From: a phage | Length of the DNA: 44,855 nucleotides | NCBI GenBank assembly: GCA_012164735.1 | Contig: GCA_012164735.1_4544.1 | Strand: one strand, 5' to 3' | Shown here: positions 1-44,855 of the stretch, piece by piece | Position numbering within the stretch: the stretch's first letter is position 1 | Layout: the number at the start of each line of letters is the position of its first letter | Translations under genes and position numbers: made by a program | Notes under the pieces: generated by a model | What the model was told of the DNA's origin: nothing | Database searches by the model: none | Seen by the model: only the letters and a program-made list of their open reading frames with translations

Positions 1-34
1 AAAAAAAAAGCGCCGAGGCAAAATGCGACGGCGC
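1..34 (-). terminator. Candidate intrinsic terminator (minus strand): GC stem 10-15/29-34 followed on the minus strand by a T9 run (plus-strand A9 at 1-9); may be truncated by the window edge
   Basis: gcgccg...cggcgc inverted repeat with 13-nt loop, then 9 consecutive T on minus strand. Confidence 0.35.
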
Positions 35-87
35 TAACCAATAAGAGACAATGAGACGGGAATTATTATTACACGCGTGCGCGCCCG

Positions 88-135
88 TTTCAATATTCCA
101 GAGGAGTTGACACCCTGCGGTTTTAGGTGTAGTTT
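88..135. promoter_or_regulatory. Divergent promoter-like region: plus strand TTGACA (107-112) - 17 nt - TAGTTT (130-135); minus strand TTGAAA (rc of 88-93) - 17 nt - AATAAT (rc of 65-70)
   Basis: Hexamer matches to sigma70 consensus read by eye; 8-bp palindrome CACGCGTG at 72-79 lies between them. Confidence 0.35.
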
Positions 136-166
136 CATTGGTCATTAACCAACTGGGGGCAGAACA

Positions 167-496
167 ATGAATGTAAACGACGCAATCGAAATGTTAACGA
201 AGACTGTTTGCAGTGAGACTAGCCGGTCCTGGGCGTATACCGATGCCGTGGGTGCGGTGCTATTTGAAATCGAACGTCTGCGACTTACCGAAAAAGAATT
301 GCGCGCGAAGCTGGAATTACTCAACGGTACGGCAGCCAGCAAGCTGCAAAAACACAATGAAGAAATGGAAGAATACAAAAAACAGGTTATCCGTCTACGT
401 GAGGAAGGTAAATCCTGGGCGATGATTGCCGAGTTGACCGGAATTAATCAGAGCACAGTGCGCTCCTGGGTACGCAATAATAAAACTTCTAAGTAA
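167..496 (+). CDS. Small DNA-binding protein with C-terminal helix-turn-helix (possible transcriptional regulator)
   Basis: 109-aa ORF; C-terminal segment KSWAMIAELTGINQSTVRSWVR resembles an HTH; first gene downstream of promoter-like region. Confidence 0.55.
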   Translation: MNVNDAIEMLTKTVCSETSRSWAYTDAVGAVLFEIERLRLTEKELRAKLELLNGTAASKLQKHNEEMEEYKKQVIRLREEGKSWAMIAELTGINQSTVRSWVRNNKTSK

Positions 497-506
497 GGCC
501 ACGGCA

Positions 507-2771
507 ATGAGCTTAATTAAATTCGCTGTAACAAGACCCGCTAAAAAAGGCGAAAAAGCCAGGGCGGAAAACTTCCAGATGACGACCGATGAATTTTTCG
601 AATTTATCAAAGATGCGAAAGAGATATCGTCGGTGCATATCAACAAGACGGAAGATAAAGCCGAGTATGCGCGCCGCAAGCGTAAGGCCGATGGCATCGT
701 AGCGTATACCAGTGACGGCTTACGCCGCAAGACCAGTGCGGTGGACCGCTCGATCCTGTTCTTCGATATTGACCGTACCGACACCCGCACCCTACGCCGC
801 TGCCGTAAGGCTTTCATCGACGCGGGGCTGGAGCACGTATTTCACACCACAACCGGCGACCGCCACCCGCTGAAAGGCGGCACGCGTTGCGCTCGTTTCC
901 TGGTGCTAACCGATAAGCCTGTACCGGCGGAAGACCTGGGCCGCGTACAGTATGCACTATTACACCAACTGGGCCTGTCAGATGTGGACTTCGATGATTG
1001 CACGAAAGACACAAACCGCCTGATGTACCTGCCACACCAGCAGTCTGTTATTAAGTGCCACTACGGCAAGCGTGCCCGCGTCCGTCGTCTGCTTCGCCTG
1101 GCGGATAAGTTGGGCGTGGATAAGGAGGAAGTACGCCGCGAGCTTACCCAGGGCGACGACGCAGTGGCAGACGGCATTCTGGACTGGTGCTTCCAGGCAG
1201 GATTCGAGGAGTTATCTTCCGGTCGCGGTTATGAAGTGCCGTGCCCGAACGAACATCTGCACAGCGGCGAAGGGTCGACGGCTATCATGGTCAAGGATGG
1301 CGAGATCCGTTTCAAGTGTATGCACACCGGCAACGAGTGTTGCTCGGAACTGAACAGACACCAGCACCTGGCGCTACGTCTTATCGGGATCCCGGACCAC
1401 CTGAACGTCGAACCACACAACATGTCACGTAAGCAAATCGCCGCCATCCTCCCCGGACTGGACGACGAGGAAGTGGAATCGTGCTATGCGCATATCGTTG
1501 ATGCGGTCGGAGACGGCGACGAGTACGGCGGATGTACTGATGCAGACCTGGACAACGAGCCGGTTGCGCTGTTCAGTAAGCACGACCCGATCATCGAGGG
1601 GTTGATTAACTTTAAATCGACCTGGTATATGGCGGGCGAGTCGAACATCGGTAAATCGTTCTACGTGCTGGGCCAAATGGGTGCGGTTGCCGCGGGGATT
1701 CCTTTCGGTGGTGCTAAGGTCGTCCAGTCTCATTGCTTCTATTTCGATGCGGAAGGTGGCGAAGCCTCCAACCAGCGTAAGGAAGCACTGCAGATCAAAT
1801 ATGAGCACGACCTGGACAAGCTGCACATTATCGACCTGCAATCTCGCGGCTGGGATATCACCAGCAAATCCGGCTTGCGTGAAGTTATCAGCTTCATCAA
1901 CCGCACCGCTAACGGCGAACCTGTTGGCCTGGTGGCGTTCGACTCTCTCAACCAGACTGTTGCGCTGCGGTCCGCCGATGCTAAACCGTTCGACGAGAAC
2001 AACGCCAGCGATATGGGCGAAGTGGTAAAAGCGCTGAAAGCCATCGCGGAAAATACCGGCGGCAGTGCTGGCGTCATCCACCACCCGGCGAAGGGTGCAA
2101 ACGGCAGCAGATCCCCCCGCGGGTCCGGCGCGCTGCATGGTGCTGTTGATTCTGCGTTCTTCCTGGAGCAACCGGACGACAACCAGCCAGGCCAATTGAA
2201 CCTGTATCACGAAAAGGCACGTAACGGCATCAAGCAAGCGCCGCGTGGCTTCGTCCTGCTCAAGTGCAAGGTGAAGGTAGATCTCCGCAAGTCAGAAGCG
2301 TTCGCGTCGCACCAGTCCACCAGCACCGGTCCGGACTTCGGAGACGTAGTTGCCGGTTGGGACGTCAAACCAATTGCGTCCACCCCGCGCGACGAGACTT
2401 TATACCTCGTACCGGTCGCCCTGGCACCGTTCGCTATAGAACAGGCGAAGGCCGCAGGAAAAGCCGCAGTTAAGGAAGAGAACACCGCCGGACCGCGCAC
2501 CGAAAAAGAAAAGGTACTTTACGCGGCGCTGGAAAAACTGATGGAAGAGAACCCGGACCATACCGGATTCAGTAAATCGGCGATTGTCCGCCAAGCGGGA
2601 CTTGCGAAAGGTGGCACATCGACGAAGGCAATCGACGATATGATCGAGCGCGGCGTACTCGGTTTTTATACAGACCCGCACACCGGGGCCATCTACGGGT
2701 CGTCGAATATCGTCATCAAAACGAATATACCCATCACGCTTTCGGCGACCGATGATGACTTAAAAGACTAA
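507..2771 (+). CDS. Replication initiator: archaeo-eukaryotic-type primase domain fused to RecA-like (Walker A/B) helicase, with C-terminal putative winged-helix DNA-binding domain
   Basis: 754 aa; FFDIDRTD and HVFHTTTGDRH motifs (AEP-like DxD / sxH); Walker A GESNIGKSF; Walker B-like LVAFDSLN; RBS aagg upstream. Confidence 0.7.
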   Translation: MSLIKFAVTRPAKKGEKARAENFQMTTDEFFEFIKDAKEISSVHINKTEDKAEYARRKRKADGIVAYTSDGLRRKTSAVDRSILFFDIDRTDTRTLRRCRKAFIDAGLEHVFHTTTGDRHPLKGGTRCARFLVLTDKPVPAEDLGRVQYALLHQLGLSDVDFDDCTKDTNRLMYLPHQQSVIKCHYGKRARVRRLLRLADKLGVDKEEVRRELTQGDDAVADGILDWCFQAGFEELSSGRGYEVPCPNEHLHSGEGSTAIMVKDGEIRFKCMHTGNECCSELNRHQHLALRLIGIPDHLNVEPHNMSRKQIAAILPGLDDEEVESCYAHIVDAVGDGDEYGGCTDADLDNEPVALFSKHDPIIEGLINFKSTWYMAGESNIGKSFYVLGQMGAVAAGIPFGGAKVVQSHCFYFDAEGGEASNQRKEALQIKYEHDLDKLHIIDLQSRGWDITSKSGLREVISFINRTANGEPVGLVAFDSLNQTVALRSADAKPFDENNASDMGEVVKALKAIAENTGGSAGVIHHPAKGANGSRSPRGSGALHGAVDSAFFLEQPDDNQPGQLNLYHEKARNGIKQAPRGFVLLKCKVKVDLRKSEAFASHQSTSTGPDFGDVVAGWDVKPIASTPRDETLYLVPVALAPFAIEQAKAAGKAAVKEENTAGPRTEKEKVLYAALEKLMEENPDHTGFSKSAIVRQAGLAKGGTSTKAIDDMIERGVLGFYTDPHTGAIYGSSNIVIKTNIPITLSATDDDLKD

Positions 2772-2843
2772 ATTCTGCGCGCATTGGTTGCCATTTTGAG
2801 TGTTTTTATCCAGTCGCATTGGTTGCCGTGTAGTGTAAATATA

Positions 2844-3049
2844 GTGAATAGTTATGCAGTTTTATTGCATAAACTAAGCGGGACAAAAAGCGGGACAAAC
2901 AAGGGGCGGGACAAAGCGGGACAGCACCCCAGTCCCGCCCCGGATGGCGCGGCTTCCGGAGGAGCGGGACAGCGGGACAGCACCCCAGTCTTTCAGACTA
3001 GACGGGGGTCAGCGGCCCCCCTCGTCTGAGACTGAATAAAATCCGGAGA
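2844..3049. repeat. Copy 1 of a ~206-bp duplicated non-coding element: GCGGGACA iterons (direct at 2878, 2890, 2906, 2916, 2964, 2972; inverted at 2932) plus a 67-bp imperfect palindrome (2983-3049)
   Basis: Direct comparison with 20071-20276; immediately downstream of the primase-helicase gene. Confidence 0.8.
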
Positions 3050-3251
3050 TTGCAAAATACACGGCAGCATGATGCGAAGTGCGGTCATGGATGAACTAGG
3101 CAACCAATGCGGGTTGTATTATGCTGAGTGAAAAATGCGGTTTGCAGTTGCAGCAGATAGCGATCAACTTTTTCATACGCATGATTAATATTGGTTGCAT
3201 TCAGCCTAGCACCCTGCTAGATTGGTTGCACACCAACATGAGGACTGAACA

Positions 3252-3557
3252 ATGAGAGCATTAATCTGGAAATACTCACGGGCCATAGCGAAGCTGGACG
3301 AAGCGAAAAACACAAACGGCAACGTAGACTATGCGCGCCAGTTTGCGGCACGGGCACACCAACACATCATGAGTGCGCTCGACGATATGGACGCCAGCAT
3401 GGATGACCTGGGTCCGCTGCGTAAGGCTATCCATGAATACGCGCTGGCATTCTCCCGTGAGCGCCTGGCCTATCGCTTCGGTATTGGCGATAAGGCAGTG
3501 ACAAACGTCGCCCGGATTAAAGCACAGCGCGAACTATTCGCCCAGCTTGCGAAATAA
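3252..3557 (+). CDS. Hypothetical protein
   Basis: 101-aa ORF with RBS gagga 8 nt upstream. Confidence 0.5.
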   Translation: MRALIWKYSRAIAKLDEAKNTNGNVDYARQFAARAHQHIMSALDDMDASMDDLGPLRKAIHEYALAFSRERLAYRFGIGDKAVTNVARIKAQRELFAQLAK

Positions 3558-3566
3558 GGGGCCAAA

Positions 3567-3836
3567 ATGGGCCGTAGACGAGCTAATCAGCTTTCTTGGC
3601 ATATTCCCCTGCATTGCATACGAATATGGGCTAAGAACGCGATTGAGGGCGATTCCGTGTACTGGTGCTATCGCGACGATGTGAAGCCACTTACGCAGAC
3701 TCGCTACTTGCACCAGTTCGCAGCACAACATGGTTTCTATGTGCGGACTTCCTTGCAACCAATGGGAATACGTATTACATTACGCCGGAAGCCCGCCGTT
3801 GAGCGGGTAGGCAAACACTGGAGACTGAGCAAATGA
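3567..3836 (+). CDS. Hypothetical protein, probable diverged member of a tandem paralog family (C-terminus ERVGKHWRLSK)
   Basis: 89-aa ORF; RBS aagggg; 3' junction ctggagactgagcaaATGa duplicated at the next gene boundary. Confidence 0.4.
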   Translation: MGRRRANQLSWHIPLHCIRIWAKNAIEGDSVYWCYRDDVKPLTQTRYLHQFAAQHGFYVRTSLQPMGIRITLRRKPAVERVGKHWRLSK

Positions 3837-4177
3837 TTCGAGTAACCGCACGCCGCGAACAATCGGGGGCCACTTACGATGTAATCGACGTTCGCGGCGC
3901 GTTCGTCATCTTCGGACGGGGTGACGACCGGCTGGCGCTGCCGATCGGTATGCTGAGCACATACGACTATTTCAAGCATAACGTCCGGTGTGGCGATGTG
4001 CTGCGCGATAAGCGCACCGGTGAGCTATGGACGGTGGCGAGTATTTGGGTGAAAGATAAACGGCAGCACACGTTATTGCTCGCCCGCCCGGATTGCAAAC
4101 AGCAAACTATTAACACTATTGGCCTGGTGGACTACACCCGCGTAGGCCGTAACGCTACCTGGAGACTGAGAAAATGA
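3833..4177 (+). CDS. Hypothetical protein, tandem paralog family (GDVLRD ... LWTV ... VDYTRVGR motifs)
   Basis: 114-aa ORF; ATGA start/stop overlap with upstream gene; shares motifs with 4174-4746. Confidence 0.55.
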   Translation: MIRVTARREQSGATYDVIDVRGAFVIFGRGDDRLALPIGMLSTYDYFKHNVRCGDVLRDKRTGELWTVASIWVKDKRQHTLLLARPDCKQQTINTIGLVDYTRVGRNATWRLRK

Positions 4178-4746
4178 AATTACTATTCCGCCGTAAATCA
4201 GATGGCTATATCCTGAAGCCGATCCAGACCTTATCGAACTGGGTACGCCTCCACCACGTTGCAAGCGATAAAGTCTGGTGGGCGACTAAGGCAAAGCTGC
4301 CGGAGTACTACGAAATCCTCACACACGATATCGAGCACGGCGATGTGCTGCGTGATATTCGCGACGGGCAGTTGTGGGTCGTGGAATACACCTACCGGCA
4401 CGGCCTGCGTATGACGTCCCGCAAGGATGGCGTAGCGGGCAACATGGTCAAGGGCATGACGTACTTCGGGCTAATCAACTACGAACGAGTGGGCCGCAAG
4501 TACAGCAAGCGTGACCACCAGCCACATGAGCGCGTTGATTTCCGCAAGTCCCAGCCGGAATATGCGACCTACGACGCAAGCAAAGCGCAGGGTGCTATTC
4601 GCCAGGCCGCACATGAAATCGTCAATCGCTTTGATGCCGTGGCGAACGCCCAGCGCATGGCCCGTGACTACGGCGTGGCTTTCATCCGCGTGGAATACGA
4701 CGGCAGCATTACCGCAGTTCACCCGCAGAAGATTATCCAGAAATGA
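4174..4746 (+). CDS. Hypothetical protein, tandem paralog family (GDVLRD ... LWVV ... INYERVGR motifs) with C-terminal extension
   Basis: 190-aa ORF; ATGA overlap with upstream gene. Confidence 0.55.
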   Translation: MKLLFRRKSDGYILKPIQTLSNWVRLHHVASDKVWWATKAKLPEYYEILTHDIEHGDVLRDIRDGQLWVVEYTYRHGLRMTSRKDGVAGNMVKGMTYFGLINYERVGRKYSKRDHQPHERVDFRKSQPEYATYDASKAQGAIRQAAHEIVNRFDAVANAQRMARDYGVAFIRVEYDGSITAVHPQKIIQK

Positions 4747-4883
4747 GTGCGACTATCCGGGATATGCTCATGCATAACCGCTTTGAGATAGGCGGGCGAG
4801 TGTTCTGCAATTACTTCGTGGCGCGTGCTTTGGCGCGCCATATCGGAAAACCAGAAGGGGAAATACGATGCTACACGATTTGA
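4743..4883 (+). CDS. Small hypothetical protein (46 aa), translationally coupled
   Basis: ATGA overlap with upstream stop; not in ORF track because under 60 aa; hand-translated. Confidence 0.3.
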   Translation: MSATIRDMLMHNRFEIGGRVFCNYFVARALARHIGKPEGEIRCYTI

Positions 4884-5155
4884 TATATTGGTTTGGTTTG
4901 GCCTGCGGACTATGCCTGATTACGGCGGTGCTGGGCGCAATATGGGTATTCCTGGTATGGCCTGCGATGGAAGCTGCCAGCATTACCCGGATGACGTTCC
5001 AGATATACAAGCGCCGAGGCATAACGGAACACCCGACCAGGTTGCGCATGTGGTGGCTATGGTATCTGGATATGATTGGGGGCCGAAGGTTTGAGGCCGT
5101 CCGGTCATCCGGGTGGGAATGGAAAGGCGTAGGCAAGTGGTCCATTTTCGATTAA
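4868..5155 (+). CDS. Small membrane protein (hydrophobic N-terminus)
   Basis: 95-aa ORF, RBS aagggg, predicted TM segment LIYWFGLACGLCLITAVLGAIWVFLVW. Confidence 0.4.
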   Translation: MLHDLIYWFGLACGLCLITAVLGAIWVFLVWPAMEAASITRMTFQIYKRRGITEHPTRLRMWWLWYLDMIGGRRFEAVRSSGWEWKGVGKWSIFD

Positions 5156-5172
5156 ATATGCAAGCGTGATAT

Positions 5173-5207
5173 AGTCCCAGTGAGCTAAAACTTACTGGGA
5201 CTTTTTT
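5173..5207 (+). terminator. Rho-independent terminator
   Basis: Stem agtcccagt/actgggact with 12-nt loop followed by T5-6. Confidence 0.55.
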
Positions 5208-5498
5208 ATGGATAAGCTAAACGAGTGGTTATTCGCCCTCGCGTGTCTTGCAGGTGGCTTCGTTGGCGCTCGCATTCACGGGGAGGCAACGAAAGGGCCG
5301 CTAAACTTTGTGTTGTTTATCGTGGTCGGCTTCTTGTGTGCCGTGTTCGGTGCACCGGCTATTGCTGAGTGGTTTAATCTAACCGGACCGAGAACGGTTG
5401 CCGGTCTTGGCTTCGTTACTGCCATCTTCTGGATGCCGGTAGCTGCCAGAATCCGAGAAGCAATTTCCTCGTTCCGTCTGCCGGGGGGTGCAAAATGA
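5208..5498 (+). CDS. Holin candidate (multi-TM small membrane protein)
   Basis: 96 aa, several hydrophobic segments; directly upstream of second membrane protein and the endolysin. Confidence 0.45.
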   Translation: MDKLNEWLFALACLAGGFVGARIHGEATKGPLNFVLFIVVGFLCAVFGAPAIAEWFNLTGPRTVAGLGFVTAIFWMPVAARIREAISSFRLPGGAK

Positions 5499-5737
5499 TT
5501 ATCGCCATCCTGTTATTAGTGATCGGGGCTTCGTCGCTGTATAACGTATACGCGCCATCCGTCCAGGATGGCATTTGCGGACGGGTGCTCTACTTGCTTA
5601 CAGCAATGACCTGTATTATTGGCCTGATGCAAACGGGGGACGTATCGAATACAGTCTGGTCCGTGCTAATCTGGCTATTCGCATTGCGCACGCTGCGTAA
5701 TGCGGTTTTAAATGGGGTAAAACATGCGATTCAGTGA
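5495..5737 (+). CDS. Holin/antiholin candidate (small membrane protein)
   Basis: 80 aa, two hydrophobic segments, overlaps neighbours by 4 and 14 nt. Confidence 0.45.
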   Translation: MIIAILLLVIGASSLYNVYAPSVQDGICGRVLYLLTAMTCIIGLMQTGDVSNTVWSVLIWLFALRTLRNAVLNGVKHAIQ

Positions 5738-6215
5738 CAACGGTCTAAGATTTACGGCAGCCTGGGAGTCATTCAGCCCGGTGCCGTATTTCGCGACTAA
5801 GAAAGAGCAGGCCCGCGGCCTGTATACCTGGGGCTATGGTCATACTGGCACTAATCCGCCGCGGAGCATTACCCGCGCGGAAGCGCTGGATCTACTCAAG
5901 CGTGATGTGGCGTATGCTGAGAACTGGGTGAACAAGTACGCGCATTCGAGTATCAATCAGGCGCAATTCGACGCGCTGGTGGACCTGGTAATCAATGCCG
6001 GTCAGGGTCCAATCGTACCGGACAACATTGCCAACGACTTCGATGACGCGGTGCGCCTGGGTGACTGGGCGAAAGTCCGTGCTACACTGCCACAATTCCG
6101 CAAGCAAGGCGGTGAAGTGCTCAAGGGTCTGGTCCGTCGTGCAATCGGCAGACAGGCGCTATTCGATGGTAAGCAGTGGGACGTTGCCGAGAAAATCGGG
6201 CGTAACGCAGCATAA
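5724..6215 (+). CDS. Endolysin, lysozyme-like (GH24-type glycosidase)
   Basis: 163 aa; E ... GLYTWGYGHTG resembles T4-lysozyme-type catalytic Glu plus GYGH motif. Confidence 0.7.
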   Translation: MRFSDNGLRFTAAWESFSPVPYFATKKEQARGLYTWGYGHTGTNPPRSITRAEALDLLKRDVAYAENWVNKYAHSSINQAQFDALVDLVINAGQGPIVPDNIANDFDDAVRLGDWAKVRATLPQFRKQGGEVLKGLVRRAIGRQALFDGKQWDVAEKIGRNAA

Positions 6216-6230
6216 TACGAGGAACACAGT

Positions 6231-6398
6231 ATGTTAAAAAGCATTCTTGATCATAACGCGGACGCGCTTGCCGCACTGGCTAAAACCGAAGACCCAGGCG
6301 CACGCGCCATTATCGCGGACACAATCAGTCATGCGGGTGTCTTTGACGCGAAGCTGCCAAGCCCGCCACCGCCGGAAGAACCAGGCCCAGCGGCCTAA
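6231..6398 (+). CDS. Small hypothetical protein (55 aa, Pro-rich C-terminus)
   Basis: RBS gagga 7 nt upstream; followed by terminator; hand-translated. Confidence 0.35.
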   Translation: MLKSILDHNADALAALAKTEDPGARAIIADTISHAGVFDAKLPSPPPPEEPGPAA

Positions 6399-6404
6399 CC
6401 ACGC

Positions 6405-6430
6405 AAGCCCGGCTAATGTCGGGCTTTTTA
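6405..6430 (+). terminator. Rho-independent terminator
   Basis: Stem aagcccg/cgggctt, loop 8 nt, T-run. Confidence 0.55.
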
Positions 6431-6494
6431 TTGCTTGACTTGCAACCAACACAGAGGCCATACTGCAACCAATCAACGAGAGGAGTAACACACT

Positions 6495-6575
6495 ATGACA
6501 CGCAATGATATTTATGTACTGGCAATCTGGTCCGCCGCCGCATTCATCGGTATGGTTATTTGCGAATTGCTATAG
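6495..6575 (+). CDS. Candidate micro-ORF encoding a 26-aa hydrophobic peptide
   Basis: Strong RBS gagaggag 7 nt upstream of ATG; sequence MTRNDIYVLAIWSAAAFIGMVICELL; downstream of paired GCAACCAAT motifs. Confidence 0.3.
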   Translation: MTRNDIYVLAIWSAAAFIGMVICELL

Positions 6576-6636
6576 CCCGCCGCCATAGGGACCGTGGTAT
6601 ATTGTCCCCGGACCCATAATCAGGAAGTAAATTAAT

Positions 6637-7779
6637 ATGCACCCTCAAACTAAAATTACCGACGAGCAATTGATCGCTGAATTGCAATCTGGCACTACCT
6701 CGAAAGATATTGCGAAGAAATACGGCATTGCCCTTCGAAATGTCTATATGCGCAAAGCCCGCCTGTCGAAGAAAGGCATTGGACACGGCAACGATGCTGT
6801 AATCCGCAAGCGCGTTGCCGATGGCTTCGGCGTTAAGCGTGTATCAGCCCTGGTGCGCGGCAATGGCGAAGAGGTCATGTCCTGGGTCATCACCGAGCAG
6901 GACAAGGAGCGCCAACTTGAAGCAATGCGCGCCGTTGTCGAGGGTATGAACAGCGAAATCACACCGGCAGCACCAGTGAGCGCTCCGCCAGTCCCGATCC
7001 AGGCGCTTGACCTGCTTAACCTGTATACCGTGTCAGACTTCCACCTGGGAATGTTGGCGTGGGGCGAGGAGACTGGCGAGGACTGGGATATGGCAATCGC
7101 CGAAGACCTTTTTTACCGCTGGTTTGTCGAAGCCTTCGCCCGCGCGCCGGACGCTGGCACTGCTGTAATCAATATCCTCGGTGATATGGCCCACTTTGAC
7201 AGCCTTGACGCCGTCACGCCAGCCAGTGGTCACGTACTGGATGCCGATACCCGCTACCAGAAGTTGGTCCGCTACATGATTCGCATGGTGCGCAACGTGG
7301 TTGAACTGGCGCTGCAAAAACACCATAAGGTCAAACTGCTAATCGTCCAGGGTAATCATGATGAGTCCGGTATGATTTGGCTGGCTGAAATGTTCAATAC
7401 CCTGTACGAGAACGAGCCACGCGTCGATGTTGACACGTCACCTGACGTCTACAAAATGGTGCAGCACGGTAAGACAACGCTGTTCTTCCACCACGGACAC
7501 AAGGCACGCTTTGACGCCATCGAACCGGTCATGATTTCTAAATTCAGACAGGCTTTCGGGTCCAGTGAGTACAGCTACGCGCACGTAGGCCACTTGCACC
7601 ACCAGAAGATTGTTGAATCCCGCAACATGATTGTTGAACAGCACCGGACCCTTGCCGCGAAAGACGCATACGCAAGCCGCGGCGGTTGGATGTCCGGTCG
7701 CAGTGCAAACGTCATCACCTATAGCGCCAACTACGGCGAAGTAGCGCGCTTAACCATTAGCCCGGAAATGTTGAAATGA
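6637..7779 (+). CDS. Metallophosphoesterase (Mre11/SbcD-like motifs) with N-terminal HTH-like region
   Basis: 380 aa; motifs VSDFHLG, ILGDMAHFD, VQGNHDE, HHGHK typical of calcineurin-like phosphoesterases; RBS aggaag. Confidence 0.6.
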   Translation: MHPQTKITDEQLIAELQSGTTSKDIAKKYGIALRNVYMRKARLSKKGIGHGNDAVIRKRVADGFGVKRVSALVRGNGEEVMSWVITEQDKERQLEAMRAVVEGMNSEITPAAPVSAPPVPIQALDLLNLYTVSDFHLGMLAWGEETGEDWDMAIAEDLFYRWFVEAFARAPDAGTAVINILGDMAHFDSLDAVTPASGHVLDADTRYQKLVRYMIRMVRNVVELALQKHHKVKLLIVQGNHDESGMIWLAEMFNTLYENEPRVDVDTSPDVYKMVQHGKTTLFFHHGHKARFDAIEPVMISKFRQAFGSSEYSYAHVGHLHHQKIVESRNMIVEQHRTLAAKDAYASRGGWMSGRSANVITYSANYGEVARLTISPEMLK

Positions 7780-7988
7780 TTAGACAAGTATTCATGAGCA
7801 CGCAGGCCACCCGCCTGAAAGAGCTTCGCAAACAGCTTGAAGGCTTGCGCCGATTCGAACGAACGGCAGCGGCAATAGGCATGTCTATCAGTGAGCGGAT
7901 CGAGATACTATCGCAAATACGCTACACAGAAGGCGCTATAAGCGAAGTTGAAAGCATGTTGACCAGATACTACGGTCGCGCCGTTTAA
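7776..7988 (+). CDS. Hypothetical protein
   Basis: 70-aa ORF overlapping upstream stop (ATGA). Confidence 0.4.
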   Translation: MIRQVFMSTQATRLKELRKQLEGLRRFERTAAAIGMSISERIEILSQIRYTEGAISEVESMLTRYYGRAV

Positions 7989-7995
7989 CCCTCCC

Positions 7996-8021
7996 AGCCC
8001 GCCGATTTGGTGGGCTTTTTT
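7996..8021 (+). terminator. Rho-independent terminator
   Basis: Stem agcccgcc/ggtgggct (one G-U), T6. Confidence 0.5.
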
Positions 8022-8026
8022 GTGCC

Positions 8027-8035
8027 TGTTATAAT
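8027..8035 (+). promoter_or_regulatory. Extended -10 promoter candidate (TGtTATAAT) upstream of terminase genes
   Basis: TG at 8027-8028, TATAAT at 8030-8035. Confidence 0.4.
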
Positions 8036-8105
8036 CCCCCTTAGATGGCTGGGCCGTCTCCTATGTTGCCGATGGTCGGCGCATATGCATAAAAGGGCTT
8101 ATATC

Positions 8106-8657
8106 ATGGCAGAAATCAAAGTTAAGGGCCGTCGTGCCAAACTGGACGGTCGAGTAGCAGTTACCCCGCGCCGTAAACCAGGCGAGCAAACAGAACACAC
8201 CAATCTTGGACCCGAGATCGAATACGGCAAGCGTCGTAAAGGCGGCAAATGTGGACGCCCGACCGACTACCGCACCGTGTATTGTGATCAGCTTCGTCGC
8301 TATTTCGCCGATGCCGTAGCCTGGCAGATCAACTACTCTGACAAGGGTGCTGCGCAAGTCATCCCTCACAACAAGATGCCGACTCTCGGTCGCTTTGCTG
8401 CGGATATTGGCGTTGGCATCGCTTGCCTGTACCGCTGGGCGCGTGCACATGAGGAGTTCGCCGAGGCGATGGCTGACGCAATGGAGTTGCAGAAAACTTT
8501 CTTGATGGAAGCTGGCGGTGTGACCATCGCGGCGGGCTTCGCTACGTTCCTGCTTAAAGCCAACCACGGCATTCGTGACGATGCGCCGCTGGATGACGAC
8601 GAAGGTGATAACGGCGACGTCGTTGTGGAACCTACCGGCAAAGGCCAGGGCGAATAA
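8106..8657 (+). CDS. Terminase small subunit (putative; start at ATG 8106 preferred over ORF-track start 8007)
   Basis: Immediately upstream of, and overlapping, the large terminase; RBS aaaggg; synteny. Confidence 0.5.
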   Translation: MAEIKVKGRRAKLDGRVAVTPRRKPGEQTEHTNLGPEIEYGKRRKGGKCGRPTDYRTVYCDQLRRYFADAVAWQINYSDKGAAQVIPHNKMPTLGRFAADIGVGIACLYRWARAHEEFAEAMADAMELQKTFLMEAGGVTIAAGFATFLLKANHGIRDDAPLDDDEGDNGDVVVEPTGKGQGE

Positions 8658-10042
8658 TGCGTAACTATGCGGCAGAACACCGCGCACTTGAACGCGCGAT
8701 CGCAAAGCGCAACCGACCGCCACGCCCTACGCGCGTTGCGCAGGCCGTCCGCCTGTATCAGCCTGATTGCCTACCGCACCAGGTGGAACTGCTGCGCGAC
8801 ACGAAGACTAAAATCCTCGGATTGTGTTCCGGCTTCGGTGGCGGAAAGTCGTGGGTCGCGGCGCGTAAGGTCATCCAGCTTCTCACACTTAACCCTGGTC
8901 ATGATGGCATCGTGACAGAACCGACTATTCCACTCCTGGTTAAAATCATGTACCCGGAGCTTGAGAAGGCTTTCGACGAGGCCGGATTCCGGTGGAAGTT
9001 CAACAAGCAAGATAAAATCTATAGCGTGCTGGTGAAAGGCAAATGGACCCGCGTTATTTGTGAGTCAATGGAGAACTACACCCGCCTGATCGGGGTTAAC
9101 GCCGCGTGGATTGTTGCCGATGAGTTCGACACCACGAAGCAAGACGTCGCTATGGCGGCTTACCACAAACTGCTTGGTCGTCTGCGTGCGGGCCTGGTAC
9201 GCCAGTTCGTCATCGTATCCACGCCTGAAGGCTTCCGGGCGATGTACCAGATTTTCGAAGTGGAGAAGGATAGCCAGAAACGTTTGATCAGGGCGAAGAC
9301 TACCGATAATCACCACTTACCGGCAGACTTTATCGACACGCTGCGCAGCCAATACCCGGCTAACCTGATTGATGCGTACTTGAACGGCCTGTTTGTCAAC
9401 CTTACGTCGGGCGCGGTGTACAAGATGTTCAACCGGGAGGAGAACGCCAGCACCGAAGAAGTGCAGCCGGAAGACACGCTGATTATCGGCATGGACTTTA
9501 ACGTCACGAAGATGGCGGCGGTCGTGTATGTCAGACGGCAGCGCATCACCGAAAACAAGGAGTTCCGCGACGAGATTCACGCAGTGGATGAATTTGTGGA
9601 CCTGTTTGATACCCCGGCTATGATTGAGGCGATCGAGGAGCGATACCCCGAACATTGTGCCGCCGGTAGGGTCGTCGTTTACCCGGATAGCAGTGGCAAG
9701 TCTCGTAAGACTGTTAACGCATCGTCGTCCGATATTGCGCAACTGGAAGACGCGGGCTTCGAGGTGGAATACGACAGCGTTAACCCACCTGTGAAAGACC
9801 GATTGATCGCGATGAATACGATGATGTGCAACTCGAAGGGTGTGCGCCAGTATTTTGTCAACCTGGATAAATGCCCTACACTAGCGAAATGTCTGGAACA
9901 GCAGGTTTACGACCTGAAGAAAGGCGAGCCGGATAAAACCGCCGGTGTGGACCACATGAACGATGCCGCGGGCTATCCAATTGCGCACCTGTTCCCAGTG
10001 ATTCGCCCAATCGCCGTTGTTCCAACTGTAGACTTCTACTAA
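8657..10042 (+). CDS. Terminase large subunit
   Basis: 461 aa; Walker A-like GFGGGKSW; position before portal. Confidence 0.85.
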   Translation: MRNYAAEHRALERAIAKRNRPPRPTRVAQAVRLYQPDCLPHQVELLRDTKTKILGLCSGFGGGKSWVAARKVIQLLTLNPGHDGIVTEPTIPLLVKIMYPELEKAFDEAGFRWKFNKQDKIYSVLVKGKWTRVICESMENYTRLIGVNAAWIVADEFDTTKQDVAMAAYHKLLGRLRAGLVRQFVIVSTPEGFRAMYQIFEVEKDSQKRLIRAKTTDNHHLPADFIDTLRSQYPANLIDAYLNGLFVNLTSGAVYKMFNREENASTEEVQPEDTLIIGMDFNVTKMAAVVYVRRQRITENKEFRDEIHAVDEFVDLFDTPAMIEAIEERYPEHCAAGRVVVYPDSSGKSRKTVNASSSDIAQLEDAGFEVEYDSVNPPVKDRLIAMNTMMCNSKGVRQYFVNLDKCPTLAKCLEQQVYDLKKGEPDKTAGVDHMNDAAGYPIAHLFPVIRPIAVVPTVDFY

Positions 10043-10052
10043 GGAAACGACT

Positions 10053-11573
10053 ATGACCGTTAACGTTGACAACCAGCACCCGCTCTATGCGCGCATCGCG
10101 CCTGAGTGGAAAATGATCCGTGATTGCGTGGCAGGTGAGCGCGCCGTGAAGGCGTGCGGCCCCTTATACCTTCCACACCCAGCCAGTGGCGACAACACTG
10201 ACCCGAAAGCACGGGCGCGATACAAGGCGTATAAGCAACGCGCTGTATTCCTGAACGCCACCGCCCGCACACTTAACGCGCTGTTAGGCGTTGCCTTTGC
10301 TAAACCGGTAAGTCTGGACCTTTCCGGGGCGATGGCTGACCTGATTGACGACGTAGACGGCAGCGGGATGCCACTGCCACAACTCCTGCGCGGTGCTATG
10401 TCTGAAGTGCTGCAATCGGGACGTGCGGGCTTTATGGTCGACTACGACCGCCAGGCGCATTTTGATGAACTGGGTAACGTAGTGCCGCAGACCGCCGCCG
10501 AGATGGCGTCACACCGCCCGCTTATCCGCCTGTACACGGCAGAACAGATCATCAACTGGCGGCAGACCCACGGCGTCGATACGCTAATTGTGCTGAAGGA
10601 AACTGACGAAATCAGCACCGAAGACCCCGACGACTTCGCAAACCACGAAGTCACAATCTGGACTGAATTGCGCATGATTGACGGCAAGGCACACGCCCGC
10701 CGCTGGTTTTATAATGCGGACACGTCAGAAGTGCAAATGGACTTGCCGCGGGGATTCACCCGTACCGACCTTGTGCCACTGGTGGATGCTGCCGGTAACG
10801 CGCTTACGCAACTGCCTTTCTGTTGGTGTGGTGCGGTGGACAACAACGCAACGCCTGACGCCGCTCCGCTGGCGGATATCGCATCCATCAACATTAAGCA
10901 CTACAACGCCGAAGCGGACGTCGCCGAGATTGCGCACATCGTGGGCCAACCTACACTCATTGCGACTGGTCTGACCCAATCATGGGCGGACAAGAACCTG
11001 AAAGGAGGCATCGCGCTCGGGGCAACTAAGGGCGTTATCCTGGGCCAGAACATGGACGCCAAACTGCTTCAGGCGGAGGAGCGCAACTTGTCTGTTGCAC
11101 TGTGTGAGCGCCGCGAATTGCAAATGGCTAAACTGGGCGCGGCCCTTGTCGAGAAAGGGACCGCACCTAAGACGGCAACAGAGGCGGCTTATGATGCGCA
11201 GACTGATAACAGTATCCTGTCTCTGATTGCCGGTAACGTTGAGAAGGCTTTCAACCGTGCGCTGCAAATCGTCAAGCTGTTCACTGGCGACACCGCAGAT
11301 CAACGCGTAACGCTGAATAAGTTCTACACCGAAATCACGGTTGACGCACAGCTTATGACCGCAATGATGGCGGGTGTGCAGACCGGTACTGTCCGTCTGG
11401 CGGACTTTATCAAGTGGATGATGGCCCAGGGCGTTATTGATGACTCGCAAACCGTCGAGCAGGTGGAAGACGAACTGCGAAATCAGAATCCATTGCCTCA
11501 AATGTCCCCTGATGCGGTAGAATCTACCGAAGAAGACCCGGACAAGGTAGCGGACGATGGCGAGAACAATTAA
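10053..11573 (+). CDS. Portal protein
   Basis: 506 aa, strong RBS aagga, follows terminase; synteny. Confidence 0.7.
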   Translation: MTVNVDNQHPLYARIAPEWKMIRDCVAGERAVKACGPLYLPHPASGDNTDPKARARYKAYKQRAVFLNATARTLNALLGVAFAKPVSLDLSGAMADLIDDVDGSGMPLPQLLRGAMSEVLQSGRAGFMVDYDRQAHFDELGNVVPQTAAEMASHRPLIRLYTAEQIINWRQTHGVDTLIVLKETDEISTEDPDDFANHEVTIWTELRMIDGKAHARRWFYNADTSEVQMDLPRGFTRTDLVPLVDAAGNALTQLPFCWCGAVDNNATPDAAPLADIASINIKHYNAEADVAEIAHIVGQPTLIATGLTQSWADKNLKGGIALGATKGVILGQNMDAKLLQAEERNLSVALCERRELQMAKLGAALVEKGTAPKTATEAAYDAQTDNSILSLIAGNVEKAFNRALQIVKLFTGDTADQRVTLNKFYTEITVDAQLMTAMMAGVQTGTVRLADFIKWMMAQGVIDDSQTVEQVEDELRNQNPLPQMSPDAVESTEEDPDKVADDGENN

Positions 11574-12660
11574 TCAATATATGGCGGACCGCATGATCCG
11601 CCGACACATCTTCACCCAGCGCCTGAGTAATGACCAGGCGCGAAGGGTGCTGTCCATGTGGGAGAAGTTCCGGCCTACATTACTGGGAAAGCTGACCGAG
11701 TTGCTTGATGGCAAATCGTCAATGAACAACAAGGCACTTTCCACCCTGCTAACGCAAATCGACAAGACCGTAAAAACGGAACTGCGCACCGAGTTTAAGG
11801 CGTTGGCTGAAAGCCTTCAGGAGTTTGCAGACACGGAGGCTGATTATCTCGCCGACACATTAACGGCAGCGATCCAGCCGGTGGTCGCCGTACCTGCGGT
11901 CGAGGTGGTTGGTGTAGTGACCGGTGCGCAGATCGCAGCGACGGCTATGAAAAACCCGTTCCAGGGTAATACTATGATGCAATGGCCTGACTCACTTTCA
12001 GAGTGGACAAGGACGCAGATCGGTAACCAGGTGCGAGCGGGATTCATCCAGGGCAAGCCAACGATGGAAATTATTGCGGACGTGAGGCGCGCGCTAGGCG
12101 GTCGTAGTGCGCAAGCGATCTCAAGCGTCGTTAAGTCCGCGGTCAACCACTATGCGGCGACCGCCCGCGAATTAATGGTAAAAGCTAATGACGATATTCT
12201 CGAAGGCCGCCAATGGTTGGCTACATTGGACACGCATACTTCTCCCATGTGCCAGCTACGCGATCGCCTGTTTTATCCGGTTGATGTTACTCCCGACACC
12301 AAAGGAAAGCGCGGCGGGAAAGTGGTGGCTGGATCACAATATGGCGCTGGTCCGGGCAAGTTGCATTATTGCTGCCGTTCGACGGAGACGTGGAAAGTCA
12401 AAGGTATGGAAGATTGGCCCAGTGGTAAGCGTCCGGCACTGAAGGCTGACGCGGGTCGATTGCTTAGTGAGCAGGTCGACGCGCAGACTGATTTCTTCTC
12501 CTGGGTGCAGCGCCAGCCTCGCCATATTCTGGAGGAATTATATGGGGTGCAGCGCGCTGACCAGATTATGCGCGGCGTGAAAGTGCCGAAGATGTTTACC
12601 GATTCTGGCGAACTGATGACTATCGCACAGCTTAAAAACCGGGGGTTATGGCGTGATTAA
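11557..12660 (+). CDS. Head morphogenesis protein (Mu F / SPP1 gp7-like)
   Basis: 367 aa following portal; synteny. Confidence 0.6.
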   Translation: MARTINQYMADRMIRRHIFTQRLSNDQARRVLSMWEKFRPTLLGKLTELLDGKSSMNNKALSTLLTQIDKTVKTELRTEFKALAESLQEFADTEADYLADTLTAAIQPVVAVPAVEVVGVVTGAQIAATAMKNPFQGNTMMQWPDSLSEWTRTQIGNQVRAGFIQGKPTMEIIADVRRALGGRSAQAISSVVKSAVNHYAATARELMVKANDDILEGRQWLATLDTHTSPMCQLRDRLFYPVDVTPDTKGKRGGKVVAGSQYGAGPGKLHYCCRSTETWKVKGMEDWPSGKRPALKADAGRLLSEQVDAQTDFFSWVQRQPRHILEELYGVQRADQIMRGVKVPKMFTDSGELMTIAQLKNRGLWRD

Positions 12661-12982
12661 ATATGCAGCGATTGGGCTGGTTATCGGTCTGGCGGTAGGA
12701 TTCTGGCTAGGTGACTCCTATCGCGCTGGCGTAGTGGCGGAGGCGGCGCAAGAAGCGCAAGCCGAAGCCCAACGGCAGCAAACTAAAGTTGTTGAGCGCT
12801 CCGTGCAGGCAGAACAGGCCCGCGACGTAGAATACCGGACTATCACGAAAGAGGTTGTTAAATATGTTACGCGCCCTAACCGCCCTGATTGTAGTTTTGA
12901 TTCTGAGCGCGTGCGGATCAAGCAACGTGCCGTTGATGCCGCTAACGGAGTCGGCACTGCGACCGCCGTGCAAGTTCGATAG
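12653..12982 (+). CDS. i-spanin (Rz-like): N-terminal TM anchor plus coiled-coil periplasmic domain; GTG start
   Basis: MIKYAAIGLVIGLAVGFWLG TM segment then Ala/Gln/Glu-rich helix; embedded lipoprotein gene in +1 frame. Confidence 0.55.
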   Translation: MIKYAAIGLVIGLAVGFWLGDSYRAGVVAEAAQEAQAEAQRQQTKVVERSVQAEQARDVEYRTITKEVVKYVTRPNRPDCSFDSERVRIKQRAVDAANGVGTATAVQVR

Positions 12983-13094
12983 CCCGTCCGCAGACCCCGA
13001 CGAGGATTTGATGATTGACGTGAAAAATATGGAATGCGGGGCGAAGCTAAGGGCGCAGGTGCTGGAGTTGCAGCAAATAATTAAGGGGCCGTAA
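12864..13094 (+). CDS. o-spanin (Rz1-like outer-membrane lipoprotein), overlapped with and extending beyond the i-spanin gene
   Basis: MLRALTALIVVLILSAC lipobox (LSAC), Pro-rich mature part; RBS agagg; ATG 12864 in frame with ORF-track TTG start at 12855. Confidence 0.55.
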   Translation: MLRALTALIVVLILSACGSSNVPLMPLTESALRPPCKFDSPSADPDEDLMIDVKNMECGAKLRAQVLELQQIIKGP

Positions 13095-13107
13095 TGGCCC
13101 CTTTTTC
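13084..13107. terminator. Bidirectional rho-independent terminator between convergent genes
   Basis: Stem aggggcc/ggcccct, loop gtaat, T5 on plus; A/T flank on minus. Confidence 0.6.
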
Positions 13108-13108
13108 G

Positions 13109-13873
13109 TTATCGCGGAATACCGCAAATCTCGTTGAGAGTTTTCACATCCAGCGCCACCGCCGTGGATTTTGGCTTGTCCGGGTATGGGATGAATTGCT
13201 CAACTTCAGGCCATGCCTTAATCAGCTTTTTGTCAGTATTGTGCAGATCCAGCACACCGGTAACGGTGAGTTTGAACGCATCATACTTCGCGCGCAACTC
13301 GCGACGGGCCTTGTCGTTACGGTCCAGGCGCTTACAGAAGTCGTGGTCTGCCGGGTAGTCCGCGCGACAGCGCGGCTTATAGATCGGCAGCGCTTTCCCG
13401 TCCTCGTCCACTTCGCACACAGAAGCCAGCATTACTTCTTCGTACCCTGGTACAATATCGCCGAGATCGGGAGATAGCTTATTCATGTATTTATATTCCC
13501 AGTATCCGCGATGTACTCGGTATTGTCGTCCGTCGCCGCTCAATGACAGTGTGCGCACATTTCCGCCTGCGTTGATTTCGAAAGTGGCGTCGTAAACGCT
13601 GCCGATGCCTTTTGGGCGGTCAGCGTTATAACTATACGTCGCCTTGTTGGTGTATACGCTTACTCCGTACATCTGCGACGGGTTATCGCCGATTGCTTTA
13701 ATGCGCGCGAGTAGCTCGGCGAAAGTGCGAATGCCTTCCGGCATACAGTCCAGCGTAATGGCGTACGCCAGGTCGCGCGAGTCCATCATGATGGATTTGG
13801 CTTCGGTCGCGATTTCATGGTCGCGCAGGATGTTAGCCAGAATCCGGTTTTTAATGTCTTTCGTCAGTCTCAT
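13109..13873 (-). CDS. Hypothetical protein (254 aa) encoded opposite to the structural operon
   Basis: ATG with RBS gagga; no recognisable domain by inspection. Confidence 0.6.
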   Translation of the reverse strand: MRLTKDIKNRILANILRDHEIATEAKSIMMDSRDLAYAITLDCMPEGIRTFAELLARIKAIGDNPSQMYGVSVYTNKATYSYNADRPKGIGSVYDATFEINAGGNVRTLSLSGDGRQYRVHRGYWEYKYMNKLSPDLGDIVPGYEEVMLASVCEVDEDGKALPIYKPRCRADYPADHDFCKRLDRNDKARRELRAKYDAFKLTVTGVLDLHNTDKKLIKAWPEVEQFIPYPDKPKSTAVALDVKTLNEICGIPR

Positions 13874-13916
13874 TATTGTGTCCTCATTGTTGGGGCTTTC
13901 GCCCCTGTTGGTTTAG

Positions 13917-14324
13917 TTAAAGTGCTTCGAGAATCTCGTAAAACTTATTCGCCAGCGCCTGGCGTCGTTCGAATTTTTCAGTGATAACCAATTCCGGGCG
14001 GTTAAATAGCTTTGCGTGGGTGTTCCAATTGAGGATTTCCGTTTCCATTATTTTCTTCCTGTTGTAATCGGTGTTTTTGATGCTGAATTCCTTGATAGCG
14101 TTATTAAGAAAATCAGTCATACACTCAACGTCTGTTCTCTTAACTTCGAACGTACGGGCCTCGATTGGGCTATTTGTGCGAAGTACGACGACTCCGCCGT
14201 GGTAGGTGTCGACTACCATATACTTATAAGTCACCCCATCCCACTCCGGGTCGAAAGGGCGCCCAAATACGTCGTCGGCTTTCCATACTTTCTGGTACGG
14301 TGTTTCTTTGATTAATGTTGGCAT
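13917..14324 (-). CDS. Hypothetical protein (136 aa), start moved to internal ATG 14324 with RBS aaggaa
   Basis: N-terminal 151 codons of the ORF-track call are low-complexity antisense of the scaffold gene; RBS precedes MPTLIKE. Confidence 0.5.
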   Translation of the reverse strand: MPTLIKETPYQKVWKADDVFGRPFDPEWDGVTYKYMVVDTYHGGVVVLRTNSPIEARTFEVKRTDVECMTDFLNNAIKEFSIKNTDYNRKKIMETEILNWNTHAKLFNRPELVITEKFERRQALANKFYEILEAL

Positions 14325-14352
14325 CTTGTTTTCCTTCATATCTCTGTTGGTG

Positions 14353-14375
14353 TGCAACCAATATATGCAACCAAT
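14353..14375 (+). promoter_or_regulatory. Paired TGCAACCAAT motifs (14353-14362, 14366-14375) in a divergent intergenic region
   Basis: Two perfect 10-mers 13 bp apart. Confidence 0.5.
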
Positions 14376-14414
14376 ACGAGGATTGCAAGCGAATTTTGCG
14401 ATTATTTTTATCGC

Positions 14415-14423
14415 TGATAATAT
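14415..14423 (+). promoter_or_regulatory. Extended -10 promoter candidate (TGaTAATAT) preceded by TCGCTGATA, upstream of scaffold and capsid genes
   Basis: Same TCGCTGATA-extended -10 arrangement recurs at 20281-20293. Confidence 0.35.
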
Positions 14424-14478
14424 TAGAAGCGTGAAGTCGAGCGGGTGGCCTGCTCTGCCACAATCCCAGGGGGATAGC

Positions 14479-15180
14479 ATGAAACTTACTAAAGCAGAAT
14501 ATGACGCGTTGCCGGAAGGTATGAAGGCGCTTTTTGTTGCCGATGGCGACGGGTATAAATCAACTTTCATGACCGCAGAAGAAGTACAGGCGGAAATCAA
14601 GGGTCTGAAAGACAACAACGCGAAGCTGGTGAGCGAGAAGAAAGCAGAAGCTGAACGCCGCGCCGAAGCCGAGCGACTTGCGAAAGAGAAAGAGGAAGCC
14701 GCTGCGCGCAAAAATGGCGACCTCGAAGCGATCGACAAGTCCTGGAAAGATAAGTTTGCGAAACACGAAGCAGACACATCGGGAAAAATCGAAGCCTACC
14801 GCAAGCAGATCCACGATCTCACCATCGGCAGCGCCGCCAAAGACCTGGCGTCGAAGCTGTTCGGTAAGAATGCGGGCATCATGCAACGTCACGTTATGGA
14901 CCGCCTGACGCTGGAAGACGGCGAAGACGGCAGCTTGAAAGTGCGTGTCTTGCAGGATGGCAAACCGTCCGCGCTGACTATGGAAGAGCTTGAAAAAGAG
15001 TTCCGTAATAACGCCGATTTTGCATCCGTCCTGGCTGGCACGCCAGCCGGTGGCGCGCCTAGCAAACCGACGCAGGTTGTCGAAGATGTGAAGTCTAAAA
15101 TTACGATGGGCCATAGCTTCGGTATCACCGATCTCACCAAACAGGCCGGGGATATCATCGCTAAAATGGGCGACGAGTAA
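14479..15180 (+). CDS. Scaffolding protein (putative), start at ATG 14479
   Basis: 233 aa, charged coiled-coil-like sequence; RBS aggggga; immediately upstream of major capsid gene. Confidence 0.5.
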   Translation: MKLTKAEYDALPEGMKALFVADGDGYKSTFMTAEEVQAEIKGLKDNNAKLVSEKKAEAERRAEAERLAKEKEEAAARKNGDLEAIDKSWKDKFAKHEADTSGKIEAYRKQIHDLTIGSAAKDLASKLFGKNAGIMQRHVMDRLTLEDGEDGSLKVRVLQDGKPSALTMEELEKEFRNNADFASVLAGTPAGGAPSKPTQVVEDVKSKITMGHSFGITDLTKQAGDIIAKMGDE

Positions 15181-15185
15181 GCAGA

Positions 15186-15209
15186 TTGCCCGCGAAAGCG
15201 GGCAATTTT
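15186..15209 (+). terminator. Rho-independent terminator
   Basis: Stem ttgcccgc/gcgggcaa, GAAA loop, T4. Confidence 0.5.
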
Positions 15210-15277
15210 GCGAGCGCGTAAAACTAAGGTAACATTAATGCCACTGGGCGAATGCTCACAACTCAAAGGATTTCGAT

Positions 15278-16378
15278 ATGTCTTTAACAGTGTTCCAGCG
15301 TAAACTCGTTACCGCGGTTACGCAAATGATCCCCGACAACCTGAACGTTTTCAACGCCGCCGCCAATGGCGCTATTGTTCTCGGTACTGGTGAAGTGCTG
15401 AAGGATGTTGTTGAGAAAATGTCCGTAGGCTTGATCGCCAACCTTGTTACCGACCGTAACGCCTACGCCCCTGTCGGTACTCCGGCAACCGCTAAAGTGC
15501 TGGCGCGTATGTTGACCAACTCGGTTAACCTTTCCGCTAAAGTGGGTCCGGTAGCAATCACGAAGGCCATGATGGCTAAAATCGAAACCAACGTTAATAG
15601 CGTTGCGGCTGAGATTGCGGCACAGGCTACTCAAGCGATTATGCTGCACTACCTAAAAGCGGGTATCGGTGCGGGTAAAGCGGCGATCGAAAGCAACGCA
15701 GCGGCAAAATACACCCAACCGGCGCGCGTTGACGGCGTTGGCGGTCGTACCTTCCCGACCCTGGCAGACTTCCCGCTGGCGGCTTCTAAGTTCGGCGATC
15801 AGGCGTCTTTGATTAAGTCCTGGTTTATGGACGGCGTTACCTGGGCAAACTTCATTGCGTACCAGGCACTCCCTTCCGCTGAACAGGTATTCGCAATTGG
15901 CGATCTACAGGTAATGGGTGATGGCCTGGGCCGTCGCTTCATTATCTCCGATGCCGCTGCCGATGCTATGGGCGCTGGTAACATGCTGGGTCTGGTCCCC
16001 GGCGCGGTTGCAGTTACCACCAACGGCCTCGATATGCTGGCGCAGGAGAAAGGCGGTAACGAGAACATCGAACGCTGGTGGCAGGGCGAGTTCGACTTCA
16101 ACGTGGCCGTTAAAGGCTACCGTCTGAAGGCGTCCGCTCGTACCCCGATCGAAGGTGTGCGCTCGTTCAAACTGGACGATATTACCACTTCCGCTAACTG
16201 GGAACTGGACCAGGGCCAGGTAGACAACGCACCGGCAACCGTGCAGGACGTTGGCGCTGTGGGTGATGGTGATACTAAAGGTCGTCGTAAGACCCAGGCC
16301 GCACAGGCAGTGCCTACCCGTCACATCAAGGAAACCGCTGGCGTACTGGTTACGCTGACTGCGACTACCGCGTCTTAA
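15278..16378 (+). CDS. Major capsid protein
   Basis: 366 aa, RBS aagga, followed by strong terminator; synteny. Confidence 0.75.
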   Translation: MSLTVFQRKLVTAVTQMIPDNLNVFNAAANGAIVLGTGEVLKDVVEKMSVGLIANLVTDRNAYAPVGTPATAKVLARMLTNSVNLSAKVGPVAITKAMMAKIETNVNSVAAEIAAQATQAIMLHYLKAGIGAGKAAIESNAAAKYTQPARVDGVGGRTFPTLADFPLAASKFGDQASLIKSWFMDGVTWANFIAYQALPSAEQVFAIGDLQVMGDGLGRRFIISDAAADAMGAGNMLGLVPGAVAVTTNGLDMLAQEKGGNENIERWWQGEFDFNVAVKGYRLKASARTPIEGVRSFKLDDITTSANWELDQGQVDNAPATVQDVGAVGDGDTKGRRKTQAAQAVPTRHIKETAGVLVTLTATTAS

Positions 16379-16396
16379 CGGGCGCACATCCCAAAG

Positions 16397-16421
16397 GGGC
16401 GGGCTTATGCCCGCCTTTTTT
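16397..16421 (+). terminator. Rho-independent terminator after capsid gene
   Basis: Stem gggcgggc/gcccgcc, loop ttat, T6. Confidence 0.65.
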
Positions 16422-16436
16422 ATAGGAGTGAATACA

Positions 16437-16937
16437 ATGTATGGCGACCCGCAAACCTTTGTCGATTATGCCGCTGCGCGAGGCGTTGAAATTACGCTAG
16501 GCGATGCAACGCGACACCTTACCATCGTTAACGACTTTCTTAACGGCATCAACTGGATCGGCGAACCGGCGGACCAGACAGGAATAGACGCATGGCCCCG
16601 CATCAATTACCCATCGGACGGGAAGCCGGTGCGCGACACGCTAACCGAAGTCGTGGCGGTAGTGCCTGTCGGGCAAATCGTAGACTTTGCATCAATCCCC
16701 GTTGCCGTTGAGCAAGCTGTTTACCGGCTGGCGCTGTTGGTGGCGGACGAGATCGATATTTCTCCGGTCGGCGATGGTAAAGAGACTATCCGCGAAACGG
16801 TCGGCCCGATCACGATGGAATATGACCCGGCGTCGATTGGTAGCGGGGTGTCGTTCCCGTGGTGGGATGGCTTGTTAGGGCACTGGGTTGATTCAGGCGG
16901 CAACGCCGCAGGCAATTTCGACGTATTCAGGGGGTGA
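16437..16937 (+). CDS. Hypothetical structural protein (possible head-tail connector), start at ATG 16437
   Basis: RBS aggag; ORF-track start 16407 lies inside the terminator. Confidence 0.45.
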   Translation: MYGDPQTFVDYAAARGVEITLGDATRHLTIVNDFLNGINWIGEPADQTGIDAWPRINYPSDGKPVRDTLTEVVAVVPVGQIVDFASIPVAVEQAVYRLALLVADEIDISPVGDGKETIRETVGPITMEYDPASIGSGVSFPWWDGLLGHWVDSGGNAAGNFDVFRG

Positions 16938-17041
16938 TATGAATCCTGCATTACTCGCGGCGATTATCGCCGCCAACGCTAAACGGCAACCAGAACAACC
17001 GGAGCCAGAACCAGTACCACCGGCACAGGAGAGTGAAGAAG

Positions 17042-17395
17042 ATGGCGGGCTTTAATTACGCAGGATTAAAGCGGAAAGTTAATCCGCTGATTAAAAAATT
17101 CGGCATGACCGTTACGGTTACGCGTCCGGGATCGGTTGACCGCGTAGACGGCGAAGAAGTGGTCATCCCGCCGACCTCGTTTGACGTCATCGGTCTTCGC
17201 GAGGAGTACAAGCCTAGCGAGATCGACGGGACGCGTATCGTTGCCGGTGATGTGAAGTTTTTATGTCGGGCGGTTGAGCAATTGCGGGTGGGCGACCTTG
17301 TTAACCTGAACGGCACTGACTACCGGGTCGTCAACCCTAACCCACTGCAACCGGCGGGCACTACCATGCTGTTTCAACTACAGCTAAGGGGCTAA
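17042..17395 (+). CDS. Head-tail joining protein (putative)
   Basis: Position between capsid and tail genes; RBS aggag. Confidence 0.4.
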   Translation: MAGFNYAGLKRKVNPLIKKFGMTVTVTRPGSVDRVDGEEVVIPPTSFDVIGLREEYKPSEIDGTRIVAGDVKFLCRAVEQLRVGDLVNLNGTDYRVVNPNPLQPAGTTMLFQLQLRG

Positions 17396-17396
17396 C

Positions 17397-17990
17397 GTGG
17401 CTGAAGTCTACTCATTCGCCGCCACTATTGCTACGTGGGTGGATAAGACGAAGGAGAACAACGATAAGGCGGTGCGGGCGTACGGGATGCAAATACTAGG
17501 ACGCCTGATCGAGATCTCCCCAGTAGGCGACCCCCGCCGGTGGAAAATTAACAGGGCTTACGCGCTGGCCCGCCAGCACGCGAACAAGGTGAACGCCGCG
17601 CAGCGTCGCAAGAATGGTGGCAAACTGAAGCGCGGGCAGAAAAAGCACGCCAGCGTGCTGGTATCATTCAAAACTAAAAACGGCAACGTCACGTTCCGCC
17701 AGCGTGGCTGGGCTGCGAAGAATTACACCGGCGGGCGCTTCCGTGGTAACTGGCAGGTGACGTTTGATCGCCCGGCTGTCGGCGCTATTGATCGCGTTGA
17801 CAAGGCCGGAACGGCAACATTAGCCGCGGGGCGTGAAGTGCTGGCGCATTACGATTCGAGTGAATACGGGTCGATCTGGTTTACTAACAACGTGCCATAC
17901 GCGCAGCGACTTGAGTATGGCTGGAGTAAACAAGCGCCCGCGGGGATTGTTCGCGTCGTAGCGGCAGAAATTAATTCGAAGGTGAAATAA
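17397..17990 (+). CDS. Head-tail connector / tail completion protein (putative), GTG start
   Basis: 197-aa ORF, synteny. Confidence 0.4.
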   Translation: MAEVYSFAATIATWVDKTKENNDKAVRAYGMQILGRLIEISPVGDPRRWKINRAYALARQHANKVNAAQRRKNGGKLKRGQKKHASVLVSFKTKNGNVTFRQRGWAAKNYTGGRFRGNWQVTFDRPAVGAIDRVDKAGTATLAAGREVLAHYDSSEYGSIWFTNNVPYAQRLEYGWSKQAPAGIVRVVAAEINSKVK

Positions 17991-18412
17991 TGAGCAATAC
18001 CGCAATCCGCAAAGCGCTTAACAGCGTGGTTGAAGAGTTATCGGCAAGCCTGAGCACAAGCCAGCGTCCGATTATGGTTAACTGGGAGAACGTGAGCGGC
18101 GACCACGCAAACGGCAGCGGTGTCTACCTGGAGCCGTACCTGCTACCGGCCCCGACCCAGTTTGTGGGCTTACAGCAGAAGGGCCGGATCTATGCTGGCG
18201 TATATCAGGTTGCCGTGGTGTTCCCGGCGGGCACAGGCACACAGTACGCGAGCGAACTGGCGGACGCCATCGCTACATCGGATAAGTGGTCGGCGGTGAA
18301 GATTTCCGGCGCGTCATTTCAGCTTCAGGACGCGCCATACACCAGTTCAGTGATTGAAGACGTTGATCGCGCCCGCATCGTGGTTACAGTCCCCTACACC
18401 TGTTGCGCCTGA
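17990..18412 (+). CDS. Tail terminator / tail completion protein (putative)
   Basis: 140 aa, ATGA overlap, immediately upstream of major tail protein. Confidence 0.4.
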   Translation: MSNTAIRKALNSVVEELSASLSTSQRPIMVNWENVSGDHANGSGVYLEPYLLPAPTQFVGLQQKGRIYAGVYQVAVVFPAGTGTQYASELADAIATSDKWSAVKISGASFQLQDAPYTSSVIEDVDRARIVVTVPYTCCA

Positions 18413-18473
18413 TTTGGCGCAATTCTGCGCGTGCTGTATCATTAAACCGTATATCTAAACAGGAGCGTTCATT

Positions 18474-19199
18474 ATGGGTTATCAACTTCCTAACGGGTCC
18501 AGCGTGCAGATCGGGTCCGTATTGGGTGCAGGCATCGCAGTTACGGCAGCGACCAACGCCGCGGCGTCAATCTCCGATCTTACGCAAGGATGCGTTATCA
18601 CCTGCGCGGCGTCGCATGGTCTTGCTGTGGGAGACGTGGTTATGTTCACTAAAACCCCGTGGGTACGTGCGCTTAACCGCGCGTTCATCGTGGGTAAAGT
18701 GGATACTAACGACGTGACGCTGGCGCGCTTCGATACTCAAGACGTAACCAAATACCCGACCGGTGCTTTCGGAGTAGGCACACCGGGTGAGGTGGTGAAG
18801 GTGTCGAGCTTTATCGACTTCCCGTTTATCACTAACGTTGCCGTGTCGGGTGGCGACCAGCAGACCACCACCTTCCAGCCGTTGCAGGTGAATACCGCGA
18901 TCAGTCTGAACACCACGAAAAACCCGTTGGTCCAGACCTACACTTTCACCCACGACGAAGAAGACCCGATCCGCCCGATTCTGGAAGACCTGGACGACAC
19001 ACAGAAAACCACTGTGATTAAGTTCACCAACCCGGCAGCGGCAAGCGGCAAAGGTGAGATCCGCATTTACCCGGCTAAGGTGTCTTTCCAGAAGATTCCA
19101 TCTGCTGAAGTAAATAACGTGGAGACGGTGGAGTCCACCCTCACTATGCAGTCCGATATGGTTATTTACCGTAAGGACTTGGTCGAGGCGCTGTCGTAA
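18474..19199 (+). CDS. Major tail protein (tube)
   Basis: 241 aa, strong RBS, followed by terminator then the G/GT chaperone pair. Confidence 0.6.
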   Translation: MGYQLPNGSSVQIGSVLGAGIAVTAATNAAASISDLTQGCVITCAASHGLAVGDVVMFTKTPWVRALNRAFIVGKVDTNDVTLARFDTQDVTKYPTGAFGVGTPGEVVKVSSFIDFPFITNVAVSGGDQQTTTFQPLQVNTAISLNTTKNPLVQTYTFTHDEEDPIRPILEDLDDTQKTTVIKFTNPAAASGKGEIRIYPAKVSFQKIPSAEVNNVETVESTLTMQSDMVIYRKDLVEALS

Positions 19200-19229
19200 T
19201 TTGGTCGCTTAAATAGCGGGTGTTAATAT

Positions 19230-19252
19230 GGGGCCAGTACGGCCCCTTTTTT
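19230..19252 (+). terminator. Rho-independent terminator
   Basis: Stem ggggcc/ggcccc, loop agtac, T6. Confidence 0.6.
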
Positions 19253-19269
19253 ATTGGAGAATTACATAA

Positions 19270-19631
19270 TGGCTAAATCACCACTCTTCACACTTGACCC
19301 TAAACCGACATTTAAGCTGCCGATTGAGATCCCGCGCCCTGGTGAGAACGAACCGGGCAAAATGACGTTTACCGTGCGCCACCGCCCTATCGACGAATTT
19401 TCGCAGACCATGCAGGACACTGAGCGCAAATTGTCGGAGTATGACGACAATGACCCGGAAGGATTTAACGTTATGGTCGAGGCCATCATGCACGTCGCTG
19501 AAGGCTGGAATTTGCCGGACGAATTTAATGCTGCCAACGTCCGCCGCCTGGTGGTCAACTACCCGCGCGCGTTCGGCGTGTTCCATACGTCGTACTATCT
19601 CGAACTGATGGGGTTGCGTGAAAAAAACTAA
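19270..19631 (+). CDS. Tail assembly chaperone (lambda G-like), zero-frame product
   Basis: Position before tape measure; ends at a slippery site. Confidence 0.65.
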
Positions 19632-19945
19632 TTGAGGCGGCGCGACGCTTTTATGGCCCGCCGCCACCCTCCGAAGATTTAGCTGCGAGTTTATGGGGCG
19701 CGACCCCTGAAGATGTTTGCCCGCCGGTTGCGCTATGGCCTGACAACGCGAAGGTAGTCGCCGTCTTCACTGATTGCTCCACGCAATGGCGCACCGGATT
19801 CGGTGGCGCATACGGCATCGACTACGGTGTACTGGAATGGCTATTTAAGATGCACGGCATCGAAAACGCGCAACGTGCGTTTAAAGATATCAAGCTAATG
19901 GAACGCGTTGCGCTGGATGAAATGGCGCGGCAGAACCACGCATAG
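19270..19945 (+). CDS. Tail assembly chaperone GT-like fusion via programmed -1 frameshift at A_AAA_AAC (19622-19628)
   Basis: Open -1 frame from 19628 to stop TAG 19943-19945 (105 codons) directly after a canonical slippery heptamer. Confidence 0.55.
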
Positions 19946-19949
19946 CGGA

Positions 19950-20276
19950 GCGGGACAGGCGGGACGTCCCGTTTTGTCCCGCCACAATTAAACCGCATAT
20001 ATACTCACTTTCATTGCATAAACTAAAAGCGGGACAGGGGAGCTGTCCCGATCTGTCCCGCACCCAAAATGTGAATATCTATTCAGTTTTCGTGCATAAA
20101 GTAAGCGGGACAAAAAGCGGGACAGAATGAGGCGGGACAAAGCGGGACAGCACCCCTGTCCCCGTCAGTGCTGCCGCGGGTTTTAGCCGATCGGGACTGG
20201 CGGGACAAACCCCAGTCTTTCAGACTAGACGGGGGTCAATGGCCCCCCTCGTCTGAGACTGAATAAGGTTTGTTTT
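19950..20276. repeat. Copy 2 of the duplicated element and additional iterons: GCGGGACA direct at 19950, 19959, 20029, 20105, 20117, 20132, 20142, 20200; inverted at 19975, 20044, 20054; 67-bp palindrome at 20210-20276
   Basis: Counted directly; 20071-20276 aligns with 2844-3049. Confidence 0.8.
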
Positions 20277-20284
20277 AAATTCGC

Positions 20285-20293
20285 TGATACAAT
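20285..20293 (+). promoter_or_regulatory. Extended -10 promoter candidate (TGaTACAAT) preceded by TCGCTGATA, upstream of tape measure gene
   Basis: TG 20285-20286, TACAAT 20288-20293. Confidence 0.35.
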
Positions 20294-20329
20294 GACCGAC
20301 GGCAACTGCATAAAAAGGGGGACTGCATA

Positions 20330-22975
20330 ATGGCAGATCAGGCAGCGGGCATCACGCTCAAGGCGGACGTCGCGCAAATCAAAACGGCTAATACTGTGCT
20401 GGACACATTTGCGCAGAAATCCGAGAACACAGAACAGAAAGTAAAGAAGTTAAACGACACACTCGGCAAGTCGAAAAAGGTTACTGGCGACGCCGCTGGC
20501 GGAATGGAAAAGTTAGCGACTGAATCGCAGCGCGCCGCCGACGGCATGACGAAACAGGAGCGACTCGCCAGCCGATTAGGCATGTCGACCAAAAACCTGG
20601 GATTTGCATCGCGGAACGCCGCATTCCAGTTACAGGATATCGCGGTGACGCTTGAAATGGGTATGCCGGTGCATCGAGTCATGCTTCAGCAGCTACCACA
20701 GCTTACGGGGGCGTTTGGCGGGTTGGGGAATACGCTGCGTTATGTCGTCGGCACCCTCGGCCCGTTAGGGATCGGCATCGCTGCATTAACGGCAACGATG
20801 GGCGTTGGCGTGTCGATTATGTCCCGCGCGGAAAACCAAGTGGCGGCGCTTAACAAGACGCTGGCACTGTCCGGTAATATTTCTGGCCTCACCGCTAACC
20901 AGATCCTGGTGCTATCCGAGAACGCCGAGCGGATGGGCGGATCATTCCGCAAGACGCGTGACACCATTCAGTCACTGGCGGCGGCTGGTGTGAAAGCGGG
21001 TGCGGACTTCGGCGCACTGGCGAAGGTGGTGAATGACTTCTCGAAGGTGTCCAGCCAGCCGATCGAAGATGTGGTCGCGGCGGTGGCGAAGCTGTCAACC
21101 GACCCGGTAGGCGGCTTGCGCGCACTGGCGGATAAGTATCACGTTGTAAACGAAGCGCAGATCCAGCAGGTGCAGTCGTTGGTGGATATGGGGCGCGAGA
21201 CAGATGCGGTTGCGTTGGCTAACAAAACCGCCGCCGCGTCGTTCACCACTATGACCAACGATATCAAGGCGAACATGGGTACGCTTGAGCGATCTATGAA
21301 CGTCGTCACATCGGCAGCTAAATCCATGTGGGACGCCATCCTGGATGTGGGTCGCGCGCAGTCCTCCAATGAGTCAGAGATGAAAGCGCGTGAATCCTTG
21401 CAGCGCATGACCACTGCTTACTATGCCGAGATGAAAGCGGTAAACGCTGCCGGTGGGGTAATGACTGAAGCGCAGAAAGCACGTATTAACATGCTTTATA
21501 GCGAACTGGTCGCCCAGGAGAAAGTAGTGGCGTCGCTCACCATGCGTAACCGTGCGGAGCGTGACAACGCCCGTTCCGCGGACGAATCCGCAAAGGCGAA
21601 CGAGGAGGCCAACCGCACCGCCCGCGACCGCGCTGCGTTCGAGAAGGAGTACGCGACCAACGCGAAGAAGCGCGCAGACGAGATCGCCCGCCTCAATTTG
21701 CTGAATAAACGCGGCGTAATTGATGAGAAAGAACTAGCCGAGGCGGTGAAGCAGGTAAACGAGCGCTACAAAGACCCGGCCCCGAAAAAGGCCGCGGCTG
21801 TTCGCGTGGATGCCGGTATGAAAATGCTGGAGGTTGCACGGAGCGAACTGGCCCAGCTTCGAGAATCCGGCAAGCAGATCGAAGCCAACGCGTCTACGCA
21901 GACCCGCACGCAACGCGCTCAAGCGGCCTTAAACAAGCTGATCGCCGACAATGAGCAGTTAATCGTCGCGAGCAAAGAAAGGGCGCTAACGGCAGCAGAG
22001 AAGCAGCAGATGGTCGAATTCGGACGCGTGAAGGAAGTGCGCGAGCAGATCGTCGAAGAAGCCAAATTGCTGGACGCGAAAGAGAAGCAGGTTAAGGCGC
22101 ACGCGCAGATCGATGCCTTCGTTAAGAACCAGAACGCCGAGCTAAAAGCCACCGCGGCTGGCTATGCGCTTTCCACTCGAGAAGCGGCAAACCTGCGTGA
22201 AGAATTGCAGCTAATCGACCGCCTGAAGCGTGTAGGCGCTAACGATACCGATATTGACAAGGCGGTGTCTAAGCTGCGGGAAGTGCAGGAGGCGCAGACC
22301 GGCGCTAACGCCTCGCTATGGGATGGATTCAGTCGCGGGCTTAAGGATAGCGTGGATGAGATGGGTAACGGATATACGCAGATGACGTCACTCACAAAAT
22401 TCACGTTCAGCGCTATGCAGGACACGATGAACGAATTTTTCGAGACGGGCAAGCTGAGCGCGAAGGATATGGTTAAGTCCATCCTGAGCGAATTAATCAA
22501 GCTAGCTACCTCGCAGGCGTTCAAATCCGTCGTTAGCGCTTTCGGCGGTGACGGCGGCAAAAACGGATTGTTCGGCGCTATCTTCTCCGGCCTCACTAAG
22601 AACGCAGACGGCGGAGCGTACGCAGGAGGCAACCTCGCGGCCTATTCGGGGCAAGTGGTAAGCCAGCCTACCTTTTTCAGCTATGGCGTCCAGGCGTTCG
22701 CGAAGGGCGCAGGATTGATGGGTGAGGCTGGACCCGAGGCAATCATGCCACTGAAGCGCGGGCCGGATGGGAAACTGGGCGTTGCCGCTGCCGGTGTTGG
22801 TGGGGGTGGGATGATTGTAACGACCAACGTGAACATGGGGACCGGTAAAACGGACACCAGTGTGAGCGGACCGGACCCACGCACCGCGCAGGCGTTCGGC
22901 AAGCAAATCACCGAGTCGGTCAAGGCTGAGATCGTGAAAGCGACGAAACCGGGTGGAGTACTTTACAAACGATGA
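20330..22975 (+). CDS. Tail tape measure protein
   Basis: 881 aa, Ala/Gln-rich helical; follows G/GT; length implies a tail of roughly 130 nm at about 0.15 nm per residue. Confidence 0.85.
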   Translation: MADQAAGITLKADVAQIKTANTVLDTFAQKSENTEQKVKKLNDTLGKSKKVTGDAAGGMEKLATESQRAADGMTKQERLASRLGMSTKNLGFASRNAAFQLQDIAVTLEMGMPVHRVMLQQLPQLTGAFGGLGNTLRYVVGTLGPLGIGIAALTATMGVGVSIMSRAENQVAALNKTLALSGNISGLTANQILVLSENAERMGGSFRKTRDTIQSLAAAGVKAGADFGALAKVVNDFSKVSSQPIEDVVAAVAKLSTDPVGGLRALADKYHVVNEAQIQQVQSLVDMGRETDAVALANKTAAASFTTMTNDIKANMGTLERSMNVVTSAAKSMWDAILDVGRAQSSNESEMKARESLQRMTTAYYAEMKAVNAAGGVMTEAQKARINMLYSELVAQEKVVASLTMRNRAERDNARSADESAKANEEANRTARDRAAFEKEYATNAKKRADEIARLNLLNKRGVIDEKELAEAVKQVNERYKDPAPKKAAAVRVDAGMKMLEVARSELAQLRESGKQIEANASTQTRTQRAQAALNKLIADNEQLIVASKERALTAAEKQQMVEFGRVKEVREQIVEEAKLLDAKEKQVKAHAQIDAFVKNQNAELKATAAGYALSTREAANLREELQLIDRLKRVGANDTDIDKAVSKLREVQEAQTGANASLWDGFSRGLKDSVDEMGNGYTQMTSLTKFTFSAMQDTMNEFFETGKLSAKDMVKSILSELIKLATSQAFKSVVSAFGGDGGKNGLFGAIFSGLTKNADGGAYAGGNLAAYSGQVVSQPTFFSYGVQAFAKGAGLMGEAGPEAIMPLKRGPDGKLGVAAAGVGGGGMIVTTNVNMGTGKTDTSVSGPDPRTAQAFGKQITESVKAEIVKATKPGGVLYKR

Positions 22976-22982
22976 TAAAATG

Positions 22983-23011
22983 GCCCTCACATACAACGTG
23001 GGGGCTTTTTT
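22983..23011 (+). terminator. Rho-independent terminator abutting the next start codon
   Basis: Stem gccctcac/gtgggggc (one mismatch), T6 ending 1 nt before ATG 23012. Confidence 0.45.
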
Positions 23012-23611
23012 ATGGCGCAAGGTACAATCACACTAACGAACGGAAGTAAGACCGTCACGGGCGCGGGGACGGCGTTCCTGAGCGAGATCGGGAAGGTCCG
23101 CGTATTTGCCCGCATCGACGGCAACGACTACACCGGTAAAATCGCTGCATTCAACTCTGACACCGTCATCACCCTGGTGGATAACTGGGCCGGTCCGACA
23201 AAAGCCGGTGCAGCCTACGAGCTAATCGAAGCGCACGACCCGCGATCAAACGAATGGCCCTATTACTGGCACATGCAATTGCAGGGCGGCGGCGACGTGC
23301 AATTGGCTTTCCGGTCGGAGGAATTGCAATTCGGTAACGGCTATGGTCAGAACATCGCAGACGGCCCGAACGCCGAGACGAAACAGTTCCCCGTGCAATT
23401 CATCGGACTGACTACGGACAAGTGGTGTGACCCTAAACTGGTGTACAACTTCCTTCGCGGGCACTTCGTCAAGCCGTTTGTCGTCACCGCGCCGGATGGC
23501 GAAACAGGTTTATTCGTGGTCGAGCGTTCGAGCTTGTCGTACACTGACAACGGACACTACACGGCAACTGTATCAGCCACCCTTAAGACTGCTATTGGAT
23601 TCGTAAGATGA
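23012..23611 (+). CDS. Minor tail protein (lambda M-like)
   Basis: Synteny in M-L-K-I-J block. Confidence 0.65.
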   Translation: MAQGTITLTNGSKTVTGAGTAFLSEIGKVRVFARIDGNDYTGKIAAFNSDTVITLVDNWAGPTKAGAAYELIEAHDPRSNEWPYYWHMQLQGGGDVQLAFRSEELQFGNGYGQNIADGPNAETKQFPVQFIGLTTDKWCDPKLVYNFLRGHFVKPFVVTAPDGETGLFVVERSSLSYTDNGHYTATVSATLKTAIGFVR

Positions 23612-24396
23612 ATAAACTATATCGCGAGGCGACGCGCTTTGACCCATCGGGCCGCGTTCGCCTGATTCACATTGACGCGCAGGACGTGGAGCCGGGCGAC
23701 GGCGCGATCGGCGCGGGCCACCACTATTTTCATTACTGCTTTATTCCGCATACTGCCGAAGATATTGCTGCCGCTGGTGGAGACGAGGACAAGCTGAAGC
23801 CAAAATCTATCTTCTTTGGCGGGCAGGAGTTCGAATTTTGGCCCTTCGATTTGTCCGGCCTCAACTTCTCCACATCAACGGCAGCAGAACCGCAGCTAAC
23901 TATCGTCGATATTGGCGGGATTATTACCCGGCTATCGCTGAATCACGACCAGCTACTTGGCGCGAAGGTTGAAATCATAGACACGTTTGCTAAGTTCCTG
24001 GACAACGGGCCAGATCCAGACCCAACGCAAAAACGTGTACAGGAGTTTTACATCGACTCCCAGGTGGGCCGAAATCCGGGCAAACAAATCACCTTCGCAT
24101 TATCCTCGCCCGCGGATATGGAGGGGCAAGTAGTCCCGCGCCGCCAAATCATGAACATGTGCGAATGGGCGCTCAATGGGAAGTACGCCAGCGGGGACGG
24201 GTGCACGTGGAACCTTGCACAGCCAGGCATCAAGTATTATGACGAGCGCGGTAATGAAGTCATCGCGATGGATATGGACCGGTGCGGCGGCTGTTTGTCC
24301 GACTGTTATCTTCGATTTGGACAAGGGCTTGCAGATCCGAAAGCGGCGGTACTGGACTACGGCGGCTTTCCGGGGTCCAGATTAATTAAGGGGTAG
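23608..24396 (+). CDS. Minor tail protein (lambda L-like) with C-terminal Cys cluster
   Basis: 262 aa; CGGCLSDC Cys motif; synteny. Confidence 0.65.
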   Translation: MNKLYREATRFDPSGRVRLIHIDAQDVEPGDGAIGAGHHYFHYCFIPHTAEDIAAAGGDEDKLKPKSIFFGGQEFEFWPFDLSGLNFSTSTAAEPQLTIVDIGGIITRLSLNHDQLLGAKVEIIDTFAKFLDNGPDPDPTQKRVQEFYIDSQVGRNPGKQITFALSSPADMEGQVVPRRQIMNMCEWALNGKYASGDGCTWNLAQPGIKYYDERGNEVIAMDMDRCGGCLSDCYLRFGQGLADPKAAVLDYGGFPGSRLIKG

Positions 24397-24398
24397 TC

Positions 24399-25139
24399 AT
24401 GTTAACGAAAAAGGTTAAGAGCGATATCGCCGCACACGTTGCGGCATGTCTGCCTGAAGAAGCGTGCGGCCTGGTCGTCATGGTGGGCCGTAAGCAAGTA
24501 TTTATCCCGTGCCTGAACGTGTTCGAAGACCCGACCGGCGCGCGATCGCGTAAGGACGCGTTTACAATTAGTGATATGGCATGGATGGACGCCGAGGATA
24601 TTGGCGACGTCGTGCGCGTAGTCCACTCACATCCAGGTCAGCGGGAGTTAACCCCATCATTGGGCGACGTTAACGGATGCAACGGCAGCGGCATAGTGTG
24701 GACCATTACCAACGAGTACGGCGACTTTATCGAGATCGACCCTGAAGACCCACCACTGGTAGGTCGCCGATTTGTTCTCGGAATTACGGATTGCTATGGC
24801 CTCGTCATGGACTGGCACAAAAAGCAGGGCGTGAATCTGCCTGACTTCCGCGTGCCGTACAACTGGTGGGAGATGGGCGAAAGCCTGTACATGGATAACT
24901 GGTATGATGCGGGATTCAGGGAGTGCGCGGAGAATACGCCGGGGGCAATGGTCATCATGCAGATTAGCGCACCAGTGCCAAACCATGCTGGGATCTTCCT
25001 TCCGGGCAACCAACTACTACACCATATCTACGGCAGCCTGTCGAGCGTGGTCCCCTTCCGGGCAGGATTTTTCCGCGACAATGTGGTTAAATGGGTACGT
25101 CATAAAGACTTACCTGGGGAAATCACAGAATGGCAATGA
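24399..25139 (+). CDS. Tail assembly protein (lambda K-like; MPN/JAB plus NlpC/P60-like)
   Basis: VVHSHPG ... S ... D JAB-like motif; synteny. Confidence 0.75.
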   Translation: MLTKKVKSDIAAHVAACLPEEACGLVVMVGRKQVFIPCLNVFEDPTGARSRKDAFTISDMAWMDAEDIGDVVRVVHSHPGQRELTPSLGDVNGCNGSGIVWTITNEYGDFIEIDPEDPPLVGRRFVLGITDCYGLVMDWHKKQGVNLPDFRVPYNWWEMGESLYMDNWYDAGFRECAENTPGAMVIMQISAPVPNHAGIFLPGNQLLHHIYGSLSSVVPFRAGFFRDNVVKWVRHKDLPGEITEWQ

Positions 25140-25747
25140 CCACATTTAAATTGTACGGCGTCTTAGGACGTCGTTTTGGTAAAGTGCATAAGCTGGACTG
25201 CTTCACACCTGGCGAGGGTATCACCGGCCTATGCGTGAAGTTGCCAGGCTTACAGGACTTTCTAATGTCGGCCCACCTGGAAAACATGATGTTCAAGGTG
25301 CGCAAGGGTAATCACACAATGACCGGCTACGACGAGTTGGGTGAGTTCCACGGCGACCGCGTAGTTACCATCGCGCCGGTTATGACTGGTGCTAAAAGCG
25401 GACTTGGACAATTGCTGGCTGGCGTAGCTATCGTGGTGGCGTCGTTCTACACTGGCGGGCTTGCCGCTGCCGCTTTCGGGGCTTCCGCTGCGACCGCCGC
25501 CGCTATCGGAACGGCGACGTTTTCGTTCGGTATGTCGCTTGCGCTGGGCGGCGCTATGCAATTGCTGTCACCGCAACCGAAAGGATTGCAGACACGGCAG
25601 GACGTGGATAACAAGGCGTCGTATGCGTTCGGCGGGCCGGTAAACACGACCGCGCAAGGCACAGCACTTGGTGTATTATGGGGCGAGCGTGAGATCGGCG
25701 GCGCTATTATTTCAGCCGGAATTGTAACCGAGGATTTGAACGAATGA
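25130..25747 (+). CDS. Tail assembly protein (lambda I-like)
   Basis: 205 aa with Gly/Ala-rich hydrophobic C-terminal half; synteny. Confidence 0.7.
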   Translation: MAMTTFKLYGVLGRRFGKVHKLDCFTPGEGITGLCVKLPGLQDFLMSAHLENMMFKVRKGNHTMTGYDELGEFHGDRVVTIAPVMTGAKSGLGQLLAGVAIVVASFYTGGLAAAAFGASAATAAAIGTATFSFGMSLALGGAMQLLSPQPKGLQTRQDVDNKASYAFGGPVNTTAQGTALGVLWGEREIGGAIISAGIVTEDLNE

Positions 25748-28700
25748 CGATTATCTACGACGTCACGGGCCATAAAGGCGGCGGTGGCAAACAGCACACC
25801 CCACAGGAGACGCCTGATAGCCTGCATTCGCTGGCTAAAATCCGCATCTTGCTCGCACTGGGCGAGGGCGAATTTGAAGGCATCCCCGACCCTAACGAAT
25901 TACGGCAGCGTGTATACCTGGACGGCACACCGATCCAGAACGCCGACCTGTCGGATAACTTCCCCGGCGCGCGCGTGGAGTTCCGCCCCGGCACGCAGCA
26001 CCAGGATGTGATTCACGGTTTTTCAGCGGTGGAAAGCGAGCAAACAGTAGGCGTAAAACTGGAACAGGGACAGCCGTGGGTCCGCCAGATTTCGGACACC
26101 AGTCTGGACGCGGTGCGTATTCGAATCGGTATTCCGGCCCTGTACACCAACGAAGATAACGGCGACCTGGTGGGCGGGCGCATCGACTATAAAATCGTTG
26201 TGTATACAGATAACGCCGATCCGCGCGAGTTCACATTCGCTGCCGTTGGTAAAACAATGTCGCTGTACGAGCGAGATCACCGCATCGAATTACCGTCTAA
26301 CGTTAACACCGGCTGGCGCGTGGAGGTGATCCGCACAACGGCAGACTCCACATCGGCGAAAGTGGTCAACGATATCCAGGTACAATCCATTACTGAGATT
26401 ATCGACGCCCGCCTGCGATACCCGCTAACCGCGCTGTTGTTCGTGGAGTTCGATGCTAAGGCGTTCCAGAACATCCCGCGTGTGTCCATCAAGTGCAAAG
26501 GCCGCAAAGTGCTGGTCCCGAACAACTATGACCCCGTGAATCATACCTATTCTGGTAACTGGGACGGCACATTTAAACGCGCCTGGACGGATAACCCTGC
26601 GTGGCACTGGTACGATATTTGTATTACTGAGCGCTTCGGCCTCGGTCGTCGTGTCAAACCACAAATGCTAAACCGTTACGCGCTCTACCAGATTGCGCAG
26701 CGCTGCGACCAGATGGTCAGTGACGGCAACGGCGGTCAGGAAATCCGATTTAAGAATGATATGTACATTCAATCGCAGACCGACGCCTGGACCGTGCTGA
26801 AGGATTTAGCGGCTATCTTTGCCGGTATGACCTGGTGGGGCAACCAGATGCTGAATATCGTCAGTGATCAGCCGGTCGCAGCGGTATCGCATACTATCAC
26901 CAACGCCTCGGTTATTGATGGTCGATTCGACTACGCATCGGGGAGCCAGAAAACTCGGTATTCCACGTTCTCGGTAGCCTACGGCAACCCGAAAAACCAT
27001 TACGAGGACGCCATCGCAACGGGCCAGCGTGTCGAACTGGTGCGCCGCCATAAGATTAACCGCCTTGATATTACGGCGATCGGCTGTACGCGTGAATCTG
27101 AAGCGCAACGCCGCGGACACTGGGCGCTAATCTCCAACCAGCTTGATCAGCAAGTTAGCTTTAAGGTTGGCATGGAGGGGTTATTCTTTATTCCGGGGAG
27201 CGTAGTCGCGATCGCAGATACTAACATTTCTGGCGGCTTCGAGACACGCGGCGGACGTCTGTTGTCAGATCCGGGCACGCGCACCGTGCTGAACACGGAC
27301 AGCGAAATCACGTTCCGCCCTGGCGATAAATTCCTGGTGCGCACCGATAGCGGTAATGTGGAGACTCGCGAGATTGCCAGCGTCAACGGCAACCAGGTCA
27401 CGCTAAAAACCGCACTGGACGCCGACCCAATTCCTGATCAGCCGTTTTGCGTTGATGGCGATGATATCCAGTTGCAGAAGTTCCGCATCACCGACCTGGA
27501 ATATGACGACGCTACCAGCACTTTCTCGGTGCGCGGGATTGAGTACAATGACAGCAAATATGATGCCGTTGATAATGGCGCGCGTCTTGATCCGGGTATC
27601 TTCACGCAAGTGCCGGACGGTGTAATGAAGGGGCCAGAATCCGTTACCATCACCCCGTCGCAGATCTCATCACAAGGCCAGCTAATCACCAACGTGGATA
27701 TTGTTTTTCCGCCGGTGAAGGATGCCGTTGTGTACGAAATCCAGTGGCGACGTACCAGCTTGCAGAATCTGGAAATCCAGTGGGGCAACGACTGGGTTAA
27801 CATCCCCCGCACGGCGTCGAATGGTGCGCATATCCCGAACGTGTTTTCTGGTAACTACCAGGCACGCGTCCGCGCTATCGGTATGGGCGAGATTTCATCC
27901 CCGTGGGTGTCGTCCGCCATCACGCCGGTGGAGGGTCGTCTTGGTGGGCTTAACGCGCCTATCATCACCAACGCGATTTCGGGCCTTCACCAAATTTTGT
28001 GGAAGTGGAATCACAACAACGCCGCAACGGATATTTCGTATACCGAGCTTGAAGTACGCAAGCTGGGCGAAACGGAATGGAAATTCCTAACCAACGTCCC
28101 ATATCCGGGGTCGGACTATGCGCAAACGTCGCTGGAGTTCGGGGTCTACCAGCAGTTGCGCGCACGCGTAGCGGATAAAATCGGCAACCTGTCAGACTGG
28201 TCCGATCCGTTCGACGGGCAGGTGAGTGACAAAGTTGACGAGTACATGCAGGGGCTTGATGACGAGTTCTTGACTTCCGAGGACGGTAAACACTTCCAGG
28301 AAGCAATCGACACCATTCCGCAAGGCATCTATGAGTCAATGCTTACGGACGCCCAGCAGTTATTCAACGCCCGCGCCGAGTATAAAGGGATTTATGCAGA
28401 AATTACGGTGGCGTATAACGTGGCGGCGGACGCTCACGAAGCCGTAGCGCAACTGGAAACGTTAATCGGCACGCGCCTTGACGACGCCGAAGCGTCAATC
28501 CACACGTTGCAGACCGCGCAAAGCACGCATGAGCAAGCATTCGCCCAGTACCAACAAACTGTTGCCGCTAAGTTCGGGGAGCAGGAAGCTGCCATCCAGC
28601 AGGTACAAACGGCAACGGCAGACGTAGCGGGCGCGCTGGCGGAGTATAAGACCCAGGTCGCGGCACAGTTCGGTCAGCAGTCCGCAGCTATCGAGCAGAA

Positions 28701-29190
28701 GATGACGTCCTCGTTTAACCATGCTGGCGGTAGCGCCACATACAGCCTTAAGGCTGGCGTGACGTATAACGGGACTTACTATGATGCCGGTATGCAGCTT
28801 TCCGTCGTGGCGGAAGGTGGCGCGGTTAAATCACGCATCGCGTTCAAGGCGGACCAGTTCTACATCATGCACCCATCTAACGGGTCGCTCTCGTCCGCGT
28901 TTATCGTTGACGGCGGGCAGGTGTATATTGACACGGCACGCATCAAGAACGCGTCTATTAACTTCGCGCAGATCACGGACACGCTGCAATCCAATAACTG
29001 GAATCCAGGTAACAGCGGCTGGCGTATCGCGAAGGATGGCGGGGCGGAGTTCAACAACGTTACGGTACGCGGCAACTTGTTCGCAACTACGGGTAACTTT
29101 GGATTCTCCGGCGGGTCAGTGACTATCGACGCAACGGGCGTCAACGTGCCATTACCTGGAGGGGGCAGGGTGAAAGTCGGGACGTGGTAA
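25744..29190 (+). CDS. Tail tip / host specificity protein (lambda J-like central fiber)
   Basis: 1148 aa following the I-like gene. Confidence 0.85.
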   Translation: MTIIYDVTGHKGGGGKQHTPQETPDSLHSLAKIRILLALGEGEFEGIPDPNELRQRVYLDGTPIQNADLSDNFPGARVEFRPGTQHQDVIHGFSAVESEQTVGVKLEQGQPWVRQISDTSLDAVRIRIGIPALYTNEDNGDLVGGRIDYKIVVYTDNADPREFTFAAVGKTMSLYERDHRIELPSNVNTGWRVEVIRTTADSTSAKVVNDIQVQSITEIIDARLRYPLTALLFVEFDAKAFQNIPRVSIKCKGRKVLVPNNYDPVNHTYSGNWDGTFKRAWTDNPAWHWYDICITERFGLGRRVKPQMLNRYALYQIAQRCDQMVSDGNGGQEIRFKNDMYIQSQTDAWTVLKDLAAIFAGMTWWGNQMLNIVSDQPVAAVSHTITNASVIDGRFDYASGSQKTRYSTFSVAYGNPKNHYEDAIATGQRVELVRRHKINRLDITAIGCTRESEAQRRGHWALISNQLDQQVSFKVGMEGLFFIPGSVVAIADTNISGGFETRGGRLLSDPGTRTVLNTDSEITFRPGDKFLVRTDSGNVETREIASVNGNQVTLKTALDADPIPDQPFCVDGDDIQLQKFRITDLEYDDATSTFSVRGIEYNDSKYDAVDNGARLDPGIFTQVPDGVMKGPESVTITPSQISSQGQLITNVDIVFPPVKDAVVYEIQWRRTSLQNLEIQWGNDWVNIPRTASNGAHIPNVFSGNYQARVRAIGMGEISSPWVSSAITPVEGRLGGLNAPIITNAISGLHQILWKWNHNNAATDISYTELEVRKLGETEWKFLTNVPYPGSDYAQTSLEFGVYQQLRARVADKIGNLSDWSDPFDGQVSDKVDEYMQGLDDEFLTSEDGKHFQEAIDTIPQGIYESMLTDAQQLFNARAEYKGIYAEITVAYNVAADAHEAVAQLETLIGTRLDDAEASIHTLQTAQSTHEQAFAQYQQTVAAKFGEQEAAIQQVQTATADVAGALAEYKTQVAAQFGQQSAAIEQKMTSSFNHAGGSATYSLKAGVTYNGTYYDAGMQLSVVAEGGAVKSRIAFKADQFYIMHPSNGSLSSAFIVDGGQVYIDTARIKNASINFAQITDTLQSNNWNPGNSGWRIAKDGGAEFNNVTVRGNLFATTGNFGFSGGSVTIDATGVNVPLPGGGRVKVGTW

Positions 29191-29196
29191 ATGAGA

Positions 29197-29219
29197 AGGG
29201 GCCATCCGGCCCCTTTTTT
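29197..29219. terminator. Bidirectional terminator between J-like gene and the minus-strand cassette
   Basis: Stem aggggcc/ggcccct, loop atcc, T6. Confidence 0.6.
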
Positions 29220-30183
29220 AATAGATATTAGGAATGACGAGTAACGGGGTGGGTACGGCAATATTTTTGCCCGGCATTTGGAATTGCTGCCGTGAGTAGT
29301 TGCCAATAACGCGGTTTTTAGCGATGCGCACATTATTACCCGCCATTCGTATCCCGTTCATGCGCACATGGTTATAGCCGCTGTTGTTCTCAATGAGCGC
29401 ACCGGTATATGAAAGCTGGATCAGACTATTACCGATGTGCTGGTCGCCGCCACCGATATTAATCGTGCGGTCGTAGACAAACGGCTTGTTTACCGTCGAG
29501 AACGTGACCTGCCCCTGGTTGTTAGTCATGGTGATACCGGTCCCCGGTGAGGGCGGCGTATTGTTGAATATCACCAGGTCCATATCAACGGCAGCGCCTA
29601 CGTCGTCAATCCCGCCATAGGACGCATTACGGACAATGATACTTCCGCCATCGAAGCCAACCGATACGTTGCCGTCGTCCCAGCGCGCGAACGGGACACC
29701 GCCGACGGGAAGCGGCATACTTCCGTTTACATGCACGCGCTGCGCATATCGGCAGGTCATTAGCCGTGCGACGTTGGATATTGCGGTGAAGTCCGTTGCG
29801 TTAGCTACCAGTAAGCCCGCATTGCGTGACCCCACCGGCAGCACTTCCATAATCACCCCGCCCCATGTTGGAAGCCCGCTGTATGCGTTATAGGCATCCT
29901 CACCGCGCAAGGTGATTCCGCCATCCCCGTTACGTTGTATCGACGTCACATAAAACGGGTCTGGCAAGACCAGGGTCTGGTCGAATACTTCCATCACTTC
30001 TACCGGATTAGTTAGGGCAACGACCAGTTCGGACCCCGGTGTCAGCGGTGTGTTAATGGTCAGCGTCTTGTCAGACTGACAGCGCTGATTAAAGGTAGTG
30101 CAGAACGACGGAGCGCGAAGGCCCGCGGTTATCTCCATGACAGGTCTACCGTCGTTGTAGTCGATAAGTATTCCAGCACCCAT
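29218..30183 (-). CDS. Hypothetical Gly/Asn-rich beta-rich protein (321 aa; ATG 30183 preferred over GTG 30192)
   Basis: RBS gggag 9 nt upstream of the ATG; no signal peptide; repeat-like beta-strand composition. Confidence 0.55.
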   Translation of the reverse strand: MGAGILIDYNDGRPVMEITAGLRAPSFCTTFNQRCQSDKTLTINTPLTPGSELVVALTNPVEVMEVFDQTLVLPDPFYVTSIQRNGDGGITLRGEDAYNAYSGLPTWGGVIMEVLPVGSRNAGLLVANATDFTAISNVARLMTCRYAQRVHVNGSMPLPVGGVPFARWDDGNVSVGFDGGSIIVRNASYGGIDDVGAAVDMDLVIFNNTPPSPGTGITMTNNQGQVTFSTVNKPFVYDRTINIGGGDQHIGNSLIQLSYTGALIENNSGYNHVRMNGIRMAGNNVRIAKNRVIGNYSRQQFQMPGKNIAVPTPLLVIPNIY

Positions 30184-30185
30184 TA

Positions 30186-30407
30186 TTACCACTCCCGTGA
30201 TTTAACTGATACAGTACCTGAGAAATTGCCGTCGCTATCGGCAGATAGGCCAGTGAAGCGCATGTCCACGCCTCCGGCAGGGACTTTTTGCCCGTCAACA
30301 TAACGCAACATGCAGCTTCCGTAAGCCACCGTAATGCAATCACCGTTGTTGCGTTCTACGGCACAACCGGACAAAAGAACAGCACAAATCATAATTAAAG
30401 TTTTCAT
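30186..30407 (-). CDS. Small lipoprotein (73 aa), candidate superinfection-exclusion protein (Cor/Llp-like)
   Basis: MKTLIMICAVLLSGC signal peptide with lipobox LSGC; strong RBS aggag; location between tail tip and fiber genes. Confidence 0.6.
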   Translation of the reverse strand: MKTLIMICAVLLSGCAVERNNGDCITVAYGSCMLRYVDGQKVPAGGVDMRFTGLSADSDGNFSGTVSVKSREW

Positions 30408-30487
30408 GTTATCATCTCCTATATTTGGTTGAGTTTTAGTATTACACCGCTCGATCAAGAATGCAACCAATTTATGAGGATTTAGCT

Positions 30488-32242
30488 ATGGCAGCGGGTA
30501 CACTATCCGTAACGAATAACAGCACCGCGGTGACTGGAGACGGCACAACGCTTACCGCGCTGAAGGCGGGCGACTTCCTGTCGCTGGTAGTAGGGCAAGT
30601 CCCTTACACTATTGCTATTGCATCCATTGAGAGCGACACCGCGCTTACACTGGCGCTGCCGTTCGACGGCCCAACGGCAACCGGCCTCGCATGGGATAGC
30701 GTGGCGCGCGATACCATGTCCCTTGCAACGATGGGCGTAACCGTCCAGGCGCAGAAAGCACTACGCTTGATGATCGCGGATGAGAACAACTGGCGCGCAA
30801 TCTTCGGCGACGATGAAGAAATCACAGTGACGTTACCTAACGGGCAGGTTATGCAGGGCATGTCATGGGGCTATCTGTCACAGTTGATGAAACAGATCGA
30901 CCCCGTTGAGATGCGCAACCTGCAACAACAAGCCGCCGCATCTGAAGCAGCCGCGCAAGGATTTCGTAACGAGGCTGAAGGATTTCGAGACGGCGCGCAA
31001 GGATACCGCAACGAGGCGCTCCAATTCCGCACCGACTGCGAAGGGCTGAAGAACGAAACGACAAACCTTCGCAACGATGCGCTCCAATTCCGCACCGACT
31101 GCGAAGGGCTGAAGAACGAAACGACAAACCTTCGCAACGATGCTAACACAGCTAAGACTGGCGCGGAGACGGCACGCGATCAGGCGCAGAACATCGCCGA
31201 CGGTATGGACCCTGGACAGTATATGCAGAAATCTGCAAACCTGAGCGATGTAGTGGATAAGGCGCAAGGCCGCGCGAATATGGGTCTTGGCACTACAGAT
31301 GCCGTGGAGTTTGGTGGGGCCACCCTCAATGGTCCCACCCGCATCAATGGCTCGTTGCTGTTGGGGCGTAACCAGTGGGATGGGTCTAGCTGGGGGGTCT
31401 ACGGACTACAATCGTCATTCGTCATCATGTCGCCGGATGGAGACTCCGAGCCGGGATTTTACATCAGGCCGCTATCGGGTGCGCCTGGGTACGCAACGTC
31501 GTTCACCTATAATCTCGCGATTAATCTTTTCAGCACCGGTGCTCGCATCAAGGCGGTTAACTTCGCATCCAGCACTACGACTATGGGATATAACGAGATG
31601 TGGTCACGTGCATGTTTCCAGGGGCAGCCATACGAAGCCCAGGCGGGGGTTGAGAACTACCAATCGCTTGTCGCAGGTACTTGCGGTACGGTATCACACG
31701 GATTTTACGGTGGCGTTGCGTTCGGCATGATGACTGCTGGCAGGGCTGGGTGGCCTGTCGGTCAGATCTCGATCGGCACGCAGGACAGAGCCGCTGACGG
31801 CACTATCGGATTACAAATGCACTTCCGTTTCCATGCATCCGGTAACATTACGTATACGGGGCCGGCGGGGAAGGGGTCATTCCAGCGAATCCCGGCATCT
31901 GACCGCAACATTAAGCATGATATTAAAGACGATAAATCCAGCACAGCATACGATAACATTCGAGCCATTCGATTCCGTAATTTCGTATTTAATGATGACG
32001 AGCAGGAGCGTATTCGTCGCGGGGTTATCGCACAGGAGCTTGAAGAAATCGACCCGCTTTATGTTAAGCACCGCGAATACCACAACATGGAGCTTAACGG
32101 GCCGAAGATTACGCGACTGGAGCTTGACACGACGCCGCTGTTACTGGACACAATGCGAGCGTTGCAGGATACGATTAAGCAGGTGGAGGAGTTGAAGGCG
32201 GAGATCGCGGCGTTGAAGCAGGCGGAAGAGTTGAAGAAATAG
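30488..32242 (+). CDS. Tail fiber with coiled-coil repeat region and C-terminal intramolecular chaperone (self-cleaving, peptidase S74-like) domain
   Basis: Start at ATG 30488 with RBS gagga; 63-bp perfect tandem repeat 31018-31143; C-terminal SDRNIKHDIKD motif from 31898. Confidence 0.75.
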   Translation: MAAGTLSVTNNSTAVTGDGTTLTALKAGDFLSLVVGQVPYTIAIASIESDTALTLALPFDGPTATGLAWDSVARDTMSLATMGVTVQAQKALRLMIADENNWRAIFGDDEEITVTLPNGQVMQGMSWGYLSQLMKQIDPVEMRNLQQQAAASEAAAQGFRNEAEGFRDGAQGYRNEALQFRTDCEGLKNETTNLRNDALQFRTDCEGLKNETTNLRNDANTAKTGAETARDQAQNIADGMDPGQYMQKSANLSDVVDKAQGRANMGLGTTDAVEFGGATLNGPTRINGSLLLGRNQWDGSSWGVYGLQSSFVIMSPDGDSEPGFYIRPLSGAPGYATSFTYNLAINLFSTGARIKAVNFASSTTTMGYNEMWSRACFQGQPYEAQAGVENYQSLVAGTCGTVSHGFYGGVAFGMMTAGRAGWPVGQISIGTQDRAADGTIGLQMHFRFHASGNITYTGPAGKGSFQRIPASDRNIKHDIKDDKSSTAYDNIRAIRFRNFVFNDDEQERIRRGVIAQELEEIDPLYVKHREYHNMELNGPKITRLELDTTPLLLDTMRALQDTIKQVEELKAEIAALKQAEELKK

Positions 32243-32245
32243 GAG

Positions 32246-32269
32246 AGGGGCCATACGGCCCCTTTTTTT
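32246..32269. terminator. Bidirectional terminator at the convergence point of the plus and minus transcription blocks
   Basis: Stem aggggcc/ggcccct, loop atac, T7. Confidence 0.65.
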
Positions 32270-32843
32270 AGTTTGAGTTTTCCCAGTCCATTTTGCGCCG
32301 CACCAGCGGGCTTTCGTAATACTCCTTTCCCTCCACTTCCACTAAGGGCCAGTCATTAACAATCACGTATGGCTCCGCGATATCCTCGATCACGCCGTGC
32401 GCACTATGTTGTCCGAAATCTACGCCCACCAGGATAACCCCAGCAACGCGACGAGTGAGATACTCGCGAGCGCAACGAGCCTCTACCAGTCCGCGACGGA
32501 TGCCGCTGGTGGCCTTAACCTCATAGGTCCAGACGGCATCAATCATGTGTTCCCGGAAGTCGGGACCGGACTTAACCTTGCGCTTACCGACCATGATAAT
32601 ATCGCCGCGGTCGATTGTATTAGCGCTAAACAGGCCGGTACGCATTAGCAAACCTTGCGGGATACAGCTACGCCCGCCCGCCTGCCCTTCGAGGTACATG
32701 CCTGCAAACATTTCGCCCAGCACACCGACGAGCCTGCTTTGCTTGCACGCGTCGGACTTATACCGCCACTGGTCAAACTCTATGCTTGCGATCATTGCCG
32801 CCAGGTGGAATTGTTTACCTGTTATTTCATATTCGCCGTACAT
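32268..32843 (-). CDS. Putative PD-(D/E)xK-type nuclease
   Basis: 191 aa; GDIIMVG ... TYEVK arrangement; RBS gaggg. Confidence 0.45.
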   Translation of the reverse strand: MYGEYEITGKQFHLAAMIASIEFDQWRYKSDACKQSRLVGVLGEMFAGMYLEGQAGGRSCIPQGLLMRTGLFSANTIDRGDIIMVGKRKVKSGPDFREHMIDAVWTYEVKATSGIRRGLVEARCAREYLTRRVAGVILVGVDFGQHSAHGVIEDIAEPYVIVNDWPLVEVEGKEYYESPLVRRKMDWENSN

Positions 32844-32885
32844 TGTGAATCCCTCATTGATGCGGGCCGAAGCCCGCGATTAGAA

Positions 32886-33407
32886 TTATTTCAGTGCGCC
32901 AGTCACCAGTGTTTTTTCCATGTTGCGGAAGTCTTCCGGCGTCATGAGGATTTTGGAACCGTCTTCGCCAGTGAGCACGACCATAGGCTGGACTTCTTGA
33001 TCTACCACACCGAAATTAGCGGCTTTAACATTCTTACCCGCAGATGACGAAGGATGCCACGTCCCTGCGGTGGCGATGGGCCAACCTTTAAGGCTATCGT
33101 ATTGCGCTGCCGTCGTATCGACCTGAATCTCATCATGAACGGTCATGTAAGACTCGCCCAGCAAGGCCGCATACGCTACCAGGTCGACGATGTTATCTTC
33201 CTGGTGCTTACGGTGCTGGCGCACCAGCTTCAGGCAGATCAGGAATGTCCAGGCTTCTTGCTCGGTAAGATCGCGCCCGGTAAGCGCGTTAAACACGGCG
33301 GCGATCTGTTTAGCGCTGCGTTCTTCTTTCGCGTTGTCATAGCCGTTTTCTTTCCCGCGCTGTTCCATAGTGGTGGCGGCGTTTTTGCAGTATTCGTATG
33401 CTTTCAT
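32886..33407 (-). CDS. Hypothetical protein (start at ATG 33407)
   Basis: 173 aa; RBS aagga; ORF-track N-terminal extension rejected. Confidence 0.45.
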   Translation of the reverse strand: MKAYEYCKNAATTMEQRGKENGYDNAKEERSAKQIAAVFNALTGRDLTEQEAWTFLICLKLVRQHRKHQEDNIVDLVAYAALLGESYMTVHDEIQVDTTAAQYDSLKGWPIATAGTWHPSSSAGKNVKAANFGVVDQEVQPMVVLTGEDGSKILMTPEDFRNMEKTLVTGALK

Positions 33408-33459
33408 TATGTTTTCCTTTTTAGTGGGGGCGGTATTGCCCCCGACGTGATTAAGATAC

Positions 33460-33481
33460 TGCAACCAACCTATTGGTTGCA
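33460..33481. promoter_or_regulatory. Palindromic motif pair TGCAACCAA-cct-ATTGGTTGCA
   Basis: Inverted repeat of the recurring 9-mer. Confidence 0.5.
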
Positions 33482-33940
33482 AGTGAATTTTGCAACGTTT
33501 ATCGCATAAATTTTCGGGACTAGATCGCCGCACGCCCGACGAATTGCCGCGATGTTCTTCTCGCAATCTTCAATGATGACCAGTTCCGACACGTCAGCAT
33601 AGCAGACCATTTTGAACACGGCGCACGCCTTAAACTCTGGCGGCGGGGTGTCGTCCAGCATGTGGCGCATAAACAACCGGCCTGTCGGGAATACTTCCAG
33701 TTGTTCGGCGGTGGTGTCCCAACATTCTCGCTGCCGGTTTGTCAGATACGCGATCTCGAAGCCTTGCGCTTTATACATGCGCAACAGCGGCAGCATATCC
33801 ATGTTCAGATCTTCGCGTGTATGCGCTTTGTGCCACTTCGCCCAAAAGGTGGATTTAGTTTTTATGTCAGGCACCAGGTCGGCACGCGCATCGCTTGAAC
33901 CGTTAATAACGCCATCCAAATCGCAAATCAGTAATTTCAT
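33470..33940 (-). CDS. HAD-superfamily phosphatase-like protein
   Basis: N-terminal LLICDLDGVI (DxDG motif I). Confidence 0.5.
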   Translation of the reverse strand: MKLLICDLDGVINGSSDARADLVPDIKTKSTFWAKWHKAHTREDLNMDMLPLLRMYKAQGFEIAYLTNRQRECWDTTAEQLEVFPTGRLFMRHMLDDTPPPEFKACAVFKMVCYADVSELVIIEDCEKNIAAIRRACGDLVPKIYAINVAKFTCNQ

Positions 33941-34161
33941 TTTAAGCTCTCAATAAGGGTCTGTCGGGCGCTTCGCGCAGTAACGGAGTTGCATACGAAA
34001 TGGCAACGCTGAGTCATGACAAGCCAACCGGTGAGGTCAAGGCCCATGATGCGTCCTGGACAAGACGCGCGCACCACATGATTGCGCCGCGGGTCAATGC
34101 CGTAGTCTTTTTGCATTTGGTTTACGACCGCCGGGTCGCGGTCAACGATTAAGATATTCAC
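33937..34161 (-). CDS. Small hypothetical protein (GTG start with strong RBS aaggag)
   Basis: 74-aa ORF overlapping upstream gene end. Confidence 0.35.
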   Translation of the reverse strand: MNILIVDRDPAVVNQMQKDYGIDPRRNHVVRASCPGRIMGLDLTGWLVMTQRCHFVCNSVTARSARQTLIESLK

Positions 34162-34627
34162 GCAATTCTCCTTCGCTCATTATTTCAATTTGTGCGCTGC
34201 CGATGGGCGGCGCTTCGTCAAATATTATTAATTGCTGGCACTTGTTATTGCTCGGCCCGACTTCACCGGTGACTGCATGTATGAATCGGATCCGCCAGTC
34301 CAGAAGAATTATCAGATTTGCAGTCTTCCGGGCCAGCTTCGCCCACTTCGTCGACGTGTCCTGATTCAGTAGCATGACGGTCCGACGGCCATGCGCTGCG
34401 CACTCAACCCACGGCAGCGGATCGGAATATGGCGGGTTGCACCATTTCCACCCTTTCAACTCGGACCAGTCAGCATCAAGCGCGCTGTGCTCCGCAGTGA
34501 AGTAACGCGGTAGCAGGTGGTTGGTGTCGCTTGCCGCCATATCGTAACGGAATCGGTATTTCCGGCGCAGTGGTTTAAATAAAGCTGGCGGCGTGCGCCA
34601 GCTATCTTTTTGCTCACTCTTCGTCAT
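34142..34627 (-). CDS. DNA N6-adenine methyltransferase (phage Dam-like); start uncertain (34627, 34645 or 34654)
   Basis: WCNPPYSD motif IV; W ... TPP near N-terminus. Confidence 0.7.
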   Translation of the reverse strand: MTKSEQKDSWRTPPALFKPLRRKYRFRYDMAASDTNHLLPRYFTAEHSALDADWSELKGWKWCNPPYSDPLPWVECAAHGRRTVMLLNQDTSTKWAKLARKTANLIILLDWRIRFIHAVTGEVGPSNNKCQQLIIFDEAPPIGSAQIEIMSEGELREYLNR

Positions 34628-35078
34628 TCTGCGGGTCCAGTGCATATAGGGCAATCTTTTCGTATTTGCCGACTATGCGATGCACGCGCTTTGCGTCCTC
34701 TTCACTACGTGGGCGCGCATCCGTGTAGTAGCTACCAGTTTGAGTATTGTGCCACGCCATAAGCACCAAATCTTTCCGGGCGATCGAAGACTGGCGGCCC
34801 TTCGGACGCACGTACTCCTCCGCACGTTTACAGTGCTCCCGCAACGCATCGGCAGTGATGCGGTTTAGTGCAACGCTGGTGGTGTATCCGGTGCGCTGCA
34901 TAATCCCCATCAGTTCGAAAAGCAGTTCGAAGCGCTCCTCTAACTCCATGCGGCGCTTTTCTTCCGTTTCATAGCTTGACAGGTAGGTATCTGCCAGCGC
35001 GCTGACGCGTTCTGCCTGTTCGCGGGCTTCGAGGCATTGCGCGGCCCAGTAGTTTTTCTCTTCTTGTAAAATTTTCAT
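34614..35078 (-). CDS. Hypothetical protein
   Basis: 154 aa, RBS ggaga. Confidence 0.45.
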   Translation of the reverse strand: MKILQEEKNYWAAQCLEAREQAERVSALADTYLSSYETEEKRRMELEERFELLFELMGIMQRTGYTTSVALNRITADALREHCKRAEEYVRPKGRQSSIARKDLVLMAWHNTQTGSYYTDARPRSEEDAKRVHRIVGKYEKIALYALDPQNDEE

Positions 35079-35098
35079 CGTGTTGTCTCCGGGTATTA

Positions 35099-35127
35099 AA
35101 AAGGGCGTCCAAACCGGACACCCTCAA
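35099..35127 (-). terminator. Minus-strand intrinsic terminator lying between paired motifs and the next start codon
   Basis: rc: gggtgtcc ggttt ggacgccc then TTTTTA. Confidence 0.45.
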
Positions 35128-35132
35128 TATAA

Positions 35133-35159
35133 TGCAACCAATATGACTATGCAACCAAT
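35133..35159. promoter_or_regulatory. Paired TGCAACCAAT motifs (35133-35142, 35150-35159); on the minus strand they give TTGCAT - 17 nt - TATATT
   Basis: Two perfect 10-mers; hexamers read by eye. Confidence 0.45.
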
Positions 35160-35477
35160 TTACGCATAAAAGTTAGGGTCGCGTGCAACGTCTACCAAAT
35201 ACAGATTGCTCATGCGGTTGCCGTAGTGTCCTGGAGTGCGCTGGCGGCACACAACGGCGAAGCCTGGGGGGATTGTATTACCCGTCTCAATAATCCACGC
35301 CACGCGTGCGCCAGACAGCGTCTTGCCGTTGTATTCGATACGTGTTCCACCATCGGCAGTGTTGATGTTGCCAATTTTGCAGCCGGTGGACTTCAGACGA
35401 ATGACGCCGGTTTTGCTGTCGTAGGAGAATAACTGGTTAGTCATTGCAACCGAAAAATCGATGGCTTCGAATGTCAT
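35160..35477 (-). CDS. HNH-like endonuclease-fold protein with non-consensus catalytic positions
   Basis: 105 aa; NGK ... RVAWIIETGNTIPPGF ... NRMSNL aligns by eye with HNH_3-type proteins but the expected His positions are replaced. Confidence 0.4.
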   Translation of the reverse strand: MTFEAIDFSVAMTNQLFSYDSKTGVIRLKSTGCKIGNINTADGGTRIEYNGKTLSGARVAWIIETGNTIPPGFAVVCRQRTPGHYGNRMSNLYLVDVARDPNFYA

Positions 35478-36184
35478 TTTAAATTTTCCTCATTGACCGC
35501 TATTGCAAAGCCGCGCGGAGTGAGCGACCGGATTAATTTGGTGCGGGCGGATTTACCACCGAGGCGACTATACTGCTTCGAGTACCCATTTTCAACGAAT
35601 ACAGGCTTTTTCTCTGGCATACGAAAGCCGTTGCCGGTCCATAAGCAGGTCCGCTTCGGATATGAATCGCGGGCGTTGATGTATTCCGGGAAGAGCGGGT
35701 GTACGTCATCCTCCGGCAGATAGCCCCCATACTCCCACGGGTCGAACGAGTAGTCTGGCTTGCGCCACTGGGTGGAAAGCACACTGCGCGGATTCTCAAT
35801 CATATATGGCACTTCGAAGAAGTCACCCAGGTAAGCTGCGATCTTCGCGGTGCGCACCGCCTTAAGCTGGAAGGCGGGGTCTTTAGCTCGCTTGCGCGGG
35901 AAAGCTGGTGCACCGCTCACTGCCAGATCCGTGCACGGAGGAAACGCATAGATGATATCTGGCGTACCGAAATCGCCATTCATCGCGCGGTCAACGAAGT
36001 CCAGATCGATAAACTCATTGCGATAGCGGATTCCGCGACCATAAATCCGGTAGTCAAGGTATGACCCGTGATCAGCTTCGGAGTAGTTAAAACAGTAGCA
36101 CTTATGCCCCATCTCGGCAGCACGCTCAATCATCAAGCCGCTGCCGTCAAACAGTGACCAGATTGTCATTTTAGCAATAGTCAT
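35474..36184 (-). CDS. DNA cytosine-5 methyltransferase (Dcm-like, compact)
   Basis: LFDGSG (motif I), PPC (motif IV), ENP/ENV-like (motif VI); ATGA overlaps on both sides. Confidence 0.7.
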   Translation of the reverse strand: MTIAKMTIWSLFDGSGLMIERAAEMGHKCYCFNYSEADHGSYLDYRIYGRGIRYRNEFIDLDFVDRAMNGDFGTPDIIYAFPPCTDLAVSGAPAFPRKRAKDPAFQLKAVRTAKIAAYLGDFFEVPYMIENPRSVLSTQWRKPDYSFDPWEYGGYLPEDDVHPLFPEYINARDSYPKRTCLWTGNGFRMPEKKPVFVENGYSKQYSRLGGKSARTKLIRSLTPRGFAIAVNEENLK

Positions 36185-37605
36185 TTGCGCGCCTTTTTAG
36201 CTTTCATGTATTCCATCAAGTCGTCCTGAATGTCTCGCTTACTGTCGCGACGCTCGGCGACCAATTCGTCCAGTGTCCCGCGAGCCTGGATAATGTAGAC
36301 GAATACTGGTCGAGGGTGTCCGGCCTGCATCTGGCGAACCGGCCCGATACGTTCAACGATCTGCGAAAAGTGCTCAAAGTTCCAGGTATCGGAGAAGATT
36401 GCCAGGTGATGCCCGCCGTCCTGCAAGTTAAGGCCGTGTCCCGCCGATGCCGGATGTGCAAACATGATGGGGATCTCGCCTCTGTTCCACGCTTCCATAT
36501 CCTTATTGCCCTGCTTACCTTTACCCAACGCAACTCCGTGCGGAAATTTCTTCTTAAGACGTGCCAGGTCATGCTTATACTGATACGCAACGAGCAACGG
36601 CGCGCCGTTCAACTCCTCCACGATACTTTCCAGCGCGTCCAGCTTCGCGTCGTGAATCTTCACCCACTCGTCGGTCCGTTCGCCGTCTTCGTCCACCTTA
36701 TACACAGCGCCGGAAGCAAGCTGAAGGCACTTAATTGTCTTCGATGCCGCGTTCGCCGCCTCCACTGTTCCGCTTTCCAGTTCGGCAAACAGCTCGCTTT
36801 CAAACTGGTCGTAAATCTTGCGGGCTTTCTTCGGCAGGTCCACAACAACCGGCGTATAGATTGGCTTGTCGCACCCGAAGTATTCAGCCGCGTCAACGGT
36901 TAGTGATACGTCAGACAGGCGTTGTTGTATTTCTTTCTCAGAGTTCTTTAGCGGAGCGTGCTGCATCGTGAAGCTGCCAGGCTTAACAGGCTTGCTAATG
37001 AACCAGCGATCGGTAAACGCCTTATAGCTACTGCCGAGGCGTTCGCCGCCGTCGACAAACCACGTCTGACCCCATAAGTCTTTCAAGCCATTTGGCGCGG
37101 GTGTGCCGGTCAGGTTAATCCAGCGCTTGACGTGCTTATGCGCAATCGCTGCCAGTGCGCGGGCGCGCTTACTCCCCTGCTTACTCCTGTAGCCTTTCAG
37201 CTTAGTCGATTCATCGGCAACAACGACCGTAAATGGCCACGCATCGCCGTAATAATCAACCAGCCACTCAACCACATCGTAGTTAACACAAACCACGTTA
37301 GCGTCGCTCTCCAGCGCGGCTATGCGGTCTTTTTCTGATCCTGTGCCGTCTACTACCAGCAGGGATGAGAACCGCCATTTCTCCTGCTCCGGGGGCCATG
37401 TACCGGACGCAACACGCAGCGGGGCCAGCACCAGTACGCGGTCCTCATGATGGGACAGGACGCCAGTCTGGAACATTTTATTCAGCGCCCACATTGTCGC
37501 GCCGGTTTTACCGGATCCCATTGTCGCCCATATATTACATCGCTTATGCTTGAGGATGAACGCGGTTATCAACTTCTGATATTCGCGGCGTCGGAATCTT
37601 GCCAT
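36181..37605 (-). CDS. Superfamily 2 helicase (start at ATG 37605)
   Basis: Walker A MGSGKTG, DExx VVADES. Confidence 0.7.
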   Translation of the reverse strand: MARFRRREYQKLITAFILKHKRCNIWATMGSGKTGATMWALNKMFQTGVLSHHEDRVLVLAPLRVASGTWPPEQEKWRFSSLLVVDGTGSEKDRIAALESDANVVCVNYDVVEWLVDYYGDAWPFTVVVADESTKLKGYRSKQGSKRARALAAIAHKHVKRWINLTGTPAPNGLKDLWGQTWFVDGGERLGSSYKAFTDRWFISKPVKPGSFTMQHAPLKNSEKEIQQRLSDVSLTVDAAEYFGCDKPIYTPVVVDLPKKARKIYDQFESELFAELESGTVEAANAASKTIKCLQLASGAVYKVDEDGERTDEWVKIHDAKLDALESIVEELNGAPLLVAYQYKHDLARLKKKFPHGVALGKGKQGNKDMEAWNRGEIPIMFAHPASAGHGLNLQDGGHHLAIFSDTWNFEHFSQIVERIGPVRQMQAGHPRPVFVYIIQARGTLDELVAERRDSKRDIQDDLMEYMKAKKARK

Positions 37606-37609
37606 GTCT

Positions 37610-37834
37610 TTATTCCGCCTTTTTCCAGACTTCAGTTTCACTATCCCAGTTCCTCTTTGTGGCGTCGTAGTTGGTGGCGTGCCCGACGTGGACACCGGTA
37701 GCCCGGAAGCTCTTAAATTTTTGCCAACACACCGTCAACGGCAGCGGATCATTCATGCCTGCGATAAACCATACGCGATCGCCTGGTTTGCATTCGCCCA
37801 GCTTGGTGAGTCGGTAATGTTCTTTCATCGTCAT
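37610..37834 (-). CDS. Small hypothetical protein (start at ATG 37834)
   Basis: RBS gggag; ORF-track N-terminal extension rejected. Confidence 0.35.
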   Translation of the reverse strand: MTMKEHYRLTKLGECKPGDRVWFIAGMNDPLPLTVCWQKFKSFRATGVHVGHATNYDATKRNWDSETEVWKKAE

Positions 37835-37871
37835 GTCTCCCAAAAATGGCGGGACAAGCCCGCCATATTGA

Positions 37872-38045
37872 TTATTCTTGTTCTGCACGATAGCGGCGCT
37901 GCCGTTCGCGCTCTTTTTTATTGCGGCACGATTTGCACTCGGCCCGATGCCCGTCCGGGCTGCGCGCAGTCTTACCGGTGTATTTGTGGAACTGGGACAG
38001 CGGCTTGATGCAGCCGCAATTACTACAACGTTTTTCTTCAATCAT
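37872..38045 (-). CDS. Zinc-ribbon protein (57 aa; CxxC ... CxxC), start at ATG 38045
   Basis: CSNCGC ... CKSC; RBS gagga. Confidence 0.45.
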   Translation of the reverse strand: MIEEKRCSNCGCIKPLSQFHKYTGKTARSPDGHRAECKSCRNKKERERQRRYRAEQE

Positions 38046-38085
38046 TTCTAAAATCCTCGATAGTGCCAACCTGCACACTATACCG

Positions 38086-38364
38086 CTACGCGACCAATTC
38101 AGCAACCAATAAATCGCAGTCGGCTATGTTGTCGATAACACGAACGTCCGCACCGCGGCGGGCCATTCGCTCATGTTCACGTACCTGGTGCGGCTTCGGC
38201 TTTCCTCCGGGGCGCTTCACTTCGACGAACACTATTTTGCCGTTGATGATAATAATCAGGTCGGGCGCACCCGCGCGCCCCTCCCATGCCATTTTGCGGC
38301 AGAATCCGCCGACCTCTTTCACCCGTTTCATCAGGTGACTTTGAATCTTGCCTTCTGGTGTCAT
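38086..38364 (-). CDS. VRR-NUC domain nuclease
   Basis: 92 aa; GAPDLIII ... FVEVK core. Confidence 0.6.
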   Translation of the reverse strand: MTPEGKIQSHLMKRVKEVGGFCRKMAWEGRAGAPDLIIIINGKIVFVEVKRPGGKPKPHQVREHERMARRGADVRVIDNIADCDLLVAELVA

Positions 38365-38552
38365 TTGGTCTGCAATTCCACGTTACGCAGACGAAGGTCT
38401 ACCGGTATATCCGATCGACCGGTTAGTGCCAGCGCCAGGTTTTCAGGAGTGACGAGTGCCGTAATGGTCTTGCCACGTTCCAGTCTAATGACGATTCGAA
38501 TCTCGTCATTGTCTGTCGCGCCCGCGCGCATAATGCTCATTTCTGCTTTCAT
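38361..38552 (-). CDS. Small hypothetical protein (start at ATG 38552)
   Basis: RBS aggaag. Confidence 0.35.
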   Translation of the reverse strand: MKAEMSIMRAGATDNDEIRIVIRLERGKTITALVTPENLALALTGRSDIPVDLRLRNVELQTK

Positions 38553-38556
38553 AATC

Positions 38557-40848
38557 TTACTTCCTGTACCTGTACATAATGTCGCCTTCGGCGGCAAGTG
38601 GGAAGCCTTTCGCCCAAATAGGCAGGTCGCACATCAGCGCGCAAAGCTCCTCTGTCGTGTAGTCGTCGGTGTCCGGCACTTCTGTGATCAATTCATCATG
38701 CACCGATAGAACGATTTCATAGCCCGCAGCTTCAACGCCAGGCATTGACCAGGCGAGAATATCACGGCACAACGCCTGTACTATGTTCTCCGTCAGTTTG
38801 CCGCCGTAGGTATACTGGAAGCCCCACTGGCGCGTCGTCTGATTCTCGCCCTGATATTTAATGCGTGTGCTGGTGCGCTTCTTGCCGGTGTCTTCGTCAA
38901 TCTCGGTCGTGACAGACAGCGCGATGCCCGGGTAGCTCATGATGCGCCCCGACGGCAACTCAATTTTCAACCACCACCCCGCGGCGTTCGGATCGTCGCG
39001 CTCCTCGTCGAAGGTTGGGTCGTGCTTCGCCTTCGTGCGCACAATCTTGAGCGCTTTCCTACCGTCCGGGCGAACGTTCGCGCCAGCCCAGTATGCTTTG
39101 CCCGGATTGCGGATTGCACACAACACCGCGTCCTCAAGCTCGGCCCAAAAGGCGACCGTCTTCGGGTGAGCCTCGCGCCACATGCGTTTGATTGCGTCAC
39201 AAGTCAGCCATACGTTTTTCGGAAGTATGTATGTTGGGCGCTCGTCTTTCTTGCCTGGCCTCGGTGGGCGTTTCGCTTCGTTAATACGAGCGTACTCATA
39301 ACCGCGTTTAGCTGCCGCCCAAATGTGATCGGGGAATGTACCCTTCATCACGTCCGCCATAGCGTAAAGGTCGAGGCCCAGGTTTTTAGCGAACTGCAAG
39401 AACGCCGCGACGCCGCCACCATAGCCCAGTCCCAATTCACACGCCTTACCGATCTGGCGCAAGTCTTTGCGGTTGGCTTTAATGTAGTCCGGGTCCAGGC
39501 CGAACATCTTACCGGCAGTCTCACAATAGATATCGCGACCGGCCCTAAACACCATTAGCGCGGTTTTCTCGCCCGCGATCCAGGCAAGTCCACGCCCTTC
39601 CACGTTGGAGTAGTCCGCTACGACAAACTTCTTGCCCTTAGCCGGGATAATGCACCCGCGAACGGTCGAGGCTGTTAGCTTAGATATGTCATACGCCCAG
39701 TGCGCGGTCCCGCGTAACAGGGAATTGATGCCGTTGGTGAGCATGTGCGACCGGACCCAAAAAGCAACGTCGCTCTCGCCTTCGCGGCGCTTAATCTTCC
39801 CTTCGTGATCGTCGCTATACTCGCCGCGTGCCAGGTTTTGAGGCTGGAAGCCTTTGCCCGCCCAGCGCAGCGTGCGCTTTGCGCCGCCATACTGAAGACA
39901 CCCACGGCGGCGACCATCTGCGGATAAGCCGTTAACTAGCGGATTGTACTTAGTCGATGCCGTTGATGACGCGCCGAGGCGCATTTCGATAAGCGCTTTG
40001 CCTTCGTCGGGGAAGTCCGGGTCTTCAAGCAGGTCGTTAAGTGTGGATTTCTGCGCGTTGTGGATCGTGAACGCCGGGGCGATATCACGTAGGATTGGCA
40101 GGAAGTCATTGCCGGTCAGCTTACCGCCAAATCGCTCCCAGGCTTCCTCCTTCAATTCTTCCTTATGCGCCTGCACCGCTTTGATCGCGGCGTTCGCCAG
40201 GTCAACGTCGACATAGAAGCCGCGGTCGTTGATCAACTGGTCAATAAGCAGTATCTCGTCTTCCTTCGGAGTATTACCCCAGTCCGGTATGCGCCAGTAG
40301 ACCTCACGCATCGCGATAATATCCAGCGCGGCATATCGCAGAAATTTGGCCCATTCTTCAGGGTGAGTCTCGCGCGTGTAACGGCGTATTTTGTAGGTCT
40401 TAGGGGTAGGCTTACAGAATCGTTTAATCAGCGCCTTGCCTGCCTTATCCTTCGCGTGTTCTGCGTCAACACCCAACACCTGGCATTGCATATCGAGGCT
40501 ACCCGGCAGCGCGTGTCGAAAGGCCATAATCATGGTATCTTCGATCTGGCACACTGGCAGGTCAATACCCCACTTCTCGCGAATAACCAGGCGGTCAAAC
40601 AGGAGGCCGTTAGCCATCACGATTTTTGCTTTCTTGCGGGAGACACGGCGGAGCGCCTTGCGCAGTTCCCGCGGCATTGTGGGGGACTCGGTGCAATCCC
40701 ACGTCTGCACGCGGCCCTCGTCGATGGCGTAGGTGCAGATCATAATCTCGGTTGTCGGGTGCTCTGCGTAGGCGTATGCGCCAACTTTCTTCAGATCCAC
40801 CCCGCTAAATGTCTCGGTATCGAGAAACAGGCGTTCGAAGTCTTTCAT
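38557..40848 (-). CDS. DNA polymerase, family A, with N-terminal 3'-5' exonuclease domain
   Basis: DTET (exo I), DYSNVEGR (motif A), HDE (motif C). Confidence 0.9.
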   Translation of the reverse strand: MKDFERLFLDTETFSGVDLKKVGAYAYAEHPTTEIMICTYAIDEGRVQTWDCTESPTMPRELRKALRRVSRKKAKIVMANGLLFDRLVIREKWGIDLPVCQIEDTMIMAFRHALPGSLDMQCQVLGVDAEHAKDKAGKALIKRFCKPTPKTYKIRRYTRETHPEEWAKFLRYAALDIIAMREVYWRIPDWGNTPKEDEILLIDQLINDRGFYVDVDLANAAIKAVQAHKEELKEEAWERFGGKLTGNDFLPILRDIAPAFTIHNAQKSTLNDLLEDPDFPDEGKALIEMRLGASSTASTKYNPLVNGLSADGRRRGCLQYGGAKRTLRWAGKGFQPQNLARGEYSDDHEGKIKRREGESDVAFWVRSHMLTNGINSLLRGTAHWAYDISKLTASTVRGCIIPAKGKKFVVADYSNVEGRGLAWIAGEKTALMVFRAGRDIYCETAGKMFGLDPDYIKANRKDLRQIGKACELGLGYGGGVAAFLQFAKNLGLDLYAMADVMKGTFPDHIWAAAKRGYEYARINEAKRPPRPGKKDERPTYILPKNVWLTCDAIKRMWREAHPKTVAFWAELEDAVLCAIRNPGKAYWAGANVRPDGRKALKIVRTKAKHDPTFDEERDDPNAAGWWLKIELPSGRIMSYPGIALSVTTEIDEDTGKKRTSTRIKYQGENQTTRQWGFQYTYGGKLTENIVQALCRDILAWSMPGVEAAGYEIVLSVHDELITEVPDTDDYTTEELCALMCDLPIWAKGFPLAAEGDIMYRYRK

Positions 40849-41015
40849 TGCTTAATCCTCACTACGGCGTCAGCGCTGCCGATCATGGAGAAGATGCCGT
40901 CTGACAGGGCGATCTCTTCGCCGTTGTTGCGAATCTCGGCAACTGTGAAATATTCCCCCAGTAGCTTGGACCATACTTGCATTCCGACTTTTACTTCGCT
41001 GGCTTTAATACGCAT
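40845..41015 (-). CDS. Small ORF (56 aa) translationally coupled to the polymerase gene
   Basis: Stop overlaps polymerase ATG (ATGA); hand-translated. Confidence 0.3.
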   Translation of the reverse strand: MRIKASEVKVGMQVWSKLLGEYFTVAEIRNNGEEIALSDGIFSMIGSADAVVRIKQ

Positions 41016-41030
41016 TTTTCATTGTCCTAT

Positions 41031-41054
41031 TAAAAAGCCCGCATTAAGCGGGCT
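41031..41054 (-). terminator. Minus-strand intrinsic terminator downstream of the SSB-like gene
   Basis: rc: agcccgc ttaat gcgggct then TTTTTA. Confidence 0.55.
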
Positions 41055-41073
41055 TGAATAGTGGGCTTTGCCC

Positions 41074-41856
41074 TTAACGGCGGCGACGTTTACGTGGCGC
41101 TTCGTCTTCGTCGTCGTCCTCATCTTCGTCATCGCGTGGCTTACGACGTTTGCGAGGTTTTTCATCTTCCTCATCGTCGTCGTCATCGCGGCGCTTGGAT
41201 TTCTTGGACTTGCGCGGCTTGTCATCTTCATCATCGTCATCACGACGTTTTGACTTTTTGGACTTGCGCGGTGCTTCGTCTTCGTCGTCGTTGTCCAGGT
41301 CTTCATCGGAGCAAGAAGACCCGCCACCTCCGAAGGCTTCGCCGTCTTCACGGAATCGCAGACCCAGCAAGCCAGCCCCGAGACCCTTGCCGTTGGTATT
41401 GTTCCATGCCCAAATATCAAGGGACACGTTGCAATAACAACCGGAGTAGATCTCCTGGCCTTCAATCTCGTCGCCGTCGATGGTCAGACCTTGTTCAGTC
41501 TGCTTCTCGCCGAGTGACGTTTGAATGATTGGTTGTTTGAACGATTTGGCGTTGATATACAACATGCCTTCGAATTCTTCGGTTACTTCATCGCGCTCGT
41601 CGCCGTCGCGAACTGCACATTCCTTAGAATCCTGGGCGTAGTGGCGGTCCATCCACTTATCGGCATTCTTCTCGGATTTCAGCTTATCGGTGAGCACTGC
41701 GCGCGCTGCCGCTTCCACTTTATCCACCTGCGGATCTTCTTTATCCAGAAGAATCACGGCACGGTATGCCGGTTTTTGTCCATCCTGTTTAGGGGTATCA
41801 CGTTCCCAAATTTTCAGGAAGCATACGCGCACATTTTTCAGGTTGACTTTAGCCAT
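41074..41856 (-). CDS. Single-stranded DNA-binding protein-like (phage SSB-type fold) with long alternating basic/acidic repeat C-terminal tail
   Basis: MAKVNLKNVRV ... YSGCYCNVSLDIWAWNN ... FGGG core; C-terminus of PRKSKKSKRRDDDD-type repeats; RBS gagga. Confidence 0.55.
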   Translation of the reverse strand: MAKVNLKNVRVCFLKIWERDTPKQDGQKPAYRAVILLDKEDPQVDKVEAAARAVLTDKLKSEKNADKWMDRHYAQDSKECAVRDGDERDEVTEEFEGMLYINAKSFKQPIIQTSLGEKQTEQGLTIDGDEIEGQEIYSGCYCNVSLDIWAWNNTNGKGLGAGLLGLRFREDGEAFGGGGSSCSDEDLDNDDEDEAPRKSKKSKRRDDDDEDDKPRKSKKSKRRDDDDDEEDEKPRKRRKPRDDEDEDDDEDEAPRKRRRR

Positions 41857-41911
41857 TTTCCAATTCCTCATTTTCACATGTATCGGGGTTATTGTGAGCC
41901 ACCCCGTCCGG

Positions 41912-41936
41912 CTTGGTTGCTAATCTACTTGGTTGC
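41912..41936. promoter_or_regulatory. Paired CTTGGTTGC motifs (41912-41920, 41928-41936) upstream of the SSB-like gene
   Basis: Two copies 16 bp apart. Confidence 0.45.
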
Positions 41937-41946
41937 GCCTGAGCGG

Positions 41947-42189
41947 TCAAGCATTTTCATTAAAAAGATTTCTGGTAACGTAGTTGGTAGCGTTCTCGAT
42001 CCAGCTTAACGGCGGGCGGTCGCCATGTCTCGCGATCCACGCCACGGCAATGGTGCTGTATCCATCGTCCAGCCAGCGGGTCGGATGGCGAATCATCCAC
42101 GCCACCATTAACACGCCTTGCACGCAATGCAGGATAAAGCCCAGCGCTCCGAGCAAAAACATCAATAAGATTGCGAATACTTTATTCAT
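41947..42189 (-). CDS. Small membrane protein
   Basis: 80 aa; two hydrophobic segments; RBS gagga. Confidence 0.4.
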   Translation of the reverse strand: MNKVFAILLMFLLGALGFILHCVQGVLMVAWMIRHPTRWLDDGYSTIAVAWIARHGDRPPLSWIENATNYVTRNLFNENA

Positions 42190-43612
42190 TGCTTAAGTCC
42201 TCGTCAGTAGCTTCCGACCACGCAGGGCGCGGGTCGTCGATTGGTGCTAACACCGGTTTGGCAGGTGCGCGCGTGATTTTATCACACAGCTTCGCCCACA
42301 CTTTCGGTTTTTCGTCCTTCAGTACCTTCTCGGCATCCGTAGGGCTGAGCAATGTTTCTTTGTACATCACATCGCGCTTGATCCTGGCCTTCGTGAAGAT
42401 TTCAATCACTTCGCTCTCGTCCGCCCACTTGCGGATTCCTTCCTTACCGGCAACCATCTTGAGGCCCAGCGATTCGCCATCACCAGCCATTACGGCCTTG
42501 AATACCGCGGACTCGATAGCCTTGATGTGCTGGCGCATTGCGTCAAGACCTTCATATGCCTTGCGCAGTTCCGCGGCGGTCATAGCGCCGGGGGCCGCTT
42601 CTTTCTTGCCACGCTTCGCACGTCGGGCCGCCTTCCGGGCTTCGCGGGCCATATTGCGGTCGTGATTGGCGCATTCTTCCTCGGTCGCCACGCTCACGTC
42701 GTCGCCCAGGTCTTCGTCGGTTGCCGTTGGAGGTGTCATCGTGTCGATTGCGGCTTTAGCGCGGGCACTACACTGATCCGCAAATCGACACCACTGGCAC
42801 GCATCAACGCTGGGCCGGAAGTCTGCGCGGGTGAGTCCCTTCTTGCCTCGGGAATACGCCTCCAGTGCGGCAATAGCGCGCTTGGATGCAAACTTCGCGA
42901 ATATCTCCAGCGCTTCTACCGAAATATCCCACTCCGACGCCCCGCCGCAATACGGCTGGAAGATAACCAGGCGCACGGTCGTGATGTCGTACATGGATTG
43001 CAGCTTGCGCAGCAGGCCTAGCGCGTACAACATAAGCTGTTTGTTTTCTTTCGCCTCGACCTTATGCCGCCCCGTCTTCAGGTCGCCAACAATCAGCATG
43101 TACGTGCCGTCGGTCTTCTTCATGACCATGACCATATCCGCAGTCCCGAACGTCTTAACCCGGTTGCCGTCGATCTCGAAGCCCGAGTGTAGGACGCGGG
43201 TAAGATCGGCGCGCATCTCAAGCTGAACAAACTCCGCCACTTCGAGGAGCGGTCGCCAGTGGTCGATGTACGCGTCGCACTGTTTCACCATGTCGTCGTT
43301 GACCAGTACGCCGCCTTTCGGTGCTTTCGGGTGTGCCTTTACTGGCCCCTTACCTTCGTTCTCGACGTAACACCCTTTGTACGTCTTGGCGGTTATCAGC
43401 TTTTCCCCGGCAATGATGCGGTTGAGCACTACCTCTGATACGGTGTGCATACTCGTACCGTTAATAGCCGCTTGCCCGGATTCGTTCGGGATACCTTGTT
43501 CTACCACCAGGGCGGCAGGGCAACCCATCCATTTTTTAGCACCGGACGGCCCGAGTAATGAGTGTTCGGTATTGCTACCGGATTGCGTCTTACGTTTTGG
43601 TTTAATCGCCAT
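42182..43612 (-). CDS. PD-(D/E)xK exonuclease (Cas4/RecB-nuclease-like, with Cys cluster) carrying a C-terminal extension
   Basis: N-terminal HSLLGPSGAKKWMGCP; CQWCRFADQC cluster; 476 aa. Confidence 0.6.
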   Translation of the reverse strand: MAIKPKRKTQSGSNTEHSLLGPSGAKKWMGCPAALVVEQGIPNESGQAAINGTSMHTVSEVVLNRIIAGEKLITAKTYKGCYVENEGKGPVKAHPKAPKGGVLVNDDMVKQCDAYIDHWRPLLEVAEFVQLEMRADLTRVLHSGFEIDGNRVKTFGTADMVMVMKKTDGTYMLIVGDLKTGRHKVEAKENKQLMLYALGLLRKLQSMYDITTVRLVIFQPYCGGASEWDISVEALEIFAKFASKRAIAALEAYSRGKKGLTRADFRPSVDACQWCRFADQCSARAKAAIDTMTPPTATDEDLGDDVSVATEEECANHDRNMAREARKAARRAKRGKKEAAPGAMTAAELRKAYEGLDAMRQHIKAIESAVFKAVMAGDGESLGLKMVAGKEGIRKWADESEVIEIFTKARIKRDVMYKETLLSPTDAEKVLKDEKPKVWAKLCDKITRAPAKPVLAPIDDPRPAWSEATDEDLSNE

Positions 43613-43800
43613 TATTCCACCCTTGTAAACTGAGCAATGTAATAATCGTGTTCAACATTGGCCCGCTTAGCGGCATTGTTCATGGTGGCCGCCAGTCCTC
43701 GGGCTTGCATCCAGCAGCAATTCCAGTTTTGATTCATAACAATTTCCGGTTGCTCGTCGCCGGTGATACGGCAACGAAATAAAACAAAGAATATAGCCAT
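43612..43800 (-). CDS. Small hypothetical protein
   Basis: RBS gggaga. Confidence 0.35.
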   Translation of the reverse strand: MAIFFVLFRCRITGDEQPEIVMNQNWNCCWMQARGLAATMNNAAKRANVEHDYYIAQFTRVE

Positions 43801-44052
43801 TTATTTCGTCTCCCAGCGGTCAATCGTTCTTGCTTCGGATGCAACCGCAAAGCGAACATATTCCAGATTGGAGTCCGCCCAAATATAAAAGTCGGGGTTA
43901 GTAAAGGTGGTGCGCTTAATTTGCGCGGGCGTGTTACGGCGTTTATCTATTACGGCAACGCGGGATTGAAAGCTGCCGATGCGTTCGAATAGCCAATAAT
44001 AAGGGCGCTGGTCGCGGGAATCCACCGCCTCGATTAGCGTGAATCGTGCCAT
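43801..44052 (-). CDS. Hypothetical protein
   Basis: 83 aa, RBS gagga, directly after a terminator. Confidence 0.4.
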   Translation of the reverse strand: MARFTLIEAVDSRDQRPYYWLFERIGSFQSRVAVIDKRRNTPAQIKRTTFTNPDFYIWADSNLEYVRFAVASEARTIDRWETK

Positions 44053-44055
44053 TGT

Positions 44056-44082
44056 CTCGTCCTCTAAAAAGAGGCCCGCAGA
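44056..44082 (-). terminator. Minus-strand intrinsic terminator between the first and second early genes
   Basis: rc: ggcccgc taatct gcgggcc then TCTTTTT. Confidence 0.55.
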
Positions 44083-44100
44083 TTAGCGGGCCGGAATATA

Positions 44101-44619
44101 TTAATCTTCCAGTTCGAAATAGGTTTCGACGATTTCTTTTAACTCTGTGTGGAAGTCTTCGACGTCGTCATCTTCCAGCTTGGCGATTGATTTGATCTCG
44201 AACGATTCCAGCAGGTCGTCGAATTCGTCGTTCGCATCGTCGTCATCACCACCGGCGATAATCGCGGCATACTGTTTGATTTCGTCGCGCATCTCCGCCA
44301 GCGGATCGGCATCTTTCTTACCTTTGCCTTTCGCCGGTGCTTTTTTAGCCTTAGCCGGTTTTTCGTCTTCGGCTTCTTCGTCGTCGTCATCTTCTACGAC
44401 TTCTTTTTTGGCCTTACCTTTCGCCGGTGCTTTTTTAGATTTAGCCGGTTTTTCGTCTTCAGCTTCATCGTCGTCATCTTCGACAACTTCTTTTTTGGCC
44501 TTAGACGGCTTCTTGTCTTCCTGTTTACCAACGGCAGCGCCAACGGTTTCATAATGCTTTGCAATGGTTTCCAGTGCTACTACGCCGCGAGTGATCAGGT
44601 TTACGATTTGCTCAAACAT
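44101..44619 (-). CDS. Highly acidic protein with two ~34-aa tandem repeats (start at ATG 44619); first gene of the minus-strand block
   Basis: RBS ggag; KKEVVEDDDDE ... KPAK ... KKAPAKGK repeated twice; ~100-bp DNA direct repeat 44320-44520. Confidence 0.55.
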   Translation of the reverse strand: MFEQIVNLITRGVVALETIAKHYETVGAAVGKQEDKKPSKAKKEVVEDDDDEAEDEKPAKSKKAPAKGKAKKEVVEDDDDEEAEDEKPAKAKKAPAKGKGKKDADPLAEMRDEIKQYAAIIAGGDDDDANDEFDDLLESFEIKSIAKLEDDDVEDFHTELKEIVETYFELED

Positions 44620-44814
44620 GGTATATCTCCGATTGGTTAAGTTTAGGTGTCGGCAGTTAACTTCGTCGGTGGCCTTAACATATTGCCAGGTTACGCGTTC
44701 TCCCGTTCGGGTAGTGGACCTGGTTATATAATCACGGTTGGGAATCCTGACACTTCGATCCGGCCCCTGCGTTGCCCCTCTCCAGTTTGCGTCCTGCATC
44801 CTGTCGACGGAGTG

Positions 44815-44845
44815 AATGATAGATTGGTTGCAGGATAGGTGTCAA
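44815..44845 (-). promoter_or_regulatory. Candidate promoter for the minus-strand block (TTGACA - 18 nt - TATCAT), with ATTGGTTGCA motif in the spacer
   Basis: Hexamers read on the minus strand; motif at 44823-44832. Confidence 0.35.
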
Positions 44846-44855
44846 CAACTAATTT

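Follow-up and report, generated by a model that had tools for sequence, protein, structure and literature searches.

A Leftward Accessory Operon of a Dhillonvirus Coliphage with a Resident Nmad5-Family Gene and an Exchangeable Upstream Slot

The closest described counterpart of the locus analyzed here is nmad5 of other Dhillonviruses (PhiSMA8 CDS7 and PhiSMS22 CDS6; Yamashita et al. 2025, PMC11846954); gene and locus are both shared. In those phages, which are distinct from the one studied here, a K216E substitution in Nmad5 was found genetically to confer escape from Tmn defense, whereas deletion of nmad5 yielded viable phage but no escape; cloning of the gene was toxic in E. coli (PMC11846954). 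Tmn is known to be set off when it directly recognizes a phage protein, T2 RIIB, which is, like Nmad5, a non-essential accessory protein whose mutation allows escape (PMC13001434). The two proteins differ in the mutations that suffice: nonsense mutations in rIIB escape Tmn, identifying RIIB as the trigger, whereas deletion of nmad5 fails and K216E alone escapes. We found no sequence or fold similarity between Nmad5 and RIIB in a BFVD search (RIIA-RIIB match, E = 5).

Members of the Nmad5 family occur in other contexts as well. In M6-like Pseudomonas phages (Yuavirus), a protein of the same Pfam family, with the same C-terminal signature as that described below, is adjoined by aGPT-Pplase1 and a thymidylate-synthase-like gene; it is about 186 aa long and lacks an insert of ~70 residues present in the Dhillonvirus form. 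The name Nmad5 reportedly originates with Iyer et al. in 2013, and the sole basis of the label "DNA modification enzyme" is the gene neighborhood in M6-like phages. In lambdoid prophages of E. coli and Klebsiella, same-family proteins of about 207 to 210 aa (31 to 36% identity, over the C-terminal third only) are encoded in the early left (PL) operon next to Ral, cIII, Kil, and Abc2, in surroundings that contain no modification genes. These phages are temperate and their operon is under repressor and N control, whereas the Dhillonvirus gene follows a motif-bearing promoter. The dispensable, early, host-interaction setting of the PL operon fits an accessory rather than a biosynthetic role for Nmad5. 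A moron, in the sense reportedly given to the term by Hendrix and Juhala in 2000, is an additional gene, equipped with a promoter and a terminator of its own, that lies between genes adjacent in relatives.

The window analyzed here, a stretch of 44,855 nt, comes from a Dhillonvirus coliphage with 95% identity to phage PTXU06. An initial annotation had placed two minus-strand genes between plus-strand spanin and scaffold genes and read the pair as a moron of undescribed function. Both open reading frames (ORFs) are present at 13109-13873 and 13917-14324, and the size of the first (254 aa) stands; the second had been given as 136 aa because the stop codon was counted, and it comprises 135 codons plus the stop. 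Its start is preceded by an AAGGA ribosome-binding site, and the GenBank annotation of PTXU06 picks the identical 408-nt ORF. The features of the locus are as follows.

12653..13094, + strand: left neighbor, overlapping i-spanin and o-spanin genes (phrog_2536, E 1.4e-36; phrog_5672, E 4.6e-26)
13083..13107, both strands: bidirectional intrinsic terminator (stem 13083-13103; + strand T-run to 13107)
13109..13873, - strand: Nmad5-family gene, 254 aa (ORF list), conserved resident of the operon
13874..13916, - strand: intercistronic spacer with the GGGGCGAAAGCCCC hairpin and the GAGGA ribosome-binding site of Nmad5
13917..14324, - strand: 135-aa orphan accessory gene (ORF list), "slot allele A," HK578 gp6 type
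14325..14388, - strand: operon leader and predicted sigma-70-like promoter, with copies of the genome-wide motif at 14353-14362 and 14366-14375 (promoter scan, motif search, conservation)
14365-14360, - strand: predicted -10 hexamer TATATT (promoter scan)
14388-14383, - strand: predicted -35 hexamer TTGCAA (promoter scan)
14389..14478, + strand: scaffold-gene upstream region with a conserved imperfect palindrome, CGCTGATAATATTAGAAGCG, at 14412-14431
14479..15180, + strand: right neighbor, head scaffolding protein gene (phrog_206, E 3.6e-51)

The terminase-portal-head morphogenesis transcription unit ends with the spanin pair. AT skew reverses over 13150-14350, as expected from minus-strand coding. 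An Rfam search of the whole window returned no matches.

Contrary to the initial view that neither protein carries an assignable motif, the 254-aa product is a complete member of the Pfam family Nmad5 (PF18757; E 2.2e-57; 194.9 bits against a cutoff of 27; residues 1-253 on profile positions 1-206 of 206) and also matches phrog_1965. An NCBIfam match to a sigma factor was disregarded (E 0.065; 13 bits against a cutoff of 247). All 76 aligned homologs match PF18757. We tested a signature set consisting of an N-terminal R-L-T, A-[DE]-H, T-x-K-[RK]-L..W-P-E, and a C-terminal L-N..G-x-P; every signature residue is found in the window protein (R2, L3, T4, A175, D176, H177, T213, K215, K216, L217, W221, P222, E223, L246, N247, G251, and P253), and the corresponding columns are each conserved in 65 to 75 of the 76 sequences. 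The histidine of A-[DE]-H is present in 65 members. Conservation in the family peaks in T-x-K-[RK]-L-[IV]-x-x-W-P-E, a motif that corresponds to residues 213-223 and includes K216, which the window protein retains; 73 of 76 members have R or K in this column. Relative to Nmad5 of SM_S22, the protein is 91% identical to the core, and residues 173-254, including K216, are identical. The larger gene can thus no longer be called undescribed, since Nmad5 is a named family with published phenotypes in the same genus (PMC11846954), and with this most of the mystery of the locus is gone.

The Nmad5 gene occupies the same junction in the same orientation in nearly every Dhillonvirus (about 150 records). 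A natural truncation has shortened it in SM_S24, and in Teewinot a deletion has left a remnant; these secondary events are its only losses. Given residence at the junction throughout the genus and a genome-like GC content (53.1%, against 54.6% for the window), the label "insert" fails for the unit as a whole. What stands of the moron proposal is that the unit faces the opposite way, has a predicted promoter and a terminator of its own, and is non-structural and dispensable. The initial annotation had weighed its reading against conserved core structural genes in the same orientation; the orientation of Nmad5 is indeed conserved, but a core structural role is contradicted by the viable deletion, the losses in SM_S24 and Teewinot, and absence from the list of virion proteins of EE09. 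Both genes of the cassette are under purifying selection (dN/dS of 0.04 to 0.15 against 13 relatives for Nmad5 and 0.03 to 0.06 for the 135-aa gene). The unit is an ordinary non-structural accessory operon, and "moron" applies to the small gene.

The transcriptional signals proposed for this unit were largely borne out. A scan called a stem-loop at 13083-13103 on both strands (folding energies of -15.4 and -15.9 kcal/mol), followed on the + strand by a strong T-run and on the - strand by a weaker one (UUAAUUAUUU). The terminator loop contains the o-spanin stop codon, and the stem is conserved across 11 related loci as GGGGCC/GGCCCC and GGGGGCC/GGCCCCC variants; the terminator is common to the spanin operon (+) and the accessory operon (-). 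At the other end, the claimed paired motifs are copies of TGCAACCAAT(A) at 14353-14363 and 14366-14376, spaced by 13 nt. Allowing at most one mismatch, the window holds 18 TGCAACCAAT sites against 3.15 expected (0 of 100 shuffles reached 18), nearly all of them within intergenic promoter regions, with orientation and spacing varying from site to site. Phage JLBYU60 carries the motif at the same positions. Both copies overlap a predicted minus-strand sigma-70-like promoter (TTGCAA-17-TATATT, 14388..14360), abutting or overlapping its -10 hexamer; the promoter scan overall did not exceed chance (2 found against 2.6 expected). Across the 11 loci neither the hexamers nor the two motif copies change, in contrast to the variable stretch that separates the -35 hexamer from the first copy. 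A scan of 14389..14478, upstream of the scaffold gene, found no consensus + strand promoter. The paired copies are probably bound by a putative phage regulator that would shut the operon promoter off and, more speculatively, may also help to activate a divergent scaffold-capsid promoter; alternatively, the motif may act as a part of the promoter and not as an operator.

Between this promoter and Nmad5 lies a slot that holds at least four unrelated genes across Dhillonviruses, or none (allele A in 7 records, B in about 61 Dhillonvirus records, C in 4, and D in about 16). Relatives with an empty slot (Envy, SECphi18, SM_S22, and many others) align as one piece over the promoter and Nmad5. The comparison of relatives for presence or absence that the initial annotation had called for reveals a slot that is empty or differently filled: the window phage has the extra 135-aa gene upstream, the slot of SM_S22 is empty, and that of SM_A8 holds an unrelated 104-aa allele. 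At the junctions, the insert is flanked by CCAACA repeats, followed by a hairpin in alleles A, B, and D. In the window this hairpin, GGGGCGAAAGCCCC at 13892-13905, has a GAAA loop and no U-tract (-11.5 kcal/mol). It follows the unrelated alleles A, B, and D and is missing in empty-slot phages and in allele C.

The occupant of the slot in the window differs in composition from its surroundings (GC of 45.1%, against 54.6% for the window and 53.1% for Nmad5) and is rare. The 135-aa protein had no match in Pfam, PHROG, NCBIfam, PADLOC, or PDB, and its structure model is weak (pLDDT of 67; below 55 in the N-terminal half). Its family comprises only 4 clusters among 5.8 billion proteins, and an exhaustive profile search of 1.84 billion proteins yielded 2 genuine representatives. 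Candidates P0127-P0130 were rejected as relatives: they are tandem-repeat proteins with incoherent Pfam matches, artifacts of weak per-repeat scores summing up. The tblastn hits came from 4 distinct Dhillonviruses and, beyond them, from the Serratia Bigdog group and Erwinia phage Snitter; over 90% of Dhillonviruses lack the gene. Outside Dhillonvirus, homologs are never beside Nmad5. At least five phage backbones carry the gene, surrounded by small accessory genes, with members in Serratia phages, Erwinia phages, and two metagenomic phage contigs all lacking Nmad5. The Bigdog and Snitter homologs have GC contents 6 to 9 points under those of their host phages. The family is a clear case of a mobile and very rare orphan, and no relatives of known function could be detected for it.

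For this gene alone, the moron reading is well supported by sequence comparison. Like the morons of lambdoid and HK97-like phages, the gene shows presence or absence between adjacent sequences and a deviant GC content; allelic replacement in close relatives fits as well. Its homolog in Serratia phage Bigdog has the complete moron layout of terminator, promoter, gene, and terminator, as a free-standing unit with flanking terminators and its own TTGACG-17-TATAGT promoter. The part of the reading that does not hold in the window is a promoter and terminator of its own: unlike morons, the window gene relies on the resident operon promoter, which is conserved also in empty-slot phages, and the hairpin behind it has no U-tract. 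Because the window phage is virulent, prophage-state expression, as seen for lambdoid morons, does not apply. The 135-aa gene was acquired by horizontal transfer and sits as an insert between Nmad5 and the operon promoter.

The explanation that we consider best, and reasonably probable, is that the cassette is a leftward accessory operon of Dhillonviruses, non-structural and dispensable, with an anatomy that can be read from the genomes and a function that we infer. In many relatives the conserved motif-bearing promoter would drive Nmad5 directly. In the window phage, the 135-aa gene of foreign composition and its GNRA-capped hairpin have entered at the short CCAACA repeat and now separate the promoter from the Nmad5 ribosome-binding site, and the operon ends at the terminator common with the convergent spanin operon. 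Both products would be cytoplasmic, non-enzymatic, and made from a host-RNA-polymerase promoter (the timing, too, we infer), and both may act on host or replication-associated factors. The 135-aa protein would be a free-standing mobile accessory working independently of Nmad5; our best guess is that it most probably inhibits some host factor, for instance an immunity protein. With pI values of 6.15 and 8.15, neither protein resembles a strongly acidic DNA mimic. A more far-reaching version, which we regard as tentative and rather doubtful, is that the slot is a dedicated counter-defense "plug-in" site; that the 135-aa protein is the first member of an undescribed family of small cytoplasmic proteins that inhibit a host immunity or housekeeping factor and have spread horizontally among at least five Enterobacterales-phage backbones; and that Nmad5 is a non-enzymatic coiled-coil hub whose basic C-terminal motif touches a Tmn-monitored pathway, making its name a misnomer.

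If Nmad5 were a true DNA modification enzyme, the operon would modify phage DNA and Tmn would sense the modification. This is the reading implied by the family name and preferred by the authors of the Tmn study (PMC11846954), and it finds support in the position of nmad5 within a thymidine hypermodification and nucleotide-metabolism cluster in M6-like Yuavirus, in the conserved A-[DE]-H motif of the family, and in the toxicity of the cloned gene. We nevertheless consider it unlikely. The AlphaFold2 model of Nmad5 (pLDDT of 75.7; pTM of 0.74) is that of a coiled-coil protein with long helices and a small beta-meander; it matched no solved fold, a BFVD structure search returned only uncharacterized Nmad5 members, and the secondary Pfam matches are coiled-coil families. 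Neither a recognizable catalytic fold nor a demonstrated activity was found for Nmad5. The M6 5-NedU pathway was reconstituted with gp51-54 alone (PMC8989533), and Dhillonviruses are sensitive to restriction-modification systems. Together with the PL-operon context of the lambdoid members, these observations suggest that Nmad5 is probably not an enzyme. In contrast to the M6-like gene, the window gene has no aGPT-Pplase1 or thymidylate-synthase-like gene beside it, nor any other modification gene; its neighbors are the spanin and scaffold genes, and the Dam- and Dcm-like methyltransferase genes of the window lie about 20 kb away. Most prophage members likewise lack modification-gene neighbors, an absence that bears on the family name and not on homology. 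Lack of a recognizable fold in a model does not prove lack of catalysis, and the conserved A-[DE]-H motif and the toxicity in E. coli are compatible with an undescribed enzymatic activity. A non-enzymatic Nmad5 would recast the puzzle that K216E escapes Tmn and deletion does not. Nmad5 would be a coiled-coil adaptor and its conserved basic C-terminal motif, including K216, an interaction surface, such that charge reversal at K216 would alter what the membrane NTPase Tmn senses.

There is a slim chance that the pair forms a toxin/antidote system, with Nmad5 as the toxin and the upstream product as its neutralizer, or a superinfection-exclusion module. Nmad5 alone is uncloneable through toxicity, the two genes share an operon with a short spacer, and a moron-like gene in a lytic phage could work in exclusion. 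However, many Dhillonviruses have Nmad5 without any upstream gene, the upstream position is occupied by at least four unrelated proteins, and the 135-aa homologs in the Serratia, Erwinia, and metagenomic phages noted above have no Nmad5 to neutralize. Against either function, none of the PADLOC defense models matched Nmad5, the 135-aa protein, or any of the other three slot alleles (E ≤ 0.1), and both proteins are hydrophilic (GRAVY of about -0.5), with no membrane segment or signal peptide by inspection. A role as head-assembly or structural accessories acting with the scaffold and capsid proteins, suggested by the conserved position of the unit amid the head-gene block across the genus and by an opposite-strand gene at the equivalent place in a Kagunavirus, is very improbable, as nmad5 can be deleted with viable phage and is truncated or deleted in nature, neither protein is among the reported EE09 virion proteins, Nmad5 homologs outside Dhillonvirus reside in early, non-structural accessory regions, and the 135-aa gene is missing in most of the genus.

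Two links to defense were considered and rejected for the operon: Ksap1, a Dhillonvirus trigger of KpAvs2, and escape from OLD, for which HK578 mutants map to replication genes and not to the Nmad5 locus. The slot itself provides a compact natural panel for testing the effects of its alleles on plating against defense systems, and the alleles could easily be exchanged by the in vitro rebooting already applied to these phages (PMC11846954). Among the empty-slot phages, the 334-aa "long" Nmad5 of SM_S22 appears to be an ORF call stretched over the promoter region.

The two minus-strand genes between the spanin and scaffold genes most likely form a dispensable, nonstructural accessory operon in which the larger gene, encoding Nmad5, is the conserved resident. 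By megablast, positions 12600-15300 matched 159 phage records, nearly all Escherichia or Shigella Dhillonvirus (closest match, vB_EcoS_PTXU06; 95.4% identity, query coverage of 100%). Transferring the annotated genes of JLBYU60 to the window recovered the standard Dhillonvirus order: terS, terL, portal, head morphogenesis, i-spanin, and o-spanin on the plus strand, the two minus-strand genes, and then scaffold and major capsid protein on the plus strand. The initial annotation had placed two minus-strand genes, a bidirectional terminator, and paired motifs in a divergent intergenic region at this junction, and all three were borne out: both open reading frames (ORFs) are real, the hairpin passes terminator scoring on either strand, and TGCAACCAATA occurs twice, starting at 14353 and 14366. 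This two-gene architecture is confirmed and is ordinary for phage genomes.

Features of the accessory unit and its surroundings
13083-13103, both strands: terminator hairpin (terminator scan; -15.4 and -15.9 kcal/mol)
13109-13873, minus strand: Nmad5 ORF, 254 aa (ORF and purifying selection)
13917-14324, minus strand: small ORF, 135 aa plus stop (ORF, AAGGA Shine-Dalgarno, purifying selection)
14388 to 14360, minus strand (leftward): sigma-70-like promoter TTGCAA-17-TATATT (promoter scan)
14412-14431, upstream of the scaffold gene: imperfect palindrome CGCTGATAATATTAGAAGCG, conserved in all 11 loci compared
2783/2818, 3190/3221, 6441/6464, 14353/14366, 30462, 33460/33472, 35133/35150, and 44823, variable orientation: examples of motif sites

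Purifying selection acts on both minus-strand genes, with dN/dS of 0.04 to 0.15 for Nmad5 (against 13 relatives) and 0.03 to 0.06 for the 135-aa gene; relative to a more distant copy of the latter (L018), 19 codon changes were synonymous and 8 nonsynonymous. The overlapping i-spanin and o-spanin genes (12653-13094) end the terminase-portal-head morphogenesis operon, ∼6.5 kb away from the holin and endolysin genes (5208-6212), and the o-spanin stop codon lies inside the loop of the terminator common to both operons.

We compared the position between the operon promoter and Nmad5 (the slot) across ten IMG/VR loci and several GenBank records and found it to be variable, with unrelated genes (alleles A to D) filling it in different phages.

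Contents of the slot
Empty: promoter directly followed by ...CACCAACAACGAGGACACACAAATG; seen in Envy, Gluttony, SECphi18, SM_S22, several BASEL phages, and numerous others
Allele A: 135 aa, the small gene of the window; 7 records
Allele B: 104 aa, unrelated to A; about 61 Dhillonvirus records
Allele C: 53 aa; 4 records
Allele D: 172 aa; EP23 and about 15 other records at identity of at least 80%

Empty-slot phages align as one piece. Alleles A, B, and D have common flanks: on the left, the leader as far as the start codon (ATGAAGGAAAACAA[G/A]ATG being common to A and B), and on the right, a GAAA-looped hairpin, CTAAACCAA..GGGGCGAAAGCCCC (-11.5 kcal/mol, without a U-tract), with the Nmad5 ribosome-binding site beyond it. 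CCAACA brackets the insert and is present singly in empty phages. Homologous exchange between these conserved flanks accounts for the swapping of alleles. Allele B has relatives in a Pantoea phage, ∼150-kb coliphages, and Salmonella phage SW16-7. Allele D resembles the central DnaN (sliding clamp) domain, weakly and below threshold, and has 269 distant relatives across many siphophages; its protein may mimic or bind the clamp. The EP23 copy (L015, 2359-2919) encodes a single-domain protein with relatives in 285 phage records, and in Kagunavirus fFiEco02 (L026, 1801-2322) a relative lies on the opposite strand between head-morphogenesis and capsid genes.

Neither minus-strand protein had shown an assignable motif in the initial annotation. 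This stands for the 135-aa protein, which had no match in Pfam, PHROG, NCBIfam, PADLOC, or PDB-sequence searches, and fails for the 254-aa protein, which matches Pfam PF18757 (Nmad5) end to end (E = 2.2e-57) as well as phrog_1965. The larger gene therefore belongs to an established family already studied in Dhillonvirus; what is new is the smaller gene, a very rare orphan family in a recognizable moron/accessory slot. That family comprises only four 90%-identity clusters among 5.8 billion proteins, to which an exhaustive profile search (1.84 billion representatives) added two genuine relatives; four further matches were rejected as repeat artifacts. The gene is present in PTXU06, Zar3M, HK578, and SM_W22, with homologs at 52 to 56% identity in the Serratia Bigdog group and Erwinia phage Snitter (Drexlerviridae). 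In these two and in two metagenomic phage contigs the homolog never adjoins Nmad5, and outside Dhillonvirus the homologs sit amid small accessory genes on differing backbones. GC content is 45.1% for the 135-aa gene, 54.6% for the window, and 53.1% for Nmad5, and the homologs fall 6 to 9 points under their own phages. The Bigdog homolog is a complete free-standing unit (terminator, TTGACG-17-TATAGT promoter, gene, second terminator). Most likely, then, the first cistron of the operon in this phage is the 135-aa gene, an orphan gained by horizontal transfer. Its product would act independently of Nmad5 and may inhibit a host factor, a role that fits its distribution, small size, cytoplasmic character, and purifying selection. 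In the SM_W22 copy (L003, 2817-3335), 37 codons of the helical C-terminal half (DRKKIMETEILNWNTHAKLFNRPELVITEKFERRQAL) are perfectly duplicated, in frame and in tandem, so that the product is 172 aa long.

Nmad5 matched 339 phage records by tblastn. It is found in ∼150 Dhillonviruses at 85 to 98% identity, at the same junction in every case; M6-like Pseudomonas, Stx-converting and other lambdoid, Vibrio, and Bordetella phages have only the C-terminal 80 to 100 residues in common with it. The view of the pair as a moron-like insert thus holds for the 135-aa gene, whose slot is empty or otherwise filled in relatives, and not for Nmad5, which is lost only occasionally (SM_S24 retains a 184-aa N-terminal fragment, and Teewinot retains ∼62 codons).

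Escape of Dhillonviruses from the membrane NTPase defense system Tmn maps to Nmad5 K216E in PhiSMA8 and the equivalent K296E in PhiSMS22; reversion brings Tmn sensitivity back, deletion of nmad5 gives viable phage without Tmn escape, and cloning of nmad5 failed owing to toxicity (PMC11846954). The window Nmad5 carries K216 and shares 91% identity with the SM_S22 core, without a single difference over residues 173 to 254. Of the 76 sequences in a family alignment, 73 have R or K at position 216, which lies inside the family's best conserved motif, T-x-K-[RK]-L-[IV]-x-x-W-P-E. Nmad5 probably works via protein contacts of this conserved basic C-terminal motif. Since Tmn is triggered when it directly recognizes a phage protein, T2 RIIB (PMC13001434), K216E could add a contact to the sensed complex or remove one; full loss of Nmad5 would leave the real trigger in place. 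The K296 numbering reflects the annotated 334-aa "long" Nmad5 of SM_S22 (L028, 5005-6009), in which 80 codons added upstream cross the motif-bearing promoter and overlap the annotated scaffold gene; because SM_S22 is an empty-slot phage, this form looks like an ORF-calling artifact rather than a genuine N-terminal domain. Between Dam-like methyltransferase and HNH genes, the window also encodes a 154-aa homolog (34614-35078, minus strand; 78% identity) of the SM_S22 anti-Tmn protein (ORF35), so this phage has both wild-type K216 and a putative anti-Tmn allele.

We down-weighted the possibility that Nmad5 is a true DNA-modification enzyme. The name derives from M6-like phages, where the gene adjoins aGPT-Pplase1 and a thymidylate-synthase-like gene, and the M6 5-NedU pathway was reconstituted in vitro with gp51, gp52, gp53, and gp54 alone (PMC8989533). 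An AlphaFold2 model from the 76 sequences (pLDDT 75.7, pTM 0.74) combines long paired helices (20-42 and 178-208) with a four-stranded meander and short helices toward the C terminus; the tail is conserved but poorly ordered. The model matched only other uncharacterized Nmad5 proteins in BFVD by Foldseek, a sequence-profile search of PDB gave no match, and the recurrent weak Pfam matches of family members are all to coiled-coil families. Several genomic contexts are early: the PL operon of E. coli lambdoid prophages (cI, N, Ral, Nmad5, cIII, Kil, Erf, Abc2), the first gene past the repressor in Klebsiella lambdoid prophages, between Nun and cIII in mEp235, and last in a run of small early genes in Hungariovirus C130_2. 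Dhillonviruses are also reported to be moderately to considerably sensitive to restriction-modification. Taken together, these data lead us to infer that Nmad5 is an early, nonenzymatic accessory protein; a conserved A-[DE]-H motif in the family and the reported toxicity leave room for some activity. That the slot is a counterdefense plug-in, pairing a new inhibitor family with a misnamed, nonenzymatic Nmad5, is a tentative reading that we consider possible but rather doubtful. A toxin/antidote or exclusion module was likewise down-weighted, being contradicted by the empty-slot phages and the unrelated alleles. A head-assembly role for the minus-strand unit fared worst, since viable deletion, natural truncations, and the absence of cassette proteins from the virion proteins reported for Dhillonvirus EE09 (one study; negative evidence) indicate a nonstructural unit.

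The motif 10-mer is overrepresented in the window (18 sites when 1 mismatch is allowed versus 3.15 expected; 0 of 100 shuffles reached 18), and its sites concentrate in intergenic promoter regions, frequently in pairs of varying spacing (13 to 35 nt) and orientation. TGCAACCAAT (reverse complement, ATTGGTTGCA) occurs at about nine such regions window-wide, with 11 exact copies, and JLBYU60 has the motif at corresponding positions. It is probably the binding site of a phage regulator or a phage-specific promoter element. At the accessory unit, one copy stops at the -10 hexamer, and the last three bases of that hexamer lie within the other copy. The promoter scan total showed no excess over chance; in 11 loci, both hexamers and both motif copies are invariant, and the first copy is separated from the -35 hexamer by 7 to 9 bases of freely varying sequence. 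Host RNA polymerase would transcribe the unit from this conserved promoter, and a protein bound over the -10 hexamer and start region would be positioned to block initiation. With the same motif at about nine promoter regions, the unit may be part of a phage-wide regulatory circuit rather than autonomously expressed. No consensus plus-strand promoter was detected around the palindrome at 14412-14431, so an activator may be needed for transcription of the scaffold and capsid genes.

Another opposite-strand unit (29218-30470, minus strand) separates the J-like tail tip gene from the tail fiber gene. It comprises a 324-aa ORF and a small ORF whose product bears a lipoprotein signal (MKTLIMICAVLLSGC...). 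The unit differs from the genes at the same place in JLBYU60, and the downstream fiber is only 43% identical; the region looks like one where receptor-binding and exclusion functions are swapped. Several small early-region genes (4174-4590 and 3091-3833) are 38 to 78% identical to their JLBYU60 counterparts, with adjoining genes at >90%, and look like further variable accessory loci.

Follow-up and report, generated by a model that had tools for sequence, protein, structure and literature searches.

The four hairpins that share a GGGGCC/GGCCCC stem in this phage genome are most probably (at an estimated probability of about 0.82, judged from sequence) Rho-independent terminators of the rightward late/structural transcripts of a Dhillonvirus, read by the host RNA polymerase, with the sharing of the stem attributable to history and selection. 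They appear to be ordinary transcription stop signals, conserved across the genus Dhillonvirus, rather than special recombination sites. The window (the whole stretch of DNA analyzed, 44,855 nt) belongs to this genus of HK578-like coliphages and is ~92% identical to Bas85. Each of the four elements (S1 to S4 [Table 1]) would form a G+C hairpin of 6 to 8 bp with a GGGGCC/GGCCCC core and a loop of 4 to 5 nt just past a stop codon, followed by 5 to 7 U residues. We infer termination at S1 to S4, and likewise attenuation at S2, from these features.

Table 1. Hairpins in the window, with the corresponding motif match and the flanking genes.
Feature	Positions	Strand	Hairpin and tail	Motif match	Preceding gene	Following gene
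S1, predicted terminator	13083..13107	+	AAGGGGCC-GTAAT-GGCCCCTT-TTTCG	13085-13101	o-spanin (+), stop TAA 13092-13094	Nmad5 ORF (-), stop 13109-13111
S2, predicted terminator or attenuator	19230..19252	+	GGGGCC-AGTAC-GGCCCC-TTTTTTA	19230-19246	major tail protein (18474-19199)	tail assembly chaperone (19254/19269-19631), same strand
S3, predicted terminator	29196..29219	+	AAGGGGCC-ATCC-GGCCCCTT-TTTTAA	29198-29213	J-like tail tip (+), stop 29188-29190	DUF6453 membrane protein (-), stop 29218-29220
S4, predicted terminator	32246..32269	+	AGGGGCC-ATAC-GGCCCCT-TTTTTTA	32247-32262	lateral tail fibre (+), stop 32240-32242	191-aa ORF (-), stop 32268-32270
Related shorter hairpin	13892..13905	+	GGGGC-TTTC-GCCCC			

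The motif GGGGCC-N(3-7)-GGCCCC has exactly four matches in the window, all with a T-run on the plus strand, versus 0.04 expected from dinucleotide-preserving shuffles (four matches were reached in 0 of 100 shuffles). These counts confirm the first-pass annotation, which had described four hairpins with one stem and a T-run but differing loops. Since the bare hexamer GGGGCC was not enriched in the window (26 found versus 26.6 expected), the signal resides in the palindromic arrangement. The related shorter hairpin in Table 1 was absent from the first-pass list. Arrays of the GCGGGACA repeat are also present in the window.

The earlier designation of the four sites as intrinsic terminators held for their stems and loops, their U-tracts, their placement at gene ends, and the conservation of their pairing. 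Stem and loop lengths fell within the ranges given above at all four sites, the G+C-rich hairpin was present in the centroid folds, and 6 to 7 of the first 8 nt of the plus-strand tract were T in every case. The energy of the 6-bp core hairpin was ~-12.4 to -12.5 kcal/mol for all four, and values in a 46-nt context ranged from -14.6 to -19.4 kcal/mol. When a scan lets the stem run on into the T-run by counting A-T and G-T pairs, the plus-strand S3 and S4 go unrecognized, whereas a separate simple terminator scan without such over-extension finds both. On the minus strand, the tails of S1, S3, and S4 are interrupted (UUAAUUAU, UUCUCAUU, and CUCCUAUU), and the separate scan accepts S3 only; the HK578 record shows S1 accepted by ARNold for both strands.

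Each hairpin lies directly 3' of a rightward late gene, at a distance of 0 to 30 nt from its stop codon, and the stop codon of the o-spanin gene is located inside the S1 loop. S1, which sits at the end of the head-morphogenesis/spanin unit, would close the transcript of that unit, S3 would close the tail operon after J, and S4 would close the transcript of the lateral fibre gene, opposite the 191-aa ORF with which the leftward replication block ends. S2 probably attenuates transcription beyond the abundant major tail protein. The claim that three of the hairpins mark boundaries of opposite-strand modules was borne out by position, as S1, S3, and S4 lie between convergent genes whose stop codons are separated by only ~15 to 27 nt. 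The accompanying claim of bidirectionality held only in part: the convergent position fits at these three sites, but their leftward tails are interrupted. S2 lies between genes of the same strand. At S1, S3, and S4, the hairpin abuts the convergent leftward stop and would probably serve the leftward transcript as a weaker terminator or 3'-end stabilizer, although its reverse function is uncertain because the leftward U-tracts are poor.

GenBank already annotates terminators at such junctions, as for S1 in HK578 and the counterpart of S3 in SA32RD. The HK578 record (JQ086375) lists the S1 orthologue as a Rho-independent terminator on both strands based on ARNold, and the SA32RD record (OL960578) has terminator annotations on both strands for GGGGCC-AATC-GGCCCC, which lies between J and the DUF6453 gene. 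HK578 also carries an annotated terminator of the 13892 type. S2, S3, and S4 have no annotation in the Dhillonvirus GenBank records compared, the annotations of the compared records do not remark on four sites sharing one stem, and a literature search at the title and abstract level returned nothing specific on Dhillonvirus terminators.

Across ~30 relatives, the hairpins occupy the same positions, with almost invariant stems and freely varying loops. S1 had an orthologue in each of 24 relatives, and the in-frame stop is kept in every loop variant (GTAAT, GTGAT, and ATAAT). S2 was conserved in 25 relatives, with a compensated stem in the LM40P1 clade (GGGGGC-GTAA-GCCCCC). Of the 25 contigs examined, 21 yielded S4, whose loop took at least 10 forms; in two contigs, the basal pair showed a compensated change from G-C to A-T. 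S3 was missing only where its entire cassette had been replaced. In a hand-picked variant set, compensatory double changes were found at three of eight pairs and 95.8% of cells were paired, a value reached in 0 of 500 shuffles; substitutions that preserved pairing included GGGGGC/GCCCCC, AGGGCC/GGCCCT, and GGGGCT/AGCCCC. Invariant pairing combined with free loops and compensatory changes is a signature of Rho-independent terminators. The other strong terminators of the genus are all conserved likewise, each keeping both its position and its own stem. In distant relatives, terminators persist at the same junctions with different stems, such as GCCGCC (phiJLA23) and GACCGCC (L147) at the S2 junction and GCCCGGC (c050407) at the S1 position.

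Since the stems are sequence-invariant in most relatives and all four palindromes have perfect dyad symmetry, we considered whether a dimeric regulator might bind them as DNA, or a sequence-specific factor might recognize them as RNA, with the T-run being incidental. This explanation is very improbable, given that the spacer is 4 or 5 nt long and free in sequence, even inverted in some orthologues, that substitutions maintain pairing rather than sequence, and that each copy directly follows a stop codon and is itself followed by a T-run. Rfam and tRNA searches of the window gave no match, the former result also speaking against this explanation. An operator was rejected on the basis of orthology and the compensatory changes, and a mobile palindromic element (REP/MITE-like) was rejected because every copy is orthologous across relatives, with S3 being lost only together with its entire cassette.

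The inverted loops are orthologous loops that are exact reverse complements of each other, namely, ATCT/AGAT (in flanks that are 95 to 98% identical) and GTTT/AAAC; S3 is among the hairpins affected. A further candidate, the change of the S2 loop from AGTAC to GTACT in EP23, was given less weight because, with GTAC itself being palindromic, it is equally explained by one deletion plus one insertion.

S3 lies within the exchangeable J C-terminus/receptor-binding cassette (breakpoints at 28999/29074 and 30359-30394). The alternative receptor-binding cassette carries a different hairpin, GCCCC-nnnn-GGGGC. Tunavirus ULIM2 and SA32RD carry the S3 stem at the corresponding junction, and stems related to it are found in Seuratvirus PLYYY01 and Webervirus F20. 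That the stem is kept across families even though the neighboring protein drops to 42% identity points to inheritance. S3 is thus best regarded as a passenger in a module that moves between phage families, T1-like phages included, and may be an old component of a receptor-binding cassette held in common with them. This adds a small point to the known sharing of cassettes across families: each allele brings its own internal convergent terminator.

Why four sites should share one stem is a separate matter. The first-pass annotation had allowed that the similarity might be explained by generic GC-rich stems, but this was not so: in a simple scan of a small background sample (250 kb of E. coli K-12 plus phage T1), 0 of 65 predicted terminators ended in GGCCCC, and the common stem is beyond chance or generic GC-rich stems. 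Four of ~15 strong terminators share the hexamer. Stems taken from the E. coli/T1 spectrum would be unlikely to produce this, which calls for some common cause. S3 and S4 resemble two copies of a single element: in several genomes, they and their flanks are nearly identical (with up to 24 bases in common), and in the distant relative c050407, they differ at a single base and have loop AATT and tail TTTATTA in both. Concerted evolution of the two was not seen within the genus, as their loops resemble each other no better in the same genome than in different ones (mean Hamming distances of 1.9 and 1.81, respectively), and recent copying or conversion was therefore not seen either.

It is possible, although we favor it less, that the stems became identical purely by convergence, i.e., that GGGGCC/GGCCCC is a generic optimum reached independently four times with no common history. 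At least 120 unrelated IMG/VR contigs, with G+C contents of 31 to 67%, contain the exact motif followed by a T-run, and other stem vocabularies are reused in the same manner (in the window, GCCCGC-like stems four times and GGCGGG twice; in T1, CCCGC/GCGGG three times). The turnover of stems at fixed positions in distant relatives fits convergence as well. This explanation has to contend, however, with the absence of the stem from the 65 host and T1 terminators, with the retention of the S3 stem between families, and with the purine run, loop type, and tail that S3 and S4 also share and that covary in c050407. The elements are too short to demonstrate either descent or convergence. Under the preferred reading, the common stem most likely serves no purpose other than termination and would reflect history and purifying selection, with GGGGCC/GGCCCC being a stem that phages use repeatedly.

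The first-pass annotation had also suggested that the shared sequences could be sites of modular recombination or derive from a common cassette boundary. We therefore compared the hairpins with the breakpoints found against 10 complete relatives, which form 56 clusters. The hairpin family covers 0.75% of the window and has two clusters within 30 nt. Strong terminators of any kind (3%) have 10 clusters nearby, and gene starts or stops (11%) have 25, such that enrichment is ~4- to 6-fold in all three classes. Only two of the four hairpins touch breakpoints. Breakpoints occur immediately to the right of S1 (13105-13129, five loci) and to the left of S4 (32235-32248, 11 loci), where homology resumes with relatives bearing other fibre alleles. 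The slot between S1 and the scaffold gene contains 0 to 2 alternative ORFs amid conserved segments made up of hairpins and ribosome-binding sites; here, the shorter hairpin separates the Nmad5 cassette from that of an HK578_006-like ORF, both leftward, and is adjoined by breakpoints at 13888-13893 (11 loci) and 13921 (six loci). When S4 was sought together with its right flank in metagenomes, eight loci were found. S4 is part of the backbone; that it travels with the fibre C terminus was rejected, since in Tunavirus ISF002 a 75%-identical fibre C terminus is followed by an unrelated hairpin. The suggestion thus stands insofar as breakpoints abut S1 and S4, S3 moves with its cassette, and conserved hairpin segments flank the swappable ORFs near S1, but the enrichment is not specific, no breakpoint falls at S2 in any close relative, and S3 is internal to its cassette.

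These data make it unlikely that the hairpins are recombination linkers comparable to those of T4-type phages, whose common 20 to 25 nt would let the phage annealing/exonuclease system swap the cassettes that they flank. The breakpoints at S1 and S4, the variable slot beside S1, and the near-identity of S3 and S4 would all fit such linkers, as would the Gp2.5-like annealing protein and exonuclease that the phage encodes, the loop inversions, which show that the DNA arms interact, and a second copy of the same stem in 9 of 120 unrelated viral loci (among the IMG/VR matches listed). Against linkers stand not only the unspecific enrichment and the behavior of S2 and S3 but also the different hairpin of the alternative cassette and the location of most fibre/J breakpoints inside ORFs at domain borders (28999 and 30984), a pattern that the BASEL paper (PMC8594841) also describes. 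Moreover, family members were never seen joined to one another by a deletion or an exchange, and a scan for sigma-70-type promoters found no site within ~100 nt of any of the four hairpins. A more elaborate version, in which the common-stem terminators of small siphoviruses (Dhillonvirus and T1-like) are DNA-level exchange points, with GGGGCC...GGCCCC-T(n) microhomology grafting foreign cassettes via annealing and exonuclease and template switching inside hairpins and from one to another keeping the stems identical, would make them the siphovirus equivalent of the T4 PeSLs but seems improbable to us as well; the loop inversions, the S1 and S4 breakpoints, and the second copies in unrelated phages are compatible with it but do not require it. 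If the hairpins are ordinary terminators, cassette exchange would end at S1 and S4 because they lie at gene ends beside conserved backbone, with the hairpin itself not recombining.

Read as ordinary terminators, the four sites would mainly be of value for annotation, marking the ends of transcription units in Dhillonvirus genomes reliably at four places (five if 13892-13905 is counted), and a compact, genus-conserved terminator of 16 to 17 nt could serve as a synthetic part. For studies of mosaicism, the presence of a terminator beside a breakpoint is no evidence that it caused that breakpoint, since gene ends in general are equally enriched.

In a canonical bidirectional terminator, the A-tract mirrors the U-tract. 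S1, S3, and S4 resemble such terminators in that a single hairpin occupies a gap of at most 27 nt between convergent stops, but they differ in their upstream runs (ATTAA, GAGAA, and GGAGA, respectively), which give weak leftward U-tracts. In T1 (NC_005833), terminators are annotated downstream of the major tail protein gene and of J, the same junctions as S2 and S3, although its own stems differ from GGGGCC/GGCCCC. The PeSLs (promoter-early stem-loops) of T4-type phages are described in the available accounts as composite terminator/promoter motifs that cluster in hyperplastic regions and coincide with indels (Arbiol et al. 2010, PMC2839356; Comeau et al. 2014, PMC4122927). As outlined there, they are similar to the present hairpins in being short, repeated, terminator-containing intergenic motifs beside variable genes. 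In contrast with PeSLs so described, the four hairpins have no nearby promoter site in the sigma-70-type scan, and breakpoints are no more frequent at them than at other gene boundaries. Finally, the exact reverse complementarity of orthologous loops resembles the "loop inversion only" class, which Monttinen and Loytynoja (2022, PMC8794818) present as an enriched class of single template-switch events. That class, as presented, concerns rRNA hairpins, whereas the handful of events documented here affect phage terminators, where they provide a tidy example of template-switch mutation.

The four shared-stem terminators recognized in the first-pass annotation (S1 to S4) are real: GGGGCC-N(3-7)-GGCCCC matches the window exactly four times, at 13085, 19230, 29198, and 32247, versus 0.04 matches expected from shuffles of the window, and each match carries a T-run on its 3' side on the + strand (6 to 7 T in 8 nt). 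The hexamer GGGGCC by itself was not enriched in the window. The core hairpins had energies around -12.4 to -12.5 kcal/mol and dominated the fold in sequence context; the built-in terminator scan does not call S3 and S4 on the + strand, since it runs their stems on into the T-run.

The window is a complete or near-complete genome of a Dhillonvirus (HK578-like E. coli siphophage). A sequence search with region 12000-33000 matched 160 phage records, the best being Escherichia phage RuthEpting_Bas85 (92.5% identity, 94% of the query covered). Gene order agreed with annotated relatives, running from rightward replication and lysis genes through terminase, portal, head morphogenesis, spanins, head, tail, J (a J-like tail tip gene), and the lateral tail fiber to a long leftward replication block. 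Gene positions confirmed that S1, S3, and S4 separate convergent genes. These sites had also been termed bidirectional boundaries, which their convergent placement fits, but the leftward U-tracts are interrupted and symmetrical two-way termination is therefore not evident from sequence.

Hairpins, exchange points, and repeats in the window
Feature	Position	Setting	Exact GGGGCC 5' arm (contigs)	Loops in relatives	Loci
S1	13083..13107 (+)	Overlaps 3' end of rightward o-spanin gene (stop TAA, 13092-13094, inside loop); abuts stop of leftward Nmad5-domain ORF (PF18757)	22/24	GTAAT, GTGAT, ATAAT	
S2	19230..19252 (+)	Between major tail protein and tail assembly chaperone (PF08748), both rightward	23/25	AGTAC, AGCAC, AGCAA, GTCT, GATT	
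S3	29196..29219 (+)	Between J (rightward) and leftward DUF6453 membrane protein	12/12	ATCC, ATCT, ATAT, AGAT, GTTT, AAAC	
S4	32246..32269 (+)	Between lateral tail fiber (rightward) and 191-aa ORF (leftward)	18/21	At least 10 variants	
Shorter hairpin	13892..13905	GGGGC-TTTC-GCCCC			
Slot	13109-14345	Between S1 and scaffold gene			
Breakpoints	13105-13129	Directly right of S1			5
Breakpoints	13888-13921 and 14314-14353	Cassette slot next to 13892 hairpin			Up to 22 per cluster
Breakpoints	28999/29074 and 30359-30394	Borders of J C-terminus/receptor-binding cassette			Up to 17 per cluster
Breakpoints	30880-30999	Within fiber gene, past N-terminal anchor			24
Breakpoints	32173-32195	50-70 nt left of S4			7
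Breakpoints	32235-32248	Directly left of S4			11
Tandem duplication	31007-31132	63 nt, 98% identical; fiber gene, just past conserved N-terminal part			
Octamer stretch	2837-3039	Non-coding, after helicase-primase gene			
Octamer stretch	19947-20266	Non-coding, between tail chaperone and tape-measure genes			
Imperfect direct repeats	41090-41308 and 44204-44512	Many GTC/ATC triplets			
Tandem pair	44307-44486	90 nt, among GTC/ATC-rich repeats			

The 5' arm of the S1 stem encodes the last o-spanin residues (…K/R-G-P), a phage lipoprotein gene lies beyond the DUF6453 gene next to S3, and the fiber preceding S4 ends in a Peptidase_S74 chaperone domain. Several repeats were also observed. The two octamer stretches, 17.2 kb apart, share 78 to 97% similar segments and are packed with GCGGGACA, which occurs 19 times in the window versus 2.15 expected, with 15 of the 19 copies in these stretches; their counterparts in the SO-1 record are repeat features named "region A/B," and they could be iteron-like binding sites. 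The GTC/ATC repeats would encode, on the coding (-) strand, acidic Asp/Glu-rich runs within leftward ORFs.

S1 to S4 were orthologous across all relatives compared (10 complete GenBank genomes, 18 IMG/VR contigs, and 8 metagenome contigs). Stem changes at these sites preserve pairing, as in GGGGGC-GTAA-GCCCCC at S2 of the LM40P1 clade and AGGGCC...GGCCCT at S4 of two contigs, and every S1 loop variant keeps the o-spanin stop in frame (TAA or TGA). Among 21 deliberately chosen variants, 95.8% of cells were paired and 3 of 8 stem pairs had double changes, a combination attained by 0 of 500 shuffles. Paired stems with variable loops indicate an RNA hairpin conserved for its structure and not a sequence-specific site. 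The remaining strong terminators of the genus are all likewise conserved, each with its own stem, and more distant relatives have a terminator at the same junction with a different stem: GCCCGGC at S1 of c050407 (73% amino acid identity), and GCCGCC and GACCGCC at S2 of phiJLA23 (60%) and locus L147 (44%), respectively. In a distant relative (locus L159), ~10 ATT repeats directly follow an S4-type hairpin (15330-15365).

Of the roughly 15 to 17 strong terminators in our scan of the window, 4 end in GGCCCC; the others have GCCCGC-like stems (four), GGCGGG (two), or several unique stems. Among 65 terminators predicted from the T1 genome and 250 kb of E. coli K-12 sequence, none ended in GGCCCC, and the commonest hexamer there occurred at most two to three times. 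Since we calculate a P of ~0.003 for at least 4 among 15 even at an assumed true frequency of 4.5%, the sharing is non-random. The stem is nevertheless not peculiar to this phage, given that at least 120 unrelated IMG/VR contigs contain the exact motif plus TTTT. A second GGGGCC hairpin lay within a few kilobases in 9 of the 120 IMG/VR loci listed (L010-L129; mean, ~8 kb), and T1 uses a CCCGC/GCGGG stem three times; it thus seems common for a phage genome to use one terminator stem repeatedly.

The shared hairpins had been suggested as possible sites of modular recombination or as derivatives of a common mobile cassette boundary. BLAST against all relatives placed breakpoints beside S1 and S4 but none at S2, and S3 was internal to its cassette. 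The two dips in Dhillonvirus similarity, one downstream of gpJ and one in the fiber locus beyond its 5' end, have been described before, in the BASEL paper (PMC8594841). Relative to the 10 complete genomes, there were 56 breakpoint clusters: 2 fell within 30 nt of the S1-S4 family, which covers 0.75% of the window; 10 were close to a strong terminator of any kind (3%); and 25 were close to the start or stop of a gene (11%). Since enrichment was 4- to 6-fold in all three classes, the association is not family specific but reflects a general tie of mosaic joints to gene ends, and the recombination-site proposal holds only in that generic sense.

The slot beside S1 holds variable leftward ORF cassettes, with 0 to 2 ORFs (Nmad5, HK578_006-like, Bas85_0008-like, or, in SO-1, RusA-like). 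The window has an Nmad5-domain and an HK578_006-like ORF; of about 160 related records, only 7 share its 13900-14340 segment. Exchange points coincide exactly with start and stop codons and lie between short conserved stretches, one consisting of the hairpin GGGGCTTTCGCCCC plus "GTTTAGTTAAA" and the opposite one of a ribosome-binding site plus "TGTTGG." This is the classic layout in which conserved linkers between genes flank swappable ORFs, and the hairpin is one among several linker components.

S1 itself is backbone and partly coding. In the alternative J C-terminus cassette (KarlBarth and Kente), GCCCC-GAAA-GGGGC replaces S3, and T1 carries GCCCC-TTGC-GGGGC at the corresponding position of its own locus. 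The DUF6453 cassette retains the S3 hairpin in other families: GGGGCC-GATT-GGCCCC in Tunavirus ULIM2 (76% amino acid identity), where the scan, covering 50 kb from the start of the 51.5-kb genome, located no other GGGGCC hairpin; GGGGCC-AATC-GGCCCC, annotated as a two-way terminator, in Tunavirus SA32RD (42%); GGGGC-TTCC-GCCCC in Seuratvirus PLYYY01; and GGGGCT-ATTC-AGCCCC in Webervirus F20. S3 is thus inherited as an interior element of a module moving between families and is not its boundary. S4 remains with the backbone; after a 75%-identical fiber C-terminus in Tunavirus ISF002 comes TCCCCGC-ATT-GCGGGGA, and after a Kuravirus homologue comes AAGCCCC-TTCG-GGGGCTT.

S3 and S4 have in common the purine run, the tail, and an AT-rich loop of 4 nt, and S3 from one genome can match S4 from a different one over as many as 24 consecutive bases. 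In c050407, S3 (GGGGCCAATTGGCCCC) and S4 (GGGGCAAATTGGCCCC) are one base apart and both are followed by TTTATTA, which suggests copying or conversion between them. Within the genus, however, likeness of S3 and S4 loops was not greater within than between genomes (mean Hamming distance, 1.9 versus 1.81). The elements are too short to separate descent from convergence; we favor inheritance (of S3, and perhaps of S4 from S3) mixed with selection.

Some loops at orthologous sites are exact reverse complements (window 29198-29213 and 32247-32262 compared with loci L007/L161, L002/L157, and L156): at S3, ATCT in c3837 and AGAT in LF50P3, with flanks 95 to 98% identical, and GTTT in LM40P1 and AAAC in c003101; at S4, ATAC in several genomes and GTAT in c008614. 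For the apparent case in the S2 loop of EP23, one deletion plus one insertion equally accounts for the change. A single template switch best explains each S3 and S4 pair, and they match the single template-switch mutations classed as "loop inversion" (PMC8794818). These events reveal interaction of the DNA arms during replication, which could also help keep the stems perfectly complementary.

Taken together, the shared stem is real but of modest meaning, and S1 to S4 appear to be intrinsic terminators of an ordinary kind, present throughout the genus and in some cases already annotated. In the HK578 GenBank record, the S1 orthologue carries rho-independent terminator annotations for both strands, and terminators are also annotated in T1 at the corresponding junctions.

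Follow-up and report, generated by a model that had tools for sequence, protein, structure and literature searches.

Late transcription of the lambda type starts at one late promoter, PR′, and is carried through a long late operon by Q antitermination. The late promoters of Mu (C/Mor), P2 (Ogr) and TP901-1 (Alt) are activator-dependent, and those of T4 consist of TATAAATA used with gp55/gp33; all of them require either a phage sigma-like factor or a conserved site for an activator. Among E. coli sigma-70 promoters, galP1 is an example of the extended −10 (TGn) type. Extended −10 contacts are made by sigma regions 3.0 and 2.4, and a near-consensus −10 hexamer together with TG is normally enough for the sigma-70 holoenzyme. 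One study (PMC6978380) describes re-initiation by RNA polymerase that remains on the DNA after intrinsic termination.

Common among E. coli phages, Dhillonviruses are used in reference collections, in work on defence systems and in engineering; no transcription map, transcription start or promoter data for them were found in the literature searched. The window analyzed here, a stretch of 44,855 nucleotides, is a complete Dhillonvirus genome (HK578-like E. coli siphovirus). The annotation of a close relative contains no RNA polymerase gene. Across the whole window, no Rfam family was matched at gathering thresholds, and the GC-skew profile tracks transcription direction only. Three sites, ahead of the terminase gene terS, the scaffold gene and the tape-measure gene, are likely to be promoters read by host sigma-70 RNA polymerase. 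The promoters are labelled "late" from gene content only. Direct observations are where the motifs lie, how they are enriched and conserved, and that the leaders covary.

Extended −10 Elements of the Late Region

The preliminary description placed TCGCTGATAATAT at 14411–14423 before the scaffold and capsid genes, TCGCTGATACAAT at 20281–20293 before the tape-measure gene and TGTTATAAT at 8027–8035 before the terminase genes; all three positions are exact and lie on the + strand. The part common to the sites is the extended −10 element TGnTAnnAT, with TG at −15/−14, one base before the hexamer. The hexamers TAATAT (scaffold), TACAAT (tape-measure) and TATAAT (terS) have A at −11 and T at −7 and score 6.9–9.7 bits with a PWM modelled on published base frequencies. 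Among the 89,638 positions ranked, the terS site is 4th, the scaffold site 15th and the tape-measure site 450th. In genus members the TG never varies at these sites, but the base that separates it from the hexamer does at terS (T or A) and at two further late sites.

A separate common TCGCTGATA element, also proposed earlier, did not withstand comparison. Its TCGC part changes to TCAC, TAGC or TGAC in 3/20 and 3/18 genomes and is missing from five other late-block extended −10 sites. The 9-mer has exactly two copies in the window, with ~0.34 exact copies expected on both strands by our own arithmetic; with one mismatch, 11 matches were found versus 9.4 expected, which puts the 9-mer by itself hardly above chance.

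The extended −10 class is enriched on one strand. In late-block intergenic DNA, TGn followed by a strong −10 hexamer occurred seven times on the + (coding) strand and never on the − strand. Dinucleotide-preserving shuffles of the same segments (n = 1000) gave 0.61 ± 0.76 motifs, and none reached seven. Genome-wide, TGNTAYAAT was observed three times versus 1.9 expected. Positions −18 to −16 of the seven sites are G/C in 20/21 cases. Every late-block site lies on the coding strand; leaders to the start codons measure ~50 nt (scaffold), ~30 nt (tape-measure) and ~65 nt (terS).

TG and hexamer are unchanged in 20/20 (scaffold) and 18/18 (tape-measure) genus members. The 3–7 nt after the hexamer are hypervariable (5–6 variants), and conservation returns from about +1 (18–20 genus members). 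The conserved promoter block is kept although the genes upstream differ between genomes. Since genus members are 90–97% identical here, invariance within the genus is weak evidence by itself, and the strongest arguments come from only ~10 diverged lineages.

Proposed Terminase Promoter

The element TGtTATAAT, reported earlier before the terminase genes, is present at 8027–8035 (+), 72 nt upstream of the terS ATG at 8107, with a predicted start at ~8042. The intrinsic terminator of the preceding unit (7996–8016, +) holds in its 3′ arm a −35-like TTGGTG (8007–8012, +) at 17-bp spacing. Despite an insertion of 12 nt at terS, relatives L016 and L018 re-create cTGaTATAAT; L021, L028 and L029 have TGnTATACT. 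The mRNA leader contains two hairpins (8043–8059 and 8068–8080, +) that covary, with compensatory changes in 8 of 12 predicted pairs and none broken across 8 lineages.

A cos site between this promoter and terS was considered, as several records start at TATAATCC (HK578 at 8085, LM40P1 8 nt earlier). This was rejected as evidence for cos: HK578 begins right at the ATG of the long reading frame of terS, and relatives of terS match GP3_package or Sf6_terminase, both of them families of headful packaging. The starting points of the records thus seem to be conventional.

Proposed Scaffold Promoter

At the scaffold gene, TGaTAATAT (14415–14423, +) has a predicted start at ~14429–14431, and TCGCTGATAATAT ends 56 nt upstream of the ATG at 14479. 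A −35 hexamer, TTGCGA (14396–14401, +), is separated from the −10 by a 16-bp spacer and is found in 19/20 genus members, with TTGTGA in the remaining one. The leader hairpin GAGCGGG-tgg-CCTGCTC (14439–14455, +) shows covariation: 5 of 8 pairs have compensatory changes, 88% of cells are paired, and 0/500 shuffles reached the observed value. Its G-U pairs agree with a + strand RNA.

Syntenic relatives with 50–68% scaffold-protein identity have a sigma-70-type promoter of different sequence at this position and at terS. The −35 is TTGTGA, TTGAAT, TTGAAA or TTGCAC. Relatives with TG read TTGTGA-16-TGtTATGAT, TTGAAT-16-TGcTATTCT, TTGTGA-16-TGcTATCAT or TTGAAA-16-TGtTACTAT, and those without it TTGCAC-17-TATATT or TTGAAT-17-TATATT. 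At the scaffold and terS sites of relatives, TGn goes together with a spacer of 16 bp, or else a stronger −35 with one of 17 bp, a trade-off typical of sigma-70 promoters.

The palindrome GCGAT-N7-ATCGC in the scaffold spacer was rejected as a protein site: both arms are changed in one genome (GTGAT...ATCAC) and one arm in two, and more distant relatives have no palindrome.

Proposed Tape-Measure Promoter

The tape-measure element TGaTACAAT (20285–20293, +) has no −35. CTGATACAAT is invariant in 18/18 genomes and is followed by six variants of the next 6–7 nt; the predicted start is at ~20299–20301, and TCGCTGATACAAT ends 37 nt upstream of the ATG at 20330. Scored on −10 plus TG, the site ties for seventh among the 37 extended −10 sites found. 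An alternative hexamer, TAAATT (20276–20281), has a higher full-model score but is GAAATT, GAAATA or AAAATG in other genomes. In relative L020 the element reads TGcTACAAT, and its surroundings differ. The promoter is missing in two relatives, L024 having no gap and L025 no room before the gene; the tape-measure gene can thus be expressed by read-through. The conservation evidence is weaker here than at scaffold and terS.

Upstream Repeats and Predicted Early Promoters

Both structural-gene sites had been described as lying just downstream of repeat elements. Their positions agree with this; a single repeat family common to both does not exist, as the repeats, GCAACCAAT and GCGGGACA, are unrelated. 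Upstream of the scaffold promoter, two operator-like copies of GCAACCAAT (14354–14375) accompany a divergent leftward promoter, TTGCAA-17-TATATT (14354–14388, −), which is not part of the rightward one. Upstream of the tape-measure promoter lies iteron module B (19946–20265, +), composed of an AT-rich palindrome, a TGCATAAA box, GCGGGACA octamers and a GC-rich hairpin; the nearest GCGGGACA cluster, at 20105–20207, is part of a module that runs from 19950 to 20207. The terminator reading of the hairpin (20214–20262) was rejected, since it has no neighbouring T-run and went unflagged in the terminator scan. A second copy of the GCGGGACA module, at 2840–3030, has no such promoter behind it.

GCAACCAAT marks all early-type promoters. 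GCAACCAAN was found within 45 bp of every intergenic promoter-like site before early or moron genes and of no late promoter. Early promoters combine a TTGACA- or TTGCA-type −35 with GCAACCAAN, whereas late ones are TGn-enriched and lack it. The upstream repeats are not activator sites shared by the two promoters: GCAACCAAT is part of the leftward one, and the other copy of the GCGGGACA module has no such promoter.

Other Predicted Rightward Promoters and Paired Terminators

About ten rightward promoters are predicted. Eight belong to the extended −10 type, of which seven are in the late block and one precedes a tail-fibre gene. At least seven intrinsic terminators break the late region, each with its own promoter. 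TGaTATAGT before the holin genes (5167–5175, +) overlaps the terminator at 5173–5202. TGgTATATT before the exonuclease gene (6595–6603, +) is kept as CCGTGRTATATTG (CCATGATATATTG in one genome), though the DNA upstream is unrelated between genomes. The capsid-gene promoter, TTGCGA-16-TAACAT (15208–15235, +), has no TG and lies immediately 3′ of the scaffold terminator; L020, L021, L028 and L029 have TTGnnn-16- followed by TAACAT, TATCAT, TATTAT or TACCAT. The major-tail-gene promoter reads TTGGCG-17-TATCAT (18414–18442, +). TGtTAATAT before the tail chaperone gene (19221–19229, +) abuts the terminator at 19230–19246, and a −10-like hexamer stands 0–4 nt before the hairpin in 9/10 relatives beyond the close Dhillonvirus set. 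TGaTAAAAT (22973–22981, +) overlaps the tape-measure stop codons and abuts the terminator at 22982–23006; relatives have TGaTAAACT, TGaTAGACT, TATAAT or TGaTATGCT. TGtTATCAT (30407–30415, +), before a + strand tail-fibre gene within the minus-strand block, is a candidate from a scan of this genome alone. TTG-type −35 elements are present in the scaffold, capsid, major-tail, chaperone and terS promoters. At three of the additional sites, the A/T-rich hexamer could stem from stop codons or terminator-flanking A-tracts.

Search for an Activator

The sites had been characterized as −35-independent, which holds for the tape-measure site only; scaffold (TTGCGA, 16 bp) and terS (TTGGTG, 17 bp) do not fit. 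The accompanying suggestion of possible activator dependence found no support. The core elements do not look too poor for an unaided start, with a near-consensus −10 and TG and the high ranks of terS (4) and scaffold (15). Nine late promoters aligned on the −10 have no common sequence upstream of −20; six of them have a loose ATTT(T)G −35. No homologues of known late activators or of AsiA were found among 19 proteins scanned, and PHROGs and PDB searches for an activator or sigma-like factor gave nothing specific. The first rightward early gene (167–493) encodes a 109-aa protein with a match to a sigma-70 region-4-like helix-turn-helix (HTH); a PDB sequence search with it was uninformative.

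Discussion

The reading of these sites as extended −10 promoters ahead of late operons looks genuine, given the invariant TGnTAnnAT, the position kept in diverged relatives, the one-strand enrichment and the covarying leader hairpins behind two of the sites. For all three sites we infer the transcription starts, dependence on sigma-70, independence of an activator and timing. Recognition at each site would rest mostly on TG (−15/−14) and a near-consensus −10 hexamer, to which scaffold would add a real −35 (TTGCGA, 16-bp spacer), terS a TTG only and tape-measure none. The ~10 rightward promoters would split the late region into short transcription units, every promoter being placed where rightward transcription has presumably just been broken off: by an intrinsic terminator at the terS, capsid, holin, chaperone and minor tail promoters, by the opposite-strand moron cassette at scaffold, and by the inserted iteron module at tape-measure. 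The stem-loop at the 5′ start (about +1 to +25) of the terS and scaffold transcripts probably stabilizes them. We assume that late genes come to be expressed because the early promoters with their operators are shut off and the template is amplified, and not through activation.

That the matches are functionless chance products of A/T-rich intergenic DNA is extremely improbable. The 9-mer is indeed not enriched once one mismatch is permitted, and the genome-wide count of TGNTAYAAT is close to expectation (3 vs 1.9). However, no shuffle reproduced the one-strand intergenic enrichment, TG and hexamer are invariant next to hypervariable flanks, the motif was re-created after the terS insertion, the promoter position is kept in diverged relatives, and behind the terS and scaffold sites the leaders are structured. 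It is also very unlikely that the tape-measure site is functionally part of the iteron module before it, a possible origin of replication, and serves origin activation or priming rather than gene expression. The module has origin-like anatomy with lineage-specific iterons, the site is directly 3′ of it, and L024, which has no module, also has no promoter; yet the promoter faces away from the iterons toward a gene 37 nt on, the second module copy (2840–3030) has no equivalent −10 behind it, L025 has the module and no promoter room, and the leader, from ~+1 up to the start codon, shows the kind of conservation seen in translation initiation regions.

A phage-controlled late class, silent or weak with unmodified host polymerase, is a more serious though still unlikely alternative. 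Such promoters would be switched on by an activator or spared by an AsiA-like disabler of sigma region 4; in the latter case, only −35-independent extended −10 promoters would remain active. The split between TGn, GCAACCAAN-less late promoters and −35-bearing, GCAACCAAN-marked early ones agrees with this, as do the G/C preference at −18 to −16 (20/21), GTGCGC just before the −10 in three late promoters of relative L022, the 109-aa early protein with its region-4-like HTH, and many small early proteins of no known function. Against it stand the near-consensus hexamers (TATAAT, TAATAT, TACAAT) with TG, the absence of common sequence upstream of −20 and of activator or AsiA homologues among the 19 proteins scanned, and the TTG-type −35 in five promoters (scaffold, capsid, major-tail, chaperone, terS). 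Relatives also exchange TG for a better −35, as plain sigma-70 recognition predicts. Somewhat more doubtful still is a dedicated TGn late class in a phage switch. In it an early protein, for which the 109-aa HTH protein is a candidate, would silence the −35-dependent GCAACCAAT promoters or else sigma region 4, and the TGn promoters would go on firing; three of them would be part of terminators, and their transcripts would escape the hairpin. The sites at 5167–5175, 19221–19229 and 22973–22981, with a start inside the hairpin, could then form a compact stop-old/start-new unit present in ~10 lineages. Reading by the host sigma-70 polymerase remains the preferred explanation.

The result is a testable map of ~10 predicted late promoters and starts, paired terminators, structured leaders and an early class with an operator-like motif. 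It is useful for payload gene placement and RNA-seq interpretation, and bears on how expression is ordered in a phage with neither its own polymerase nor a known late activator.

Comparison with Known Systems

Like the late promoters of Mu, P2, TP901-1 and T4, these sites precede late structural genes, and some have a weak or missing −35. Unlike them, they share no upstream site, have a host-type −10, and no homologous factor was found in the proteins scanned; TATAAATA occurs at none of the sites, and the annotation of a close relative contains no gp55-like protein.

With lambda the phage shares siphovirus morphology, a lambda-like head and tail gene order and transcription by host polymerase. 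However, its late region is cut by at least seven promoter-paired terminators, and neither a Q-like protein nor a Q-binding site was found in this phage. The late genes seem to be expressed by repeated re-initiation and not by antitermination. A terminator and a promoter a few bases apart would, by analogy with PMC6978380, favour polymerase recycling; the likeness is an analogy only. In three cases the phage −10 lies upstream, not downstream, of the hairpin.

The galP1 type is matched in TG one base before a −10 with A(−11) and T(−7), in a weak or absent −35 and, as the sequences of phage relatives suggest, in the trade-off between TG and −35 quality. The scaffold, chaperone and terS promoters differ in also holding a TTG-type −35, so several phage promoters are mixed rather than pure extended −10. 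The three promoters represent an ordinary element type, well supported and expected rather than surprising.

Genome context and conservation of the three sites

A similarity search with 8.5 kb around the sites matched 159 phage records at 80-95% identity, 145 of them with at least 80% query coverage; nearly all were Dhillonvirus (HK578-like siphovirus) phages of Escherichia. The gene layout was obtained by mapping the annotation of one relative onto the window. The rightward block (167-29190, + strand) carries genes for a small HTH protein and a helicase-primase, small genes, lysis genes, and genes for exonuclease, terS/terL, portal, scaffold, capsid, tail, tape measure and tip proteins, and the replication genes form a leftward block (44800-29218, - strand). 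The annotation of the relative includes no RNA polymerase gene, and the host polymerase must therefore transcribe these genes. A leftward two-gene cassette with its own strong promoter lies inside the late block (13109-14324, - strand); one of its genes matches Nmad5 (nucleotide-modification associated), and the cassette is swapped for unrelated genes in other genus members.

The preliminary description had placed extended -10 strings before the terminase, scaffold and tape-measure genes, and all three were found exactly there on the + strand: TGtTATAAT at 8027-8035, TGaTAATAT at 14415-14423 and TGaTACAAT at 20285-20293. The predicted transcription starts are at about 8041-8043, 14429-14431 and 20299-20301, respectively. 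The 9-mer TCGCTGATA occurs twice in the window, at the scaffold and tape-measure sites only; with one mismatch allowed, 11 copies were observed versus 9.4 expected, so the 9-mer itself is unremarkable.

An alignment of the three upstream regions covered loci L001-L019 (18-20 genus members). TG and TAATAT of the scaffold site were invariant in 20/20 genomes, the bases after the hexamer occurred in five versions (TAGAA, TAAG, TAAAG, TAGGG, TAAGG), and conservation resumed from GCGTGAAGTC, approximately at the predicted +1. This intergenic block is kept although the adjoining leftward genes are unrelated between genomes. At the tape-measure site, CTGATACAAT was invariant (18/18), followed by 6-7 nt in six versions and then a conserved GGCAAC. 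At the terS site, TGTTATAAT was present in all aligned genomes but L016 and L018, which carry a 12-nt insertion yet still contain cTGaTATAAT. A promoter would be expected to leave such a footprint: an invariant TGnTAnnAT, a free discriminator and then a conserved leader. The promoter reading is well supported for the terS and scaffold sites and reasonably supported for the tape-measure site.

Genome-wide promoter scan

The genome was scanned with a sigma-70 matrix based on published frequencies. The ranks among 89,638 positions were 4 for the terS site, 15 for the scaffold site and 450 for the tape-measure site, which is without a -35. When scored on TG plus hexamer alone, the tape-measure site tied for seventh place among 37 extended -10 sites. 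Seventeen sites passed the threshold for a strong extended -10 (TG, with at least 6.9 bits for the -10). Of these, eight were intergenic, with intergenic DNA making up 6.5% of positions, and all eight lie on the + strand upstream of late genes: at 5170 (before holin), 6598 (exonuclease), 8030 (the terS site), 14418 (the scaffold site), 19224 (tail chaperone), 20288 (the tape-measure site), 22976 (minor tail) and 30410 (tail fibre). Intergenic DNA of the late block contained seven strong sites versus 0.61 ± 0.76 in 1000 dinucleotide shuffles, and none on the opposite strand. The additional extended -10 sites are conserved within the genus; at 6598, CCGTGRTATATTG is kept beside unrelated upstream DNA, with CCATGATATATTG in one genome. 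The capsid gene and the major tail gene are each preceded by a conserved + strand promoter that lacks TG (TTGCGA-16-TAACAT at 15208-15235 and TTGGCG-17-TATCAT at 18414-18442, respectively).

Nine late promoters were then aligned on the -10 hexamer. A loose ATTT(T)G(G/C) -35 was present in six of the nine, including the scaffold (TTGCGA) and terS (TTGGTG) sites, and no -35 was found at 6598, 20288 and 22976. The description of all three sites as -35-independent thus holds for the tape-measure site and not for the other two. No common sequence was found upstream of the -35 region in the nine promoters.

The scaffold and tape-measure sites had also been taken to share a separate element. Within the genus, its TCGC is replaced by TCAC in 3/20 genomes at the scaffold site and by TAGC or TGAC in 3/18 at the tape-measure site. 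Much of the coincidence is explained by the G/C bias of positions -18 to -16 (G/C in 20 of 21 cases at the seven late-block extended -10 sites). By our own arithmetic, the probability that some pair among 21 shares these five extra letters is of the order of 0.02 with unbiased bases to 0.2 with the bias allowed for. A separate shared element is not supported.

Diverged relatives and leader hairpins

Ten diverged syntenic contigs (L020-L025, L028-L030) were reached via scaffold homologues with 44-68% identity. A sigma-70-type promoter occupies the scaffold position in every lineage except the most distant, L024. It carries TG in L020 (TTGTGA-16-TGtTATGAT), L021 (TTGAAT-16-TGcTATTCT), L028 (TTGTGA-16-TGcTATCAT) and L029 (TTGAAA-16-TGtTACTAT), and has no TG in L022, L023 and L030 (TTGCAC-17-TATATT) or L025 (TTGAAT-17-TATATT). 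The terS position shows TGaTATACT in L021, TGtTATACT in L028 and L029, TTGCCT-17-TATAAT in L022, TTGCAT-16-TATAAT in L030 and, in the same place, TATAAT in L023. At the tape-measure position, TGcTACAAT recurs in L020 amid otherwise different sequence, L021 carries TTCGCA-17-TAAACT, and more distant lineages show -10-like hexamers only. A promoter would not fit into the space available in L025, and in L024 the intergenic gap is missing altogether. Invariance of TGnTAnnAT, retention of position in diverged relatives and strand-specific enrichment support reading the sites as promoters of late genes.

The scaffold and terS leaders are structured as well. A hairpin with a GGG-TGG-CCC top (14439-14455, + strand) begins 11-15 nt after the scaffold -10. 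Its stem sequence varies by lineage; in an 11-sequence alignment, two-sided changes occurred at 5/8 pairs and 88% of cells were paired. None of 500 shuffles reached the observed percentage paired, two-sided-change count or covariation score, and the signal collapsed in slid controls. The terS leader contains two hairpins (8043-8059 and 8068-8080, + strand) with compensatory changes at 8/12 pairs and none broken across eight lineages; the first starts 7-8 nt past the hexamer, at the predicted 5' end. G-U pairs in the leaders agree with + strand RNA. In the window and in relatives L020-L030, the scaffold and terS leader hairpins have in common a G/C stem topped by an NGG triloop (GGG-TGG-CCC, CCGA-TGG-TCGG), which could serve both leaders as a protein-binding or stabilising element. 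The terS (8086-8114) and tape-measure (20307-20337) translation starts are alike (TGCATAAAAGGG...ATGGCAGA), and CGGCAAC of the tape-measure leader also occurs in the terS leader of L021 and L029.

Early promoters and search for a regulator

Intergenic promoter-like sites ahead of early, replication and moron genes carry TTGACA- or TTGCA-type -35 elements, and each of them lies no more than 45 bp from a copy of GCAACCAAN, which mostly sits in the spacer or overlaps the -10 (3218, 6459, 14360(-), 30438(-), 33453(-), 35126(-), 38077(-), 41922(-) and 44816(-)). GCAACCAAN was absent from all late promoters. The operator-like motif GCAACCAAT, which reads ATTGGTTGCA on the gene-ward strand, has 16 exact copies in the window (e.g., 2783, 3190, 3221, 6465, 14354, 14367, 35134, 35151 and 44823). 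Each early or moron promoter contains or adjoins the motif, and none of the late ones does; its TTGCA part acts as -35 in one orientation, and the motif is likely a site for a repressor or other regulator. The two copies upstream of the scaffold site belong to TTGCAA-17-TATATT (14388-14360), a leftward promoter in divergent orientation.

Among 19 proteins searched against Pfam or PHROGs, a single one was recognised as DNA-binding, the 109-aa product of 167-493 (+), which matches HTH_23 and, at 27.6 bits, Sigma70_r4_2, with a C-terminal helix-turn-helix. Its gene is the first of the rightward early operon and is labelled "transposase" in databases; a PDB sequence search with this protein added nothing. 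Activator dependence, raised as a possibility for the late sites, is disfavoured by the lack of a common upstream sequence and by the exchange of TG for a better -35 in relatives. Such an exchange, with a 17-bp spacer, would be expected if host sigma-70 holoenzyme reads the sites, and we regard it as what speaks most against a dedicated phage factor.

Proposed transcription mechanism

Host sigma-70 holoenzyme would initiate at these sites largely via TG and the -10, each promoter restarting rightward transcription past an interruption. Terminators lie between units at 5173, 6405, 7996, 13083, ~15185, 16397, 19230 and 22982; together with separate promoters, they would give scaffold, capsid, tail tube and minor proteins distinct expression levels. 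The hexamers at 5170, 19224 and 22976 directly adjoin a terminator stem (5167-5208, 19221-19252 and 22973-23011), and the predicted starts, at about 5181-5183, 19235-19237 and 22987-22989, therefore fall in the 5' arm or loop. RNA begun there would be unable to fold the terminator hairpin. A -10-like hexamer lies 0-4 nt before the terminator hairpin in nearly all relatives, and about ten diverged lineages show this arrangement ahead of the tail chaperone and minor tail genes. We infer the timing of these promoters and their independence from phage factors.

Iteron module upstream of the tape-measure gene

GCGGGACA occurs in 19 copies versus 2.2 expected, in two clusters (2878-2979 and 19950-20207) within a duplicated module of ~190 bp (2840-3030 and 19946-20265). 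The module consists of an AT-rich palindrome TGAATAnnTATTCA, a TGCATAAA box, four to six GCGGGACA octamers and a conserved GC-rich hairpin. The box, CGTGCATAA, is loosely DnaA-box-like (CGTGGATAA in L021). Upstream of the second copy (19600-19945), the tail chaperone gene ends in GAAAAAAAC, and a DUF1799-type reading frame in another phase comes next, as is usual for a G/GT frameshift; the module begins directly after the stop codon of this frame.

Relatives keep the module architecture with a lineage-specific octamer (GTGTGCCA, GTGTGGCA, GGGTGCCA, AAGGGAT, CTCGCAA). In L023, one lineage-specific repeat stands both after the helicase-primase gene and before tape measure, and where checked (the window and L023), the two sites within a genome carried an identical octamer. 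Metagenome contigs L028 and L029 end inside the module before the tape-measure gene, as expected if it is repeated within those genomes.

No extended -10 follows the copy at 2840-3030, and the module looks unlike an activator site serving the tape-measure promoter. The proposed link between the late promoters and upstream repeats is not supported. Judging by its sequence, the module looks like a set of specific protein-binding iterons, possibly replication origins.

Among known systems, the three sites are a fresh instance of a well-known kind of element. The module, for its part, may be comparable to ori/crr of P4, an iteron-type origin bound by the P4 primase-helicase.

Follow-up and report, generated by a model that had tools for sequence, protein, structure and literature searches.

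The G/GT tail assembly chaperones of phage lambda, which were reportedly described by Levin, Hendrix and Casjens in 1993 and by Xu, Hendrix and Duda in 2004, 2013 and 2014, are encoded between V, the tail tube gene, and H, the tape measure gene. They derive from two ORFs, of which T has no start of its own; a canonical heptamer close to the 3' end of G allows the -1 shift that connects the two. In lambda the tape measure protein is bound by G as well as by the G part of GT, and the T part serves to recruit the tail tube protein. Neither of the two chaperones is found in the virion, and the G:GT ratio of about 30:1 is critical (PMC5009743).

The closest described cases for the locus reported here are the tape measure chaperones of T1-like phages (Drexlerviridae), for which a conserved frameshift was noted in the genome announcements of Stevie (PMC4319613) and U136B (PMC8104045). 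Their T proteins contain a homologous DUF1799 domain (30-38% identity). As in our case, the heptamer A_AAA_AAC of the T1-like phage orkinos is directly followed by a stop codon and a hairpin is present in the +8/+37 register. The T1-like phages belong, however, to a different genus, and no more than about 40 nt separate their T stop from the tape measure start.

The window, i.e. the whole stretch of phage DNA that was analysed (44,855 nt), is that of a Dhillonvirus-type coliphage with a lambda-like tail gene order. Positions 18400-20400 are 93-97% identical to Dhillonvirus coliphages, e.g. JL1, EC115, YD-2008.s and SSL-2009a. According to the Pfam assignments the late operon follows the lambda order of terminator, V, G, T, H, M, L, K, I and J. 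The genes and elements around the G/T pair are:

8657: terminase gene (Pfam)
10053: portal-like gene (Pfam)
15278: major capsid protein gene (Pfam)
17990: tail terminator gene (Pfam)
18474..19199, + strand: major tail (tube) protein gene, the lambda V equivalent (PF08813 Phage_tail_3, E 1.1e-32)
19230..19246, + strand: terminator-like hairpin plus T6 run in the interval from the tail tube gene to G (consensus scan)
20330..22975, + strand: tape measure protein gene, the lambda H equivalent (PF06791 TMP_2, E 1.8e-42; PF09718 Tape_meas_lam_C, E 8e-14)
3' of the tape measure gene: M, L, K, I and J homologues (Pfam)

The G/T pair is placed between the PF08813 gene and the PF06791/PF09718 gene, which is the position of G/GT in lambda, and the downstream M, L, K, I and J homologues are likewise shared with that phage. 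The hairpin at 19230-19246 has a folding energy of -13.6 kcal/mol (z -2.4), and a terminator is annotated at the matching position in the records of HK639 and CS16. It probably lowers the expression of the chaperone and of the downstream genes. No sigma-70 promoter could be identified between 19100 and 20400, and an Rfam scan of the whole window gave no family match.

The G/T junction itself is composed of the following features:

19269..19631, + strand: G, tail assembly (tape measure) chaperone of 120 aa and 13.9 kDa by standard decoding (PF08748 Phage_TAC_4)
19619..19621, + strand: TGA in the -1 (T) frame, just 5' of the heptamer (sequence, translation)
19622..19628, + strand: slippery heptamer A_AAA_AAC in X_XXY_YYZ phase with G (sequence; in relatives conserved or present as G_GGA_AAC)
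19629..19631, + strand: TAA, the 0-frame stop of G, abutting the heptamer (sequence)
19628..19945, + strand: T extension of 105 codons plus TAG in the -1 frame, putative C-terminal part of GT (PF08809 DUF1799; codon-position bias)

The 3' end of G reads CTG ATG GGG TTG CGT GAA AAA AAC TAA (LMGLREKN-stop), and the T frame continues from 19628 with CTA ATT GAG and so on, with sense codons up to 19942. A direct reading of the sequence thus bears out the initial annotation, which had placed A_AAA_AAC at 19622-19628 within the last codons of a chaperone ORF ending in LREKN-stop and had described the -1 frame as open from 19628 for 105 codons to the TAG at 19943-19945; all of its coordinates are correct. 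With the -1 frame blocked as far as 19621 and the stop of the 0 frame beginning at 19629, a join between them is possible only in the 10-nt stretch that holds the heptamer. Within the G/T overlap A_AAA_AAC is the sole in-phase position available, and it is a canonical slippery sequence.

Both ORFs are assigned to tail protein families. G matches PF08748 Phage_TAC_4 over profile positions 1-124 of 124 (E 2.2e-23, 83.3 bits, cut-off 21.1) as well as phrog_569 (E 9e-40). T matches PF08809 DUF1799 over profile positions 1-80 of 80 (E 2.8e-21, 76.0 bits, cut-off 26) and phrog_680 (E 2.6e-31); the domain is complete and covers T residues 23-99. In PHROGs G and T are both found in tail categories. 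The conceptual GT protein, join(19269..19628, 19628..19945), comprises 225 aa (25.6 kDa) and matches phrog_17368 in one stretch over positions 1-212 of 213 (E 5.9e-31). This end-to-end match implies that deposited fusion-length proteins of the same architecture exist. A homologous-protein search with GT returned only two G-only relatives (58-60% identity) and no fusion-length proteins, NCBIfam holds no model covering the GT fusion, and a sequence search of solved structures gave no match for either G or T.

From this sequence organization we infer that the locus very probably makes use of a genuine programmed -1 ribosomal frameshift, by which two tail chaperones would be produced from one mRNA. 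Most ribosomes would read 19269-19631 and stop at the TAA, which yields G (120 aa). A small fraction would slip by -1 while their P site holds tRNA-Lys paired to AAA and their A site tRNA-Asn paired to AAC. After re-pairing of the two tRNAs with AAA_AAA, reading would resume with CUA AUU GAG and proceed to the TAG at 19943-19945. The predicted product is GT (225 aa) with the junction LREKN-LIEAARR.

The slip site is conserved well beyond the genus. In a first round a search with the T peptide gave 45 viral loci in identity tiers of 88-99%, 41-45% and 36-41%. In all 44 informative loci the upstream ORF has a canonical heptamer, in phase, immediately before its stop; this heptamer is A_AAA_AAC in the 88-99% and 41-45% tiers and G_GGA_AAC in the 36-41% tier. 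In a second round, a profile search extended the set by 80 viral loci and 53 in prophages, which come from Enterobacteriaceae, Pseudomonas, Photorhabdus, Xanthomonadales and betaproteobacteria. In an automated scan 130 of these 133 loci showed an in-phase heptamer (101 A_AAA_AAC, 28 G_GGA_AAC, 1 A_AAA_AAA), and in 123 of the 130 it adjoins the stop. One of the three failures is a scan artefact, as A_AAA_AAC_TGA is present. The second is a Photorhabdus australis prophage (L173) with eight A residues, in which G and T are fused in frame, and the third, from Nitrotoga, has the non-canonical AAG_GGG_AAA_ATC_TAG. A_AAA_AAC with an immediate stop is also seen in HK639, in T1-like orkinos, in Edwardsiella phage eiAU-183 and in two metagenomic relatives whose G proteins are 58-60% identical. 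Altogether the cassette was found in about 180 loci, which represent 143 distinct junctions.

The T frame is open in every relative examined, down to about 35% identity. Conservation of the -1 ORF had been set beforehand as a test of the frameshift, and not only the ORF is kept but also the heptamer.

A run of A residues is also a potential site of transcriptional slippage. In that case RNA polymerase would add one A on the A7 run (19621-19627), which would bring T in frame and yield a protein reading LREKK-LIEAARR at the junction. The site is indeed a run of seven A residues, and the prophage with A8 and G and T in one frame shows that the tract is either labile in length or error-prone. For appreciable slippage, however, E. 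coli RNA polymerase requires a run longer than seven A residues. Moreover, the clades with G_GGA_AAC (the 36-41% tier and 28 second-round loci) have no homopolymer and have nevertheless kept both the phase and the adjacency to the stop. What is conserved is the ribosomal slip pattern and not the length of the run. The A7 run could support some transcriptional slippage, which we regard as very unlikely to be the main route.

Ribosomal frameshifting is also favored over an independent translation of T, either by internal initiation or by termination and reinitiation at the G stop (e.g. at ATT, 19631-19633), which would take place without any fusion. Such a view corresponds to the present databases: many depositors and gene callers list pieces of the T frame as small ORFs in their own right, and the records of eiAU-183 and lambda show T as its own CDS. 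These annotated fragments begin, however, at differing and non-conserved positions. T lies in the -1 frame, overlaps the end of G and lacks its own initiation codon. An ATG, GTG or TTG first appears in the T frame at codon 75 (19850), well inside the DUF1799 domain (residues 23-99), and the domain therefore cannot come from independent initiation. In all clades the alignment of the T proteins begins at the first codon after the heptamer, which argues for translation of T ahead of any start codon. That first codon is an invariant Leu made up of the C of the heptamer and the TA or TG of the stop (CTA or CTG, here CTA) and is no start codon. Independent translation would in addition leave the canonical heptamer in about 180 loci unexplained, and it is considered extremely improbable.

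The length of the T frame and its pattern of substitutions were compared with what is expected by chance. In 15 + strand genes with a total of 5,485 in-phase positions, an X_XXY_YYZ heptamer occurs in phase just four times, and the only one at a gene end is the A_AAA_AAC of G. The word AAAAAAC is not enriched in the window (3 copies, 7.4 expected). Within 14 structural genes the median length of stop-free runs in the -1 frame is 11 codons, the longest run has 98, and none reaches 105; the probability of finding no stop in 105 codons is about 1.4e-3. Among 15 Dhillonviruses the variable columns of the T frame are distributed 18:8:65 over codon positions 1:2:3, a pattern which indicates that the T frame is translated and under purifying selection. 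That the -1 ORF is an unexpressed, decaying remnant of a separate gene or fusion and the heptamer coincidental has nothing in its favor except that the fusion is absent from public annotation, and in view of this codon-position bias, the intact Pfam domain and a frame open in every relative to about 35% identity its probability is negligible. The locus had been described as the conserved G/GT arrangement of long-tailed phages, and this description is upheld by its position, the domains, the slip site, the conservation in about 180 loci and the selection on T. Another in-phase heptamer, G_GGA_AAG at 11685, was rejected as a recoding site, because its -1 frame stops after 5 codons.

The Dhillonvirus element probably works like lambda G/GT and is outside the lambda sequence families. 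There is no detectable sequence similarity between the G and T proteins of lambda and those described here (G: BLASTP E 7.1; T: hhalign probability 1%). The proteins of the window belong to PF08748 and PF08809 and have no match to PF06894 or PF06223, to which the lambda proteins are assigned. The heptamer of lambda is G_GGA_AAG and is located five codons before the stop of G, in contrast to the A_AAA_AAC abutting the stop here. By analogy to lambda, the G part shared by G and GT would coat the tape measure protein, the T part (DUF1799) may recruit the tail tube protein, and both G and GT are expected to be absent from the virion.

The choice of the heptamer points to infrequent shifting. The insertion sequence cluster A_AAA_AAC_1 is one which we take to be IS1. 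Its insA-insB' pair has the same heptamer and also an E. coli host, and there a low-level -1 shift is proven; its product is however a transposase and not a tail chaperone, and no homology exists. In that cluster A_AAA_AAC is a proven weak bacterial shift site with no established stimulator (PMC4066793). In E. coli A_AAA_AAC is a poor shifter in comparison to A_AAA_AAG (PMC5009743, PMC4066793), and high-level shifting requires an all-purine or all-pyrimidine ZZN (PMC4066793). A low shift rate is expected at A_AAA_AAC here, and the low GT:G ratio would be set by the intrinsically weak AAC-type heptamer, in keeping with the small share of GT that is needed. The rate may be modulated by the adjacent stop, by a hairpin 7 nt after the heptamer and by a weak SD-like GGGG on its 5' side. 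An AAC-ended heptamer has been retained although AAG is far slippier.

The two candidate stimulators are:

19610..19613, + strand: GGGG, weak SD-like candidate 5' stimulator, 8 nt upstream of the heptamer (anti-SD duplex energy)
19636..19665, + strand: candidate stimulatory stem-loop GGCGGCG (19636-19642) and CGCCGCC (19659-19665) with a 7-nt spacer (fold)

Their arrangement resembles E. coli dnaX, whose heptamer of lysine codons is preceded by an SD-like G-run at a distance of about 8-12 nt and followed, after a few nt, by a hairpin (PMC5009743). The dnaX heptamer differs in being A_AAA_AAG with the far slippier AAG as A-site codon, and its stimulators are proven and lead to a shift of about 50% (PMC5009743). 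Over the 143 junctions the anti-SD duplex energy has its peak at -12 to -8 from the heptamer, with a mean of -3.3 kcal/mol vs a background of about -0.7, a signal that is confounded with a conserved Gly codon. The hairpin at 19636-19665 folds with -17.1 kcal/mol (z -2.0), and 8 of 200 shuffles were as good. In 20 Dhillonviruses its arms are invariant and the loop and flanks are variable. Along T, synonymous variability in these phages reaches its minimum over codons 1-10 (2/10 vs typically 7-9/10). Relatives have retained the arms with altered loops, or show a C-to-T change which preserves a G-U pair.

The initial annotation had proposed to look for a downstream stimulatory structure, and the outcome of this check depends on the scale. 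Locally, besides the hairpin, the outer four pairs (+8..+11 with +34..+37) are in register: in 103 distinct junctions they are paired in 79% of cells vs 66% in column shuffles, with 0 of 2000 shuffles as high, the structure being derived from one of the tested sequences. Their haplotypes are GGCG/CGCC, GGTC/GACC, GGTC/GGCC and GGTT/AACC, three of them (GGCG/CGCC, GGTC/GACC and GGTT/AACC) compensatory, and each may represent a single clade. A sliding-window scan showed a local stability dip for windows starting at +5. Longer folds do not support a structure, as the 102 nt downstream of the heptamer fold no better than shuffles (z -0.26), 60-nt downstream folds in 15 lineages are not significant, and RNAalifold gave no consensus for the 103 ungapped junction sequences. 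Taken together these data are suggestive of a stimulatory role of the hairpin and the SD-like GGGG. The adjacency of the stop codon may itself matter for shifting, which is speculation on our part; in at least one other system shifting is influenced by a nearby stop (PMC5009743).

In long-tailed phages such a slip, made by a few ribosomes, commonly yields the longer chaperone that tail assembly requires. The frameshift is a textbook mechanism and well conserved, and it changes no concept; new is its unannotated occurrence in Dhillonvirus. None of eight annotated Dhillonvirus records inspected (JL1, Kenya-K19, NHEP3, jat, EE09, Opt212, CS16 and Zar3M) contains a joined G/T CDS. The T frame is left blank in them or is split into small 'hypothetical proteins' with non-conserved internal starts. 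A joined feature is also absent from the records of HK639, orkinos and eiAU-183 and even from the RefSeq record of lambda. Searching the literature, we found no published mention of a frameshift for Dhillonvirus and nothing on an HK578 tail assembly chaperone; the one paper found on DUF1799 gives the domain as a separate ORF. The main value of our analysis is hence one of annotation, namely the GT gene join(19269..19628, 19628..19945) that is missing in the inspected Dhillonvirus records. Dhillonviruses are widely used as model and therapy-candidate coliphages, e.g. in the BASEL collection and as SECphi phages (PMC11564622), and a correct annotation of their chaperones is therefore useful. The locus also adds one more well-conserved natural weak A_AAA_AAC site adjoining a stop codon, and such a site could serve as a low-efficiency frameshift module in E. 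coli.

Downstream of T the Dhillonviruses depart from their relatives:

19946..20329, no strand assigned: Dhillonvirus-specific non-coding gap of 384 bp from T to the tape measure gene, with many GCGGGACA repeats and hairpins

The gap is context and lies outside the frameshift signal, and it is odder and less ordinary than the frameshift nearby. T had been said to run straight into an iteron locus, and indeed the first GCGGGACA repeat begins at 19950, 5 nt past the TAG of the T frame. In lambda the end of T overlaps the start of H. The distance from the T stop to the tape measure start is -1 to 51 nt in all non-Dhillonvirus relatives, whereas in Dhillonvirus a non-coding gap of 357-394 bp is found.

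It is possible, though we consider it rather doubtful, that the Phage_TAC_4/DUF1799 family uses a distinct termination-coupled frameshift cassette, of which stop and hairpin would be integral parts that set the GT:G ratio, and which in Dhillonvirus would have been uncoupled from the tape measure gene by the 384-bp structured, repeat-rich element present in two places of the genome. The features behind this idea are a heptamer which nearly always ends in AAC and abuts the stop, followed by a stem in the fixed +8/+37 register.

The Dhillonvirus gaps contain 11-14 CGGGAC cores. In addition two 34-nt palindromes with strong folds, two AT-rich 30-mers and four direct AAGCGGGACA repeats could be identified, and the terminal hairpin of the gap folds with -28.7 kcal/mol. 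A literature search with the repeat motif gave primer noise only. A module of the gap of about 205 bp is duplicated with 88% identity at 2840-3045, just after an AAA_25 primase/helicase-like gene.

The gap between the -1-frame extension (T) of the tail assembly chaperone gene (G) and the tape measure gene is Dhillonvirus-specific: these two reading frames are 357-394 nt apart in Dhillonvirus, whereas every other DUF1799 phage in the comparison shows a spacing between -1 and 51 nt. The features of the window which are considered here are listed below.

2840-3045, first copy of a module of about 205 bp
11685-11691, in-phase heptamer G_GGA_AAG within a head-region ORF (11557-12660, 367 aa)
19230-19246, terminator-like GC hairpin, then TTTTTT, located after the tail tube gene and before the chaperone gene
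19946-20329, non-coding gap from the T stop to the tape measure start, 384 bp
20065-20270, second copy of the module, 88% identity between the two

The gap is rich in repeats. It contains nine GCGGGACA motifs (19 were observed in the whole window in comparison to 2.15 expected), four AAGCGGGACA repeats in tandem, two AT-rich 30-mers and two 34-nt palindromes, one with an RNA fold of -26 kcal/mol (z -4.9) and the other with one of -24 kcal/mol (z -4.3). No Rfam match to the gap was obtained in a scan of the whole window, and a promoter scan of 19100-20400 identified no sigma-70 consensus in it. The gap could serve as an origin, carry regulator-binding arrays or represent a late promoter region.

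Each copy of the module comprises TGCATAAAnTAAGCGGGACA..., an array of repeats and, at its end, a hairpin (CAGTCTTTCAGACTAGACGGGGG...CCCCCCTCGTCTGAGACTG) of -28 kcal/mol (z -3.2 to -4.1). The first is located just 3' of ORF 507-2771, which encodes a primase/helicase-like AAA_25 protein of 754 aa, and the other one just 5' of the tape measure gene.

The junction of G and T was also compared among related loci. L151 (Candidatus Nitrotoga sp. M5) is the sole relative without any canonical heptamer and reads AAG_GGG_AAA_ATC_TAG at the junction (about 1175-1192 of the locus). The shift may occur here on G_GGG or by another route. In L173, a prophage of Photorhabdus australis DSM 17609 (NZ_KL543987.1), the slip site comprises A8 instead of A7 (about 1190-1200 of the locus), and G and T are therefore fused in one frame (..GLFREKKLIAVARALY..). 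The locus could be a variant that naturally makes GT only or belong to a prophage in decay; otherwise the extra A is a sequencing error in the homopolymer. The RefSeq sequence of Escherichia phage vB_EcoS_Zar3M (L189, NC_073065.1) is full of N residues at 720-860; as far as it is readable, it has A_AAA_AAT TAA at the slip site. This heptamer remains canonical and leaves the junction residues, Asn followed by Leu, unchanged.

A search of 5.8 billion proteins with the GT fusion as query revealed two relatives only, both G-only and of 58-60% identity. None of the matches is a Dhillonvirus protein, although some 150 genomes of this genus are publicly available. It appears that the collection lacks the close relatives or that its word index missed them.

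In the public records of relatives (loci L001-L003, L049-L051 and L186-L191) differing small ORFs are annotated inside the T frame and even within the repeat-rich gap, for example one of 104 aa in EE09. Their start codons are not conserved among the records, and these ORFs are probably spurious. The RefSeq name of G, 'tail length tape measure protein', stems from a PHROG label and is misleading.

The heptamer G_GGA_AAG is highly shift-prone in E. coli. Its copy in the head-region ORF would yield just a rare truncated product, because the -1 frame reaches a stop after 5 codons.

The hairpin upstream of G probably dampens the expression of the genes that follow the one for the abundant tube protein; the records of HK639 and CS16 carry a terminator annotation at the equivalent position.

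Follow-up and report, generated by a model that had tools for sequence, protein, structure and literature searches.

Between the J-like tail tip gene and the lateral tail fibre gene of a phage, two genes were found on the strand opposite to both of their neighbours, one encoding a 73-aa lipoprotein and the other a 321-aa protein. The locus raises the question of what such a pair does between tail genes. The window, i.e., the whole stretch of 44,855 nucleotides that was analysed, is by its sequence a Dhillonvirus genome, an E. coli siphovirus type. In nucleotide comparison, the 1.5-kb locus was closest to Escherichia phage vB_EcoS-22664B1 with 99.6% identity. Phage WFI showed 97.7%, and the BASEL phages Bas83 and Bas85 showed approximately 96% identity; these relatives, too, are E. 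coli siphoviruses of Dhillonvirus type.

Layout and boundaries of the cassette

The ORF map agreed with the initial annotation in placing a minus-strand cassette of the lipoprotein and 321-aa genes between the J-like and tail fibre genes, both of which lie on the plus strand (Table 1). The 2-nt spacing of the two genes was also confirmed (30185-30184). The cassette end given there, 30470, belongs merely to a mechanical ORF started at TTG, and the lipoprotein gene begins at the ATG at 30407. The order J, receptor-binding protein (RBP; the 321-aa protein) and lipoprotein, the last two on the opposite strand, was identical in Oekolampad, Rtp, TheodorHerzl, WFI and Bas85.

For the lateral tail fibre gene, the most likely start is ATG 30488, which is preceded by GAGGA 7 nt upstream and gives a protein beginning MAAGTLSV. 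This is the start annotated in Bas85, WFI and Oekolampad, where it leaves a gap of 80 nt; the ATG at 30461, a mechanical call, is an unlikely start. A Peptidase_S74 intramolecular chaperone domain was found at the C-terminal end of the tail fibre protein.

Table 1. Positions of the features at the locus in the window and of the Kuravirus homologues in their own records (SE, superinfection exclusion)
Feature	Position	Strand	Basis or family
SE lipoprotein gene, 73 aa	30186..30407	-	PF24052 / Rtp45 family, Oekolampad-type allele
Terminal RBP gene, 321 aa, DUF6453	29218..30183	-	Pfam, PDB match 9RPT/9RPW/9RQI chain C
GC-rich hairpin, putative bidirectional intrinsic terminator	29198..29213	both	Folding
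Intergenic region, 80 bp, between SE-RBP operon and lateral tail fibre gene	30408..30487	divergent	Conservation alignment
J-like central tail fibre / tail tip protein, 1148 aa	25744..29190	+	95% identity to Oekolampad J
SU10 gp19, 343 aa	L006:6059-7090		DUF6453, 2.2e-23
Bas86 gp16, 343 aa	L005:3659-4690		DUF6453, 4.5e-25; 9RPT_C match, 7.3e-12
SU10 gp104	L007:1735-2016		PF24052 lipoprotein, 2.6e-36; lipobox and cysteine pair

We infer that the lipoprotein and RBP genes form one minus-strand operon, and we extend this to their co-transcription and the timing of their expression. Downstream of it, direct folding gave a hairpin of the form GGGGCC-loop-GGCCCC. On the plus strand it folds with -19.7 kcal/mol and is followed by U6, and on the minus strand it folds with -15.7 kcal/mol and is followed by UUCUCAUUU. 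A terminator is annotated at the equivalent site in the WFI record. The bidirectional terminator proposed earlier therefore corresponds to a real hairpin, convincing on the plus strand and weaker on the minus strand, and it would be common to the J gene and the SE-RBP operon, which converge on it. The consensus scan for promoters and terminators missed this hairpin; folding and a conservation alignment were used in place of that scan.

A divergent promoter region had also been proposed between the lipoprotein and tail fibre genes. A candidate minus-strand promoter was recognized there by eye, i.e., TTGCAT (30466-30461), 17 nt, and TGT-AATACT (30443-30438). It lies in the 80-bp intergenic region, in which approximately 97% of the alignment columns are identical among the window, Oekolampad, Bas85 and WFI. 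The consensus scan gave no plausible promoter, and one of its implausible matches overlaps the start codon of the lipoprotein. The proposed promoter region is thus tentative: a conserved candidate site stands, whereas the scanner yielded none.

The upstream boundary of the exchangeable part could be placed by comparison with TheodorHerzl (Bas14), whose LptD allele at this site is Rtp-like, whereas that of the window is Oekolampad-type. The two phages are identical through the intergenic region to approximately the 14th nucleotide of the lipoprotein ORF. The alleles switch at 30394-30407 of the window (TheodorHerzl L008:1271-1290), and beyond this point the sequences are only distantly related. 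The intergenic identity indicates that the promoter region, 5' UTR and RBS belong to the Dhillonvirus backbone and that the coding cassette was exchanged.

The two proteins and their homologues

The N-terminus of the lipoprotein, MKTLIMICAVLLSG|C, is a signal peptide with the lipobox LSGC, and its RBS, AGGAG (30420-30416), lies 8 nt before the ATG. Both the lipobox and the strong RBS had been named in the initial annotation, and both were confirmed in the sequence. Cys15 is predicted to be lipidated after LSG|C, with Ala at the +2 position. G14 and C15 were invariant across five homologues. In the Pfam scan at E<=1, the protein was assigned to PF24052 (Phage_lipoprotein; E 1.3e-20, cut-off 27 bits) and to no other family, and it also matched PHROG 4281 (2.6e-32). 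The PDB sequence search gave 9RPS chain D, 'Phage lipoprotein' (Rtp45), with E 8.4e-8. The identity was 97% to the Oekolampad SE lipoprotein bas18_0026, 96% to the SO-1 phage lipoprotein and 40% to Rtp45. Cys24 and Cys32 align with Cys30 and Cys38 of Rtp45, for which a disulfide is described (PMC12685063), and both columns were invariant across the five homologues.

Membership in two other lipoprotein groups was considered and rejected. The match to PHROG 1119 (Cor; 5.6e-4) spans residues 1-30 only, i.e., the signal peptide and lipobox. For Llp, the PDB search at E<=1 gave Rtp45 only, and the Pfam and PHROG scans returned no Llp family. Llp chains are presumed to be present in the PDB because the Llp-FhuA complex has been solved (PMC9586334).

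The RBS of the 321-aa ORF, GGGAG, sits within the 3' end of the lipoprotein gene. Its ATG at 30183 was preferred over an upstream GTG as the start because the solved homologue also begins with MGAGILIDY. The protein contains 11.5% Gly and 9.0% Asn, and no N-terminal hydrophobic signal was seen in it; composition and N-terminus thus confirm the earlier description of a Gly/Asn-rich protein without signal peptide. It was assigned to DUF6453 (PF20051; E 5.5e-118, cut-off 25 bits), so that with the Pfam E-value of the lipoprotein both ORFs are far beyond chance.

In the PDB search, the 321-aa protein matched chain C of 9RPT/9RPW/9RQI over residues 1-321 versus 1-321 (E 4.6e-192), a chain labelled 'Tail fiber protein'. 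Chain C of 9RPT is the RBP of the Dhillonvirus Oekolampad (Bas18), gene bas18_0025. By direct alignment, the identity was 89% to bas18_0025 over the full length and 34% to Rtp44. At 89% identity to a solved chain, its fold is probably that of RBP_Oeko. Gln299, which hydrogen-bonds LptD Ser350 in the RBP_Oeko structure (PMC12685063), is conserved in the window protein. Because of its 89% identity to the Oekolampad RBP solved on LptDE, the 321-aa protein is considered the tail-tip RBP of the phage and thus a virion protein; in substance, this is the outcome that the initial annotation had named as counting against its own proposal. No virion proteomics was found in the literature examined, and a literature search for DUF6453 gave one match, which was irrelevant.

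The RBP family is labelled in PHROG 1265 as 'membrane protein; moron, auxiliary metabolic gene and host takeover'. This label was copied into GenBank for Bas85_0027 (L001:6118-7083), SU10 gp19 and several T1-like phages. In view of the solved RBP structure, the label is misleading. The same is true of the labels 'hypothetical protein' and 'DUF6453' that databases give to the family, since the protein is considered a virion RBP.

In comparison with Oekolampad, divergence at the locus is greatest in the RBP gene (81% nucleotide identity); J shows 89% and the lipoprotein gene 90% identity. The codon changes in the RBP gene comprise 112 synonymous and 36 non-synonymous ones, and this synonymous excess points to a functional, distinct allele under purifying selection. 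The 36 amino-acid differences are concentrated at residues 41-110 (80% identity), whereas the C-terminal two-thirds are 91-93% identical. The J protein is 95% identical to Oekolampad J overall, and its most diverged part is the tip, i.e., the last 68 residues (aa 1081-1148, nt 28984-29187; 80.9%). The changes at RBP 41-110 and at the J tip would fit a co-varying docking interface, and the GpJ tip has been reported as specificity-associated (preprint 10.64898/2026.04.02.716166).

On alignment grounds, the window RBP is a distinct sub-allele of WFI type. Given its 36 changes and the divergence of the J tip, its mode of engaging LptD might differ, which would make it a natural host-range or escape variant of the known module, although this is unlikely. 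If it were so, the WFI-type RBP could, e.g., tolerate resistance mutations in EL4/EL11 or naturally varying LptD loops, or alternatively it could escape the nearly invariant SE lipoprotein.

Proposed function and competing readings

According to Maffei et al. (2021, PMC8594841), 'bona fide RBP loci' lie immediately downstream of gpJ in Drexlerviridae, Dhillonvirus, Nonagvirus and Seuratvirus. Such loci code for a dedicated RBP, thought to be linked non-covalently with the J-like protein, as well as a cognate superinfection-exclusion protein. Alleles at these loci correspond to the terminal receptor, exchange there commonly leads to a receptor switch, and Oekolampad resistance was mapped to lptD (PMC8594841). 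LptD specificity was predicted for Bas83-85 by Humolli et al. (2025, PMC11990801), and for Bas83 and Bas84 also in the preprint named above (10.64898/2026.04.02.716166). A section of a 2023 article in J Virol on 'SO1-like' Dhillonviruses, which depend on FhuA, gives RBPs by accession only and leaves the cassette undiscussed.

The structural basis was reported by Dunbar et al. (PNAS 2025, PMC12685063), who solved RBP_Oeko on the LptDE lipopolysaccharide translocon by cryo-EM. RBP_Oeko lies deep in the lumen of the LptD barrel with an interface of approximately 1,700 square angstroms, contacts EL3-5 and EL11, and binds the translocon in an open state. With LptD Y671N or D352Y, both binding of the Oekolampad RBP and infection are lost. 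The RBP-LptDE complex formed very slowly in vitro, and with a degraded LptD jellyroll domain. Rtp44 and RBP_Oeko have 33% identity, and the receptor LptD is common to both. Rtp45 docks between LptE and LptM on the periplasmic side of LptDE. Its hairpin, directed up the LptD lumen, shifts EL4 by as much as 20 angstroms, so that the RBP can no longer bind. All of these results are from the same study (PMC12685063). SE_Oeko could not be expressed there, so its mechanism is taken from Rtp45, which is 40% identical to the window lipoprotein.

The cassette is very probably the terminal host-recognition module of a Dhillonvirus, i.e., an LptD-binding RBP together with its matching SE lipoprotein. Homology, gene order, the cysteines, the hairpin and the allele boundary were seen in the window, and LptD binding and exclusion come from the published homologues. 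The nearest relatives, Bas83-85, are predicted LptD users and would count in favour of LptD.

In such a module, the 321-aa RBP would cap the J-like central tail fibre, with J as the presumed docking platform to which it attaches. On a new host, the RBP would insert deep into the extracellular lumen of the LptD barrel of LptDE, contact EL3-5 and EL11, and bind the open state of the barrel, leading to irreversible adsorption. The 73-aa SE lipoprotein would be exported, cleaved and lipidated at Cys15. It would bind LptDE from the periplasm, push its beta-hairpin up the lumen and displace the LptD loop EL4. Because EL4 is displaced, the RBPs of incoming or newly released phages would no longer bind infected cells or lysis debris, and the exclusion lipoprotein would thereby protect infected cells and progeny from unproductive adsorption. 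The single operon, the 2-nt gap and the location of the RBP RBS inside the lipoprotein gene suggest that specificity and exclusion travel as one exchangeable unit.

The initial annotation had offered another reading, in which the lipoprotein and a non-structural 321-aa protein form a two-component system that excludes phages or modifies the receptor inside the infected cell. The genes are indeed closely linked, run antisense to the tail genes and may be served by a sigma-70-like promoter, and the PHROG 1265 label speaks of a membrane protein and moron. Surplus free RBP could also block receptors, as purified T5 pb5 blocks T5 infection (PMC9586334). However, the 89% homologue binds the extracellular face of LptD, resistance mutations map to that interface, and the 321-aa protein cannot reach the receptor from inside the cell because it has no signal peptide. 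The PHROG 1265 label is uncurated, and the Kuravirus homologues of the 321-aa protein are encoded within the tail gene block. Such a two-component system is considered very improbable. The larger partner had been regarded as lying outside the known systems, yet the T5 RBP gene pb5 (oad) adjoins llp (PMC9586334), and full-length identity to the Oekolampad RBP identifies this partner as an RBP.

The receptor-blocking role proposed earlier for the lipoprotein fared better, being backed by the identities to SE_Oeko and to Rtp45, whose complex with LptDE is solved. The lipoprotein may be regarded as a superinfection-exclusion factor against the phage's own receptor, akin in mode to Llp and Cor, and overall the earlier interpretation is partly supported. 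That it would be a Cor/Llp-type blocker of FhuA, as in T1, phi80, N15 and T5, is extremely improbable. The gene adjoins tail tip genes, as cor and llp do, and there is the weak PHROG 1119 match, but this match stops within the first 30 residues. Pfam gives PF24052 and no Cor or Llp family, the sole PDB match at E<=1 is Rtp45, and the adjacent RBP is LptD-type, not FhuA-type.

It was also considered that the architecture is the same but that the WFI-type allele has drifted to a non-LptD receptor, or to an LptD variant or state that Oekolampad does not recognise. The RBP gene is the most diverged of the locus, its amino-acid changes are concentrated at residues 41-110, and exchange at the RBP locus commonly switches receptors. 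Against this, a protein with 89% identity falls well within the LptD family, in which the receptor stays the same at 33% identity. The C-terminal two-thirds of the RBP and the cognate lipoprotein have changed little, and published predictions assign LptD to Bas83-85. Drift to another receptor or LptD state is therefore quite unlikely.

The preferred reading, an LptD-directed recognition and exclusion module, predicts the essential LptDE translocon as the terminal receptor of this phage, with a matching exclusion factor. The module is already known, because its genus, locus and mechanism are published and solved structures exist at 89% and 40% identity. Its practical value is in annotation, and no open question is changed by the window.

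Distribution and comparison with known systems

In translated searches, 433 phage records contained a member of the RBP family and 316 a member of the lipoprotein family. In the Klebsiella Webervirus-like phages RCIP0005 (OR532799.1) and Domnhall (NC_049835.1), the RBP homologue lies at approximately 19.7-20.6 kb and the lipoprotein at approximately 30.3 kb. Since these homologues are approximately 10 kb apart, contiguity of the RBP and SE genes is not universal. In the record group OQ221563.1, MG065663.1 and MG065667.1, 'Acinetobacter phage NJ01' showed 86% nucleotide identity to the locus and a Dhillonvirus-sized genome, and the 'Campylobacter phage A134/A127' records carried close homologues of the enterobacterial LptD module. 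The stated hosts of these records look doubtful.

Homologues of both genes were also found in podophages of the genus Kuravirus (Gordonclarkvirinae); Table 1 lists the DUF6453 proteins of SU10 and Bas86 and the lipoprotein of SU10. In these phages, the DUF6453 gene lies between the tail-needle gene, which it directly follows, and the ejection-protein genes, and the lipoprotein gene is at a distant locus. There is no mention of gp19 in the cryo-EM paper on SU10, and the literature searched contained no link between Kuravirus and LptD. As a hypothesis, Kuravirus podophages may use LptD as terminal receptor and exclude via gp104.

The closest known system is that of Oekolampad (Bas18), in which genus, locus, gene order and strand are the same as in the window. 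The RBP is 89% identical over 321/321 aa, and the lipoprotein and J are 97% and 95% identical. The window RBP differs by 36 substitutions enriched at 41-110 and by 19% nucleotide divergence. Rtp44 and Rtp45 of phage Rtp belong to the same Pfam families, DUF6453 and PF24052, and are encoded in the same order downstream of a J homologue. Rtp45 and the window lipoprotein also have the same layout of lipobox plus disulfide. In contrast, Rtp belongs to Drexlerviridae, the identities are 34% for the RBP and 40% for the lipoprotein, and its two ORFs overlap by 1 nt, whereas those of the window are 2 nt apart.

The pb5 (oad)/Llp pair of T5 is alike in plan: its central fibre is tipped by a monomeric RBP, and an adjacently encoded small, periplasm-facing lipoprotein inactivates the same receptor (PMC9586334). 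However, its receptor is FhuA and not LptD, and no sequence similarity was detectable in the Pfam and PDB searches. Llp works allosterically via the TonB-dependent transporter, in contrast to Rtp45, which displaces EL4 by direct steric action. Cor of T1, phi80 and N15 is likewise a small lipoprotein encoded near tail tip genes that excludes phages using its own phage's receptor, but it targets FhuA, and the likeness of the window lipoprotein to Cor is confined to the signal peptide.

Follow-up and report, generated by a model that had tools for sequence, protein, structure and literature searches.

The lateral tail fibre gene of a Dhillonvirus-like phage contains two byte-identical, directly adjacent copies of a 63-bp segment, and we consider it highly likely that they represent a three-heptad duplication produced by slippage or unequal crossover within the coiled-coil shaft of the fibre. 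The window analysed in this study, a stretch of 44,855 bp, comprises the genome of a Dhillonvirus-like E. coli siphophage in all but complete form, and its first 25 kb are approximately 90% identical to known members.

The repeat and the fibre gene that carries it

The two copies occupy positions 31018–31080 and 31081–31143, and direct comparison found them to be as identical as the initial annotation had stated; compared position by position, the sequence shows unbroken period-63 identity across 31016–31143 (65 + 63 bp). Tandem Repeats Finder delimited the repeat at 31007–31143 (period 63, 2.2 copies, 98% matches, score 267). No exact repeat in the window is longer, the next one reaching 30 bp, and because the chance expectation of a 63-bp exact match is about 44855 × 4^-63, the match is not attributable to chance. 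Since bases are shared at the copy flanks, the phase of the copy boundary is ambiguous by 2–3 nt: in heptad phase, copy 1 spans 31016–31078 (aa 177–197, ALQFRTD CEGLKNE TTNLRND) and copy 2 spans 31079–31141 (aa 198–218), both on the plus strand, and the coordinates given first are those of the other phase. The junction within 31000–31160 reads CGCAACGATGCGCTCC. The repeat is in frame in the plus-strand open reading frame (ORF) 30461/30488–32242, the translation of which holds ALQFRTDCEGLKNETTNLRND twice, in agreement with the earlier claim of two in-frame copies of the encoded peptide. Just 5′ of the repeat, the plus-strand DNA at 30952–31019 is periodic at 21 bp, or one heptad (Tandem Repeats Finder period 21, 3.2 copies; QGFRNEAEGFRDGAQGYRNEA), and encodes AQGFRNE, AEGFRDG, and AQGYRNE. 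Three minus-strand ORFs lying over the repeat (30849–31127, 30871–31149, and 30878–31267) were rejected as by-products of it; the plus-strand ORF has full-length homology.

The gene itself (30488–32242, plus strand, 584 aa) was assigned to the lateral tail fibre by PHROG 1980, homology, and synteny. The profile phrog_1980 “tail fiber protein” covers aa 1–583 in a full-length match (E = 5.9e-134), which together with a Pfam Peptidase_S74 domain confirms that the product is a tail fibre, as first proposed. An in-frame ATG upstream at 30461 would give a protein of 593 aa; annotated relatives all begin with MAAGTLSV. Neither the 584-aa nor the 593-aa form had an exact sequence match in the protein collection searched. 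The DNA of the gene is 92.8% identical to that of the BMA1 “tail tip protein”, and homology extends to 150 Dhillonvirus-type records. Genes at this locus are ordered as gpJ-like central fibre (25744–29190), DUF6453 and lipoprotein (29218–30470, minus strand), lateral fibre, and phrog_10558 (32268–32843, minus strand), which places the fibre gene 3′ of the gpJ-like central fibre and RBP/exclusion locus and 5′ of a conserved opposite-strand gene of 191 aa. A synteny check revealed the same order in Bas84 and Bas85 (“tail fiber protein”) and in the metagenome sequences L008, L009, and L013. In Dhillonvirus this gene encodes the lateral tail fibre, a proposed binder of O-antigen as the primary receptor (PMC8594841; PMC11990801).

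The encoded protein consists of four regions, all on the plus strand. The N-terminal anchor domain (30488–30892, aa 1–135) is conserved across the family, with invariant columns densest at aa 1–145 in an alignment of 34 sequences (A1), and the lateral fibre gene has been described as conserved at its far 5′ end only (BASEL paper, PMC8594841). It is followed by an alpha-helical heptad-repeat shaft (30902–31204, aa 139–239), probably a trimeric coiled coil, and by a distal tip or putative receptor-binding region (31271–31897, aa ~262–470) that is mosaic among relatives: in the mismatch table it diverges block-wise, and the monomer model has low confidence there. The fourth region is a Peptidase_S74 intramolecular chaperone (IMC) domain (31898–32065, aa 471–526; Pfam PF13884, scoring 44 bits where the gathering cut-off is 22). 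Within its motif ASDRNIKHDI (Ser-x4-Lys), Ser471 and Lys476 are invariant in the 34 homologues of alignment A1, and we take them to be the catalytic dyad, as in endosialidase IMC domains generally. A comparable layout, with an elongated N-terminal coiled coil, a T5-like tip, and a C-terminal IMC domain, is known for the orthologue Bas85 Gp29 (PMC11990801).

Residues 156–239 form twelve consecutive heptads, namely AQGFRNE, AEGFRDG, and AQGYRNE, then ALQFRTD, CEGLKNE, and TTNLRND twice over, and finally ANTAKTG, AETARDQ, and AQNIADG; the duplicated unit is thus exactly three heptads (21 aa). Across 111 family proteins the heptad register is strict, position a being T (51%) or A (47%) and position e being K/R (89%), with position d occupied by I, F, A, and Y (51, 21, 15, and 5, respectively) and also by L/W. 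The AlphaFold monomer contains a single uninterrupted helix over aa 139–239 with local pLDDT of 53–83, the best values (76–83) falling at aa 180–210, on the duplicated residues; the model is poor globally (mean pLDDT 50.8, pTM 0.26), and the secondary structure of the shaft is the one element taken from it. The strict heptad pattern and the predicted helix accord with the repetitive helical region in which the initial annotation had placed the in-frame duplication. Among solved sequences, the nearest counterpart of the shaft is T7 gp17 (7boz), matched in a phmmer search (E = 3.3e-5). By analogy with T7 gp17, with the model of Bas85 Gp29 (PMC11990801), and with the trimer dependence of the S74 domain, we infer that aa 139–239 form a trimeric coiled coil.

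Copy number and length variation among relatives

Comparison of repeat number in related phages, as proposed in the initial annotation, revealed both one-copy and two-copy forms together with other heptad indels. Ten carriers of this shaft allele (FRNE/ALQFRTD) were compared, namely the window, BMA1, PS2, and L007–L013. Two copies are present in three of them: the window, the isolate BMA1 (PQ178821, Ecuador), and the metagenome scaffold L013 (sample ERZ28620176 / SAMEA104467482). The remaining seven, comprising the isolate PS2 (PV637039) and the metagenome contigs L007–L012, have no second copy, and their flanks of the single copy are base-for-base identical. The window, BMA1, and L013 each contain the junction string CTTCGCAACGATGCGCTCCAATTCC a single time, and it is absent from all one-copy loci. 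The metagenome contigs with one copy were assembled from short reads, a process in which a collapsed repeat is possible in principle. Of 50,697 phage records, only 2 have the allele, and a tblastn search with the shaft, a mode in which T7 was not recovered, returned PS2 and BMA1 as the only matches above 60% identity. Exact 24-mer scans for the 63-bp unit gave no match in viral_contigs and genome_contigs and a single match, the one-copy contig L007, among metagenome contigs. A three-copy allele was found nowhere among the sequences searched.

These comparisons bear on whether the second copy might be an assembly or sequencing artefact in a genome that really has one copy. Scaffold L013, with a 100-N gap exactly at the repeat, shows that this region is hard to assemble, particularly from short reads, and most of the related contigs have one copy. 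Against this, the identical junction occurs in BMA1, which was independently isolated and assembled and is only ~92% identical over the gene and ~90–92% in the flanks, and again in L013, where the diagnostic junction lies to the right of the gap. Moreover, assemblers are more prone to collapsing perfect tandem repeats than to creating them, and the product here is an intact in-frame ORF with its heptad register preserved. An artefact is therefore very unlikely.

The 63-bp unit is one of several length variants in this shaft. If the gap in L013 has a length of zero, a further 63 bp, comprising the first three FRNE heptads, would be missing from this scaffold, the ORF of which would still be intact at 563 aa. 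Contig L008 carries a perfect 21-bp duplication (AAGGATTTCGTAACGAGGCTG), equal to one heptad, in the 21-bp periodic stretch. PS2 has a 15-bp deletion (AASEA) of 5 aa, a non-heptad length that leaves a spacer of 93; given this deletion, the register is not always preserved, or at least not at the N-terminal end of the shaft. All variants seen (63-bp, +21-bp, and −15-bp) stay in frame. The occurrence of one or two copies, a 21-bp gain, and a 15-bp loss in the same ~300-bp shaft among relatives upholds the earlier suggestion of a hotspot for length variation.

A similar pattern is found across the family. We defined the spacer as the distance from the SWGYLS anchor motif to the NL(S/A)(D/G)(V/L) motif and obtained it for 112 proteins (homologues and the window). 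It is 98, 105, 112, 119, 126, or 133 aa in 111 of the 112, all values being 0 mod 7, and the exceptions to this series of sevens are the shaft-less jat/UHP65 type (16) and PS2 (93). Where proteins of the family contain perfect tandem duplications at the amino-acid level, the period is always 7, 14, or 21. With one copy, this shaft allele is short, with a 98-aa spacer; the duplication extends it to the 119 aa of the window, the family mode being 133.

Origin and age of the duplication

In the one-copy allele, the two occurrences of a 10/11-nt direct repeat, CGCAACGA(G/T)GC, lie 63 bp apart on either side of the 63-bp segment, and the repeat corresponds to RN(E/D)A codons recurring in the heptad pattern. 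The plus strand of the window contains the upstream microhomology CGCAACGAGGC at 31007–31017, which in one-copy alleles lies exactly 63 bp from CGCAACGATGC. At 31070–31080, CGCAACGATGC followed by GCTCC forms the junction microhomology, a novel joint diagnostic of at least two copies, and CGCAACGATGC recurs in the sequence at 31133–31143 as the downstream microhomology. The polymorphic base at these three repeat positions is G, T, and T, a pattern that places the crossover in the GC dinucleotide following the polymorphic base. Under slippage or unequal crossover, the downstream repeat would have paired with the upstream repeat in replication or recombination, and such mispairing would leave G...T...T at the repeat positions and the novel joint CGCAACGAT-GC-GCTCC. 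A single mismatch (G/T) in the slippage partner, at a distance of 3 nt from the joint, limits perfect homology at the crossover to 8 + 2 nt. An 8-bp hairpin (TGCGAAGG/CCTTCGCA) is possible in each unit, with a z-score that is inflated by co-folding two identical copies, and could conceivably bring the microhomologies together.

Microhomology flanks all three indels, with CGCAACGAnGC at the 63-bp duplication, AAGGATTTCG at the 21-bp duplication of L008, and AAGCnGCCGC at the 15-bp deletion of PS2. Of the 17 pairs of exact 7-mer direct repeats in the one-copy shaft, 13 have a spacing that is a multiple of 21 bp, compared with 0.33 expected, and none of 1000 codon shuffles reached 13. Because heptad-coding DNA is periodic at 21 bp, slippage partners are located at multiples of 21 bp, and indels are heptad-quantised.

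The initial annotation took the perfection of the duplication to imply a recent event, which holds only loosely. A shaft block of ~350 bp is 99–100% identical in all carriers, whereas its flanks are 80–93% identical (differing by 7–20%), indicating that the shaft is a recently exchanged module. Divergence of the allele is at most ~1% among complete carrier sequences, corresponding to ~0.5 expected differences between two 63-bp copies, so that a duplication dating back to the origin of the allele would also be expected to have identical copies, and their identity is weak evidence of recency. Carriage by BMA1 and L013 further indicates that the duplication predates this genome.

It is a real possibility, to which we give somewhat less than even weight, that there was one older duplication, either spread by recombination or ancestral to the shaft allele and followed by repeated later deletions, with no recurrent fresh duplication. 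The contrast between the nearly identical shaft block and its diverged flanks, which points to recent modular exchange, fits this history, and deletion between perfect 63-bp repeats should far outpace duplication at a 10/11-nt microhomology, as is general for the frequencies of RecA-independent slippage. On the other hand, seven of the ten carriers have one copy, and copy number and flank relatedness do not go together: over 31217–32242 the window differs from the one-copy contigs L008 and L009 at 16 and 20 sites, respectively, but from the two-copy BMA1 at 66. This pattern calls for either recurrence of the copy change or recombination inside the shaft, both being compatible with these sequences. 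The sequences likewise fit either direction of change, deletion in the two-copy allele restoring exactly the one-copy allele. For a duplication by slippage or unequal crossover, the two-copy state would be a tolerated length polymorphism, able to expand or contract.

Tail fibre genes are classical targets of programmed diversification, and repeats in a receptor-recognition gene might suggest the repeat pair of a diversity-generating retroelement or a phase-variable contingency repeat. We consider this extremely unlikely. The copies are 100% identical and adjacent, without the adenine-specific differences between template and variable repeat that mark a retroelement target, and the 63-bp unit, present twice and a multiple of 3, is no many-copy, short, frame-shifting unit of a contingency locus, so that a gain or loss of copies is unable to turn the gene off. 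Its place, moreover, is the shaft rather than the ligand-binding tip. Both candidates were therefore rejected.

Consequences for the fibre and comparison with known systems

The duplication would enlarge the helical shaft from ~80 to 101 residues, which at ~0.148 nm per residue corresponds to a gain of ~3.1 nm, or ~26%; the lengthening of the fibre shaft anticipated by the initial annotation is thus exactly three heptads and, by this estimate, ~3 nm. With a unit of 21 aa, the a/d register would be kept, and the fibre should still fold, with the anchor, the distal tip, and the S74 chaperone domain left untouched. Receptor specificity would remain unchanged, being expected to depend on the distal tip, which lies outside the duplication. 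At most, the phenotype would be a modestly altered reach or flexibility of the fibre that makes the first O-antigen contact, and we expect at most a modest kinetic effect because specificity should sit in the distal tip and the spacers of viable relatives span 16–133 aa.

Alternatively, the three heptads may have been selected for adaptive length tuning, with a longer fibre adsorbing better through thicker O-antigen or capsule. The proposal that Dhillonvirus lateral fibres engage O-antigen first (PMC8594841; PMC11990801) is compatible with such selection, as are the shift in spacer from 98 to 119, toward the family mode of 133, and the repeated in-frame tail fibre duplications that occurred under coevolution in the Enterococcus phage EfV12-phi1 (PMC6365445). 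We nevertheless regard it as improbable: three two-copy carriers are known, a change of 3 nm is small, and the occurrence in viable phages of spacers from 98 to 133, and even of the shaft-less jat/UHP65 type (16), suggests that length is loosely constrained. An equally doubtful extension of this idea is that the Dhillonvirus shaft is a heptad-quantised hotspot of length tuning, in which 21-bp periodicity channels slippage into register-preserving changes of one to three heptads, fibre reach and tip rotation evolve rapidly and reversibly in response to O-antigen or capsule thickness, and the 63-bp duplication counts as one such step, recurrent and under selection.

A tolerated duplication by slippage or unequal crossover is a known kind of change in a known family, namely the in-frame tandem duplication of part of a fibrous shaft, and reveals no new mechanism or protein family. 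No relevant work on heptad duplications in tail fibres emerged from a literature search; the exact duplication is already public in the BMA1 genome, apparently without comment. Heptad-quantised spacers and 21-bp-periodic microhomology are tidy yet unsurprising for coiled-coil genes. The locus is a clean natural example of how periodic, coiled-coil-coding DNA restricts slippage to structurally harmless indels of heptad multiples, by which tail-fibre length becomes a quantised and easily evolvable trait. In Dhillonvirus genomes, copy-number heterogeneity and assembly gaps are likely to occur here, and the junction sequence is usable as a simple PCR or typing marker. The shaft also offers a natural, register-safe place for engineering fibre length in small E. 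coli siphophages for therapy and synthetic biology.

Among known fibres, the closest counterparts are those of Bas85 (RuthEpting), Gp29, and BMA1, which resemble the window fibre in gene position, anchor, heptad shaft, distal tip, and S74 IMC domain; the lateral fibre of BMA1 (XMT57252.1) has the same identical 63-bp duplication. Bas83–85, Gluttony, and most family members have another shaft allele, which is longer, is built of IKTDTQA-type heptads, and gives a spacer of 133 aa. The proximal rod of T7 gp17 is similar to the shaft in the phmmer-only match (E = 3.3e-5) of ALQFRNEAETFRNQAEGFKNE... with AQGFRNEAEGFRDG...ALQFRTD, and the proximal region of gp17 is a triple-helical coiled coil (bioRxiv 10.1101/2025.10.22.683886), but T7 gp17 belongs to a podovirus virion, has other anchor and distal domains, and is without an S74 chaperone domain. 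A C-terminal S74 domain with Ser and Lys five residues apart (SDRNIK) is shared with the L-shaped fibre pb1 of T5 and with endosialidases of the K1F/phi92 type, and the solved sequence closest to the C-terminus of the window fibre is that of the T5 L-shaped tail fibre C-terminus (8hqz, E = 1.6e-13). T5 pb1 is also analogous as an O-antigen-binding lateral fibre of a siphophage; it differs in its length of ~1,400 aa and its other shaft, and the duplication in the window lies outside the shared S74 domain. The change itself is most similar to that in the Enterococcus phage EfV12-phi1, where an in-frame tail fibre tandem duplication upstream of the binding domain varies in copy number (PMC6365445). 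The unit in EfV12-phi1 is 1.8 kb, emerged during coevolution, and came with measured changes in infectivity, whereas the duplication in the window is a natural polymorphism of 63 bp.

Variation along the lateral tail fibre gene

Each copy of the 63-bp unit places one cysteine at the 'a' position of the heptad core, namely Cys184 (window 31037-31039) and Cys205 (31100-31102), and the fibre shaft has two cysteine layers owing to the duplication. Among 111 family members, the frequency of cysteine at heptad 'a' positions is about 0%.

Phages PS2 and BMA1, which encode the unit in one and two copies, respectively, differ from the window at further sites of the fibre gene. The PS2 gene has a 15-bp deletion (AASEA) aligned to window 30932-30946, with AAGCnGCCGC on both sides, which leaves a spacer of 93 aa between the SWGYLS and NLxxx motifs, the sole non-heptad length among the shaft-bearing fibres examined. 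At window 32225-32227, BMA1 has TAA whereas the window has GAA, so the BMA1 fibre is five residues shorter and ends early inside the C-terminal helix of the chaperone domain.

A near-complete related phage, the 45,053-bp metagenome scaffold L013 (ENA ERZ28620176 scaffold_193), contains a 100-N gap at its positions 3704-3803, exactly within the repeat region of the fibre gene and bordered on the left by GCAGCCGCGCTCCAAT. Closing this gap at zero length leaves an ORF of 563 aa intact, in which the three FRNE heptads (AQGFRNE, AEGFRDG, and AQGYRNE) are missing and two ALQ units, the 63-bp units with the ALQFRTD heptad, are retained. Either another 63 bp have been deleted in this phage, or the shortened gene is an artefact of assembly.

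The 5' part of the fibre gene (about 300 bp, window 30488-30790), which encodes the anchor domain, differs by 10-20% from all relatives retrieved, and this divergence extends even to those nearly identical to the window farther downstream. The recombination breakpoint in the gene is placed at about 30790-30860.

Other repeats in the genome

Two paralogous intergenic modules of approximately 165 bp each were observed at window 2876-3039 and 20103-20266, and they have exact blocks of 26-30 bp in common. Both contain four to six copies of GCGGGACA(A/G) with a period of about 12 bp, and after these copies comes a conserved, terminator-like CCCCAGTCTTTCAGACTAGACGGGGGTCAnnGGCCCCCCTCGTCTGAGACTGAATAA hairpin. 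These modules may represent a regulator-binding array plus terminator.

Further imperfect tandem repeats are located close to the right end, at window 41100-41291 and 44327-44503, and comprise a 54-bp repeat (2.3 copies, 73% matches), a 90-bp repeat (2.0 copies, 90% matches) and TCG/CTTCGT-rich runs. They probably lie within low-complexity acidic/basic coding sequence.

Receptor and fibre modules compared with known phages

Between the gpJ-like central fibre gene and the lateral fibre gene, the minus strand (window 29218-30470) carries genes for a DUF6453 membrane protein of 324 aa and a phage lipoprotein of 73-94 aa. This arrangement matches that of the Dhillonvirus relatives Bas84 and Bas85, in which LptD is the predicted target of the central fibre. 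In contrast, BMA1 and PS2 have the window's shaft allele, but a plus-strand pair plus Cor (FhuA-type) replaces the DUF6453/lipoprotein locus. The terminal-receptor and lateral-fibre modules therefore assort independently.

The FRNE/ALQFRTD shaft allele (window 30953-31036, aa 156-183) is rare, and IKTDTQA-type heptads are the usual Dhillonvirus form. The proximal rod of T7 gp17 (ALQFRNEAETFRNQAEGFKNE) is closer to this allele than IKTDTQA-type heptads are, a likeness suggestive of an exchange of modules with T7-like podophages.

Follow-up and report, generated by a model that had tools for sequence, protein, structure and literature searches.

The lateral tail fibre gene and its neighbours

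The window, that is, the whole 44,855-nucleotide stretch of phage DNA that was analysed, belongs to a Dhillonvirus-type Escherichia coli siphovirus. A search with its lateral tail fibre gene gave matches in 151 phage records, almost all of them from Escherichia phages of ~44 to 45 kb, with BMA1 as the best nucleotide match (92.8% identity). The order of genes is that of RuthEpting (Bas85), in which a gpJ-like central fibre is followed by two minus-strand genes, the lateral fibre, and convergent genes. The following features are referred to below.

25744-29190: gpJ-like central fibre (Pfam FNIII-A_GpJ, Phage-tail_3, and Phage_Tail_Tip)
29218-30470, minus strand: two genes between the central and lateral fibres, for a DUF6453 protein and a phage lipoprotein
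30488-32242, plus strand: lateral tail fibre gene, from the open reading frame list; 584 amino acids from the probable start, ATG 30488
30488-30910, plus strand: N-terminal anchor domain (residues 10 to ~150), delimited by genus-wide conservation
30911-31267, plus strand: coiled-coil shaft, by similarity to the T7 gp17 shaft (7boz, E 3.4e-5)
31268-31897, plus strand: distal tip, presumed receptor-binding domain (residues 270-479)
31895-31900, plus strand: predicted scissile bond Ala479-Ser480 (codons GCA and TCT), with position 1 of PF13884 on Ser480
31898-32239, plus strand: predicted intramolecular chaperone (IMC)/Peptidase S74 domain (residues 480-593, 114 amino acids)
31913-31915, plus strand: Lys485 codon AAG, predicted general base of a Ser-Lys dyad by its Ser+5 spacing
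32063-32125, plus strand: predicted short beta-hairpin, counterpart of the IMC "tentacle" (residues 535-541 and 549-555; strands 81-87 and 95-101 of the AlphaFold2 [AF2] construct)
32129-32236, plus strand: predicted long C-terminal helix (residues 557-592; AF2 helix 103-138, pLDDT ~90)
32246-32269, plus strand: intrinsic terminator-like hairpin AGGGGCC-ATAC-GGCCCCT with a T-run, read from the sequence

The longest open reading frame of the fibre gene runs from ATG 30461 (30461-32242, plus strand, 593 codons) and is probably over-extended at its 5' end; inspection of the sequence upstream of ATG 30461 revealed no GAGGA-type site. Because homologues, including Bas85 gp29, start with MAAGTLSV, which corresponds to ATG 30488, and because a GAGGA Shine-Dalgarno sequence lies at 30476-30480, 7 nucleotides 5' of this codon, ATG 30488 is probably the true start, which would give a product of 584 amino acids with Ser480 as residue 471. 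Residue numbers used here are nevertheless those of the 593-amino-acid frame, and starting at 30488 shifts all of them by -9.

The fibre protein matches PHROG 1980, "tail fiber protein" (E 3.5e-134). Its anchor is 86 to 96% identical in all Dhillonvirus-type homologues, irrespective of their tips, and the N-terminal 141 amino acids show the same range of identity to more than 100 Dhillonvirus fibres. Residues 10-81 (30488-30703) are similar to the opening 72 residues of a PDB chain, 23gd_B, named "Distal tail protein gp20" (E 0.0025). A profile search relates the anchor to the N termini of Klebsiella phage depolymerases (7vyv and 7lzj) as well; these sequence similarities suggest a widely shared baseplate-docking module. 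The shaft carries a 63-nucleotide tandem duplication at 31007-31143 (2.2 copies, 98% matches by TRF), which adds 21 amino acids, or three heptads, in the form of two copies of NDALQFRTDCEGLKNETTNLR. At this site the close homologue P0007 is short by exactly 21 residues and P0006 by 14; nearly identical fibres thus differ in the length of their shafts. The motif KSANLSDVVDKAQGRANMGLG at 31230-31300 (residues ~257-280) matches a unit of which gp92, a short tail fibre (PDB 9zd7), has five or six copies, and it occurs in DT57C LtfA too. It recurs in fibres as a "joint" and here marks the border between shaft and tip, the point at which homologues change tips. The distal tip beyond it is presumed, by analogy with BASEL work on the genus, to be the receptor-binding part.

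Of the two minus-strand genes, one encodes a 324-amino-acid DUF6453 protein (E 5.7e-118), and the other gene encodes a small protein of the Phage_lipoprotein family (PF24052) with the lipobox MKTLIMICAVLLSGC. A lipoprotein gene beside fibre genes may recall the receptor-blocking superinfection-exclusion lipoproteins, such as T5 llp and Cor, which adjoin receptor-binding genes. The hairpin at 32246-32269 has a stem of 7 bp, 6 of them GC, a loop of ATAC, and a T7 run; it lies directly 3' of the fibre gene's stop codon and meets that of a convergent 191-amino-acid open reading frame (32268-32843), for which no Pfam match was found. It is probably a terminator common to the two convergent transcription units.

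The C-terminal domain of the fibre

Codon 480 of the frame is TCT (Ser) at 31898, and the peptide encoded from there, SDRNIKHDIKDDKSSTAYDNIRAIRFRNFVFNDDEQERIRRGVIAQELEEIDPLYVKHREYHNMELNGPKITRLELDTTPLLLDTMRALQDTIKQVEELKAEIAALKQAEELKK, comprises 114 residues, with the last sense codon ending at 32239 and the stop codon at 32240-32242; the domain therefore runs right up to the stop of this PHROG 1980 fibre gene and occupies the extreme C terminus of the protein. The original prediction had assigned a self-cleaving chaperone to these last 114 residues, beginning SDRNIKHDIKD, and translation reproduced both the coordinates and the motif exactly. It had also named a profile search against peptidase S74 as a check on the assignment, and residues 480-535 matched PF13884 (Peptidase_S74, "chaperone of endosialidase") with 44 bits (E 2.7e-11) against a gathering cut-off of 22 bits. 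The alignment covers profile positions 1-57 of 58 and places position 1 on Ser480, as does the isolated C-terminal piece when searched by itself (46.1 bits, E 6.1e-12). As a positive control, the C terminus of T5 pb1 scored 39.7 bits, with position 1 on the scissile Ser1264. The proposed identity with the T5/K1F type of chaperone is supported by a score above that of the T5 control and by a predicted fold that matches endoNF (3gw6).

The isolated 114 residues match PHROG tail-fibre families, down to E 8e-43, and NCBIfam returned no specific model for the fibre, only weak SMC/Rad50 coiled-coil noise. In single-sequence searches of the PDB, the domain matched the C terminus of DT57C LtfA (E 1.6e-13), and neither T5 pb1 nor endoNF was found. 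A family-profile search of the PDB matched DT57C LtfA (8hqz, E 1.3e-47), in an alignment that extends upstream from the IMC into the distal part of LtfA, as well as MyRF ICA (E 4.7e-8), the phage fibre 8jov, the entry 6f45, and the GA-1 IMC (3gud). Pairwise BLASTP of the fibre against T5 pb1 gave no match, and the family HMM aligned only the 16-residue cleavage motif of pb1; as pairwise similarity beyond that motif is undetectable, it is the Pfam profile and the fold that tie the domain to T5 and K1F.

Around the predicted scissile bond the fibre reads IPA/SDRNIKHDI, with Lys485 at +5 from Ser480; T5 reads INT/SDARLKNDV and is cut before Ser1264 (numbering confirmed on the T5 genome record). 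This spacing is that of the Ser-Lys dyads of the S74 family (endoNF S911/K916, T5 pb1 S1264/K1269, and MyRF S587/K592), in which cleavage occurs N-terminal to the Ser (Thr1263-Ser1264 in T5 and Pro586-Ser587 in MyRF) and is blocked by Ser-to-Ala or Lys-to-Ala mutations, as mutants of T5 pb1 and MyRF have proven and as has also been reported for endoNF. A homologue search with a 139-amino-acid fragment gave only 5 short proteins, and the full-length protein was used as the query. The resulting C-terminal alignment has 121 homologues with IMCs between 100% and ~25% identical to that of this fibre; in it, Ser480 and Lys485 are invariant (121/121), as are Gly521, Ile523, and Asp556; Arg519, Tyr534, and Asp563 are each kept in all but one. 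A precomputed PF13884 hit is present in every one of the 120 full-length homologues listed.

Two AF2 models were made, both of monomers, and what they show concerns the fold of the single chain. The first, of residues 270-593, is poor over the tip (pLDDT 35 to 55) and acceptable over the IMC part, and the only significant Foldseek matches to it were MyRF ICA and the endoNF "Intramolecular Chaperone" (3gw6). The second (m6e02a275adfc; residues 455-593, 139 residues, 66 aligned sequences, mean pLDDT 86) has two short helices, short strands, a beta-hairpin, and one long C-terminal helix, so that the alpha/beta body, hairpin, and long helix expected of an IMC are all present in the predicted structure. 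The helix at 557-592 is equivalent to the C-terminal helices of the T5 and MyRF domains, and by this analogy it should supply the trimeric coiled coil at the centre of the chaperone; that the fibre is a trimer we infer from the family. The earlier description of a "coiled-coil-like tail" holds insofar as one long helix is predicted; as to the coiled coil itself, hydrophobic residues occupy 5 to 6 of 11 a/d positions, a simple count that is not decisive.

Comparison of the homologues also shows how the domain travels. While the anchor remains 86 to 96% identical, many homologues have an unrecognisably different tip, and the identity of the IMC follows that of the tip: it is 100% where tips are at least 88% identical, ~76 to 86% where tips are ~45 to 55% identical, and 25 to 50% where tips are unrelated. 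Shfl1 and related T1-like phages of Shigella and E. coli have the tip (~54%) and the IMC (~78%) in common with this fibre but not the anchor. Because IMC identity tracks tip identity, tip and chaperone travel together as a single cassette, a pattern already noted by others in T5-like RBDs.

Proposed maturation and alternative readings

We consider it very probable that residues 480-593 are an S74-family IMC, which folds the fibre trimer and is then released by self-cleavage. By analogy with the family, three nascent chains would join through the C-terminal helix, as a coiled coil, and through the alpha/beta body; the bodies and hairpins would embrace the tip and set its register, yielding an interdigitated trimer. 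In a correct trimer, Lys485 would activate Ser480 for attack on the Ala479-Ser480 bond, and the IMC would most likely cut itself off the fibre. The 114-residue chaperone would then leave, and the mature fibre would end at Ala479 with its tip exposed, residues 270-479 forming its C-terminal portion. The original prediction of a mature end near residue 470 agrees with this, as Ala479 of the longest frame is exactly residue 470 counted from ATG 30488. The T5 tip, when its chaperone is left uncleaved, cannot compete for the receptor because binding is masked; release would therefore probably unmask the binding site here too. In Dhillonvirus, the O-antigen layer is reported to be handled by the lateral fibre first, with the central fibre then engaging a porin.

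If the domain is released in this manner, annotation should allow for a virion fibre ~114 residues shorter than the gene product, whose receptor-binding surface is exposed only after cleavage, and recombinant expression or host-range engineering must treat the tip and its cognate chaperone as a single cassette.

The best-surviving alternative, to which we give a slim chance, is that the fold is genuinely of the S74 type but is kept on the mature fibre, uncleaved or undissociated, as a distal cap or part of the tip. Cleavage is predicted by homology in this phage group, for which a search of the literature for virion mass spectrometry locating the fibre C terminus in a Dhillonvirus found only the proteomic table for EE09, with whole-protein coverage for a 606-amino-acid precursor and no peptide positions. 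Moreover, an Arg 14 residues before the Ser, contributed by the neighbouring chain, has been proposed as a folding sensor and oxyanion helper (R897 in endoNF and R1250 in T5), and the corresponding position in this fibre, within residues 455-479 (31823-31897), is Thr466; no homologue in the 121-sequence alignment has Arg in that column. However, it is hard to explain without a catalytic constraint why Ser480 and Lys485 are invariant in 121 of 121 sequences despite identities as low as ~25%, a retained chaperone would be expected to mask the tip as it does in T5, and MyRF cleaves without any stalk sensor, so that the -14 Arg is not a universal requirement. Arg456, Asp442, and Arg443 are invariant among the 28 sequences of the same tip type, and one of them might substitute for the sensor. 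It is also conceivable, though we hold it doubtful, that a compact IMC lacking the -14 Arg triggers cleavage as MyRF does, by its own coiled-coil trimerisation rather than by sensing the tip; if so, the IMCs of small-siphovirus fibres would be the phage model nearest to the MyRF mechanism.

Release of a self-cleaving chaperone would also leave no need for a separate fibre-assembly gene. That the fibre is instead folded by a trans-acting chaperone (Tfa or gp38-like), with the C-terminal domain only an autoprotease remnant, is very improbable. A downstream Tfa is used by many coliphage fibres, including BASEL examples, but here the stop codon is followed by the terminator-like hairpin and the convergent 191-amino-acid frame without a Pfam match, the same layout as after the fibre gene of Bas85, and the two upstream genes, for the DUF6453 protein and the lipoprotein, lie on the opposite strand; a search of the open reading frame list and Pfam for a trans-acting fibre-assembly gene adjoining the fibre gene found none. 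Finally, a chance or low-complexity match from a charged, helix-rich C terminus, with the region merely the end of the shaft, would fit the generic amphipathic helix of the last 37 residues and the weak coiled-coil hits elsewhere in the protein (CCDC90 and Fez1, E > 0.2), but it is refuted by the PF13884 match, the T5 pb1 control, and the Ser and Lys found in all 121 homologues.

Comparison with known fibres and chaperones

The K1F endosialidase (endoNF) chaperone is the founding member of Peptidase S74. It differs from the domain described here in that it sits on a tailspike enzyme and not on a fibre (3gw6), both the domain and its tentacles are far longer, and its Arg897 sensor lies in a triple beta-helix.

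The nearest relatives of the fibre are the lateral fibres of other Dhillonvirus phages (RuthEpting/Bas85 gp29, Oekolampad, GeorgBuechner, jat, and slur05), which occupy the same genome position, are built alike, with a coiled-coil shaft, a tip, and a PF13884 domain at the C terminus, and have the common IMC motif PASDRN(I/L)KHDI. Bas85 gp29 is 65% identical overall but only ~46% identical in the tip, and it lacks the extra 21-amino-acid shaft repeat. Members of the ortholog family in BASEL phages are named "lateral tail fiber protein," and UniRef orthologs already carry the name "Peptidase S74 domain-containing protein." Bas85 gp29 has been described with a T5-like tip and a C-terminal IMC domain (BASEL completion paper, PMC11990801), and the fibres of Dhillonvirus JLBYU60 have been described as having "intramolecular autocatalytic chaperones" (PMC12309495). 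An IMC on the fibre is therefore already known for the genus and is an ordinary feature of it; all that is new about the present allele is its distance from the closest database proteins, to which it is 90 to 93% identical.

The closest solved relative by sequence is DT57C LtfA (8hqz), the L-shaped fibre of a T5-like phage, to which this fibre aligns over the IMC and the tip strands before it, with Ser and Lys in register. LtfA differs in its length of 1076 amino acids, in being part of a branched fibre, in having Thr and not Ala as the P1 residue, and in a hairpin region ~8 residues longer. The IMC of T5 pb1 (4uw8, residues 1264-1396) has 133 amino acids compared with 114 here, its tentacle hairpin has ~40 residues compared with ~21, and it has Arg1250 at -14, where this fibre has Thr. 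The nearest structural neighbour is MyRF ICA (7dc3), which belongs to a eukaryotic membrane transcription factor and not to a virion protein. The compact domain and short hairpin probably explain why MyRF is the best structural match, and the likeness reflects a shared compact variant of the domain and no shared biological role.
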